Positions 1 to 64,000 are shown, counted from the stretch's first letter. The stretch: 64,000 nt of DNA from Eledone cirrhosa (GCA_964016885.1 OZ024744.1:40920001-40984000); one strand, 5' to 3'. The notes: a model not told the origin generated them from the letters alone. Made by a program: numbers and translations.

Positions 1-3000
1 CTTTTAGTGGGGGACTGGATTGGAATCCTAGATGCACGTTGGGACTATGTGGGAGCATGTCCCGATAAAGGGAGGTATAACTAATCGGCCGATTTGACCT
101 GGCCGATAGATATCGACTAGATTTTCCGACTGTGCCACTGTGGACGTGGATTAATCTTAGCGGAACATCTAGATCGTACCTAGATAGGGCTCTAGTTAGA
201 AATAAGGATAGGGACATGTTAAGCTGTCCACAAATGTTCATGGTTGCTTATTCAGATCACAAACTAGTGACCTCCATGGTCAACCTTGATAGAACCCATA
301 GACAAGGACCCGGCTACTGGAAGCTGAACTTGTCGTTACCGACATGCAAAGCCTACAGTAGACGGATTAGCACTTTAGTTAAACAACACTTGACAGGGGG
401 GCCATTGTCAACAACAGATGGTGGTACTATCTCAAGAGGGCAGTTAGATTAGACTCGTTAGTTTTTAGTAAAGAATTAGCTTTAGATAGAAATAGAACCG
501 AGAAAGAACTGGTAGATAAAGTAGAAGAGGCAATTAGAAGTGGCAACGTAGCCCGCGTGCTAGCAACGAGAACGGCCTTGGACCAGTTCTTCGACGCAAA
601 GCATGAGGGCTGCGTTGTCAAAAGCAAAATACGTGCTCTGGGAAACGAAGGAGCCAAAGCTGTTAGCTGGGCCCGAGTGACGGAGGGAAAAAGTGGCAAC
701 AAGTCCACGATCCGGTCTTTGAAGGACCAAAACGGACGCGTGATACGTGAGCCGAAGCAGATGTGTGCGGCCTTTCAGCGGCACTTTGCTCAATGTTCAG
801 GCAGGGCGCCGCGCCGTGGGGGGGGGGGGGGGGGGCGGGGGTTATGGATTTCGGTCCATACCTCGACGGCCAACCGCGACTCTCGGACAGCGAGGCAACG
901 TTCTGCGAAAAGCCGATTTCAGCCGCTGAGATAGGGGACGTGTTGAGCCAATGCAGCAAACGCAAATCTCCAGGTCTCGACGGTCTACCTTACGAATTTT
1001 ACGTAGCAATGCTGGATTTATTCTCCGGTCTCCTGGAAGCGGTCTACTGCAACTGGCAACAGAACGGGAGAATTCCCAGTTCTGTGACCGGGGGCGTAGT
1101 CATATTAGCCAGGAAGGACGAGAATAAGGGGGATGACATAGGCAACTTCCGGCCCATAACTCTGCTAAACACAGAGTTACAGATTTTGGCCAAGGTGTTG
1201 GCAAAGAGGCTGGCGCTTGTCGTCGAGAACCTGGTGAGAGAAGCGCAGACATGCGCAATCCCGACCAGGTTCATACACAACAATCTCCACCTCATGCGAT
1301 ACATCATACAGAGGATAGGGTGTAAACCCGGCTTCGGTGGGGCCCTGATCAACTTGGATCAGTCTAAGGCTTTCGATAGGGTTACCCATCATTACCTGGA
1401 TGCGGTGCTCGAGGCGGCAGGCTTCAGACCCGTGTTCAGGGGCTGGATTGCTGCAATGCATAACAGCAACATCTGCTCAAGGGTTAAGGTGAACGGGTAC
1501 CTCTCGGAGCCGTTCCATATCACGCGATCCATTCGACAGGGATGCCCTCTCTCCTCCCTTCTGTACGTATTGACTCTCGAGCCACTACTGCGGAAGTTGG
1601 GGCTATTGCAGGGCATCTCTCTGGAACCGGGACCTCGGAAAGCGGCGTCGGCCTACGCCGACGACGTGACATTAATGGTGTCGAGCGCCTCGCAAATCGA
1701 GGAAGTCGGCACCTTACTGAAGGAATACGAAAGGTTCACAGGAGCGAAGCTAAACCGGGACAAGTCCATCGGTTTGCAACTCGGATCGTGGAGAGGCAGA
1801 CGGATGCCTTCAGATGGCGTCGTCGGACGCTGGACGGAAGGTCCAGTAAACCTGCTCGAGTCTGGTTTGGTCCGGACCTCCAGGTGGAGAAGAACTGGAA
1901 CGAGGTGTCGGCCAAGGTGTTTGCACTCACCCAGAAGTGAGCCGAGTGCAAACTATCCTTGAAAGGTCGAGCGGAGGTGGCGAACACTTTTATAGCGTCT
2001 GCCATCTACTACCGCTTGACCGCCGTGCCTTGTGTAGCCAAAACGCTCGCCAAAATGGAGCGCGCGCTCTTCCAATTCCTTTGGAAGAGGCGGGCTCCTT
2101 TGGTGAGAAGATCCATCTGCTGCCAACGCCCTTCCAACGGAGGCTGGGGATGCCGTGGCTGACGATGCGCAAACACGCGCTTAGGCTGCGGCATCTCTAC
2201 GTATTTCTCACCGGACAACCGGTGTGGACCCCGTCCGTGAGGCGAGCCTTCCCACGACTCGTCTCGCTGTCCGAGCTGCAGCCCTTGGTCAAGCAAAGAC
2301 TGAGGAAAATGGGCGACTGGCACATTGAATGTGCTCAGGCGCTCACAGCCCTCTGGCAGGCGGACCCGGCGATCAGTGGAGACTCCACTTCGTCATTCTA
2401 TAGAGGTTTGATCCGCAGCAAGTGCAACGACGCGCTCGGTGAAACTCTAGGCGTAGAGGAATATGAACTGGCCAGTCTGTTCGGTAGGACCTTCCGCCCG
2501 GGACCGATGGACAACTTCCAAAAGTCTCTGGACTGGCAGTGCTACCGAGGGGCTCTACCAGTTCGAGATAATTTCTACAGACATGGGCGCCCGGGCAGGG
2601 ATCCTGCAAAAAGGTTCTGTCCGAGGTGCGTGCGTAACGAAGAAACCGTCGCGCACGCATTCATACACTTCCCGGGCGTCACTGACCTGTGGGGCTATGT
2701 AGAACGACTATTGTCGCGGGTGGGACCAATCCGGTTGACCACCGAGTCCATTGTCATGATCAAACCGCCACCCTCCTTCAAAAACGAAGAAGAGGCGGTT
2801 CTCCTTTGTGTGATAGCTATGGCGAAAGAGGCTGTATGGTGGACAAGGTTGAAAGGGCTGAGGTCAGACACCTTTCTCTCCGGACAACAACTGATTCTTT
2901 TTTTCAAATACCACTTTGGAAGAATAATCAGGATGGAGAGAGAGGTGCTGTACCCCAGCAAGTTTTATGAAAGGTGGGTGAAAGTGGCGAGAATTGCCCG

Positions 3001-3160
3001 AGTGAATGGGCCTTCTCTCTATATCAGCCTGTAGGTTGAGGAAAAGGAGGAGGAGAGGAAAGGAGTACAAATTCTTCGTACTCCTGGAGATGAGGGTTGC
3101 ACATTTTTTCGGAGGTATGTGTTACCCATATGAACTGTCTCCCCCTATTGGGGAAAATCG
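1..3160 (+). mobile_element. Tx1-type (L1 clade) non-LTR retrotransposon, family 'C'; ORF2 (APE-RT-Cys domain) broken by frameshifts, 5' part outside the window
   Basis: ORF pieces 132-452 (SRSYLDR..YSDHK..GPGYWKLN, APE C-terminus), 763-1962 (SPGLDGLP, FRPITLLN, LDQSKAFDRV, QGCPLS, YADD) and 1937-3034 (CPRC..EETVAHAF). Clearly homologous to the Tx1 ORF2s at 33-56 kb. The 3'UTR hairpin CCCCTATTGGGG lies at 3142-3153. Confidence 0.9.
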
Positions 3161-3163
3161 ACT

Positions 3164-3337
3164 AATATATATATAAATATAAGTATTATACGTACATACA
3201 AATATGTATACAGACGTACAGTAGTATGTATATATACATACATACATGCACACACACATATATATATATGTGTGCATGTATGTATGTATATACATACTAC
3301 TGTACGTCTGTATACATATTTATATGTACGTATAATA

Positions 3338-3393
<56 letters not shown>

Positions 3394-3451
3394 ATATACG
3401 TCTATGCACTAACACACACATTGTTGAATTTGCACTATATATGCATGTATG

Positions 3452-3490
<39 letters not shown>
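3164..3490. repeat. (TA)n / (TACA)n microsatellite block
   Basis: Directly visible simple repeats. Confidence 0.95.
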
Positions 3491-3493
<3 letters not shown>

Positions 3494-4696
3494 TATATTT
3501 TGAGAATAAACTCTCAGTCGTTTACAATAATTAAGCTCCAGGAAAAGGGGCTCTTCCGAGCAGTTAAATACATTTAAAATATATGATAAACACGAAATGT
3601 TTTATATTGCAACAGACAAAGTTAGCTATTAATGAAATAAACTAATTAAAGTGAATACAATTTGTCTGTCTCGATATAAGTCAATAAAGACAAGCTTATA
3701 TTGGCAACGGCCATGATTCCTGGACAGATTTAAATTAAAAAATTCAAACCTGTTCTGTAGACGAATTTGAACCTCGAAACCTAAATAAGTTTCGCAACGG
3801 TGGAATGTGAATTGAAAAATAAAGAGAATCGAAATGGAATAGAAATAAAAGAGTGAAATATCCAAATCTTCTTTGCTTATCAACAGGAATCCAGTAAAAT
3901 TAGTATATCTCACATCAAAAATTTTGCAGGTCTGACTACACGTGTGTAGGCAGGCCAAAACTAGCCGTCCCGCATTCACGGTGCTAGAAATAACAGCCGC
4001 TTATGCAGGATTAAGGATCAGCTCTACAATAAAGGAGCCATACATTATATTATATTTTGAGAATAAACTCTCAGTCGTTTACAATAATTAAGCTCCAGGA
4101 AAAGGGGCTCTTCCGAGCAGTTAAATACATTTAAAATATATGATATACACGAAATGTGTTTATATTGCAACAGACAAAGTTAGCTATTAATGAAATAAAC
4201 TAATTAAAGTGAATACAATTTGTCTGTCTCGATATAAGTCAATAAAGACAAGCTTATATTGGCAACGGCCATGATTCCTGGACAGATTTAAATTAAAAAA
4301 TTCAAACCTGTTCTGTAGACGAATTTGAACCTCGAAACCTAAATAAGTTTCGCAACGGTGGAATGTGAATTGAAAAATAAAGAGAATCGAAATGGAATAG
4401 AAATAAAAGAGTGAAATATCCAAATCTTCTTTGCTTATCAACAGGAGTCCAGTAAAATTAGTATATCTCACATCAAAAATGTTGCAGGTCTGACTACACG
4501 TGTGTAGGCAGGCCAAAACTAGCCGTCCCGCATTCACGGTGCTAGAAATAACAGCCGCTTATGCAGGATTAAGGATCAGCTCTACAATAAAGGAGCCATA
4601 CATTATATTATATTTTGAGAATAAACTCTCAGTCGTTTACAATAATTAAGTTGCAATATAAACACATTTCGTGTTTATCATATATTTTAAATGTAT
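3487..4696. mobile_element. Non-coding tandem element: 2 full 557-558-bp units, a ~45-bp third unit and a 47-bp inverted tail; candidate non-autonomous Penelope-like/retrozyme-type retroelement
   Basis: 'gagaataaactctcag' recurs at 3502, 4059 and 4617. 4650-4696 is the reverse complement of the unit segment at ~3569-3613. Flanked by (TA)n on both sides. No credible ORF; many hairpins. Confidence 0.6.
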
Positions 4697-4707
4697 ATAT
4701 ATATATA

Positions 4708-5527
4708 TATAAATATATAAATGAAAGGTATAGAAAATATTGTAGCAAAAAGCCAACAGTATTCCATAATATATAAGTGACTATAGCGTCAAAATGGGAA
4801 AAATAGTTAACGTAAGATGTGGGAAAAATAATTTAAACTCATCTCAAAAAGAATCAGGATATAGATTCATCCACAGAATTTAGTGAAATCCAGGGAAAAA
4901 TCAATAGAGCCTTAACTCATGATAAAATAAAGTTTAAAATACTCATCCTTCAATTTGGAAAAACTTCAAATGCTCTGTATAGTCTTAAAGACTATTTCAC
5001 GAAAACTTTCAGTGGAGATGGTCACGGTTGGAATTCGATCCTCAGCAGAGCTCAACTCGATAACTAAAGTTCTCACAGATTAATATGCCAAAAAGGGAAT
5101 TTAAAACAGGCTAGTTCACCATCATGCGTGATTATGAAAAATAAAACGCATATGTGGAAGGACAGTGCTAGTGACGTCAGAATGAGACGAATGTTTGTTT
5201 ACAAGAAGCAACAGTAAAAAAACATTCCGAAAAGAAACCCTACAATAAGGAGTTCAGCAAAAAGCAATATTATTGCGGTTTTTTATAAAAAATACCGGGA
5301 TTAGTCACAAATAATTTAAGCACTCTAGGAAAGAAATCCGAGTATAAATATATAAATGAAAGGTATAGAAAACATTGTAGCAAAAAGCCAACAGTATTCC
5401 ATAATATATAAGTGACTATAGCGTCAAAATGGGAAAAATAGTTAACGTAAGATGTGGGAAAAATAAATCAAACTCATCTCCAAGAGAATCAGGATATAGA
5501 TTCATCCACAGAATTTAGTGAAATCCA

Positions 5528-5529
<2 letters not shown>
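4708..5529 (-). mobile_element. Non-coding 635-bp unit with a 187-bp terminal direct repeat (pseudo-LTR), carrying a hammerhead ribozyme; Penelope-like/retrozyme-type element
   Basis: 4708-4894 is repeated at 5343-5529 with a few substitutions. (TA)n on both flanks. Hammerhead motif at 4972-5051 on the minus strand. Confidence 0.7.
4972..5051 (-). ncRNA. Type I hammerhead ribozyme
   Basis: The minus strand reads GCTCTG-CTGAGGA-TCGAA..TTCGT-GAAA-TAGTC-TTTAA-GACTA-TA-CAGAGC. Stem I is GCTCTG/CAGAGC, the core is CUGAGGA plus GAAA, stem II is CGAA/TTCG, stem III is ATAGTC/GACTAT, and the cleavage triplet is AUA. Confidence 0.8.
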
Positions 5530-5563
<34 letters not shown>

Positions 5564-5567
<4 letters not shown>

Positions 5568-5790
5568 TCATCATCATCTTTTAATATCTACCTTCCATGC
5601 TAGCATGGGTTAGACGGTTTGGTTCCATTTGATGCGAGATTGGTTAGGAGACAATATCTATCTCGTACAGAAATGTATCTGGCAGGTTTTCTACGGCTGG
5701 GTACCCCAACCACATTTACAGTGTGGACTGGGTGTTTTTTGTTGTGTCACTGACATGACCACCTTTCAGTGGATGGAAATCAGAGGATCG
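5564..5790 (-). mobile_element. Decayed short interspersed repeat with an RTE-like 3' end and (TGA)n tail
   Basis: 'tcatcatcatcttttaatatctaccttccatgctagcatgggttagacgg' is the reverse complement of a tail resembling the RTE 3' ends at ~18480-18545 and ~30280-30330. Confidence 0.5.
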
Positions 5791-6184
5791 GGTAGGGTGC
5801 GGTGCGGTGGGGTGGGGTGTATGTTGGGTTGAGAGGTCCCTGCTGACTGTAGGTTTAACTTTGTACGTAGGGAAGGTGGGTCTTCTGTACAACTGCATGG
5901 TGCCAAAGATCTTGATCCAGTGACATTGTCTTAGAGAGGTGTAAGTGACCAGGACATAAAGTAAGATTGGAAACAGCACAGAAATATATTTGCATAATCT
6001 TTTTTCTTTTTTTCTTCTTTGATCAGTCAATGTGACATTGAAAAAAGGAGAAGAACAATTCTTTTATAAAAAAAAAATGAGTTTTATAAAGTATACAAGA
6101 TATTACTGGTTTCGATGTAATCCATCTTATCAAATATTAAATATTACAATTAACATTTTAAAAAGAATTAAAAATTAAAAATTA

Positions 6185-6408
6185 AGATAGATAAGATAAA
6201 TAGATAGATAAATTGATAGATAGATAGATTTGATAGTTAGATAGATAGATAGATAGATAAAATCCCGACTAGAAGGGGTATGTTTTGGGGAGCTGTTGTG
6301 TTTGTGGGTGTTTTTGCAGTGGTGTTAGGTGGAGTGGGGCTGGGTGGGACTGGGCTTGCAGGTTGGTTTGTTGTTCTTGTTTTGGTTGTGTTTGCGTGTT
6401 GTTGTTGT

Positions 6409-6467
<59 letters not shown>

Positions 6468-6468
6468 T
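6185..6468. repeat. (GATA)n microsatellites flanking a GT-rich low-complexity insert
   Basis: Directly visible. Confidence 0.85.
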
Positions 6469-6974
6469 TAAAACCCTGACTATGACACCAAACAGTTTCA
6501 GCTTGGTGCTTCAGTTGGGAGTTTACCTACCACTATACTCAATCTGCATCTCCATGATTGACTCAAGGTAATGGTAGTACTCCATGATTAAAGATCTCCT
6601 CGGTCTCAGCATCACAGACTCTCTCTCTCTCGCCCTCTTCCTATATGTATACCCCCCCCCCTATATACATCTATAATATTATAAAGCTGAGTGTCGTGTG
6701 TATTATGTATGTATTTATGTATCCTACACACCTCCTGATAGTTTCTTAGCTTTACTCTCTCCGTCGCTCTCCCCTCTCTCTATAATAGCTCATTCCCCCC
6801 TCTCTATAATTTAACTGCTTTACTCACTCTGTCGCTCTTCACTCTCAAATATTATAAAGATGAGCGTCGTCTCTCTCTCTCTCTATAATTTAACTGCTTT
6901 ACTCTCTGACTCTCTTCACTCTCTATATGACAACACTCTTTTACTTTCCGTATCTACCTTCAATATATCAATAT

Positions 6975-7056
6975 ATTCATCCTTACGGGGTCTATAAAAT
7001 AAAGTACCAGTAATGAACTGGGTTATTGCTGGCCTTGTGCCTAAAGTAGAAACAAA
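6975..7056 (+). mobile_element. 3' fragment of tRNA-derived SINE
   Basis: Matches the 3' half of the SINE at 27148-27340 (tcatcctt..ggggtc.ataaaataaagtaccagt..gctggccttgtgcc.aaagtagaaacaa). Confidence 0.75.
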
Positions 7057-7069
7057 TATATCAATATAT

Positions 7070-7360
7070 TCTCAGGTTCTTCTGCACGTCTGACTGAGGG
7101 GGCCAAACTCCTCAAATACCGGTCGCTCTCCGACAGGTGTGCGGTCGTACCCCTGGCAGTGGAGACTTCTGGTGTCCGCAGCCCCAGGGCTACCTCCTTA
7201 CTCACCACCATAGACGCTGAGCTGGCCAGCCGCAGGTGTGAGGCTCGCGAGTTGGACTGGCTTTTCCAGCGCGTCTCCCTTCCGTCTTCCGGGGAAACGC
7301 CTTCTCCATTATGTCCGCCGGGGCTGTGGGTGGGCCCCATAGCGTACCGTTGTAGTTGTT
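7070..7360 (+). mobile_element. 3' fragment of a CRE-clade non-LTR retrotransposon (REL endonuclease C-terminus)
   Basis: Translates as EGAKLLKYRSLSDRCAVVPLAVETSG...EARELDWLFQRVSL and, after a frameshift, VFRGNAFSI. This fits the K..KY / P.AVET.G / FQR.S...RGNA..I pattern of CRE elements. Confidence 0.7.
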
Positions 7361-7568
7361 GTATACAGATATTAACTCATCAATCCCATTATTTATATCA
7401 TATATCAACATAGAGATGAGTGTCGTATGTATGTTTATTTCAAAAGGATAACCTCCTTCAAATTCGGTCAACACACAAGCAGGTAATATATCCATCAAAA
7501 GGCAACCCTCTTAGAGAGAGAGAGTGAAAGAGACAGATTAGGAAAACTACACACACACACACACATCT

Positions 7569-7603
<35 letters not shown>

Positions 7604-7618
7604 GAGAGAAAGAGAGAA

Positions 7619-7662
<44 letters not shown>

Positions 7663-7767
7663 AAAGAGAAACAGAGGGACGGGCAAGCAGGTAATACATA
7701 CTTCTAAAATCATTTGGATACAAATATCATAATATAATTGTTGCACAACGAAAATACAGACAAATAT

Positions 7768-7846
7768 AATAATTGTTTCTACTTTAGGCACAAGGCCAGC
7801 AATTACACAGTGCATTACTGGTACTTTATTTTATCGACCCCGTAAG
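7768..7846 (-). mobile_element. 3' fragment of the same tRNA-derived SINE, inverted
   Basis: Reverse complement of the 6975-7056 / 27260-27340 sequence. Confidence 0.75.
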
Positions 7847-7899
7847 ACAAATATAATAATGTATGTATCCCACACACTTTTTCTGTCGTCGCTCGCATA

Positions 7900-7939
<40 letters not shown>

Positions 7940-8483
7940 ACATACACACACACACACCTGATTTCGCCAATTATTGCTGGATAACATCAAAACAACACAC
8001 ACACAGACACACACATGCACATACACACATACACAAACACACATACACAAACACACACACATATCTATACTTTATATGTATGTATGTAAGATCTTTCCCC
8101 CTCTCTATAATTTAACTGCTTTACTCTCTGTCGCTCTTCACTCTCTATATGACAACACTGTTTTAGTTTCCGTATCTCCCTTTAATATATACAGAGAGAG
8201 AGAGATTTAGAGAATTAGAAAGAGAGAGAAAGAGAGAGATTTAGAGAAAGATTAGGAAAACTACACACACACACATCTACAGAGAGAGACAGAAAAACAG
8301 AGGGAGGGGAAAAGAGATAGATAGGCCGTTAGACAGAGAGAGATACAATTAAAGTGTTAGTTATTCAGAGAGAGAGAGAGAGAATCGGAAGGACAATGTG
8401 ACATGGGAGGGTGTGTGGTATCTTTGCTGTGGAGTGGTGAGAGCAGGTATACCTAGCTGGACGCTAGCCGGACGGGCCAGCTA

Positions 8484-8518
<35 letters not shown>

Positions 8519-9060
8519 TACATAAATATAAAAGAGAGTGCTGTCATTTACATAGTAGAATGGAAAAAGTCTATGTCTTAGAAGCTGCTACAATATAGAC
8601 AATTGTAAATATTGAGGTAAAAGAATCAGATGAGGTAGGAGAGAGGTGAAGTTGAGTGCAACGAAAGGAAGAGGTGGGAAAGAACATGAGAAACCAGAGA
8701 TTATGTTGCTGTTGTAGAATTTATTAATCCTGGTATATTTTAGATAAACTATCCATTTTCAAGCGATCTGATGGTAACTTTGAAGAGTACTGGTGAGGAC
8801 CTTTTTCGGCCTCTGTGTTTTTTGTATTGAAGTTAAAACGTAATACAAGTCATATACAGCCAGAATGCATAAAATATATACAGCTAGAATGTAATGTATA
8901 ACATTTATACAGAAAAAATGTAATGTAACATATATGCAGCTAGAATATAAAATATAACATATATTTATCCATAATGTAAAATATAAAATATATACAGCCA
9001 TAATGTAATATATGTATATATATAGTTAGCATATATAAAATATATACAGCTGGAATGTAA

Positions 9061-10480
9061 CTTTGATAGGTTTTGGCCAGTATTGGCCTCAGGCCATGTC
9101 TACTTTAATAGCACCACCTGCTGAAGTCTTTCAAATCAGGATTTGGACACCTTGTCCCACTCAAGTAAAGAGATAGGAGGTTTATCCAGGATTTCTTGAA
9201 GGAATTTGTCTCCAAAGACCTCTTGAACATTATGGGGTCTGTTTCCATTTTAATGTGTTTGGGTGTAATGTTAAAGAGAGTGGGGCAATTGAGGTGAAAT
9301 AATTGTGCCGTATTGTTGTTATGAGATGAGAGTTTGATTGATGTTGTGGGTGTACCTTAAAGGTGATGCCAACATCATTTGGGCAATGCTGATGGAATGT
9401 TTTCCAGATCATGCATACACTGTAGCTCTCATGCTGGCATTGAAGAGAATACATTTTGGGGTTTTCTAGTTGACCCCAATAGTCAAGGCCTGGCATGCCA
9501 TCTATCTTTTTTGTCATTGACCTTTGAGGTGCTTCAATTTTCATGATACTTTGTTTTGTGTGGGGAGACCACAGTGGACAACAGTATTGAAGGTAGTGTC
9601 AAGCAAAAGTGGAGAAGAGAAGGGTAATGGTGTGGATGTCTCTTGACTGGAAAGTTCTGAGAATCGAGGAACACATTCAGTGGGAGATATCAACTTTGCT
9701 GTTTATCTGAGTGGCCCAGCTTATGTTGTCCACAATTACTGCCAAGTCTATGATGTTGATGGGTGCCATGAGAGTTTCCCCTGAAGGAAGGGAGTATGGG
9801 AGTTTCAGTGCATCCTCTTTTCCAAAGTGGATTAACTCCAATTTATCCTCATTCATCAGCATATTGTTCTTTTCCACCCATTGGATAACAGCAGTAGATC
9901 TGATCGAAAGCATGTCTGGTCACCCACTCCATTGATGACCTTCTGGAGCTTGGAATCCTCTGCAAAGATTCTTATGTTGCTGTGCTTGATGATGTCAGTA
10001 ACGTAATTTATATGAATGAAAATAAGTGGACCCAACACAGTGCCTTGCGGAATACCACTACTGACTTTGGCTGGGCTTGATTTTACTCCTTCATTACAAC
10101 ATGTTAGGCTCTGTCTGCCAGGAAACACTTGATCCACTAGCAACATTCCAGAGACACCATTGTTGGATAGTTTTTTTCAGGAGAATGTTGTGATCAACCC
10201 TGTCAAAGGCCTTGCTGAAATCAAGGTAGATGACATCAGTGTTGAAGCCCTCTCCCAAAGTTCTTAAAATGTCATCAAAGTGATGCAAGAGTTGTGTTAG
10301 ACAGTCCCTTCCAAGTTGGTCGGGTTCAGCAGTCTATTGCTTTCTAGAAAGTGAGTTATTCGTGATCTTACCACCCTCTCAAATACCTTGATGATATGAG
10401 AGACGAGTGTGATTCGACAGGGAGTCATATCTCTTTTTGAAAACTGGGACAGAAAGTTTTCAAGAATATAGCCAGCATCA
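9061..10480 (-). mobile_element. Decayed CR1-group LINE RT fragment
   Basis: DVIYLDFSKAFDRVDHNILLKK (10094-10288), SGIPQGTVLGPLIF..IRIFAEDSKL (9856-10146) and W..KNNMLMNEDKLELIHFG. Confidence 0.85.
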
Positions 10481-13400
10481 ATACAGCTATAATGTAATGT
10501 ATAAAATATATTTAGCTAGAATGTAATATATAAAATATTCATAGCTAGAATATAATATATGAAATTTATATCGACAGTCTGTAATATATAAAATGTATAT
10601 AAACAGAATGTAATATATAACATGTAAACAGTTTCAAGATATATACAGCTAGAATGTAATATATAAGATAAATACTGACAGAATGTAATTTATAAAATAT
10701 ATACAGTTTGAATGTAATATATATGATATACACAGAGAGAATATAATATATAAAATGTATACAAACAGAATGTAATTTATAAATATATACAGACAGAATG
10801 TAATATATAAAATATATATAGTTTGAAGATATATACAGACATAATGTAATATACAAAATATATACAGACAATGTAATTTATAAAATGTATACAGACAGAA
10901 TGTAATATACAAAATATATACAGACAATGTAATTTATAAAATGTATACAGACAGAAAGTAATTTATAAAATATATACAGACAATGTAATTTATAAAATAT
11001 GTACAGGCAGAATGTAATATACAAAATATATACAAACAGAATGTAATATACAAAATATATACAAACAGAATGTAATATACAAAATATATACAGACAGAAT
11101 GTAATTTATAAAATATATACAGACAGAATGTAATATATAAAATATATATAGTTTGAAGATATATACAGACATAATGTAATATACAAAATATATACAGACA
11201 ATGTAATTTATAAAATGTATACAGACAGAATGTAATATACAAAATATATACAGACAATGTAATTTATAAAATGTATACAGACAGAAAGTAATTTATAAAA
11301 TATATACAGACAATGTAATTTATAAAATATGTACAGACAGAATGTAATATACAAAATATATACAAACAGAATGTAATATACAAAATATATACAAACAGAA
11401 TGTAATATACAAAATATATACAGACAGAATGTAATTTATAAAATATATACAGACAGAATGTAATATAAAAAATATATACAAACAGAATGTAATATACAAA
11501 ATATATACAGCTCGAAAATAATATACAAAATAATATACAAAATATATACAAACAGAATGTAATTTATAAAATATATACAGACAGAATGTAATATACAAAA
11601 TATATACAGACAGAATGTAATTTATAAAATATATACCGACAGAATGTAATTTATAAAATATATACAGACAATGTAATATACAAAATATATACAGACAGAA
11701 AGTAATTTATAAAATATATACATACAGAATGTAATATACAAAATATATACAGACAGAATGTAATTTATAAAATATATACAGACAATGTAATATACAAAAT
11801 ATATACAGACAGAAAGTAATTTATAAAATATATACATACAGAATGTAATATACAAAATATATACAGACAGAATGTAATTTATAAAATATATACAGACAAT
11901 GTAATATACAAAATATATACAGACAGAATGTAATTTATAAAATATATACAGACAGAATGTAATATATAAAATATATACAGTTTGAAGATATATACAGACA
12001 GAATGTAATATACAAAATATATACAGACAGAATGTAATTTATAAAATATATACAGACAATGTAATTTATAAAATATATACAGACAGAATGTAATATACAA
12101 AATATATACATACAGAATGTAATATACAAAATATATACAGACAGAATGTAATTTATAAAATATATACAGACAATGTAATTTATAAAATGTATACAGACAG
12201 AATGTAATATACAAAATATATACAGACAGAATGTAATATACAAAATATATACAGACAATGTAATTTATAAAATGTATACAGACAGAAAGTAATTTATAAA
12301 ATATATACAGACAATGTAATTTATAAAATATATACAGACAGAATGTAATATACAAAAATATATCAAACAGAATGTAATATACAAGATATATACAGACAGA
12401 ATGTAATTTATAAAATATATACAGACAGAATGTAATATACAAAATATATACAAACAAAATGTAATATACAAAATATATACAGCTCGAAAATAATATACAA
12501 AATAATATACAAAATATATACAAACAGAATGTAATTTATAAAATATATACAGACAGAATGTAATATACAAAATATATACAGACAGAATGTAATATACAAA
12601 CTATATACAGACAGAATGTAATATACAAAATATATACAGACAGAATGTAATTTATAAAATATATACAGACAGAATGTAATATACAAAATATATACAGACA
12701 GAATGTAATTCATAAAATATATACAGACAATGTAATATACAAAATATATACAGACAGAATGTAATTTATAAAATATATACAGACAGAATGTAATTTATAA
12801 AATATATACAGAAAATGTAATATACAAAATATATACAGACAGAATGTAATTTATAAAATATATACAGACAGAATGTAATTTATAAAATATATACAGACAA
12901 TGTAATATACAAAATATATACAGACAGAATGTAATTTATAAAATATATACAGACAGAATGTAATATACAAAATATATACAGACAGAACGTAATTTATAAA
13001 ATATATACAGACAGAATGTAATTTATAAAATATATACAGACAATGTAATATACAAAATATATACAGACAGAAAGTAATTTATAAAATATATACAGACAGA
13101 ATGTAATATACAAAATATATACCGACAGAATGTAATTTATAAAATATATACAGACAATGTAATATACAAAATATATACAGACAGAATGTAATTCATAAAA
13201 TATATACAGACAGAATGTAATTTATAAAATATATACAGAAAATGTAATATACAAAATATATACAGACAGAATGTAATTTATAAAATATATACAGACAGAA
13301 TGTACTTTATAAAATATATACAGACAATGTAATATACAAAATATATACAGACAGAAAGTAATTTATAAAATATATACAGACAGAATGTAATATACAAAAT

Positions 13401-14397
13401 ATATACAGACAGAATGTAATTCATAAAATATATACAGACAATGTAATATACAAAATATATACAGACAGAATGTAATTTATAAAATATATACAGACAGAAT
13501 GTAATTTATAAAATATATACAGAAAATGTAATATACAAAATATATACAGACAGAATGTAATTTATAAAATATATACAGACAGAATGTAATTTATAAAATA
13601 TATACAGACAATGTAATATACAAAATATATACAGACAGAATGTAATTTATAAAATATATACAGACAGAATGTAATATACAAAATATATACAGACAGAACG
13701 TAATTTATAAAATATATACAGACAGAATGTAATTTATAAAATATATACAGACAATGTAATATACAAAATATATACAGACAGAAAGTAATTTATAAAATAT
13801 ATACAGACAATGTAATATACAAAATATATACAGCAGAATGTAATTTATAAAATATATACAGAAAGAATGTAATATACAAAATATATACAGACAGAATGTA
13901 ATTTATAAAATATATACAGACAGAATGTAATATACAAAATATATACAGACAGAATGTAATTTATAAAATATATACAGAAAGAATGTAATATACAAAATAT
14001 ATACAGACAGAATGTAATTTATAAAATATATACAGACAGAATGTAATTTATAAAATATATACAGACAATGTAATTTATAAAATATATACAGACAGATGTA
14101 ATTTACAAAATATATTCAAACAGAATGTAATTTATAAAATATATTCTGTTTGAAGATATATACAGCTAGAATGTAATATATAAAATATATACAGACAGAA
14201 TGTAATTTATGTAATATAATACAGACAGAATGTAATATATAAAATGTATACAGACAGATGTAATTTATAAAATATATACAAACAGAATGTAATTTAGAAA
14301 ATATATACAGACAGAATATAATTTATATAAAATTAGGATTTTAGGGATTCAAACTCACACACACAAACAGACAGACATCTTCAGTTTTATATATATA

Positions 14398-15002
14398 CTA
14401 GCAGTGGTACCCGGCGTTGCACGGGATAAGGTATTTTGGAACGTGGGCCGCCAACAAACTTAATCGTGGAAAAACTGCATGCCTGGACAATATGTCAAGA
14501 AAATAAACCGAATATTCTGATGGCTGGATAATCTTTAAGATTTTACTCGATGAAATAGGAAAAATGCAGGTTTTCACCTAATGTGGGCCCTAGGGGATCA
14601 AGAAAATGAATTTTCTTTATATGCATAATATGCCTTGAAATTTTTGGAAAATCGGCTAGACGTAACGCCTCAAAAAAGCCCTAAAAAGCTGAAAAAATAA
14701 AGTTTTTCACCTAATGCTCACAGTATGAAGAAGAGACTGACTAATACATAGTTACAATTTCAAGGAAATCGGTCTGATGTAACGCCTCAAAAAATCCATA
14801 ACAAGCTGAAAAAAAAACGCAGTTTTTCACCTAATGCTAGGGGATCAAACATTTTAATTGTGTATGTGCATAACACTCCCTGAAATATAAGTAATACACA
14901 TGTAAAGTTTGAAAAAAATCGGTTGGGTACTTCTCCACTCCAGTTTTAGGGATTCAAACTCGCAGACACACAGACAGACATCCTCAGTTTTATATATATA
15001 GA
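14398..15002 (-). mobile_element. Non-autonomous Helitron (with a partial extra 5' end at ~14333-14397)
   Basis: The minus strand starts A|TCTATATATATAAAACTGAGGATGTCTGTCTG and ends with hairpin CCCGTGCAACGCCGGG followed by TACCACTGCTAG|T. Internal 'gtttttcacctaatg' subrepeats. Confidence 0.85.
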
Positions 15003-15060
15003 TATACAGACAGAATGTAATGTACAAAATATATACAGCTACAGTGTAATATAGATATAA

Positions 15061-15269
15061 CCCTTTAGCTTTCACATTACTCTATATATACTATTATATT
15101 TTCATGGTAAAGGCTTTATCTCACATAATATCTCACATAATATCAAATCTATGAGATTTTGAAAGTATTTATTTTGAGAACAATACCTTAACATCAGTTT
15201 GAGCGACCAGTTACAGCCAGTTTCAACAGAAAGAGGTAGAGAATTCTGGCCGGTTTGAACATTAAAGGG
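15061..15269. mobile_element. piggyBac-like MITE
   Basis: Termini CCCTTTAGCTTTCA...TGAACATTAAAGGG, flanked by ATAA on both sides (TTAA-like TSD). Confidence 0.65.
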
Positions 15270-16438
15270 ATAAACAGACAAAATGTAATTTATAAAATAT
15301 ATACTGACAAAATGTAATATATAAAATATATACAGACAGAATGTAATTTATAAAATATATACGGACAGAATGTAATATATAAAATATATACGGACAGAAT
15401 GTAATTTATAAAATATATACCGACAGAATGTAATTTATAAAATCTATACAGACAGAATGTAATATATAAAATGTATACGGACAGAATGTAATTTATAAAA
15501 TATATACGGACAGAATGTAATTTATAAAATATATACATACAGAATGTAATTTATAAAATGTATACAGACAGAATGTAATTTATAAAATATATACAGACAG
15601 AATGTAATTTATAAAATATATACAGACAGAATGTAATTTATAAAATATATACAGACAGAATGTAATTTATAAAATGTATACAGACAGAATGTAATTTATA
15701 AAATATATACAGACAGAATGTAATATATAAAATATATACTGACAGAATGTAATTTATAAAATGTATACAGACAGAATGTAATTTATAAAATGTATACATA
15801 CAGAATGTAATTTATAAAATATATACCGACAGAATGTAATTTATAAAATCTATACAGACAGAATGTAATATATAAAATGTATACGGACAGAATGTAATTT
15901 ATAAAATATATACGGACAGAATGTAATTTATAAAATATATACATACAGAATGTAATTTATAAAATGTATACAGACAGAATGTAATTTATAAAATGTATAC
16001 AGACAGAATGTAATTTATAAAATGTATACATACAGAATGTAATTTATAAAATATATACAGACAGAATGTAATTTATAAAATGTATACAGACAGAATGTAA
16101 TTTATAAAATATATACAGACAGAATGTAATATATAAAATATATACAGACAGAATGTAATTTATAAAATGTATACCGACAGAATGTAATTTATAAAATGTA
16201 TACAGACAGAAAGTAATATATAAAATATATACGGACTGCCTAAGACTATTTGTTGATCATTGTGGCTGTCATAGGTATCATCACAGTTGAACAAGCAGCT
16301 ATTAGTAAACAAAAGTTTCAGGATGTTATGAGTAACATCTGATGAACTTCTAGCTTGTGTCAAAACAGCTGCAACAGCATATTATCATTTTGGTAACTGT
16401 GGCTGGATTACAAGAAAGAATTCGATTGTGTTACATAC

Positions 16439-16528
16439 TTTGTGGATGCCAGAGGCTCTTTGAATAACTAAAGTTTCAGTGAAAATAATTGAGTCATAGA
16501 CAACAAGATTTCGTCCTTGACCACCAAA
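16439..16528 (-). other. Possible 90-nt phase-0 exon of an unidentified host gene (FGGQGRNLVVYDSIIFTETLVIQRASGIHK)
   Basis: Apparently unique sequence with acceptor ctttctatatctaacttcAG, an open frame and donor GTATGT. No homology recognised. Confidence 0.3.
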
Positions 16529-16648
16529 CTGAAGTTAGATATAGAAAGTAATTGTATTGTCTGATAGCATTAAGTGGTGCTGGTATATATTTCAAGGATT
16601 ATACAATACTGGAAAAACAAGACACACATGTATATACACACATACTAA

Positions 16649-16708
<60 letters not shown>

Positions 16709-16711
<3 letters not shown>

Positions 16712-17599
16712 GGTGCCGACGATATTTGTTCGCAAGATTACTGTCTAGGAAAAGATAACACAGTAGTTTTATTTTTTAAGATATATTTATCAAACTTGGG
16801 TCAGTTTGTCTTCATGACTTGTTCTTTCGATCTCACTCGATAAACCCGCCATTGGCTTTGATGACGGCCTCAAGGCGGCCTCGGAATCGGCTACAGGCTT
16901 TCGTCACTGTCCCCTGACTTAGGCCCCTAAAGACACTTATGATCCTGGCCTTCAGATCGTCTTTCATATTGCAGCTAGATCTGTTGGTTTCTCGTTCCAC
17001 TGCGCCCCACACAAAGAAGTCGAGGGGGTTGCAGTCAGGCAAGCTGGGAGACCAGATGTCAGGTGAAGTATGGTCGACGAAGTTCTCTGACAGCCAGGCT
17101 TGGGTCTTTCGGCTGGTATGGCAGGGCACTGAGTCTTGCTGCCACACGTACGGCCTACCTGCAGCTACCTGGTTGATCCAGGGCTTTACTACCTCGCTCA
17201 GAACGCGGATGTAGCCATCGGTGTTCAGTTTGAGGCCCTCAGGGAAGAAGTGAGGTGGCATGGCGTCACCTTGACTGCTGACGACACCTAAGACCAATGT
17301 TGTCGCTATAAACTTTGTCTGCATGACTCTGGGCATGTCTTTGGATGAGACAGCGAGCCACCTGTTGTTCTGGGAGTTGATCTTCTGGTCTTAATTGTCC
17401 CCCCGGCGCGGATTCCAAGAAGAACTCCGTGCCTCTTCCACAAATTTGGAGGTTCAAAATTATTCATAATCAATTATTTAGAAAATAAATAATGGAAATA
17501 TAGTCACTGTTTTTATGAAGACAAGAGTGACAACGGAAGTAAAAAAATGTGCATGAAATTAGCAGTTGAAAATTGCGCACAAATATCGTCCACACCCTG
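16709..17599 (-). mobile_element. Tc1/mariner DNA transposon, DD37D (maT-type), internally deleted
   Basis: TIRs CAGGGTGCCGACGATATTTGTTCGCAA / TTGCGCACAAATATCGTCCACACCCTG with TA on both sides. ORF 16833-17336 has QQDSVPCH...SLPDCNPLD, with 37 residues between the last two catalytic Asp. Confidence 0.92.
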
Positions 17600-17629
17600 T
17601 ATATATGTAACCAAATGAAAAAGATATAT

Positions 17630-18545
17630 ATGAGTTGGAGAGGTGCCTCTGCGAGACTAGTCGTAGGCAAACATCTTAGCTATAAGCTTTACTGGGTAGG
17701 TAAGGATGATGGGTTAGGAGGAGTAGGCATTTTCCTGACTGAGAGATGGATCAATAAGACAATAGAGGTAGTTCTAGTTAGTAATCGAATAATTAAGCTT
17801 AGATTAGTTGTAGGCAAGAGACTACTGACAATCATCTCTGCCTATGCTCCCAAGCAGGCCTAGGCAAAGATGAGAAAGACTGCTTTTACGAGCAACTTTT
17901 ACAAACCGCAATGACAGACATCGTTATGTTAGCAGGGGACTTCAAGGTTCATGTTGGACAGCTCCCGGATAGTTAGCATGGGGGGGGGGGGGGGTTTCCG
18001 AGGCCATAGCATCTAGAATAAGGACGGGTTTAGGGAGCTGCTTCCTCTGCTGACGAAGAAGGGTTTCTCCCTGCGTACGAAAGGCCGGTTATATGATGCC
18101 TGTGTGAGGAGTGCGATGCTGCATGGTAGTGAGACATGGAATATGCGACGGCTGGAGAGAAATGAGGCAAGCATGCTCCGTTGAATGTGCAGTGTCAATG
18201 TGCGTGAACGACCGAGCATAAACGTGTTGAGAGAGAAACTTTGTCTGAGAAGGATAGAATGTAGTGTGCGAGAGAGGGGACTGAGGTGGTATGGACATGT
18301 GATGCGCATGGAGGATGACCGATGGGTGAAGAAGTGCCAGGAAATGCCAGTTGAAGGAAGATGTGGTAGAGGAAGACCACAAAAAACATGGGCGGAGGTG
18401 GTGAGAACAGACCTCAGATCACTGAAGCTCACGGTGGAGATGACGAAGGACCGTGACCAGTGGAGAGATGCTGAATAAGACCCGTCCCACCCTTGCAAGC
18501 AGGGAAGAATGGACGTAAAATGATGATGATGATGATGATAATGAT
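17630..18545 (+). mobile_element. Internally deleted RTE-clade LINE (same family as 27580-30335)
   Basis: APE piece (WRGASAR..GGVGI..ISAYAP) joined at the poly-G ~17980-17995 to the RT C-terminus (LRWYGHVMR..GRGRPQKTW). (TGA)n tail. Confidence 0.88.
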
Positions 18546-19310
18546 ATATATAGAGAGAGAAAGAGCCATATATCACAAGAGAAACACAGAATATTGTATA
18601 TATACCAAATACATATCCCATAGAAGAATATGTATACAGCTGGAATCATAAGAGAAACTTTATAGCACTATTTCATACTCGGAAAGTGTAGCTCAAAATC
18701 AATCTATGTAATCGATCATTGAAAATGTCAATCAATATAATCGATCATCGAAGACAAACTAGCTTACCTATTGAAAAACACAAAATTCTAAACATATCAG
18801 TTATGTTTTGATTCATCATTTGTATGTAATGGCTCCAAATCTCTTAACTTGTCAAGCTTGGTGGCTATAATCATTGCTCCTATTTCTAGTCCACCATATT
18901 GATTTCTATTTGCCTTGGGTTTAATGTGATTTCACCATGTGGTCCTCACCATGTTGGTTGTGTTAAACATCTCTATGGATATTGGCAAGTATATTGTCTT
19001 ATGTACCATCTTCATTCTATATTTCTCTTAGAATGGTGAGACTAACCTCTGATGAGTAGCTGAGTCTCATGTGGTTTAATCATAATCGATAATTTGTCTT
19101 CGATGATTGATTATATTGATTGATTTTTTTCGATGATCAATTACATTGATTCATTTTGCGATACGCTCTCCAGGTATGAAATACCACTATAAAGTTTCTC
19201 TCTTATAATTCCACCTGTGTACATATTCTTCTACAGAATATGTATTTGGCATATATATAATATACTCTGTTTCTTATACAATATATGGTTCTTTCTCTCT
19301 CTCTATATAT
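18546..19310. mobile_element. MITE / foldback element with ~210-bp imperfect terminal inverted repeats
   Basis: 18546-18760 (gagagaaagagccatatat...atcatcgaagacaaa) is the diverged reverse complement of ~19090-19310. TA-rich flanks. Confidence 0.8.
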
Positions 19311-19379
19311 ACATATATATTTTTTATTTGGTTATTATGGCTTTAGATAAAGTCTATTGAGCTTGTTTATTGAGACTAG

Positions 19380-21000
19380 GCGTGTAATTCAGAAAGTCAA
19401 AGGGCCTCAGTTTTCCCGTGACTGATTTAGATCATTGGACGTTCACTCATTTTGGAATTACACTAGCTGGGAGAGAATTCCACAAGACTAATTTTCTGGA
19501 CAGGGGTTGGTCATAAAATGGGTGGTGAGTGGAGTAAAAATGAGTGAGTTGAGAGTGGGAGTGCCTGAGTGGAGGTGGCACGAACCCAGCAAGTAGAGCC
19601 CATTGTAATTGTAACAATAGAGACGGGAAAGGGAAGATAGAGTATGTCTCACATTTGAAGCAATTATGAGAGCAAGAGTGAGATTCAAAGATGTTTTCTT
19701 GAAATGAGCAGTGCTTGTGTTATTTTGTTGTTGTTGCTGTTTTTGAAAGAAACACAATTGGTGGATTGGAGGATAGCTTCTACTGAAATCAGTGCAGTCT
19801 TGGCATGAGCTGTTGAGATTGTATGTGGATGACACTTGGTTAGGGATAAATGAAGGGTGATATAGTCTGCAAAGCAGTGATCATTGTAGCATTACTGGCC
19901 AATGGGTCATTGATGTAGAGAAAAAAAGAATGGGAGTAACACCAGAGTGGCTGTGGAACAAAGAAGCAACCAGAGGTACTTTCACATATGGCCTGTATAT
20001 ATATACATATAGGTTGGTGCATCTAACATAGTGGTATGGGATACATTTGGAGGAGATTTACCAAGTATGTGTAATGTGGAGTTTGATGCAAAGTGTGCAG
20101 CAAAAGTGGAGGTTTTTTCAGCAAAAGTACTACTTAAAGACCCATCATGATTTAGGATCAGAACAAAAATGGGTTCTGTTGGTGGAGATCCTTTTAGTAA
20201 GGGACGAAAAATATTCACTACAATTTGGGAGGAGGTGGAAGAGCCTCAGATCTCTGTGATACAAGGATGCATAACACATTGTTTGAATAGTGGTTTTCCA
20301 AAAGTTGCAACACTAGGTAAAAACTGCCCAGTTTTTTGTAGGGAGGATGACTTTGTCCAGGTGTTGTAGGTGTTGTTTTTTTCTGAAATGCTGCAGAGGG
20401 ACCTGAGGTATTGGGCTTTTATTGTATGTGGGATGTGGAAGGGCATACCAAAGAGGATGGTTTTAATCACACACCTAGTTGTTTCTGACAAGTCAGGAAT
20501 AAAGCATATGTGTTATCGGGGGATAGGTGGTAAAAACTTTGTTGAAATCTGACCAACCTACAGACTTACAGTGCCATAGGTTCTGAAGAAGGGTTCATTA
20601 AATTATATGTGGGTGTTTCAAGTAGTCACAATAATGGAGTTGTCAAATAATCTGTTAGGGATAGAATTAATTGAGGTCTAGGAGAGTTTGGGTTTGGAAA
20701 GGGAAAAGAGATTTAAGGTGTTTTGAACCTGTGTGTAAAATCAGAATGCATGGGCTGAGACAAGATGGTGTACAGAGTTCAGAATTCTGAAAGTTTTGGT
20801 TTCAACACAGACAAGTGAGAGAGAGCCTTGAGGAGTTGTGAGTGTTAAAGTTAATCTAGAAGGGTGGTAACTTTGGAGAGAAATTAACAGGTGCTTATGT
20901 CCTCAATGCAGGAAGAAATATGGTTGGAAAGTTGTTAGTGGGTTGATATGTCTGGAGATCAGTAGAGGGAGCAGATATACTTGGAGAAACAGTGGAGGGA
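19380..21000 (-). mobile_element. Highly decayed LINE (CR1/Jockey-group-like) remnant
   Basis: Fragments FFLYINDP, EKTSTFAAHFASNSTL, KTILFGMPFHIP and SLSRLYCYNYNG resemble LINE ORF2 linker, RT and C-terminal motifs. Many stops. Confidence 0.5.
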
Positions 21001-22699
21001 GATTTTAATTCAGAGTAGCTGGAAGTCATTAGTCCTGAAATTCAGGTGAGATAGAAGAGTGAGAGAGTATATGGAATCTATAAATGCATAGACAATACAT
21101 TTCAAAGAGGAGTTGAGAGTAAAGTGTATAACATAGACAGCAGAGATTTGTATCTAGATGAGGAATAGGATGTGGTGTATGCATGTGAGAAAGAGATGAT
21201 ATGTTGGGTGTATGTTGAAACGAAATCCATATTGAAGAAGATGAAGAATAATGTTGAAACTAAAGCAAAAGAGAATGTTAATAAGAAAAATTAAAGATAG
21301 AGCTTTCAAAAACTCCAATCAGACTTGTTACATGGCGTGTAACTATAATCTATTCATGCGTGATTAGGTCACTGGTTGTGAGTTGCGCATGAATATCAAC
21401 TTCCACCCAAGCTCAAAGATTTTCCCACTTCTTTTGTTTACACTACACACTTGCTGCCTTTGACTCCGGGAAGTCAACAACTCACCATCAAGTAACGGTA
21501 AAATTTCACTTCGGTCTAGCCGGCTTCATATTGGAAATGTCGGTAAGCGCTCCAATAGTTAAGAAAACTAGAGCCAAACAATATGTTAAAACGCCATACA
21601 AACTGAAAAGTGGTCAAGAAGGCATTAACCACCTAAGCCAAAAAACAAATCAAGCTAAACAGGTCAAACAAAATAAATGATAAAAACAGACCTGGACCCA
21701 AGTGGAATTGATGGTAAAATCCAAATGCAGGGTTTCTATGACACCTAAATCAATAATACTGTCTGCTTAAAACTATAAACTTTCAGCATAAAGATCGAAC
21801 AAGGAATATCACGTTATCAATAGGTATTTTGCTCTGTAACCGACTTTGTGACTGACGCAGAACTTTGTAAAAGCAGATGTGTAAGTCACAGGGGGAAATT
21901 CCCCATATTTTGGCAAATGAATTCAGTATGTGTATATCATACAAAAAATTGCATAGATAGTACAAATCGAATAAGCACTCAACCGGGTAGTTTTTAAAAT
22001 AAACTTATGCAATTAATCTGTCAATAGAATTATTAACAGGTTTATATATATACATATATACATATATGTATATATATATGTATATATATATACATATATA
22101 CATATATAGATAGGACAACACACTGTTTTTCGTGGGGGTAAATTTTTTATTAATTTTCGTATTCTGAAAGATCAAAATACAACAAAAATTTTGCTCATTG
22201 GACTCCGGGGAAATGTTCTGACAAAAGCTATTGAACTACAGAAATATTCCATATATTTTTCCCAGAGCAATCTCTATTTAAATTTTACATTTTACGCTTA
22301 CTTGTCCGCCATTGCAAAATGGCCATAAATTCAAATTTTGAAAAGAGAGGAAAAGGGACAAGTGAACTATGAACTTGATACAGCTAACTGCCCCCTCCCC
22401 CCGCCACCACAATAACGTCTACACTCGCTCCCCACCACCACATAAGTCATTACACTATCTACACTAAGATGTCTGACCTGTTGACAAACCCCTAACTCCT
22501 TTGTTAAATGTGTGTGTATATATGTATGTGTGTGTATATATGTATGTATATATATACATCATAAAACATGTCTATAGAATCGCCAGATAAAATATATACC
22601 GTTTCCTCTCCCAATATGCAAAACACATATATATTTATGACTTTATATATATATATATATATGTAAACCTTTATATGTATATATATACATACATATATA

Positions 22700-23817
22700 C
22701 ACTGACGCTTGCACTGCCCTAGGATTGACTGTCAGTCTCAAGAAAACCGTCGTCATGTACCAACCTGCCCCTGGTAAACAGTACACTGAACCAAATATCT
22801 ATGTGTATGGTAAACGACTTGGAGTGGTTGATCAGTTTGTCTACCTGGGAAGCACTGTCAATCGATACGGCAACCTTGACAGCGAAATCTCACTTAGGAT
22901 TAGGAAAGCAAGTGATGCTTTCGGAAAGCTAGAAAGGCGACTCTGGGGTCGGCGAGACATATGCAGGAGGACAAAGGTAAAGGTGTACAAGGTATGTGTG
23001 CTCTCTTGTCTTCTTTATGCCTGCGAGACCTGGGTAACATATCGGCACCACCTTAGACAATTGGAGTGTTTCCATCAGATGTGTCTCAGACGGATCCATT
23101 ACGTTCACTGGAGGGACCACATCAGTGATGTCGAGATTTTGGAAAGCTCTCTGTGTGACAGTATAGAAGCTCTTGTGCTTAAGCAACGACTCCGTTGGAG
23201 TGGTCACCTTGCCAGTATGAAGGATTCTAAAATGCCAAAACAACTCTTTTATGGAGAGTTGGTTAAAGGAAAACGACCGCCACATAAACCAAAAAAAAGG
23301 TATAAGGATTCCTTGAAAGCCTCTTTGAAAGACGCTAACATCTCTGCTGATACATGGGAAAATATTGCTGCTGATCGTAATAAATGGAGAAAGAGTGTAT
23401 ATGAGGGAAAAGTTGCTTTTGAGGCATCTCGAATCGCATACGAGAAAGTAAAGCGGGATGTGAGGAAGGGCATTGCTGTTGCACTTCCAGACAGAGAGGC
23501 TCCTCCTATGGTGCTGACATGCAGCGTCTGTACGAGACTCTGCCTAAGCAAAGCTTGACTCGAAAGTCATCTTCGCAGTCATAAAGTAAGACCAGTGGTT
23601 GACTACCAGGCTGCTGTTGGAGATGCTACTCATCATGCTTGCCAAACATGTGGTAGCGAATGTAAATCAGCAGGAGGGCTCAAACGACATGCAAAAGTAC
23701 ACGAACTCCAACCACAGCCGACTATTCCCAGTGAATGTTTTGGTTGCCGACTCTGTGCAAGACATTTTAGCTGGGCTAAAAAGCCACATTCGATCGCAGC
23801 GCTGTTAGTTGCTATCG
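22700..23817 (+). mobile_element. 5'-truncated RTE-clade (BovB-like) LINE with C-terminal C2H2-type zinc fingers
   Basis: ORF 22725-23558 has KKTVVMYQP..FVYLGSTV..LLYACETW..RLRWSGHL..KKRYKDSLK. Then CSVC..HLRSH, CQTC..LKRHAKVH and CRLC..LKSHIRS. Confidence 0.9.
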
Positions 23818-23902
23818 TGTGTGTGTGTGTGTGTGTGTGTATAGATATGTTTATGTGTGCGCGTGTGTGTATATATGTATATGTATATTTTTGTTATTGT
23901 TA

Positions 23903-26345
23903 TTCCTTGAATCTCAGTCATTGATGTTGGTTAACTGGAAAGTCCGTTGGATTGAATATCAAGCCACTACCTGCAGCCTCAGATATTCAGGACGTATCGG
24001 AGGGTTCTTGCCGTTCCAAGCAAGCATGCCTTTTGAAGCGTTCCAAAAAGCGTGAAGGGGCCGATTTTCTTTAACCATCCCTGGAAACCTTTGGAGATAG
24101 TCCCCAGTGCGCCTATGACAATCGGGATCACTTTGACTTCATGGCAGTTCCAAATCCTTTTCACCTCCCACTTTAGGTCCTGGTATCGGTTAATTTTCTC
24201 CCTCTCCTTCTCTTGCACTCTCGTGTCGAACGGGCAGGCCACATCCACAATCAGGCACGATCTTTTTTCTTTGTCCACAACCACCAGGTCAGGTCTATTG
24301 TGTTCCAGTTTTTTGTCCGTCTGTATCCTAAAATCCCACAGCACCTTCACCTGACTGTTCTCCATCACCGCCTCTGGCCTATGCTCATACCATTTCTCAG
24401 AATGTGGTAGATTGTTTACTTTGCACAGGTGCCAGTGGATCACCCTGCCCATCACATCGTGTCTCCAGCCCTTATAGTGGGTCTGGGCTAGGTGTTTACA
24501 CTCGGACACAATGTGAGCCACAGTCTCCTCTCTCTCTCCACAGATCCTGCACAGTGGGCTAGCCTCCTCCTTGTAGATATGGTGCTTCAACCACTTCGTT
24601 TTGAGGGCCTGCTCCTGCGCAGCCATTAGCATTCCTTCTGTAGCCTTTTTGAGGTCTCCTCTTCTCAACCAGTTCCATGTCTGTGGATCTCTAAATTCAG
24701 TTTTCTCAAAGAAGGTACTATGAAGGGATTTTCCCTTAAGGCTGCTCTTCCTCCTTGATGTTATTTCCTCCTTGGATATCCCCTGGCCTACTGTCCCCTC
24801 CTTCAGTACAGCTCTGAGCATTGGCTCCTTACTATAGGTCACGTATTTGTATAGGTTGTTTTTCTCCATCTGAACACAGTCCTCTATGCTGATAAGACCT
24901 CTTCCACCTTCAGATCTCCTTAGGTAGAGTCTATCGACATCACTCCTCTTGTGGAACATGTTGTAGATAGTCAATAGCTTCCTAGTCTTCCTATCCATTT
25001 CTTTTTGTTCAGCAACATTCCATCTCAGAATTCCCGCACTGTACCTAATAATAGACACAGCTCGGGAATTTACTGCGCTTATGGCATTTCTGCTGTTCAG
25101 ATGTGACTTCAATACGCTCCTTACTCTCCGAATGTATTCAGTTCTTAACAATTCCTTCATTTTTTTGTTCTTTATGCCATCAGCCTCCAGAACGCCCAAA
25201 TACTTGTATCCTTCCTCAGAGTCAATTTCCTTTATCATCTCACCTGTTGGTATCTGGATCCCGTTACTTCTGCTCAACCTACCCCTCCTCATCACAATGA
25301 CTCCACATTTACCAATACCAAACTGCATACATATATCACTGCTGAAAATACGGACAGTGTCAACAAGCACATCCAACTCCTTCTCACTTTTCCCGAAGAG
25401 CTTAAGATCGTCCATGAAGAGGAGGTGATTGATGGTAAGCTCTCCCCTTCCCAACTTGTATCCTGCTCTCACTTTTCGCAGCATAATGGTCAAGGGCATC
25501 AGGGCAAGGTCAAACAACAGAGGGGACAGGCTATCTCCCTGGAAGATACCTCTCTTGATCTTCACGCTTCCCAAGGATACTCCAGTTGATGTCAACTCTG
25601 TCTCCCAGGACCCCATACTCCTGCCCAGCAACTGTCTGATGTTATCTGCCACCCTGAAGATCTCCAGGCTTTTGGTGATCCAGGAATGAGGCACCATGTC
25701 AAATGCCTTTCTGTAGTCTATCCATCCCATGGCAAGATCAGTGTGTCTCCTCCTGCAATTCCCCATTACCATCTTATCAATAAGCAACTGGTCCTTTGTA
25801 CCACGTGACTTCTTTCGGCATCCTTTCTGTTCGTCCGGCAACAAGTTGTTTGTGTGGAGGTGATGGTAGATTTCCTCAGACACAATGCTCGTCAACAGTT
25901 TCCACATTACGGGCAGACATGTGATAGGTCTATAGTTGGTAACATCATTACCCTTGATTCGGTCTTTCATTATCAGAACTGTGGTACCTTTTGTCAACCA
26001 CTCTGGCACCTCACCCGACACCAAGCAGTCATTGAACATGGCCGTCAGCTTCGGGTGGAGGGATGTTAAATGTTTAATCCAATACCCCTGCACACCATCT
26101 GGGCCTGGTGATTTTCAGTTGGTTAGTTTTTTGGCTTGCCCCTTAAGAGTTTCAACTGTGATACTCAAATCAGTCTGTTGCTGTGCCTGCTCACCGATCT
26201 CCCTCTGTACTGTCTCAATCCACCCTGCCTGGGCATTGTGTCTAACATCCTGCTCCCATATTCCTCTCCAGAATGTTTTAGCTTGTTCCGCCCCAGGGAT
26301 CAAGTCGTTGCCTCTTTCTTTCCCCTCAAGCTGTCCAAACAGCAT
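23903..26345 (-). mobile_element. R4/Dong-clade non-LTR retrotransposon, family A, 5'-truncated (RT + CCHC + REL endonuclease)
   Basis: ORF 23979-26093 has [50 protein letters not shown] and RPDLVVVD..IVDVACP..KEREKINRY. TAA-type repeats flank its sense strand. Confidence 0.92.
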
Positions 26346-26429
26346 CATTATTGTTGTTATTATTATTATTATTATTGTTATTAATGTATATGTGTATGTG
26401 TGTGTATATATATATATGTGTGTATATAT

Positions 26430-26461
<32 letters not shown>

Positions 26462-26980
26462 TTCTTTTTTTATTTTATTTTTTATTTATCTATTAATATT
26501 TTTTTTCTCCCCTTGCAATGGCCATACTCGATAACGAGGGAGCAGCCATCATATATATACATATCTCAGTCGATGCGACCAGATATCAACGCAGGAACAA
26601 CAACAACTACAACAACAACAGCAACAACACCATTGTCTGTGTTGAATGTGTATGTATGTATATATATATATGTGTATGTATATATATGTATCTGTATATA
26701 TCACAGACGTGAAGCGAACACATTTCAAAATTTCAACCCAGCGACTACAACAACAGCAACAGCAACAACAACAACAACAGCAACAGCACCATTGTCTGCA
26801 GCAGCAGTATCAGTGAAATGAACAACAACAACGGCAGCAGCAGCAACAACAACAACATCAACGACAACAACAACTGCCACCACCATCACTGACACCATCC
26901 AACACCACCACCACCTTCCCCACCACCACAATCACCACCCGTACCATCACTGGCACCATCCACCACCACCACGATCACAA
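26346..26980. repeat. Mixed microsatellites (TTA, TA/TG, CAA/CAG, CAC)
   Basis: Directly visible. Confidence 0.9.
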
Positions 26981-27147
26981 GCGATCAGGCCTTTAAAACA
27001 AATGTAATACTAAATAACTATTCTGTTCTTGGCACGGGGCAGCTATTGTCCCAACGCATTGCTGGTGCCTTGTTTTGGGGCCCGGAGAGTGGAGAGCCGT
27101 TGCTCTTTGCTGTAAAGCAAACAATTATTATTATTATATAAAAAACT

Positions 27148-27340
27148 GGAGCGGTGGATTGGCAGTATCGGTAGAGGGTCGGACGCCATGCTTTGACGTA
27201 TAGAGTTACGTCACTTGCCATTCTGAGTTCAAATCCCGCTGAGGTTAACTTTGCTTTTCATCCTTTCGGGGTCGATAAAATAAAGTACCAGTATTGCAGT
27301 GGGTAATTGCTGGCCTTGTGCCAAAAGTAGAAACAATTAT
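27148..27340 (+). mobile_element. Full-length tRNA-derived SINE with ~18-20-bp target-site duplication
   Basis: A-box-like TGGCAGTATCGG (27160-27171), B-box GAGTTCAAATCC (27225-27236) and (ATT) tail. 'attattatataaaaa(a)ctg' occurs on both sides. Confidence 0.85.
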
Positions 27341-27579
27341 TATATAAAAACTGAACTGGAAAAGTCAACAGTTGACATGATTTTGTATCAGTACTGACAG
27401 TAATATATATATATATATATGTGTATGTGTGTGTGAGTGGCGTGTGTGTGTTTGTATGCATAAGTGTTTGTGTGTAAGTGGCGTGTGTGTTTGTAAGCAT
27501 GAGTGTTGGTACATGAGTGAGTGTGTGTGTGTGCCGTGAGTGTCAATACGTGGTGTTTTTCTTGTTTTTTTTTTGTTAT

Positions 27580-30335
27580 GACCATGCTGTAAAATAGAGG
27601 GGTAGAGAGGGCCCATGAGTCCAGTAAGACATCCTCTTTAGTGCTGGTGGCACGAATTAAAGCACCGAGTCCATGCTGTAAAGTGGCACTGGTGTTAGGA
27701 AGAGCATCCAACCAGTGTATCAACGCCAAAAAAAATTATAAGCACAGCAACAAATATATAGGAACAACAAAAATATGAAGACGTCCCATCTCAGAGTTGC
27801 AACACTTAATGTTGGCACTCTCACAGGTAGATCTGGTGAAATAATGGAGATGCTGGAGAGAAGGCATGTGGATGTGTGCTGCGTGCAAGAGGTGAGATGG
27901 AGAGGTGCCTCTGCGAGAGTAGTCGCAGGCAAACATCTTAGCTATAAGCTATTCTGGGTAGGTAAGGATGATGGGTTAGGGGGAGTAGGCATTTTCCTAG
28001 CTGAGAGATGGTTCAATAAGACAATAGAGGTAGTTCGAGTTAATAATCGAATAATTAAGCTTGGATTAGTTGTAGGCAAGAGACTACTGACAATCATCTC
28101 TGCCTATGCTCACCAAGCAGGCCTAGGCAAAGAAGAGAAAGACTGCTTTTACGAGCAACTTTTACAAACAACCGCAATGACAGAGGACGGAGACATCGTT
28201 ATGTTAGCAGCGGACTTCAATGGTCATGTTGGAGAGCTCCAGGATCGTTACACTGGGGTACATGGTGGGCAAGGTTACGGCTCAAAAATGAAGAAGGAGT
28301 GAGACTTCTTGAATTTTGTGATGCAAGTAAACTGACTATTTAAAACACTAACTTTCAGAAAACTGCCAACCACCTAATAACCTACAAATCAGGAGAGCAC
28401 ATAAGCTAGATTGTTATCCGCCGGGAAGATCAGAGGCGTGTGGTGTTCCACATTGCAAGGCAGTGTGTCAATGCAAACAAGGATGTTGTTGGAGATAAAT
28501 GTGTCCGGAATGATGCCGGTGTACTTAGTGTCACGAATGATCAGAAAAAGGGGGCCTGGAAATGTCATTATGAGAGACTGATGAATGTGGAGAACCAATG
28601 GGAGAGAGAGAAATTACCCTCAGTAGATCCGACAGAGGGACCAGCTATTGAGATCGACGAATATAGGGTCCAAGAGGCGATTAATGAAATGAAAAAATGG
28701 TAAGGCTGCTGGACCGTCGGTGATAGTTGCTGAGATGCTGAAGGCATCAAGAGACGTAGGCACAAAACTGGTTGCACGCATCATCAATCAGGCAATATAT
28801 GGTGGTGTCATACCCAAAGACTGGTGCAGCAGTATTCTCTAAATTGCTACAAAAGTAAAGGGGATGCTTTGGAGAGGAACAATTATAGGGGTATAAAACT
28901 GATGGATCAGGTTATGAAAGTGGCAGAAAGGATAATAGCACAAGTAATTAGAGAAAGGGTCAAACTACATGAGATGCAGTTTGGTTTTGTGCCTGGGAAA
29001 AGTACAACAGATTCCCTCTTCTTGGTGAGGCATTTACAAGAGAGGTTTTTAGAGAAGAATATGCCACTATACTTAGCCTTTGTTGACCTAGAGAAGGCCT
29101 TTGATAGGGTACCCCGATCTGTCATCTGGTGGTCCCTAAGGAAGCTAGGTGTTGAGGAATGGCTTGTGAGGACAGTGCAAACTTTGTACAAAGGTGCTGT
29201 CAGTAAAGTCAGGGTAGGAATGGAGTTTAGTGAGGAATTCCAGATACAAGTAGGAGTACATCAAGGTTCGGTCCTCAGCCCGCCCTTGTTCATTATAGTC
29301 CTCCAAGTCATAACAGAGGAGTTTAAGACTGGCTGTCCATGGGAACTTCTCTATGCTGACGATCTGGTTCCTATAGCCGAATCAGTAGAGGAGCTACAGA
29401 ATAAATTCTGGCTATGGAAACAGCAGTTGGAATCAAGAGGACTGAGAGTGAACCTAGCTAAGACAAAAGTGTTGATGAGTAGAAAAGAGAACAAAACGCT
29501 GATTCCGTCAGGGAAATGGCCATGTTCGATATGCAGAAAAGGAACTGGCATAAATTCTATAAAATGCACACAATGCAGATCCTGGGTACACAAGAGATGT
29601 AGTGGGATAGCAGGCAAACTAACAGGTAGGGAGGAATACGTATGCAGTAGATGTACAGGGAAATTAGACAGTAGAAGTCGCATTGATAGACACATGTTTC
29701 AAATGCAGGCGGGTGCTATAGAAGTGGTTGCTAGCTTCCGATACCTAGGAGATCAGATTAGCATGGGAGGAGGGTGTTCCGATGCCATAGTATCTAGAAT
29801 AAGGACGGGTTGGAGGAAGTTTAGGGAGCTGCTTCCTCTGTTGACAAAGAAGGGTATCTCCCTGCGTACGAAAGGCCGGTTATATGATGCCTGTGTGAGG
29901 AGTGTGATGCTGCATGGTAGTGAGACATGGGCAGCAACTGCAGTGGACGGCTTGGGAGAAATGAGGCAAGCATGCTCCGTTGGATGTGCAATGTCAATGT
30001 GTGTGAACGACCCAGCATGGATGCATTGAGAGAAAAACTGTGTCTGAGAGGGATAGAATGTAGTGTGCGATAGAGAAGACTGCGGTGGTATGGACATGTG
30101 ATGTGCATGGAGGGTGACCGATGTGTGAAGAAGTGCCAGGAAATGCCAGTTGAAGGAAGACGTGGTAGAGGTAGACCACAAAAAACATGGGCGTAGGTGT
30201 TGCAAACAGACCTCAGATCGCTGAAGCTCACGGTGGAGATGACGAAGGACCGTGACAAGTGGCGAGATGCTGTGCTGAATAAGACCCATCTCACCCTTGC
30301 AAGCAGGGAAAAGAAGACGTAAAATGATGATGCTG
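27580..30335 (+). mobile_element. RTE-clade LINE (APE-RT with PHD finger), near full length, disrupted
   Basis: APE 27775-28302 (ATLNVGTL, CCVQEVRW, ISAYA, ADFNGHVG). RT 28824-30029 (YRGIKL, QFGFVPG, FVDLEKAFDRV, VHQGSVLSP, YADD). C4HC3 finger at 29523-29654. (TGA)n tail. Confidence 0.93.
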
Positions 30336-30440
30336 ATTAAGAGGATGATATATATCAATAAATGTATATATATGTGTGTGTATGAGTGTATATATATGGG
30401 ATATATGTATGTGTATCTACACACGTTACTCAAGTCCAAG

Positions 30441-30442
30441 TA

Positions 30443-30530
<88 letters not shown>

Positions 30531-30549
30531 ATAATAATAATAATAATAA
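30441..30549. repeat. (TAC)n followed by (TAA)n microsatellite; left border of the retroelement array
   Basis: Directly visible. Confidence 0.95.
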
Positions 30550-32747
30550 GTTTCAACTGTGATACTCAAATCAGTTTGTTGGTGTGCCTGTTCACTAATC
30601 TCCTTTTGTACTGTCTCAATCCACACTGCCTGGTCATTATGTTTAACATCCTGCTCCCATATTCCTTTCCAGAATGCCTTAGTTTGTTCCGCCTCAGGGA
30701 TCAAGTCGTTTCCTCTTTCTTTCCCTTCAAGCTGTCAATACAACATCTTCTGGTAGTTGTCAAACATGCAGTTATGTCTATACTGACTGACTCTGCTCTC
30801 GTATTACCCTATTTGTTGCACTCTTTGCTACAATGCGTTGCTTCAGTTCCTCTATGGTACAAAGGACCAGTTACTTATTGATAAGATGGTAATGAGGAAT
30901 TGCAAGAGGAGACACACAGGTCTTGCCATGGGATGGATAGACTACAAAAAGGCATTTGACATGGTGCCTCATTCTTGGATCACCAAAAGCCTAGAGATCT
31001 TCAAGGTGGCAGAAAACATCAGACAGTTGTTGAGCAAAAGTATGAAGTCCTGGAAAACAGAGTTAACATCAGCTGGACAATCCTTGGGAGGCGTGAAGAT
31101 CAAGAGAGGTATCTTCCAGGGAGATAGTCTGTCCCCTCTGTTGTTTGTCCTTGCCCTGATGCCCCTGACCATTATACTGCGAAAAGTGAGAGCAGGATAC
31201 AAGTTGGGAAAGGGAGAGCTTACCATCAATCACCTCCTCTTCATGGACGATCTTAAGCTCTTTGGGAAGAGTGAGAAGGAGTTGGATGTGCTTGTTGACA
31301 CTGTCCGTATTTTCAGCAATGATATATGTATGCAATTTGGTATTAGTAAGTGTGGAGTCCTAATGATGAAGAGGGGTAAATTGAGCAGAAGCAACGGAAT
31401 CCAGGTACCAACAGGTGAGATGATAAAGAAAACTGACACTGAAGAAGGATACAAATATTTAGGGGTTCTGGAGGCAGATGACATCAAGAACAAAAAAATG
31501 AAGGAATTGATAAGATCTGAGTACATTCGGAGAATAAGGAGCGTATTAAAATCACATCTGAAAAGTAGGAATGCCATAAATGCAGTAAATTCCCGAGCTG
31601 TGTCTATTATTAGGTACGGTGCGGGAATTCTGTGATGGAATGTTGCTGAACAAAAAGAAATGGATAGGAAGACTAGGAAGCTATTGACTATCTACAACAT
31701 GTTCCACAAGAGGAGTGATGTCGATAGACTATACTTAAGGAGATCTGAGGGTGGAAGAGGTCTTATCAGCATAGAGGACTGTGTTCAGATGGAGAAAATC
31801 AACCTACACAAATACGTGACTGATAGTAAGGAGCCAATGCTCAGAACTGTATTAAGGAGATGACAATAGACCAGGGGATATCCAAGGAGGAAATAACAAC
31901 AAGGAGAAAGAGCAGCCTTCAAGAAAAATCCCTTCATAGTACCTTCTTTGAGAAAACTGAATTTAGAGATCCACAGACATGGAACTGGTTGAAAAGAGGA
32001 GACCTTAAAAAGGCTACAGAAGGAATGTTAATGGCTGCGCAGGAGCAGGCCCTCAAAACGAAGAGGTTGAAACACCATATTTACAAGGAGGAGGCTAGCC
32101 CACTGTGCAGGATCTGTGGAGAGAGAGAGAGGAGACTGTGGCTCACATTGTATCCGAGTGTAAACACCTAGTCCAGACTAGGATGGAGACATGATGTGAT
32201 GGGCAGGGTGATCCACTGGCACCTATGCAAAGTAAACAATTTACCACATTCTGAGAAGTGGTATGAGCATAAGACAGAGACGGTGATAGAAAACGATCAG
32301 GTGAAGGTGTTATGGGATTTTAGGATACAGACGGACAAGAAACTAGAACACAATAGACCTGACCTGGTGGTTTTGGACAAAGAAAAAGGATCGTGCCTGC
32401 TTGTGGATGTGGCCTGCCCATTCGACACGAGAGTGCAAGAGAAGGAGAGGGAGAAAATTAACCGATACCAGGATTGAAGTGGGAGGTAAAAAGGATTTGG
32501 AACTGCCATGAAGTCAGGGTGATCCCGATTGTCATAGGCACACTAGGGACTATCTCAAAAAGTTTCCATGGATGGTTAAAGTAAATTGGCCCCTTCATGC
32601 TTTTTAGAACGCTTCAAAAGGCATGCTTGCTGAGAACAGCAAGAACCCTCCGATACGTCCTGAATATCTGAGGCTGCAGGTAGTGGCTTAATATTCATTT
32701 CAACAAGTTTCCAGTTAACTAACATCAATGACTGAGACTCAAAGAAC
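30550..32747 (+). mobile_element. R4/Dong family A copy with 5' inversion (30550-~30854 inverted), disrupted
   Basis: From ~30855 it is a sense-strand match to the 23979-26093 ORF ([19 protein letters not shown]). 30550-~30740 matches 26149-26340 in antisense. Ends in (TAA)n 32748-32815. Confidence 0.92.
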
Positions 32748-32751
32748 AATA

Positions 32752-32816
<65 letters not shown>

Positions 32817-33058
32817 TTTTCTTTATTAACCACAAGGGTTCACATAAAGTAGACATTAAGGACAGTACAGGACAATACAGGACGGTACAAATGGGCATTT
32901 CTGCGTGTAAAAAAACAGAGGTTGAAATAAAATAACAAAGAAAAATTCCCCAATAGGGGGGAGACTTCCAAGGGACATTTGTGGAGAAAGCCCATTAAAA
33001 GACCACAGTGGCCCTGACCACCAGGGCAAGTGCCCTCTCCCAGTTCTCCACCTTTAAT

Positions 33059-36000
33059 TTACAGACACATACTCAGAGAAGGCCCATTCATTCGGGCCAT
33101 ACTTGCTTCTCTCACCCATCTTTCAACAAAATGCTGGGAAGAGAGCACTTCCCTCTCTACCCTGATTTTCCTTTTCAAATGAAATTTGAAAAAGTTAATC
33201 AGGGCATCACCGAAGAGGTAAGTGCTCGTCTTCAGCCCTTTCAAACGTGTCCACCATACTATCTCTTTCGCCATGGCCACCAGACAGATAAAAACTGCCT
33301 GCCCTTCCAGGCTAAAGGAAGGGGGTGGGGCAATCCTCACGATGGACTCAGCTGATAGCTGGATCCGTCCTACACGTGACAGCAGGTGTTCGACATAAAC
33401 CCACAAGTCAGCAATGCTCGGACACTGGACGAGTGCGTGCAGGACGGTTTCGTCGCCCTGTGCGCATCTCGGACATGCCCGGCTGACGGCACCTCCATGC
33501 CTGTAGAGTTTATCCCGAACTGGCAAAGCTCCTCGGTAGCACTGCCAGGCCAGGGATTTCTGGAAGTTGTCCATAGGCCCCGGCCCGAAAGTCCTTCCGA
33601 AGAGATTGGCTAGTTGATTTTCGTCGACGCCTAGAGTTTCTCCAAGTACGTCGTCGCTCTTCCCCTCCACTAATCCCCTATAGAACGCCAAGGTGGAGTT
33701 TCCACCGATCACATTGCCCGATTGGTCGAGGGCTGTGAGCGCCTGAAGACATTCCAGTCTCCAAGCGCTCCCTCTCGGTCTTCGCTTGACCCAGGACTGC
33801 AGCTCCGTCAAGGAGACGAGCTGGGGAAAAACGTGTCTTGCAAACGGCGACCACACCTGATCACCGTCGAGGAAGAGGTGGAGATGTCGTAGCCTGAGCG
33901 CGTGTCTGCGCATCATCAGCCACGGCATGCCCAGCCCTCCACGTAGCGGGTGTTGACAGCAGATGGACCGCCTGACCATCGGAGCGCGTCCCTTCCACAA
34001 GAAGCGAAAGAGCAAACGCTCCAGCGCAGTCAGGCGGGGCTTAGGACAAGGTACGACGGTCAGGCGGTAGTAGATGACGGATGCGATGTACGCATTCGCC
34101 ACCTCCGCTAGACCTTTTAGGGATAGCTTCCTCTCGGCCCATTTCTGGGTGAGAGAAGCCACCCTGCTCGTCACCTCGTCCCAGTTTTTGTCCGTCTGGA
34201 GGTCTGGACCGAACCAGGCCCCTAGCAATTTAACCGGTCCGTCCGTCCAGCGCCCGACGACGCTGTTGGACGGCATGGACCTGCCTCTCCAGGTGCCGAG
34301 CTGCAGGCCCACTGACTTTTCCTGGTTGATCATTGCTCCTGTCACCGCTTCGTATTCTCTTAGTGTAGTGCCGATCGCCTCGATGTGTTTGGCGTTCGAC
34401 ACCACTACGGTGACATCGTCGGCATATGCTGACACGGATCTTCCGCATCCTAGTTCGCGCGGGATCCCCCTCAACGTCTCCAGTTTGTGCAGTAATGGCT
34501 CGAGAGTCAATACGTACAAGAAGGACGAGAGGGGACATCCTTGGCGGACCGAGCGCATGATGTTGAACGGTTCCGAAAGGTGACCGTTCACTCTCACTAC
34601 AGAGCAGATGTCGCTGTGCATGGCAGCGATCCAGCCTCTGAAGACGGGCCCAAAGCCAGCCGCCCTCAGGACTGCCGTTAGGTAACGATGGTCGACCCTA
34701 TCGAAGGCTTTCGACTGATCTAAATTGATCAAAGACCCACCCGTGCCAGGTTCCCTAGCTACCCTCTCTACGATGTATCGCATGAGGTGGAGGTTGTCGT
34801 GGATGGATCTGTCGGGAATGGCGCATGTCTGTGCCTCTCCCACCAGACCACCAACGACAAGCGCCAACCTCTTTGCTAGCACCTTGGCCAAAATCTTGAA
34901 CTCTGTGTTTAGCAGAGTTATGGGCCTAAAATTATCTATGTTATCCCCCTTGTTCGGATCCTTTCTCAGCAGCGCCACCGCTCCTCGGCTCACAGAGCTG
35001 GGAATTCTCCCGTTCTGTTGCCAGTTGCAGTAGACGTCCGCCAAGAGGCCTCCGAACAAGTTTGGCATTTGTACGTAAAGTTCATAGGGCAGACCATCCA
35101 AACCAGGCGATTTGCCCCTTGTGCAACTAGTCATTGCATCCCGTACTTCAGCGGTTGTTATCGGCTTTTCGCAACACTCCGCCTCAGTGGCCGAAAGCCG
35201 CGGCAGTCCGTCGAGGTAGACACTAAAGTCCATCCCTCGATCCGGCCCGCCACTGCCCCCGAACAGTTGAGCGAAGTGTCGCTGAAAAGCTTCACACATT
35301 TGCCCGGGATCGAGTAGCATGCGCCCGTCGTGGTCCACCAAAGACCGGATCGTGGCTTTGTTGCCACGACGCGCCTCCGCCACTCGGGCCCATTCAACGG
35401 CTTTCGTCCCCTCGTGTCTGAGAGCACGCACCCTAGCTCTGACAACGCAGCCTTCGTGCTTTGCATTGAAGAATTGGTCAAGGGCCAATTTCGCCGCAAG
35501 TACGTCGGTCGCGATGCCTTTGCTAAGCGCCTCATCTAATTTTCTAACTAATTCTCCCTCTGCTCTATTTTTCTCTATTGCTAAAGTCTTACTAAACCTA
35601 ATGGACTCTATTCTAATTGCTCTTTTCAGAGCAAACCACCACTTGTTGTTGACGATGGCCCCCGTCAACGCCCGCTTAACTAGTTCGCTAATCCGGTCTC
35701 TGTAGGCCTTGCGCGCTGGTAAGGACGCGTTTAGCTTCCAGTAGCCGGGTCCTCGTCTATGAAGCCTATCTAATTCAAGCACACAGATCACGAATTTGTG
35801 GTCCGTGTAGCTGACTATCTTGAATTGTGGACAGCCTATGCTAGACCTATCTATTTCCCTACAAAATACTCTATCTAGATATGATCTGGATGACCCTATG
35901 CGATTTGTCCAAGTCCACATTGGTACATTCGGGAAATCCATTCGGTACCTGTCAGACAGTTCAAAACGTCTGAGCAGGTTGGTGAGACTCTTGCACCCTC

Positions 36001-36478
36001 CTTCCCTATCCACTAATCCCACACAATCCCAGCGTGCATCTAAGATCCCGTTCCAGTTGCCCACTAACAATAAAGAGCGGGACGTTCCAAGAAAGGTCTC
36101 CAGACGCCGGAAGAAATCAGGCCGCCCTGCTCCTGTCGGGGCATAGACGGCCACTAACCTGAAAGCTTGCCCGTCTCCGCTGGTCACGTCCAGCACCACC
36201 AACTTACCTTCTGGGTCCAGGAAGATGGCCCGTATGGCAAGATCCAAACCTCTCCGAAAAAGCACAGCAACTCCTCCCCCCGATCCCGGACGGCTGGGAG
36301 ATGCGTACACATCGTAGCCGCCGAAGATCGGTGCGAAAGCCTGTGCTTCGGAGATTCTGGTCTCGCTGATGGTCACTACATCTATGTTTAGTGACCTGAG
36401 GTCGTTGAGCAGGTGGCCCTGCTTCCATGACGACCCCAAGCCACGCGCATTTATGCTGCCTATTCTGAGTGAGGTCAT
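33059..36478 (-). CDS. Tx1 ORF2: APE endonuclease + reverse transcriptase + Cys-rich C-terminus (1139 aa, uninterrupted)
   Basis: GSINARGL, ISETR, VYAP, G(N)WN, SYLDR, YTDH, PGYWKLN; SPGLDGLP, LDQSKAFDRV, QGCPLS, YADD; CPRC..DETVLHALVQC. Confidence 0.95.
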   Translation of the reverse strand: MTSLRIGSINARGLGSSWKQGHLLNDLRSLNIDVVTISETRISEAQAFAPIFGGYDVYASPSRPGSGGGVAVLFRRGLDLAIRAIFLDPEGKLVVLDVTSGDGQAFRLVAVYAPTGAGRPDFFRRLETFLGTSRSLLLVGNWNGILDARWDCVGLVDREGGCKSLTNLLRRFELSDRYRMDFPNVPMWTWTNRIGSSRSYLDRVFCREIDRSSIGCPQFKIVSYTDHKFVICVLELDRLHRRGPGYWKLNASLPARKAYRDRISELVKRALTGAIVNNKWWFALKRAIRIESIRFSKTLAIEKNRAEGELVRKLDEALSKGIATDVLAAKLALDQFFNAKHEGCVVRARVRALRHEGTKAVEWARVAEARRGNKATIRSLVDHDGRMLLDPGQMCEAFQRHFAQLFGGSGGPDRGMDFSVYLDGLPRLSATEAECCEKPITTAEVRDAMTSCTRGKSPGLDGLPYELYVQMPNLFGGLLADVYCNWQQNGRIPSSVSRGAVALLRKDPNKGDNIDNFRPITLLNTEFKILAKVLAKRLALVVGGLVGEAQTCAIPDRSIHDNLHLMRYIVERVAREPGTGGSLINLDQSKAFDRVDHRYLTAVLRAAGFGPVFRGWIAAMHSDICSVVRVNGHLSEPFNIMRSVRQGCPLSSFLYVLTLEPLLHKLETLRGIPRELGCGRSVSAYADDVTVVVSNAKHIEAIGTTLREYEAVTGAMINQEKSVGLQLGTWRGRSMPSNSVVGRWTDGPVKLLGAWFGPDLQTDKNWDEVTSRVASLTQKWAERKLSLKGLAEVANAYIASVIYYRLTVVPCPKPRLTALERLLFRFLWKGRAPMVRRSICCQHPLRGGLGMPWLMMRRHALRLRHLHLFLDGDQVWSPFARHVFPQLVSLTELQSWVKRRPRGSAWRLECLQALTALDQSGNVIGGNSTLAFYRGLVEGKSDDVLGETLGVDENQLANLFGRTFGPGPMDNFQKSLAWQCYRGALPVRDKLYRHGGAVSRACPRCAQGDETVLHALVQCPSIADLWVYVEHLLSRVGRIQLSAESIVRIAPPPSFSLEGQAVFICLVAMAKEIVWWTRLKGLKTSTYLFGDALINFFKFHLKRKIRVEREVLSSQHFVERWVREASMARMNGPSLSMCL

Positions 36479-36512
36479 GTTGAAAAGGAGTGGAAAAGAT
36501 GGGAAAGACCAC

Positions 36513-38484
36513 TTACCTTACTTCTCGTAGGGGAAGGACGGTTTTTCCATCCTTTTCACTGCTTGTGGCCTCCTCAGGAAGGATGTCCTTATAAATCCTC
36601 CTGGAGAGTGCTTGTCGGAAGTCTCCGATGTCTTTGGGGAATTTTTGTTTTAGTGTCATGTACGTTTTCTGTGTGATGCGAGTGATTTGTATGTGTGGAG
36701 GTGGTGTGAATTTTGGGGTTGTTGTGTAGTCTTTTTCTGTGATGCTGGTGTTGTGTTGGATGTAGTGTAATAATTGCTTGTTGTTCCAATTTAATGCTGT
36801 GTAGTGTGTATCGTTTTGGTTGTTTTGTTTTGTTTGCGTTTGTTGTGGGTTTGTTTCTGTTTCGCATTTTGGTGACTTTTGTGGTGTAGGTGATGGTGGT
36901 GCTGGAGTTAATGATGGTGATGGTGTTGGTGTTTGGGTTGATGGGGTTGGTGATGCTGGTGTGGATGGTGGCATATCTGTCCTAACTTTTTTGTTTCTTA
37001 GTTTATTTGTTTCCCTCTGTATTTTGTTTTTGGAGGGGGAAGGAAGAGAATTTTTTCTTTTTTGGTTTCTTTTTTTTTTTCCGGATATCGTTTCCCACTC
37101 CTCGTCGTCACAATCTGTCTCCAGTTGTGATAGGCCGGGGAGTAGAAAATCCTCCACAGCCGTTAGTTTTGGTTGTGGTGTGGTGGATGGTGTAGGCGCT
37201 GGTGCTAGTTCTGAAGCGTTGGGTGGTGGTGGTGTTGGTTTTGCTGGTGGTGGTAGTGGTGTTGGTTTTGTTACTGTTGCCGGGGTTGTTGCTGTTATAG
37301 TTGCTTCTGTTGTTGCTGCTACAGTTGTTGCTGCCATCTCTGCTACTGGTGGTGTTGATGGTTGTGTCACTGGGGTGGGTAGGAGAGGTGGCCTCAACCT
37401 TTTAGCCTGAGGGCAGAAAGCCCTTAGGTGGGTTCCTTCACCACAAACGACACACCTAGGTCTTCTTCCCTCGACAATTACCGTGAGGTGGCTGCCGTCA
37501 GTGAGGTCTATTACCTCTGGGATCTCCTCAATGCTTTTTTGGTCCGCTTGGATCAGGAGCTCCATCCCAGATCCGGACCAGTTTTCCTGCTTTTCTTTTG
37601 CTATTGCTATTATTTTCGTGTTGGCTTCGATGTCGGCGAGGACAGCCGCTATTAGCCAGGGAATTTCGATGGCCGGTGGAACGTGGGTCACCCTGATCTT
37701 TACGAGTCTCCGGCCACAATAGCTTGGGACGAGTGTGAAGTCGTCACTTTTTAATGGGGCCATGGAGTGTTCTCTAGCCTCCTCTGGTGTTTCAAAGAAA
37801 CCATCCACGGTTCCATACTTTTGCCCACGTCTGATGTGGGTTTTTCTTGCCCACACATGTCCCAAAGCTTTTTGGATTTGGGACTCGGATGCCCGTTCCA
37901 CTCGGCGCGATTTTACATTTATTGTTCTATACGACACGGTGCATAGGCGCCGATGCTCCATTTTATTAGGTGTGTGGGGGGGGGGAGGCTGATCCTGTAC
38001 CCATCTTTCTTTACCATTTGTTTGGCATTTTCTAAATCCTCCTGAGTTACCGGGAATGCTTCAAACTGTTTTGCTACTATGGCGAAACTGAGGGTCGGTT
38101 TTATAATGTCATTGTTGTTGTTGTTGCTATCGTTATTTGTGTTAATATTAATTTTAGTTTCAGTTGTGATGGTGGTGACGTCAGTCGTCTTTGGTGGCGA
38201 AGAGTCCATTTTGCTTGATTTCATTTCGACATCACGAGTTAATTTATTTTTTTCTTCTTTTGTTTCTGTTGTCGCGGTGGTGGTGGTGGTGGAGGCTTTA
38301 ACACCTGCAGTCATTGGTAATGGCGAGAAATGAATGTCTGCCTGAGACAAAGTTAAAATATTGCTAATGCTTATATTTTTTTTGTGTTGGCAAACGTAGT
38401 AACATTTACAATGGTGGTGTCGGTGTGAGGTGTTAATTTGTGAGGAAGGCTTTCAGCTGCTTGTTGCAGAGATGAATTAGCCAT
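36513..38484 (-). CDS. Tx1 ORF1 (RRM-like region, CCHC zinc knuckle, Pro/Thr-rich region); two frameshifts at homopolymers
   Basis: ATG at 38484 (MANSSLQQ). Frames shift at the T-run ~38376-38383 and the G-run ~37976-37986. GRRPRCVVCGEGTHLRAFCP knuckle in ORF 36513-37961. Confidence 0.85.
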
Positions 38485-38691
38485 TTCTTTCAAAGAAATT
38501 TTTTGATAATAATAAAAGTTTAAATTTTGGGAACAAGGCCCCAATCTTTTTGGGTGTCCTTTTCGGAAAACAATGTATGTGCGCTTATAAACAGTTAACA
38601 ATAAAATTTTCCATAAATGACAATTTTTAACAAACGGAAATAACAAACCTTTGCGGAGCTCACGATGATACGATTTACTACGTAGGTCGCC

Positions 38692-38748
<57 letters not shown>

Positions 38749-38750
<2 letters not shown>

Positions 38751-41700
38751 TTTCTTTATTAACCACAAGGGTTTACATAAAGTAGACATTAAGGACAGTG
38801 CAGGACAATGCAGGACGGTACAAATGGGCATTTCTGCGTGTAAAAAAAAAACAAAAACAGAGGATGTAACAAAAATAACAATGAAAATAACAATGAAAAA
38901 TTCCCCAATAGGGGGGAGACTTCGGAGGGACATTTGTGGAGAAAGCCCAGTAAAAAGCCACAATGACCCTGACCACCAAGGCAAGTACCCTCACCCAGTT
39001 TTCTACCTTTAATTTACAGATATATACTCAGAGTAGGCCCATTCACTCGGGCCATTCTTGCTTCTCTCACCCATCTTTCAACAAAATGCTGGGAAGAGAG
39101 CACTTCCCTCTCTACTCTGATTTTCGTTTTCAAATGAAATTTGAGAAAGTCAATCAGAGCATCACCGAAGAGGTAAGTGCTCGTCTTCAGCCCTTTCAAA
39201 TGTGTCCACCATACTATCTCTTTCGCCATGGCCACCAGACAGATAAAAACTGCCTGCCCGTCCCGGCTAAAGGAGGAGGGCTGGGCAATCCTCACGATGG
39301 ACTCAGCTGATAGCCGGATCCGTCCTAAACGCGACAGCAGGTGTTCGACATAAACCCACAAGTCAGCAATGCTCGGACACTGGACGAGTGCGTGCAGGAC
39401 GGTTTCGTCGCCCTGCGCGTATCTTGGACATGCCCGGCTGACGGCACCTCCATGCCTGTAGAGTTTATCCCGAACTGGCAAGGCTCCTCGGTAGCACTGC
39501 CAGGCCAGAGATTTCTGGAAGTGGTCCATAGGCCCTGGCCCGAAAGTTCTTCCGAAGAGATTGGCTAGTTGATTTTCGTCGACGCCTAGAGTTTCCCCAA
39601 GTACGTCGTCGCTCTTCCCCTCCACTAATCATCTATAGAACGCCGAGGTGGAGTTTCCACCGATCACATTGCCCGATTGGTCGAGGGCTGTGAGCGCCTG
39701 AAGACATTCCAGTCTCCAGGCGCTCCCTCTCGGTCTTCGCTTGACCCAGGACTGCAGCTCCGTCAAGGAAACGAGCTGGGGAAATATGTGTCTACCAAAC
39801 GGCGACCACACCTGATCACCGTCGAGGAAGAGGTGGAGATGTCGTAGCCTGAGCGCGTGCCTGCGCACCATCAGCCACGGCATGCCCAGCCCTCCACGTA
39901 GCGGGTGTTGACAGCAGATGGACCGCCTGACCATCGGAGCGCGTCCCTTCCACAAAAAGCGAAAGAGCAAACGCTCCAGCGCAGTCAGGCGAGGCTTAGG
40001 ACAAGGTACGACGGTCAGGCGGTAGCAGATGACGGACGCGATGTACGCGTTAGCCACCTCCGCTCGACCTTTCAGGGATAGCTTCCTCTCCGCCCGTTTC
40101 TGGGTGAGAGAAGCCACCCTGCTCGTCACCTCGTCCCAGTTTTTGTCCGTCTGGAGGTCCGGACCGAACCAGACCCCTAGCAATTTAACCGGTCCGTCCG
40201 TCCAGCGTCCGACGACGCTGTTGGACAGCATGGACCTGCCTCTCCAGGTGCCGAGCTGCAGGCCCACTGACTTTTTCTGGTTGATCATTGCTCCTGTCAC
40301 CGCTTCGTATTCTCTTAGTGTAGTGCCGATCGCCTCGATGTGTTTGGCGTTCGACACCACTACGGTGACATCGTCGGCATATGCTGACACGGATCTTCCG
40401 CATCCTAATTCGCGCAGGATGCCCCTCAACGTCTCCAGTTTGTGCAGTAATGGCTCGAGAGTCAATACGTACAAGAAGGACGAGAGGGGACATCCTTGGC
40501 GGACCGAGCGCATGATGTTGAACGGTTCCGACAGATGACCGTTCACTCTCACCACAGAGCAGATGTCGCTGTGCATGGCAGCGATCCAGCCTCTGAAGAC
40601 GGGCCCAAAGCCAGCCGCCCTCAGGACTGCCGCTAGGTAACGATGGTCGACCCTATCGAAAGCTTTCGACTGATCTAAATTGATCAAGGACCCACCCGTG
40701 CCAGGTTCCCTAGCTACCCTCTCTACGATGTATCGCATGAGGTGGAGGTTGCCGTGGATGGATCTGTCGGGAATGGCGCATGTCTGCGCCTCTCCCACCA
40801 GACCACCAACGACAAGCGCCAACCTCTTTGTTAGCACCTTGGCCAAAATCTTGAACTCTGTGTTTAACAGAGTTATGGGCCGGAAATTATCTATGTTATC
40901 CCCCTTGTTCGGATCCTTTCTCAGCAGTGCCACCGCTCCTCGGCTCACAGAGCTGGGAATTCTGCCGTTCTGTTGCCAGTTGCAGTAGACGTCCGCCAAG
41001 AGGCCTCCGAAGAAGTCTGGCAGCTGCACGTAAAGTTCATAGGGCAGACCATCCAAACCAGGCGATTTACCCCTTGTGCAGCCAGTCATTGCCTCCCTTA
41101 CTTCAGCGGCTGTAATCGGCTTTTCGCAACACTCCGCCTCAGTGGTCGAGAGCCGCGGCAGTCCGTCGAGGTAGATACTAAAGTCCATCCCTCGACCCGG
41201 CCCACCGCTGCCCCCGAACAGCTGAGCGAAGTGTCGCTGAAAAGCTTCACACATTTGCCCGGGATCGAGTAGCATGCGCCCGTCGTGGTCCACCAAAGAC
41301 CGGATCGTGGCTTTGTTGCCACGACGCGCATCCGCCACTCGGGCCCATTAAACGGCTTTCGTCCCCTCGTGTCTGAGAGCACGCACCCTTGCTCTGACAA
41401 CGCAGCCTTCGCGCTTTGCATTGAAGAATTGGTCAAGAGCCAATTTCGCCGCACGTCGGTCGCATGCCTTTGCTAAGCGCCTTGTCTAATTTTCTAACTA
41501 GTTCTCCCTCTGCTCTATTTTTCTCTATTGCTAAAGCCTTACTAAACCTAATCGATTCTATTCTAATCGCTCATTTCAGAGCAAACCACCACTTGTTGTT
41601 GACGATGGCTCCCGTCAACGCCCGCTTAACTAGTTCGCTAATCCGGTCTCTGTAGGCCTTGCGCGCTGGTAAGGACGCGTTTAGCTTCCAGTAGCCGAGT

Positions 41701-44700
41701 CCTCGTCTATGGAGCCTATCTAATTCAAGCACACAGATCACGAATTTGTGGTCCGTGTAGCTGACTATCTTGAATTGTGGACAGCCTATGCTAGACCTAT
41801 CTATTTCCCTACAAAATACTCTATCTAGATATGATCTGGATGACCCTATGCGATTTGTCCAAGTCCACATTGGCACATTCGGGAAATCCAATCGGTACCT
41901 GTCAGACAGTTCAAAACGCCTGAGCAGGTTGCTGAGGCTCTTGCACCCTCCACCTCTATCCGCTAATCCCACACAGTCCCAGCGTGCATCTAAGATCCCG
42001 TTCCAGTCACCCATTAACACTAAAGAGCGGGACGTTCCAAGAAAAGTCTCCAGACGCTGGAAGAAATCAGGCCGCCCTGCTCATGTCGGGGCATAGACGG
42101 CCACTAGCCTGAAAGCTTGCCTGTCTCCGCTGGTCACGTCCAGCACCACCAGCTTACCCTCTGGGTCCAGGAAGATGGCCCGTATGGCGAGATCCAAACC
42201 TCTCCGAAAAAACACAGCAACTCCTCCCCCCCCCCCGATCCAGGACGGCTGGGAGATGCGTACACATCGTAGCCGCCGAAGATCGGTGCGAAGGCCCATG
42301 CTTCGGAGATTCTGGTCTCGCTGATGGCCACTACATCTATGTTTAGTGACCTGAGGTCGTTGAGCAGGTGACCCTGCTTCCATGACGACCCCAAGCCACG
42401 CGCATTTATGCTGCCTATTCTGAGTGAGGTCATGTTTAAAATAGAGTGGAAAAGATGGGAAAGACCACTTACCGTACTTTTGGTAGAGGAGGGATGGTTT
42501 TTACATCCCTTTTCACTTGATCGTCTGGTGAAGGGACCGTTGAATCGTCCCTTCGGCTGGTCGTCGGCTCTTCTATGAGAATGTCTGAATATACTCTTCG
42601 ATTGCTAGTTCCTCCTAGGTCCCTGAAATCACCAACTGCGTTGGGGAATTTCGTTTTAATGTTTGTGTATTGTTTCTGTGCTATTTTTAGCAGTCTTATG
42701 TTAGTTGGCCTTTTGATTGGTGCTGGTATTATGTAGTCGTGTTGTGAAATGTCTGTGTGTTCAATTATGTAAGTCATTAGTTTCTTGTTGTGTGTATTTA
42801 TTGCCGTGCATTTGTTTTTCTGGGGGTGGGGTGTGGTTCTGCTATTTTCTTGTCGTTGTTGCTGGGTGTGTGTGTTTTGTTGTTGTGTTTGCGATGTTGG
42901 TGCTTGTGATGGTGGTGTTGAAGGTGTTGTTGGCGGTGGGGTTGTCGCCGGTGGTGATGGTGGTGCTAGTGTGGGTGGTGATGGTGTTGGTTGTGTTGCT
43001 GCTGTGGGTCTCTTTGCAGTAGACTTTACCCTTTTCTCATTTCTTTCCTCCCTTTTCAAAGGCGACGATGCGCTGCTTCTGCGTTTGTGCCTTCTTACGA
43101 CCTTTTGCCATCCCTCTCCCACCTCACACTCCATGTCTGATTCTGTGAGGTCGGGGAGGCGTACCAGCTCCACTCATTCACTTGTTGTTGTTGGTGATGT
43201 TTGCACTGGAGTCTCTGTTGAAGCTGCATTTGGTATTGCTGTTGTTGTTAATATTTCCACTGCTGCTGCTGTTTTTGATTTCCGTGGCGTGGGTATGGGT
43301 GCCACGGACCTATCGTTCCTGGTTGCCGCTTGTCCTGTTGCTGGTAGCCGTGGAGCCGGTTTCGGAAGGAGGGGGGGGGGTCTCCTTTCTCAGGGTCTTC
43401 TCGTTGCAGAAGGCCCTGAGGTGAGTCTTCGATCCACAGCGAAAGCATTTCGGGCGTTTTCCCTCAACACTTATGGGCAGTTGAGTGCTGTTATCGAAGT
43501 CTATCACATCCGAGATAGCTTCGATGCACTCCTGGTTGGTTTGGATTAGCATCTCAATGGAGGTGCCGACCCAATCTTCTCTTACTTTTTTCTGTACTTG
43601 CAGTACAGTTGTTTTGTCCTCGATTCCGACGAGGACAGACGCGGCCAGCCAAGAAGGGGCCATCCTGGGGGGGGGGGGGGGGGGGGGCGTGGGTCAGTTT
43701 GACCGTCACAATTTTTTGCCCGCAGTAGGAGGGCACCAACAGCATTTCCTCGCTCTTTAGGGTCACTACGGATTGAGCCTTTGCCTCCTGGGGTGTGGAA
43801 AAAAGTACGTCTACGGTGGCATATTTTTTGCCTCGGGTGATGTGCGTTTTCCGCTGCCACACAGACCCCAAGGCTTTTTGTATTTGAGCCTCTGTGGCTC
43901 TTTCAACCCTACGGGATTTTGTACTTACTGTACGGTACCTGACCGTACAGTGCTGTTGGGTTTCGAAAAATGTTTCCGCTGCCTTGCAGATTGCTCGGTG
44001 TCCAGTCTTTGTCACCATCTTCTTCGCTTCCTCTAATTCCTCATTTGTTATAAGGATTGTTTCCAGGTTCTTCGTAATACCTGCAAATGAGATTGGTTTT
44101 TCTTTGCTGCTGTTGTTGTTGTTGTCGTCAGAGCTGCTGTTACTTTTGTTGTTGCTGCAGGTACTACGACTACTGCCTCCGCCGCTGTTGCTGTGGTTGT
44201 TGGTGTTGCTGCTGCTAATGCTGTTGTTGTTTATGCTGCTGGTGATGCTTTTGTGGCTGCTACTGTTGTTTTCATTGTCACTGTTGGTGTTGTTATTACG
44301 GCTGCTACTGCTATTATTCCTGACGTCAGACGAATGAAATGGGTTTTCGTATTTCCCGCACACCTGTTTCGTCGTTGTCGTCGTCGTCGTGGAGAAATCT
44401 TGCACGCTTTGCACAAGACTTTTCTTTTCTTTCGTCGCTTGCGAAAGAGAAGGGAGGGAGAGAGACACATTTAAAGAAGGGAGGGAGAGAGACAATCTTC
44501 TCTCTGCTGTAGTGATGATTGAGGAAGAAGAAGACGGAATGAGTGGGAGTGACCTATGAAAATTCTTTTTCGTAGCCATGTTGTTTTTTTTTGTTTAAAA
44601 TAAATATTGGGCACAAAACCCCAATAAGCAGTTATTTAACCCCGAAGGGCCAAATAACGGGCAGAAAGACCCCTCTCACGAGGAGGAGGGTGTTTTTGTC

Positions 44701-44796
44701 TACACGTTCGTTAAAGTTTTAAACAATTTACAATTGTTATAGCGTTCAAAATTTACAATACCTTACAGAGCCGAGCCTCCGTCAACCATAGCATTC
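38749..44796 (-). mobile_element. Full-length Tx1 family A copy 2 (ORF2 39014-42433 disrupted; divergent ORF1 42469-44579)
   Basis: ORF2 pieces are nearly identical to copy 1. ORF1 has GKRPKCFRCGSKTHLRAFC. Bounded by (TAA)n 38692-38748 and 44797-44855. Confidence 0.95.
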
Positions 44797-44855
<59 letters not shown>

Positions 44856-45702
44856 GGAAGGGAAGAAGACGCATGTGATGGTAGAAGGTCATGAAATCGC
44901 TTCCGTAAGTCTTTGATTTTTCACATATTTAAATCAATCGTGAAATAACAATTCTTAGTACAAATGTTGCATAAACCACCGAATCAAGTCCCATAAAATT
45001 TCGGATCCATATTATATTGTTATATCGCTCAAATATTCAATTTTGTATTATATATTTTGTATTCAAAAAAGAAAATGGTTATAAATGGAAGAAAACACCC
45101 TCTGTCTACACTCTATAGAACAGCCAAATAACAGCAATTTCACTAACACCAGAAACTTGATACACCACCTACCCCATCACACTAAATATAACAGCCAGAT
45201 AACGGCAATTTCACCACCACCACCACCACCAGTCCCAGCATCATAATAATAATTACTATTATTATTGTCTCAAGTTTTAACAAAATGTTTAATTCCAATT
45301 TTACGGGAATATGTCAACACAATATATATTAAACATACGCGACACAAACTCATAGATACTACATATCACAAAACTCAGTAACGACAACGCCACCGCCGCC
45401 ACCACTCCATCCATCATTGCTACCACTATCCCATCACCGCCGCCACCACTCCTTCATTGCTACCACCACTATTCCCCTGTTAACTTGAGAAAGGGGAAGC
45501 TGGCGGTATCACTAGACAAGGGGGAGGCTAGCAAAAGATATAAATAGATTGACTTAGTGACCTGGCCACCGGCCAAACGTCAACATCAACAACAATGGCA
45601 CTACTGGCTCACCGCTTTCTCACCAACAATATAAAAAGCCCCAGCACCACCACCGACATAGCCAACAACAATAACAGGCAACTTCAGCAAAAAGTATATT
45701 AT

Positions 45703-45762
45703 ATTACTGTAATGCACTGGGTGATTGCTGGCCTTGTGCCTGGAGTGGAGACCATTATTAAT
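45703..45762 (+). mobile_element. SINE 3' fragment
   Basis: 'aatgcactgggtgattgctggccttgtgcc' matches the SINE 3' end at 27290-27325. Confidence 0.6.
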
Positions 45763-48700
45763 AATTTCATTTTTAAGCCACGCAATGCTCACATTAAGGA
45801 ACCACTCATGATAATAACAATTTTAAAAAAACAACAAAAAGAAAACCCCGTGACCAAGAAATACCGGGATGGCGGCTGGCGGGGAATAGCCGTATCTCTA
45901 GGGGAGAACGACCCCTCTAGTCTTGGTTGACACTCATTCTAGAAGAGGTAACACGAAATGATTACCCCTTGGCGGATAAGGATAAAACGCGACAAAATAA
46001 AGTAAATGTCTAATGATAAAATCTGATACCGGATCGGCCGTCACTCGGGCAAAAAAGGGCTGCGTCCCTCAGAGAGGAACCAGACTGGGGTCGAAAAATC
46101 AGCTAATGGTTCAAACCTTCCCATCACTTCGGAGCTGGAGACCTCCCATAACCGGAATACTCCTACTGTTGGCACTCCATGCTCACCACCAAGAAATCCA
46201 AAGAAAAAGAGAGAAAAATGGTCAGGGGAAGATAATAAAGAAGTCCTTGAGGCTTTCTACACTGCCATGTACTACCCATCAAATACATCGAATACAGAAC
46301 AGACATATATCAACAGGAAAAAGAAACATCCCGAAAACAGAGGCTATATTGACAGTAACAAACTAGCCAATATTCGAAGAAATATTGTAAGAAAAAAGTT
46401 ACTAGCTGATATAGAAATTGATCAGATCAAGCTATTAGCACAAAGTCAGCGAAGGGAAAATGAAACATGTGTCAGTGAAATCGAGGTAAATTGTAACACT
46501 TCGAATCCCAAGGTTGGGGCGGAACCACTGGCAACAGAACAAATTAAAGAAAGGATCGAAAAAGTGGAGGGAGTGCATGCTCAGGATGAAACTCCAAATG
46601 AAAATAATGAGATCGTAAATGATAAAGAAATGAATGAGAATGAACTTGCCAACTTGAAGGATGAAATTATGATCGAATGGATGAAAATGAAAGAATCTGA
46701 CATGGGGCAACGAGACACCCTCCCTAAGATCCAGAACTCCAAACAGAACCAAAAGATAATACACAAGACTAACATGATTCTCAAAAACATTATCATCACA
46801 AACAAACTAAACATTACTGATTTAAATCATCTCTATTATGCATCGGCTAAAGTCACCACTCACTTATGTGGAGTAAAGATGAAAAAACAAAGGAATTCCC
46901 ACAAGAAATCTACTTGACAAGAGAACATCAATCGCAAAATAAACCTCCTCCGATCTGACATAGAAATTTTAACAAACTATAAAGTAGGTGAACATGTTAA
47001 ACAAACTAAACTTAGAAAATTGAAAAGGAAATACAGTATAAAATCAACAAATGACATAGACATGCTATAGAAATAATCAAGCAAAAATCGGCCAAAGCTG
47101 CTCGTATAAGGCGCTTTGAAAAATGATCTAGATTCTATAAGGACAATAATATATTCAAAAACAACCAAAGAAACTTCTACAGAAAAATTGATAAGTCAAC
47201 AATAACTGCTAAATCAATACCACCCAAGGAGGAAGTGCAAGAATTCTGGGAAAAGATCTGGGCCGAAGAAAAAGTTCATAACATACATGCCCCATGGATA
47301 GACAGAGAAATGAAAGATTCAGCTCACTTTGAAGAACAAATATGGGAAAATATAACAGTTGAACAGTTGCGCTTGGCTCTAAGAAAAACCAGCAGATGGA
47401 AATCCCGAGTAAAAGACAAAATACAAAATTTTTGGATAAATGCCTTCATAGAGTCTCACGAGCTGTTAGCCCAAATTTACAATGAAATAGTTAAGGAGCC
47501 AGAAAAGATACCATCATGGCTAGTTAACGGTATTACATTCCTGCTTCCGAAGAATGATGAGACAAACAATCCCAAAAATTACAGACCGATAACTTGCTTG
47601 ACCACAATGTATAAAATGTTAACATCAGTCCTAACTGAATACACATATGACCACCTGATAACAAATGACCTATTTCCCACTGAACAGAAAGGGTGTAAAC
47701 GAGGCTCATATGGCTGTAAGGATCAGCTTTTGGTTAACAAAATGATACTGGAAGATTGTCATAATAGACATAAAAATCTATCAATTGCTTGGATAGATTA
47801 TAAAAAAGCATTCGATAGTTAGCCACACAGTTGGATTGAAAAATGTTTAGAGATTTTCAAAATATCCCCCGTTGTCAGGAGGTTTTTGTCATTCAGTATG
47901 AGGACATGGAAAACGACACTCCTTTTGAATAGTGAAACAAAATCACTGGAAGCTGGAGAAATTAATATTAATTGTGGAATTTTTCAGGGTGACTCTTTAT
48001 CACCGCTTTTATTCTGCATCGCACTTATACCATTAAGTAAAATGCTCAATGAAACAAAACATGGATATAAAGTCTATGACAAAACCATTAATCACTTGTT
48101 CTACATGGATGACCTGAAACTATTTGCAAAAAATAATGAACAATTCCACTGTGGAGCAGTTCAGTGATGACATTAAAATGGAGTTTGGACTAGATAAATG
48201 CGCCAAAGCAACGTTCACCAGAGGAAAGCTGCTGAAGAGTTCAGACATTAATCTTGATCGAGGGAATGTGATAAGAGAACTTGATCAAGAAAAAACTTAC
48301 AAATATCTAGGTGTTTGTGAAAGAGACGGAATCAAGCAATCGACAATGAGGGAAAGGATAAGGAAGGAATGTTACCGCAGAGTAAGAGCAATCTTAAGAA
48401 CGGAATTGAATGCAAGGAATAGGATCGATGCCATAAACACGCTTGCCATACCAGTAGTAACCTACAGTTACAATGTCATCAACTGGTCAAGCACAGAGAT
48501 TCGTAGGCTCGATACAAAAATTCGAAAATTCTTAACCATGCAAAGAATGACTCACCTTAAGGCAGATATAGATAGAATATATCTCCCTAGGAAAGAAGGA
48601 GGCCGTGGGTCAATCCAGTTAGACATTGCGTTGAAAACTGCAACAATTGGATTATCTACAAATCTAAGGGAATCACATGATTGGATGATCAAACTCGTTT

Positions 48701-49767
48701 TGAAACAAGAAAGCATCAAAAGATCATACTCCATTACAAAAGATGCACAAAGATACAGTAATGGACTACACATTCCAGAAGTCCCATTTACCGCTGAAAT
48801 GGAAAACACAGAAAAAGCAAAGCAGGTAAAAGTAACTGCTACAGAAACTGGCTAAGAAATGGCAAGAAAAGCCTCTGTATGGAAAATACCAGAGCGAGCT
48901 AACAATCCTGATGTTGACAAAACTTTAACCCATCAGTGGTTGGCATCCTCTGGACTGAAATCGGAGACTGAAGGACTGATTATATCAGCACAAGATCAGT
49001 GTCTGCCAACAAAAAATTACCAAGCCAACATAATAAAAAACGGATGCAACCCATTATGCCGTGTGTGTAAAAAAACAACCAGAGACCATTGACCATATAA
49101 TTTCAATGTGCAGTCCTATAGCTCCAACCGAATACCTAAACAGGCATGACAGAGCTGCACAATACATACATTGGATAATGTGTAAGCATTTTGACCTGCC
49201 CCATCAAATGAATTGGTGGGAGCATCAACCACCTCCCATACTTGAAAAAGATCACATCTCAATCTTGTGGAACTTTAGCATCCAAACAGACCAGAAAATA
49301 AATGCAAATAGACCTGATATAATACTGAAGGACTTTAAAAAGAGGGTATGCCTGCTAATTGATATGTCTGTGCCAATAGACAAGAATGTATCTATAAAAA
49401 CATTTGAAAAATTGAGCAAGTACAAGGACCTGGAGATAGAAATTGGAAAAATGTGGAAATTGAGAACTAAAACAATACCAGTGGTTGTAAGCGCTCTGGG
49501 AATGATACCTAAGGGGTCTAATGATTACTTATCGCAAATCCCAGGAAACCCGCGTATAGGAGAAATACAAAAGATAGTACTAATGGGAACTGCCCATATA
49601 CTAAGGAAGATTCTGTCAATATAAGTACATCACAAGTCTAAACACTAAAGATGCATGTGTGAGTATGTATGTTCTTTCTTGAACATGGCGGACCTTGTTG
49701 TCTCTTGAGGTCACTGGTTGTGACTTAGTGATAACTCGTATGAACATTAAGCAAGATAAATGCAACT

Positions 49768-49768
<1 letters not shown>
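45763..49768 (+). mobile_element. Near full-length R4/Dong-clade element, family B (Myb-like N-terminus, RT, CCHC, REL), disrupted
   Basis: KWSGEDNKEVLEAFY..KLANIRRNIVRKKLL N-terminus; [29 protein letters not shown]; CRVC..ETIDHIISMC, RHD, RPDIILKD..LIDMSVP..EKLSKY. Followed by (TAA)n 49769-49832. The 5' boundary is approximate. Confidence 0.9.
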
Positions 49769-49832
<64 letters not shown>

Positions 49833-49833
<1 letters not shown>

Positions 49834-51926
49834 GTTGACAAAAGGTACCACAGTTCTGATAATGAAAGACCGAATCAAGGGTAATGATGTTACCAACTAT
49901 AGACCTATCACATGTCTGTCCGTAATGTGGAAACTGTTGACAAGCATTATGTCTGAGGAAATCTACCTTCACCTCCACACAAACAACTTGTTACCGGACG
50001 AACAGAAAGGATGCCGAAAGAAGTCACGTGGTACAAAGGACCAGTTACTTATTGATAAGATGGTAATGAGGAATTGCAAGAGGAGACACACTGGTCTTGC
50101 CATGGGATGGATAGACTACAAAAAGGCATTTGACATGGTGCCTCATTCTTGGATCACCAAAAGCCTGGAGATCTTCAACGTGGCATATATCATCAGACAG
50201 TTGTAGGGCAAAAGTATGAAGTCCTGGGAAACAGAGTTAACATCAACTGGAGAATCCTTGGGAAGCGTGAAGATCAAGAGGGGTATCTTCCAGGGAGATA
50301 GTCTGTCCCCTCTGTTGTTTGTCCTTGCCCTGATGCCCCTGACCAGTGTACTGCGAAAAGTGAGAGCAGGATACAGGTTAGGAAAGGGAGGGCTTACCAT
50401 CAATCACCTCCTCTTCATGGACGATCTTAAGCTCTTCGGGAAGAGTGAGAAGGAGTTGGATGTGCTTGTTGACACTGTCCGTATTTTCAGCAATGATATA
50501 TGTATGCAATTTGGTATTAGTAAGTGTGGAGTCATTGTGATAAAGAGGGGTAAGTTGAGCAGAAGTAACGGAATCCAGGTGCCAACAGGTGAGATGATAA
50601 AGGAAATTGACTCTGAAGAAGGATACAAGTATTTGGGTGTTCTGGAGGCTGATGACATCAAGAACGAAAAAATGAAGGAATTGATAAGAACTGAATACAT
50701 TCGGAGAGTATGGAGCGTATTAAAGTCACATCTGAACAGAAGGAATGTCATAAGCGCAGTAAATTCCCGAGCTGTGTCTATTATTAGGTACAGTGCGGGA
50801 ATTCTGAGATGGAATGTTGCTGAACAAAAAGAAATGGAAGACTAGGAAGCTATTGACTATCTACAACATGTTCCACAAAAGGAGTGATGTCGATAGACTC
50901 TACTTAAGGAGATCTGAAGGTGGAAGAGGTCTTATCAGCATAGAGGACTGTGTTCAGATGGAGAAAAACAACCTACACAAATACGTGACTGATAGTAAGG
51001 AGCAAATGCTCAGAACTGTACCGAAGGAGGGGACAATAGGCCAGGGGATGTCCAAGGAAAAAATAACATCAAGGAGAAAGAGCAGCCTTCAAGAAAAATA
51101 CCTTCATAGTACCTTCTTTGAGAAAACTGAATTTAGAGATCCACAGACATGGAACTGATTGAAAAGAGGAGACCTTAAAAAGGCTACAGAAGGAATGTTA
51201 ATGGCTGCGCAGGAGCAGGCCCTCAAAACGAAGTGGTTGAAACACCATATTTACAATGAGGAGGCTAGCCCACTGTGCAGGATCTGTGGAGAGAGAGAGA
51301 GGAGACTGTGGCTCACATTGTATCCGAGTGTAAACACCTAGCCCTGACTCACTATAAGGGCTGGAGACATGATGTGATGGGCAGGGTGATCCACTGGCAC
51401 CTATGCAAAGTAAACAATTTACCACATTCTGAGAAGTGGTATGAGCATAAGCCAGAATCGGTGATAGAAAACGATCAGGTGAAGGTGCTGTGGGATTTTA
51501 GGATACAGACGGACAAGAAACTGGAACACAATAGACCTGACCTGGTGGTTGTGGACAAAGAAAAAAGATCGTGCCTGATTGTGGATGTGGCCTGCCCTTT
51601 CGACACGAGAGTGCAAGAGAAGGAGAGGGAGAAAATTAACCGATACCAGGACTTAAAGTGGGAGCTAAAAAGGATTTGGAACTGCTATGAAGTCAAAGTG
51701 ATCCCGATTGTCATAGGCGCACTAGGCACTATCTCAAAAAGTTTCCAGGGATGGTTAAAGAAAATTGGCCCCTTCACGCTTTTTGGAACGCTTCAAAAGG
51801 CATGCTTGCTGGGAACAGCAAGAACCCTCCGATACGTCCTGAATATCTGAGGCTGCAGGTAGTGGCTTGATATTCATTTCAACAAACTTTCCAGTTAACT
51901 AACATCAATGACTGAGACTCAAAGAG
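49833..51926 (+). mobile_element. R4/Dong family A copy, 5'-truncated, disrupted
   Basis: ORF pieces 49835-51850 are nearly identical to 23979-26093. (TAA)n on both sides. Confidence 0.93.
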
Positions 51927-51954
51927 TAATAATAATAATAATAATAATAATAAT

Positions 51955-54900
51955 GATTTCATTTATTAGCCAAAAGGGCCGACATGTGGGGGACAATACA
52001 AAGACAGGGACAGTGGGGGTTTACAATAAGGTCGAGTAAAAGTGCACAATGGCAAGACTAATTTAACAATGAAAATATAAAATATAAAATAAACTAAGCA
52101 AAATATAATAAAATAAATTCCCCGATAGGGGGTGGACGACCCTGGGTGATTCGGGTACCCCACCAATCCTGAACCACCCTGCGCTTCTAGGGCACCCAGG
52201 AGAGCACCCCTCTCCTCAAGTTAGCTAGCCTATAGGCGCATGGTCAGAGTAGGCCCATTCATACGAGCCATTCTCGCCACATTCACCCACCTTTTAGCAA
52301 ATGTACTGGGGGGGCAGCACTTCTCTCTCCACCCTCACCCTCCTTTCCAGGTGAAACTTGAAGAAGTTGATGAGGGATTGGCCGAAGAGAAAAGTGTCTG
52401 TCTTTAGTCCTTTCAACCTGGTCCACCATATAATCTCTTTCGCAACTGCCACCAGACAGAGGAAAATGTCCTGCTCTTCCTGACCTAAGGAAGGTGGCGG
52501 CTCGATCTTCACTATGGACTCGGCCGATAACTGGATTCGTTCCACACGCGACAGTAGCTGTTCGACATAACTCCACAAGTCAGTAATGCACGGACATTGG
52601 ACAAGTGCGTGCAGAACGGTTTCGTCGTTCTGTGCGCATCTTGGGCAGGTCCGTCTGACAGCACTTCCGTGCTTGTAGAGTTTATCCCGAAACGGCAGTG
52701 CCCCCCGGTAGCACTGCCAAGCGAGGGATTTCTGGAAATTGTCCATCGTCCCCGGCTCAAAAGTCCTCCGGTACAGACTGGTCAGTTCGACTTCGTCGAG
52801 GCCCAAAGCTTCTCCGAGTGCGTCATCGCACTTGCCCACCACTAATCCTCTATAGAATTCGAGAGTGGAAGTTCCACTGATTGCATTGCCCGCTTGGTAG
52901 AGGGCAGTGAGTGCCTGGCAACATTCCAGGTGCCAGTCACCAGTTTCGGTCTCTTCTTGACCCAGGACTGCAGCTCAGTCAAAGAAATGAGCTGCGGAAA
53001 GGCCCGTCTGATAAACGGCGACCACACCTGTTCACCATTGAGGCAGAATATCTGCAGATGTCGCAGCCTCAACGCATGTCTGCGCATCATTAGCCACGGC
53101 ATGCCCAGCCCTCCGCGTAGAGGGTGCTGGCAGCAGATGGACCGCCTCACCAACGGAACTTGTCCCCTCCACAAGAATTTGAAGAGGAGCCGTTCCAACT
53201 TGACGAGGCGCGGACGGGGGCAAGGCACGACGGTTAGGCGGTAATAGATGACGGACGCGATGTACGCATTCGCCACCTCCGCGCGACCTTTCAGTGATAG
53301 CTTCCTCCCAGCCCATTTTTGGGTGAGACTGGCTACTCTGCTCGTTACCTCGTCCCAATTCTTTTCCACCTGGAGGTCTGGTCCGAACCAAACCCCGAGC
53401 AACTTTACTGGTCCATCCGTCCAGCGCCCCACAACGCTGTTGGACGACATGGGCTTGCCTCTCCAGGTTCTGAGCTGCAAGCCCACCGACTTTTCCGGGT
53501 AAAGTTTGGCTCCTATCAACCTCTCATATTCCTTCAATAAGGTGCCGACCACCTCGATTTCTGAGGTGTTCGACACCATCACGGTGATGTCGTCCGCATA
53601 AGCCGACACCGCCTTTCCACGTCCCGGTTCGAGCGGGATTCCCTGCAACAGCTCCAGCTTCCGCAGTAAAGGCTCGAGAGTCAATACGTACAGAAGGGAA
53701 GAGAGAGGGCACCCTTGACGGACCGATCGGGAGAGCCGAAATGGTTCCGAGAGGTGGCCATTAACCTTGACCACCGAGCGTGTGCCGCTGTGCATTGCAA
53801 CGATCCAGCTTCTAAAGACAGGGCCGAAGCCAGCTGCTTTGAGGACAAACTCCAGATACCGATGGTCGACCCTATCGAATGCTTTCGATTGATCTAAATT
53901 GATCAGTGCCCCACCGAAGCCAGGTTTACACCCTACCCTCTCTATGATGTATCGCATGAGGTGGAGATTGTCGTGTATGGACCTGGCTGGGATTGCGCAA
54001 GTTTGCGCCTCCCCAACCAAATCCTCGACGACAAGCGCCAATCTCTTTGCTAACACCTTGGCCAAAATCTTAAACTCTGTGTTGAGCAGAGTTATGGGCC
54101 TGAAGTTGTCTAATGTATCCCTCTTGTTCTCGTCTTTCCTTATCAGCGTCACCAGTCCCCTGCTCACAGAACTGGGAATACTCCCATTCTGCTGCCAGTT
54201 ACAGTAGAGTGCTTCGCGGAGTTCGGAGAACAAGTCTGGCATATTTACGTAAAGCTCGTAGGGCAGGCCATCCAAGCCGAGTGACTTGCGCCTCATGCAG
54301 CCGACAAGGGCGTCCTGAATTTCGGCTGAAGTAATCGGCCTTTCGCAGCGCTCAGCGTCGACCGTCGAGATGCGCGGCAAGCCGTCAAGGTAGGGACTGA
54401 AATCCGCTACTCTCTCTGACTCGCCACTCTCCCCGAACAACCGAGCAAAGTGCTGGCGAAAGGCCTCACACACCCGCTTGGAATCGCTTATCTCGTGTCC
54501 GTCTCGGTCCGCCAAAGACCGAATTGTGGTTTTATTACCACGCTGCGCCTCTGCCACGCGGGCCCATCGAACAGCTTTAGTTCCCTCGTTTCTCAGCGCA
54601 CGCGCCTTAGCTCTGACAATGCAACCTTCGTGTTTGGCATTGAAGACATGGTCTAATGCCATTCTCGCCGCTAGCACGTCAGTTGCGATGCCACTACAAA
54701 TAGCCTCGTCTAACTTATCTACCAGCTCCCCCTCCTTTCTATTTTTCTCTAAGACTAGTTCTTTGCTGAACTCTATCGAAGTTACTCTAATCTCTCTTTT
54801 GAGAGCCCCCCACCATCTGTTGTTGACGATCCCCCCTGTCAACTTTTGCTTAACTAACTTATTGACTCGGTCCCTGTAAGCCTTACGTGCCGGAAATGAC

Positions 54901-57857
54901 ATGTTCAGCTTCCAGTAACCCGGTCCTAACCTACGCGTTTTATTTAGGTCGACCGTACAGATCACAAATTTGTGATCTGAATAGGCGACCGTTTTAAAAA
55001 GTGGACAGCCCACACTATTTCTATCTATTTTCCTAATGAAGATTCTGTCTATATACGATCTAGATGACCCCATTCGGTTGGTCCATGTCCATACTGGCAC
55101 ATTGGGGAAATCTAGTCGATACCTGTCAGACAGTTGGAACTGGCTGAGTAGGTGCTTGAGGCTTTTGCACCCCCCGCTCCTATCGGCTACTCCCACACAA
55201 TCCCAGCGTGCGTCTAAGATGCCATTCCAGTCCCCCGCTAACAGTAAAGGGCGAGACGTACCCAGAAAGGTCTCCAGGCGCCTAAAGAAGTCAGGTCGTC
55301 CGGCCCCTGTAGGGGCGTATGCGGCCAGCAGTCTAAAGGCACCACCTTCGCTACTGCTCACATCCAACACCACCAACTTACCGTCCGGGTCCCGGAAGAT
55401 CGACCTTACATCGAGATCCAGTCCTTTCCTAAACAGCACTGCCACCCCACCCCCCATTCCCGGCCTGCTAACAGATGCGAAGATCTGATAGTCGTCGAAA
55501 ATGGGGGCTAGTGCACGCGTGTCGGAAATTCTGGTCTCGCTTACGGCAATCACATCCATTTCCAGCGACCGGAGGTCGTTGAGCAGGCGACCCTGCTTCC
55601 AGGGTGACCCCAGGCCGCGAACATTTAAACTTCCTACTCTTAATATGGCCATATTGGTAAGCTAAGAGAGAGAGAGGGAAGGTTTACTTACCTCCCGGGT
55701 CTTGTGAAGGTCGGGTGGTTCGACCTCCATGGTTGGTGGGGTTTCTTTTGGGAACCCCTTTAAAAGTCTTGATGTGGGTTTCACATTCGGGTTTCCCACG
55801 TCTTGAGGAAAGCTCTCTCGAATTTCTTTGAAGGAATTGAGTGACATTCGGACCAGGAGCAAATCTTCTGGCACGCAAAATGTGCTCATTTCAAAAATCT
55901 CCCCCTCTGTTTGAATGTCCTCGCTTCGCGCTAAGAGGGCCATTAGTTTATCGTTGGCCCTTCTGACAAGCACGAAGTTTTTAACATTTTGTTGGTGTGG
56001 TTTTATTTGTTTTCGTTTTGGTGAAGGTGGTGGCGATGGTTTTGGTGGTGTTGTTTCGGGTATGTCTATGTTTGTTGTAGGTGTGGTGTCTGCAATTTCA
56101 GGTATTTGTGTGTTTATTTGTACTTGTGTTTGTTTAGGTTGTTTGCGTTTCGGGGATTGTGGAGGTGGTGTCGATGTTGCTGATGGTGCTGATGTTATTG
56201 GGGAAGTGGCTGCGTTAGTGGTGTCTGTATTTTTTGTTGTATGTGTTTTTGTGTTTTGTAGGGGCTTTTTTTTTTGTGAGTTTTCTCTGTTTTTTTGCAC
56301 TTTTGGGTTTTCCTTCATCTTCGCTGCTGGAAGACAAAGGGTCTGTGTCTGTGAGTGTCTCTGTGTCTGTGTGTGCGTTTATTTTTTTTTTGTCTATGTA
56401 TATAGTTGGGGGGGGAGTGGGAGAGCTTTCCTCGTTTGCTCCTTGGATTGGTTTTGGTGTTGGTGGTGATCCGGCTGCTTTTGATGTTGGTGTCCGTGTT
56501 TTTGTTGATGTTGTTTTTGGTGGTGGTGGTGGTGCAGCTTTCCGTGCTGACACTGGCGTTGGCAACAAAGGAGGTTTGCGACCCCCTGCATTTTTGCGCT
56601 GAGGGCAGAAGGCTTGAAGATGCGTGGCTTCCCCGCAAACGAAGCAGCGTGGCCTTCTTCCGTCAATCATTAGTTGGATCGTTGTCCCGTCCTGCAGGCG
56701 GCCAAATCTGGGATGTTATTTATATCCTCCGGTTTCATTTGGAGAAGAATCTCCAAATACATTCCGGACCAGTCTTCTCTCTCTGTCCTTTTGATGTCCA
56801 GGAGCGTCGTGTCTGTCCCCTCCTCGATTACGCATCCCAGCAGCCACCATATGTTCATTCCTGGTGGGATGCTGGGAATGCGTACCTTCACTGTCCTTTT
56901 ACCCATATAGGACGGATGCATGATAATGCGTTCCGTTCTGCAGGGGATCACCGAGTGCTTAATAGCGAGGGCCTCGGTTTTGAACAGTACCAAGATGGTA
57001 CCGAACTGTTTGCCTCTTGCTTTGTACTCTATGTTACTTCCGATGTACTCCAAAGCAGCCTCTACCTCTGCTTGGCTCGCAAGTTCCACTTTTCGTGTCT
57101 GCACCGAAATACATCGAAAGAGCACCGTCCTCCTTTGCATGGTCGCTATTGCCTCGTCCGGGATGGTCAGGTTTGCCCAGGACTTCTCCCGTTTAATTAG
57201 CCTCCACGCTTTGGCCAACTGTTCGTCTTTATCGCTAATATCAATATCGATATTCAATAAGCGCTTTGTTTTTGCTGCTGCTGCTGCAGCAAATGTGGTG
57301 TTTCTGATGCTCTTATTGTTGTTGTTGTCATTCTTGCTGTTGTAACCGCCATCCTTGTTTACATTGAAGCTGTCGGTGTTTTTGTCGTTATTGCTCTGAG
57401 TTGTTGTTGTTGTGGTGGTGGTGGTGGTCGCGGTGGTGGTGATGTCGTTTTCAGATGATACTGCTGCTATGCCAGAAGGTTGTGATGGTAGCTTTTTAGT
57501 TTTGCTTTCACATTCAGTAGAGTGGATGACAGGCATGACTGTAGCCGTCGTAGTCATGGTGAAATCTGCAGTGGCTGCCTTTAAACTTTTGACCTGAACG
57601 TTGTTTACCGTTTCAAGGTCGAAAATTTCCATAATTTTCTTTTGGTGGGGAAGCGATTTTTTTCGAAGATTTTAAAAATAAATCTGAATATTCGGGCTTA
57701 AAGCCCGAATTTTGAGAGGTATCCCTCTCTTTAAATCAAGATGCGTACCTTAAGTTTCGTTAATGATAAGAAAATACAAAAAAAAGACACTTTAAAACAG
57801 CTTAAAGGTACGAACCTTTTCCCTCGCAGACTTGTCTGTCTTCACACATGTGCGGCC
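51955..57857 (-). mobile_element. Full-length Tx1-type element, family B (ORF1 55662-57632, ORF2 52230-55652, both frameshifted)
   Basis: 936-aa ORF2 piece with GSLNVRGL, VSETR, GDWN, YSDH and YADD. ORF1 has GRRPRCFVCGEATHLQAFCP. Bounded by (TAA)n 51927-51954 and 57858-57925. Confidence 0.95.
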
Positions 57858-57886
57858 AATAATAATAAATAATAAATAATAATAAC

Positions 57887-57925
<39 letters not shown>

Positions 57926-57927
<2 letters not shown>

Positions 57928-58539
57928 TGATGATTTCTTTATTAACCACAAGGGTTTACATAAAGTAGACATTAAGGACAGTGCAGGACAATACAGGACG
58001 GTACAAATGGGCATTTCTGCGTGTAAAAAAACAAAACAAACAGAGGGTGTAACAAAAAATAACAATGAAAAATTCCCCAATAGGGGGGAGACTTCGGAGG
58101 GATATTTGTGGAGAAAGCCCAGTAAAAAGCCACAATGACCCTGACCACCAAGGCAAGTGCCCTCTCCCAGTTTTCCACCTTTAATTTACAGATATATACT
58201 CAGAGTAGGCCCATTCACTCGGGCCATTCTTGCTTCTCTCACCCATCTTTCAACAAAATGCTGGGAAGAGAGCACTTCCCTCTCTACTCTGATATTCCTT
58301 TTCAAATGAAATTTGAAAAAGTCAATCAGATCATCACCGAAGAGGTAAGTGCTCGTCTTCAGCCCTTTTAAACGTGTCCACCATACTATCTCTTTCGGCA
58401 TGGCCACCAGACAGATAAAAACTGCCTGCCCTTCCCGGCTAAAGGAAGAGGGCGGGGCAATCCTCACGATGGACTCAGATGATAGCCGGATCCGTCGTAA
58501 ACGCGACAGCAGGTGTTCGACATAAACCCACAAGTCAGC
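57926..58539 (-). mobile_element. Tx1 family A copy 3, heavily 5'-truncated
   Basis: Matches the 3' ~0.6 kb of 38749-39370. (TAA)n on both sides. Confidence 0.93.
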
Positions 58540-58553
58540 AATAATAATAATAA

Positions 58554-60937
58554 AAATCCCCAGGAAAAGACAAAATACAAATTTTTTGGATAAATGCCTT
58601 CACAGAGTCTCATGAGCTGTTAGCCCAACTTTACAATGAAATAGTTAAGGAGCCAGAAAAGATACCATCATGGCTAGTTAACGGCATTACATTCCTGCTT
58701 CCGAAGAATGATGAGACAAACAATCCCAAAAATTACAGACCGATAACTTGCTTGACCACAATGTATAAAATTTTAACATCAGTCCTAACTGAATACACAT
58801 ATGACCACCTGATAACAAATGACCTATTTCCCATTGAGCAGAAAGGGTGTAAACGAGGCTCATATGGCTGTAAGGATCAGCTTCTGGTTAACAAAATGAT
58901 ACTGGAAGATTGTCATAATAGACACAAAAATCTATCGATTACTTGGATAGATTGTAAAAAAGCATTCGATAGTTTGCCACACAGTTGGATTGAAAAATGT
59001 TTAGAGATTTTCAAAATATCCCCCGTTGTCAGGAGGTTTTTGTCATTCAGTATGAAGACATGGAAAACGACACTCCTTTTGAATAGTGAAACAAAATCAC
59101 TGAAAGCTGGAGAAGTTAATATTAATTGTGGAATTTTTCAGGGTGACTCTTTATCACCGCTTTTATTCTGCATCGCACTTATACCATTAAGTAAAATGCT
59201 CAATGAAACAAAACATGGATATAAAGTCTATGACAAAACCATTAATCACCTGTTCTACATGGATGATCTGAAACTATTTGCAAAAAATGATGAACAATTG
59301 CAAGGGCTATTATCCACTGTGGAGCAGTTCAGTGATGACATTAAAATGGAGTTTGGACTGGATAAATGCGCCAAAGCAACGTTCACCAGAGGAAAGCTCC
59401 TGAAGAGTTCAGACATTAATCCTGATCGGGGGAACGTGATAAGAGAGCTTGATCAAGAAAAAAACTTACAAATATCTAGGTGTTTGTGAAGGAGACGGAA
59501 TCAAGCACTCGACAATGAGGGAAAGGATAAGGAAGGAATGTTACCGCAGAGTCAGAGCAATCTTAAGAACGGAATTGAATGCAAGGAATAGGATCGATGC
59601 CATAAACACGCTTGCCATACCAGTAGTAACCTACAGTTACAATGTCATTAACTGGTCAAGCACAGAGATCCGTAGGCTCGATACAAAAATTCGAAAATTC
59701 TTAACCATGCACAGAATGCATCACCCTAAGGCAGACATAGATAGAATATATCTCCCTAGGAAAGAAGGAGGACGTGGGTTAATCCAGTTAGACATTGCGT
59801 TGAAAACTGCAACAATTGGATTATCCACATATCTAAGGGAATCACATGATTGGATGATCAAACTCGTTTTGAAACACGAAAGCACCAAAAGATCATATTA
59901 CATTACAAAAGATGCACAAAGATACAGTAATGGACTACAAATTTCAGAAGTCCCATTTACTGCTGAAATGGAAAACACAGAAAAAGCAAAGCAGGTAAAA
60001 GTAACTGCAAAGAAAGAACTGCTACAGAAACTGGCTAAGAAATGGCAAGAAAAGTCTGGAAAATACCCAGAAAGAGCTAACAATCCTGATGTTGACAACA
60101 TTTTAACCCATCAGTGGTTGGCATCCTCTGGACTGAAATCGGAGACTGAAGGACTGATTATATCAGCACAAGATCAGTGTCTGCCAACAAAAAATTACCA
60201 AGCCAACATAATAAAAAACGGATGCAACCCATTATGCCGTGTGTGTAAAAAACAACCAGAGACCATTGACCATATAATTTCAATGTGCAGTCCTATAGCT
60301 CCAACCGAATACCTAAACAGGCATGACAGAGCTGCACAATACATACATTGGATAATGTGTAAGCATTTTGACCTGCCCCATCAAAAGAATTGGTGGGAGC
60401 ATCAACCACCTCCCATACTTGAAAAAGATCAGATCTCAATCTTGTGGAACTTTAGCATCCAAACAGACCGAAAAATAGATGCAAATAGACCTGATATAAT
60501 ATTGAAGGACTTTCAAAGGCGGGTATGCCTGCTAATTGATATGTCTGTTCCAATAGACAAGAATGTATCTATAAAAACATTTGAAAAATTGAGCAAGTAT
60601 AAGGACCTGGAGATAGAAATTGGAAAAATGTGGAAATTGAGAACTAAAACAATACCAGTGGTTGTGGGCGCTCTGGAAATGATACCTAAGTGGTCTAACG
60701 ACTACTTATCGCAAATCCCAGGAAACCCGCGTATAGGAGAAATACAAAAGATAGTACTAATGGGAACTGCCCATAAACTAAGGAAGATTCTGTCAATATA
60801 AGTACATCACAAGTCTAAACACTAAAGATGCATGTGAATATGTATGTTCTTTCTTGAACATGGCGGACCTTGTCTCTTGAGGTCACTGGTTGTGACTTGG
60901 TGATAACTCGTATGAACATAACGCAAGATAAATGCAA
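58554..60937 (+). mobile_element. R4/Dong family B copy, 5'-truncated
   Basis: ORFs 58752-59489 and 59449-60801 are nearly identical to 47400-49624. (TAA)n on both sides. Confidence 0.93.
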
Positions 60938-60951
60938 ATAATAATAATAAT

Positions 60952-62556
60952 GCTTTCTTTATTAACCACAAGGGTTTACACAAAGTAGATATTAAGGACA
61001 GTAAAGGACAATACAGGACTGTACAGGACAATACAGGACGGTACAAATGGGCATTTCTGCATGTAAAAACAAAACAAAAAACAGAGGATGTAGCAAAAAA
61101 GAACAAGGAAAAATTCCCCAATAGGGGGGAAACTTCTGAGGGCCATCGTGGACAAAGGCCATTAAGAAAAAGCCACGGTGACCCTGACCACCAGAGCAAG
61201 TGCCCACTCCCAATTTTCCACCTTCAATTTACAGGCACATACTCAGATACAATTTACAGGCACATGCTCGGGTCATTGTTGCTTCTCTCACCCATCTTTC
61301 AACAATATGCTGGGAAGAGAGCATTCCCCTCCATGCCTTGATTTTCCTTTTCAAATGAAATTTGAAAAAGTTAATCAGGGCATCACCGAAGAGGTAAGTG
61401 CTCGTCTTCAGCCCTTTCAGATGCGTCCACCATACTATCTCTTTCGCCATAGCCACCAGACAGATAAAAACTGCCTTCCCTTCCCGGCTAAAGGTAGAGG
61501 GCGGGGCAATCCACACCATGGACTCAGATGATAGCCGGATCCGATCTACACGCGACAGCTGGTGTTCGACATAAACCCACAAGTCAGCAAAGCTCGGACA
61601 CTGGACAAGTGCGTGCAGGACGGTTTCGTCGCCCTGCGCGCATCTCGGACATGCCCGGCTGACGGCACCTCCATGCCTGTAGAGTATATCCCGAACTGGC
61701 AAAGCTCCTAGGAAGCACTGCCAGGCCAGGGATTTCTGGAAGTTGTCCATAGGCCCCGGCCCGAAGGTTCTTCCGAAGAGATTGGCTACTTGACTTTCGT
61801 CGACGCCTAGAGTTTCTCCAAGTACGTCGTCGCTCTTCCCCTGCACCAATCCTCTATAGAACGCCAAGGTGGAGTTTCCACCGATCACATTGCCCGACTG
61901 GTCGAGGGCTGTGAGCGCCTGAAGACATTTCAGTCTCCAACCGCTCACTCTCAGTCTTCGCTTGACCCAGGACTGCAGCTCCGTCAAGGAGACGAGCTGG
62001 GGAAAGACGCGTCTAGCAAACGGTGACCACACCTGATCACCGTCAAGGAAGAGGTGGAGATGTCGTAGCCTGAGCGCGTGTCTGCGCATCATCAGCCACG
62101 GCATGCCCAGCACTGCGTAGCGGGTGTTGACAGGAGATGGACCGCCTGACAATCGGAGCGTATCTCTTCCACAAAAAGCGAAACAGCAAACGCTCCAGCG
62201 CAGTCAGGCGGGGCTTAGGACAAGGCACAACGGTCAGGCGGTAGTAGATGACGGGCGCGATGTACGCGTTCGCCACCTCCGCTCGACCTTTCTGGAGTAG
62301 CTTCCTTTCTGCCCATTTCTGGGTGAGAGAAGCCACCCTGCTCGTCACCTCGTCCCAGTTTCTATCCGTCTGGAGGTCCGGACCGAACCAGAACACTAGC
62401 AATTTAAACGTTCTGTCTGTCCAGCGCCCGATGACGCTGTTGGACGGCATGGACCTGCCTCTCCAGGTGCCGAGCTGCAGGCCCACCGACTTTTCCTGGT
62501 TGATCATTGCTCCTGTCACCGCGTCGTATTCCCTTAGTGTGGTGCCGATCACCTCG
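60952..62556 (-). mobile_element. Tx1 family A copy 4, 5'-truncated
   Basis: Matches 32816-34384. Bounded by (TAA)n 60938-60951 and 62557-62575. Confidence 0.93.
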
Positions 62557-62774
62557 ATAATAATAATAATAGTAATACTGGTGCTACTGCCTCAGCTGCT
62601 GCTAGTGTTAGTAATAACAACACCAACAACAGCAACAACAGTAGCAGCAAAAACTACAACAGCAGCTACAGCAGCAACACTAATAGGATGTATGAAGATA
62701 ATTATATCAATAATGGGATAATATTCACCCACTCAATATTTAAAGATTGGGAGATATATGAAGGTGTGGTTTTG

Positions 62775-62807
62775 AGAGAGAGAGGAGGGGAGGAAGGAAG
62801 GAAGGAA

Positions 62808-62865
<58 letters not shown>

Positions 62866-63260
62866 AAAAAAGAAAAAAGAAAAAAAGAAAAAAAGAAAAA
62901 AGAAAAAAAGAAAAAAGAAAAAAAGAAAAAAAGAAAAAAAAGAAAGAAAAAAAGAAAAAAGAAAAAAAGAAAAAAAGAAAAAAAGAAAAAAAGAAAAAAA
63001 GAAAAAAAGAAAAAAAGAAAAAAAGAAAAAAAGAAAAAAAGAAAAAAAGAAAAAAAGAAAAAAAAGAAAAAAAGAAAAAAAGAAAAAAAGAAAAAGAAAA
63101 TAGAAAGAGGGGAAGGAAATATATATATAAAAGAGAGAATGACAGAAAGACAGATGGAAATAAATAAATAAATAAAGAGAGAAAGAAAGCTAGATAGAAA
63201 GAAGGAAAGAAAAACAAAGATATAAAGAGGGAAAGAGAAAGAAAAAACAAGAAAAACGCA
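62775..63260. repeat. Polypurine low-complexity tract (GGAA, GAAA, GAAAAAAA repeats)
   Basis: Directly visible. The Lys/Phe-rich ORFs here are artefacts. Confidence 0.95.
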
Positions 63261-63604
63261 TAATTTCAAAGAATTGCATCGAACTTCAAATGAGAAACAA
63301 ATGTTTCAAGAGAATTCTCTCACAGAGAGACAAATTGGCATCCCCATATATAATTATATATATTTCTCATTATATAGAACAATATGGTAAACTGATAACA
63401 AGATAGAAGTTCTTTCTATCGCAAAGGAAATCTCATTCAAAGACTATAACTGTTTGGTTCTCTTTCGAAATATAATAGAGTATAACTACTTCAATTTGAT
63501 AAGAATTCCTCTCTCTTACTATCTCTCTCTTTCTTTCTCTCTCCTTCTTTTATATATGTGGAAGATGGATGTTAAATGATAATGATGATACATTCATATA
63601 TATA

Positions 63605-63679
<75 letters not shown>

Positions 63680-63681
<2 letters not shown>

Positions 63682-64000
63682 TGGCTGCCAACTCGTTTTC
63701 GAGTACGGCCACTACTTTATATCCATGTAGGAGAACCCCTACCAATGCGCTGAACGAGTGTGACTTTTTAGTCCAGCCAGCGACTTGAAAACTCTGGTAC
63801 AAACACTACACTTGTGACAATTATTGACACATAGTGCTGGGCCCATGGTACCATGTGACGACAAGTGCAGAGAGATCTCCAGATATAAAGCAATGCCTGT
63901 GCCGTGAAGCTTTTATAGTGAGCAAAGGCACTGCACAAAGCCAGTCCCACTCTCTTAACCAAGATGATATTTACCAAAAAGAAGAACAAGTCAACATCAT
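63680..64000 (+). mobile_element. Possible 5'UTR and start of an RTE-type LINE running off the window
   Basis: GC-richer sequence begins abruptly after (TA)n with a 5' hairpin (ggtggctg..cggccact) and ends in ATG-IFTKKKNKSTS. The resemblance to RTE leaders is from recollection only. Confidence 0.3.

Follow-up and report, generated by a model that had tools for sequence, protein, structure and literature searches.

The Dong retrotransposons of Bombyx mori, DongAg of Anopheles and DongBg of the snail Biomphalaria target TAA repeats (PMC3812793), and Dong insertions are described as having TAA upstream on the sense strand (PMC3774820). Tx1 retrotransposons also use microsatellites: Kibi targets TC, Koshi targets TTC, crocodilian Tx1 families target TTCC or TTTC, and Tx1-Mar is accompanied by a SINE, SINEU, that uses the same target; neither ATT nor TAA is a term in that paper's main text, although its supplements may name further targets (PMC4494074). 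SART and TRAS occupy the (TTAGG)n telomeric repeats of Bombyx in opposite orientations and cut opposite strands (PMC7265360). R2 transcripts include upstream 28S target sequence, and their 5' junctions are uniform as a result (PMC3774820). Dong-R4 and L1-Tx1 elements were recently active in Octopus vulgaris and have expanded in coleoids, and the accessible parts of the three papers reporting this hold no target analysis of them (PMC13282606, PMC8967140, PMC10294476).

Here, we analyzed a stretch of 64,000 nucleotides from Eledone cirrhosa (the window), which holds nine retrotransposons between 30549 and 62558, as delimited by aligning the window to itself, by Pfam and by comparison with a set of genomic copies (Table 1). 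The four on the plus strand have RT, CCHC and a PD..D restriction-like nuclease (RLE) and are Dong/R4-like; the five on the minus strand have APE, RT and zf-RVT and are Tx1-like LINEs. The former resemble R4-clade Dong in their TAA target, their sense-strand TAA and their RT with C-terminal CCHC and RLE, but unlike known Dong they occur here in thousands of copies and are interleaved with an APE lineage. The latter resemble the microsatellite Tx1 elements described in PMC4494074 in having two ORFs with an APE, in preferring particular targets, in inserting in tandem and in being accompanied by a SINE on the same target, whereas their targets are ATT and ATCT and not the TC, TTC, TTCC and TTTC of Kibi, Koshi and the crocodilian families. 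As with SART and TRAS, two families share one repeat duplex in opposite orientation; SART and TRAS are both APE elements and telomeric, while RLE and APE elements are combined here at interstitial microsatellites across chromosomes. TAA-targeting Dong and the use of one repeat in opposite orientations are known ingredients, and the cross-clade combination and the ATT/ATCT pair of Tx1 families with a SINE appear to be undescribed. We found neither ATT- or ATCT-targeting Tx1 nor Dong/Tx1 co-arrays in the literature searched, though Repbase and Dfam entries may note such targets.

A first-pass annotation of the window had described nine elements from two unrelated lineages, four on plus and five on minus, joined by ten (TAA)n runs and none nested in the body of another; our alignments confirm the elements, the position of each run and the absence of nesting. 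The layout of its map holds, but the first DongA copy has an inverted 5' piece, so that the first TAA run abuts antisense Dong. Between this piece and the forward part 345 bp are absent, a pattern that we take to be the one expected from twin priming. Identity between an array member and its nearest sampled copy ranges over 90.5-98.9% (T2 had only three copies to compare with) and is lowest for the rightmost member, a spread of sequence divergence that fits stepwise growth. The solitary DongA outside the array is preceded on its 5' side by a degenerate TTA run (26347-26383), whereas past the tail at its 3' end hardly any repeat follows. Said earlier to obey the same strand rule as the array, it does so in the frame of the repeat, lying on the minus strand with the TTA run at its 5' side.

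Table 1. Features of the window (positions counted from its first nucleotide).
Feature	Position	Strand	Remarks
T3, Tx1-like sister family	1..3166	+	about 71% aa; lacks its 3' end in the window
Solitary young DongA	23897..26358	-	99.8% to nearest sampled copy
SINE with Tx1-like 3' end	27150..27335	+	target duplication begins ATTATT
Left (TAA)7 run	30529..30549	+	continues (TAC)29 run at 30443-30529
Inverted 5' piece of first DongA copy	30549..30859	-	about 310 bp; twin-priming-like
DongA, 5'-truncated, forward part	30855..32752	+	RT, RLE, 3' UTR in this order
TAA run, Dong 3' / Tx1 3'	32748..32815	+	
T1a, Tx1-like, full length	32816..38691	-	ORF1 with CCHC knuckle; open 1139-aa ORF2 (APE, RT, zf-RVT)
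TAA run, Tx1 5' / Tx1 3'	38692..38748	+	
T1b, Tx1-like, full length	38749..44796	-	
TAA run, Tx1 5' / Dong 5'	44797..44858	+	
DongB, full length	44859..49768	+	ORF broken
TAA run, Dong 3' / Dong 5'	49769..49832	+	
DongA, 5'-truncated	49832..51932	+	
TAA run	51927..51954	+	
T2, Tx1-like, full length	51955..57857	-	
TAA run, interrupted	57858..57931	+	
T1, 5'-truncated	57932..58542	-	
Short TAA run, Tx1 5' / Dong 5'	58540..58553	+	
DongB, 5'-truncated	58554..60937	+	CCHC and RLE motifs
Short TAA run	60938..60953	+	
T1-like, 5'-truncated	60954..62558	-	most diverged array member; 90.5% to nearest sampled copy
Right TAA run	62557..62577	+	

The array members belong to five families (DongA, DongB, T1a, T1b and T2), which bears out the earlier claim of at least two families per kind. 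The names Dong and Tx1 are putative, given from domain architecture and target and not from a tree with named references; homologue searches with either protein returned no named element. DongA and DongB are 37-47% identical in amino acids and, by motif search, have a single ORF with RT, a C-terminal CCHC and the PD..D restriction-like nuclease; R2 proteins are the nearest solved structures. Elements of the R4/Dong clade, unlike R2, are not known to have N-terminal zinc fingers, and 0/59 full-length homologues showed a finger pattern within their N-terminal 300 aa, where a conserved W..CY..GYRKRM motif is found in its place. An HDV-like 5' ribozyme is a feature of Bombyx Dong that we did not find here: Rfam gave no ribozyme match in 23000-64000 (low-complexity matches only), and a custom HDV descriptor, not calibrated on a known ribozyme, gave nothing convincing at six 5' ends and 40 Dong 5' ends. 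Full-length DongA and DongB have related 5' ends (70-86%) with ORFs about 40% identical (window 44859-45460), and four proteins in other assemblies (P0133-P0136) are 67-70% identical to DongA.

In the Tx1-like elements, Pfam identified an L1-like ORF2 with APE, RT and a C-terminal zinc knuckle, and human L1 ORF2p was the best solved match (E 1e-50). Tx1 ORF1 has RNA-binding domains and a CCHC knuckle, unlike mammalian L1 ORF1. The ORF1 found here carries a CCHC motif in its sequence, had no match in the Pfam search and gave Atlas matches to CCHC and ZCCHC3-RBD clusters (0.88-0.93); a literature search returned no link between ZCCHC3 and Tx1. Copies show target specificity with duplication and no poly(A) tail. 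ORF2 of T1b is 96% identical to that of T1a in amino acids, and that of T2 75%. T1a and T1b have ORF2 and the 3' UTR in common and distinct 5' UTR/ORF1 modules (60% aa over 94 residues; window 38000-38691 versus 43554-44796), and further Tx1 5' modules at three sampled loci (L006, L027, L193) all begin with G after ATT. The T1a copy of the array is 98.9% identical to its nearest sampled copy and has the motif GNWN, which is GDWN in 44/44 tile copies. T1 has one close protein homologue (78%), the remainder being 40-44% identical.

To place these elements genome-wide, we searched the 3.0 Gb assembly and found at least 9,671 T1 3' ends and, counting every Tx1-like member that shares this 3' terminus, at least 26,992 ends (exact patterns), with at least 4,277 exact 3' matches for DongA and 4,707 for DongB. 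Copies were sampled as best matches (30 loci per element kind), by position in 60 of the 103 10-kb tiles around listed T1 ends of one contig (C1), and in 60 Dong-anchored tiles around part of the Dong ends listed on that contig. In the Dong-anchored tiles, (TAA)3 or more was present at 99/108 3' ends, 77/90 truncated 5' ends and 8/10 full 5' ends, and (TTA)3 at none of the Dong junctions. For Dong copies in the T1-anchored tiles, the corresponding counts were 34/37, 16/28 and 2/2, and among best-match loci 29/30 DongB 5' ends had upstream TAA, separated from the element by (AAG)n in at least six. Runs of (AAG)n/(CTT)n were present at some Dong 5' junctions (L092, L098, L104, L108, L112, L114) and truncated Tx1 5' junctions (L235, L239). 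Because truncated Dong copies keep TAA at the 5' side, the repeat is a target and not just a tail. We considered whether the elements themselves make the repeats, purely as 3' tails on whose AT-rich sequence neighbors pile up without any targeting; both lineages do end in a repeat, DongA has an AAT/AAC tail of its own, and in truncated Tx1 copies a long run is often confined to the 3' side. This is very improbable given that the TAA 5' of truncated Dong copies often has unique sequence beyond it, that SINE duplications place ATTATT in the target, and that tails would not fix orientation. For Dong, we rejected a tail-only origin on the strength of its truncated copies.

Tx1 junctions depend on whether the copy is complete. 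In the tiles, 77/90 Tx1 3' ends and 33/33 full-length 5' ends touched (TTA)3, and the 5' run was found in 30/30 top-match full-length T1 copies. Genome-wide, 2,148/2,370 full-length T1a 5' ends lie right after an exact (ATT)4 in a single register. By contrast, only 10/47 truncated Tx1 5' ends in the tiles touched the repeat, and four or more units upstream were present in 9/32 truncated copies (identity at least 90%) versus 30/30 full-length copies (p 5e-10). The repeat expected at 5' junctions by the first-pass annotation is therefore carried by Dong and full-length Tx1 but is mostly lacking in truncated Tx1. Most of the 23/32 young truncated copies without a long 5' run have no duplication at all, and some truncated copies have duplications that start with ATT and extend into unique sequence. 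The run ends in ATT in 30/30 full Tx1 copies and varies in Dong and in truncated Tx1, where microhomology blurs the ends being compared. A single AAT-tailed Tx1 end was seen among the first 100 listed. At five loci (L213, L259, L261, L263, L265), a truncated Dong and a truncated Tx1 are fused head to head with no run between them, which suggests that such fusions may be insertion-linked deletions.

The fixed ATT|G register would be explained if full-length Tx1 RNA began with a few AUU units, a leader able to pair with the target at the 5' junction, a postulated feature modeled on the target sequence of R2 RNA and one toward which we lean slightly. Full-length copies also have long 3' runs (28/30), so insertion into long runs would explain their 5' runs without a leader.

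A SINE that is abundant in the genome (with further stretches at window 6976-7054 and 7774-7846) gives a separate view of the Tx1 site. It carries what we take to be A/B-box-like motifs. Across 152 SINE copies, 30 of them best-match loci and the others from tiles, 62 had a non-repeat duplication, versus 4.4% in shuffled pairs; these duplications have a mode of 16 bp and start Y|ATTATT. The Tx1-type site is thus short, with two units sufficing. The earlier proposal that (TAA)n is the target stands for Dong, where truncated copies retain it, but has to be relaxed for Tx1, which needs only the short Y|ATTATT. Against shuffles, the 3' end of the SINE aligned to Tx1 families (p 0.0025-0.043) and showed no resemblance to Dong and RTE (p 0.47-0.82). 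SINE and Tx1 3' ends have a common 4-bp stem, whose pairs differ in a covarying manner, and a CUUGU loop; shuffled sequences folded about as stably as these 3' hairpins (z -1.1 to 0.2), so that only the covarying stem and the common loop carry weight. From this resemblance, the SINE is likely mobilized by the ATT-type Tx1 families, which would give an abundant SINE a likely partner LINE.

Orientation follows the repeat in the array and genome-wide: the sense strand reads TAA for Dong-like copies and ATT for Tx1-like copies. At other loci, 112/114 adjacent pairs had concordant orientation; the two discordant pairs comprise one direct pair and one across an inverted SINE pair. Inverted SINE halves placed back to back and flanked by repeats flip the local repeat strand (L221 12071-12276; L256 3815-3986). 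Consecutive T1 3' ends were less than 15 kb apart in 38/99 cases, 34 of them on the same strand, where 3.3 would be expected if uniform. Given this concordance and clustering, the array pattern is not due to chance, and the proposed common duplex target, opposite orientation and genome-wide stacking are upheld. One could suppose that insertion is untargeted and that copies in microsatellites were merely retained by selection, as repeat-rich sites carry a low cost; we regard this as very improbable, since retention cannot fix the strand or the register in which full-length T1a copies sit.

Stacking is common. In 30 position-ordered T1 copies, the neighbor across the 3' run was another LINE in 14 (10 Dong 3' ends and 4 Tx1 5' ends, after removal of one SINE remnant misassigned as Dong), and one further neighbor resembles a Tx1 5' end. 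The longest chain in the tiles had 7 members, and tile edges shorten chains. From a neighbor probability of 0.40-0.55 and an assumed 28,000-40,000 copies, a geometric estimate gives 11-151 arrays of nine or more, which together with the tile chains makes the window array a long example of a common structure. We therefore rejected the idea that this locus is unique, with chains of up to 7 in the tiles and tens of 9-mers expected. That the array arose through concatenation in the assembly or by tandem duplication is exceedingly improbable: one small tandem duplication with T1 fragments does exist elsewhere (L244), but the array has five families, 4-25% difference within a kind and distinct truncation points, comparable chains lie on other chromosomes, and raw reads confirm the 3' junction type. 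On these same grounds an assembly artefact was rejected. In the raw reads (one run of another sample), we counted 4,136 loose TAA ends at the T1a 3' end. The 5' half of T1a is present in sequencing runs under several organism labels; no RNA runs were among those listed for it.

We also asked whether junctions wear out as arrays grow. The junction runs of this array add up to about 425 bp. Across the sample, junction runs were no shorter in larger arrays (rho -0.08, p 0.44, 105 junctions), in agreement with the earlier claim that each insertion renews the repeat; the stable length is consistent with regeneration, although later slippage would look alike. TAA runs between LINEs exceed free runs (median 8 versus 5), and long runs may simply attract insertions.

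In our view, the array is a stack of differently aged copies, probably built by repeated target-primed insertions of two unrelated lineages that would nick opposite TAA/TTA strands. By target-primed reverse transcription geometry, the Dong restriction-like nuclease would nick the TTA strand beside a long upstream TAA run, and Dong insertion would leave no unique-sequence duplication. Judging by the junctions, the Tx1 APE would nick the TAA strand at 5'-AATAAT/R-3', with priming at the end of the RNA immediately after the AAUAAA signal, and Tx1 insertion would duplicate about 16 bp. Through duplication, tail and slippage together, a fresh junction would match its predecessor in length, and with junction length maintained, every insertion would add target for either lineage. 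In this way a short microsatellite could grow into a stack of retroelements 32 kb long, which would be one route to genome growth in this animal.

What encodes the Tx1 specificity is informed by the sister family T3, which has the same 3' terminus as the ATT-type Tx1 families and yet in other copies is followed by (ATCT)n. Tails read by eye among the first 100 listed ends were ATT in 63, ATCT in 31 and other in 6, and ATCT stood at the 5' junction of 8/19 sampled T3 copies, with four junctions not properly reached. T3 is also found in head-to-tail pairs (sampled loci L322-L340). It is conceivable, though we judge it less probable than not, that the Tx1 nuclease is loose, cutting AT/R in AT-rich DNA, and that an (AUU)n or (AUCU)n RNA 3' end picks the site by pairing with the nicked strand. 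This is compatible with stacking by two lineages that nick opposite strands and shifts only which part encodes specificity. The use of (ATCT)n by a family with the same terminus speaks for it, as do tails that both start AT and EN hairpins that are almost the same in T1 and T3 (WTNRSGTSRSYLDR versus WTNRIGSSRSYLDR, two positions differing). The EN domains overall are only about 60% identical (147/248), however, which leaves room for differences outside the hairpin; the latter is described as a known and not the sole determinant of specificity (PMC1950540), and EN swaps are reported to alter SART/TRAS specificity (PMC7265360). More speculatively, and on balance doubtfully, a Tx1 radiation may have retargeted between ATT and ATCT mainly via RNA ends (3' tail and 5' leader) and less via the nuclease, with the ATT branch, the SINE and the two Dong families supplying one another with new TAA target from opposite strands. 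If true, this would extend the SART/TRAS arrangement across clades and over the whole genome. The two sister families, one on ATT and one on ATCT, would form a natural pair for testing whether site-specific APE elements owe their target to the nuclease or to pairing of the RNA.

Finally, other repeats were found in the window outside the array. A 29-bp satellite of about 186 copies spans 10639-16236. An RTE-like LINE at 27700-30340, with fragments at 17631-18551, is broken and carries APE, RT and PHD-finger domains. Near-identical short local duplications involve 3483-4650 and 4708-5529 (99% across 611 bp and 97% across 187 bp).
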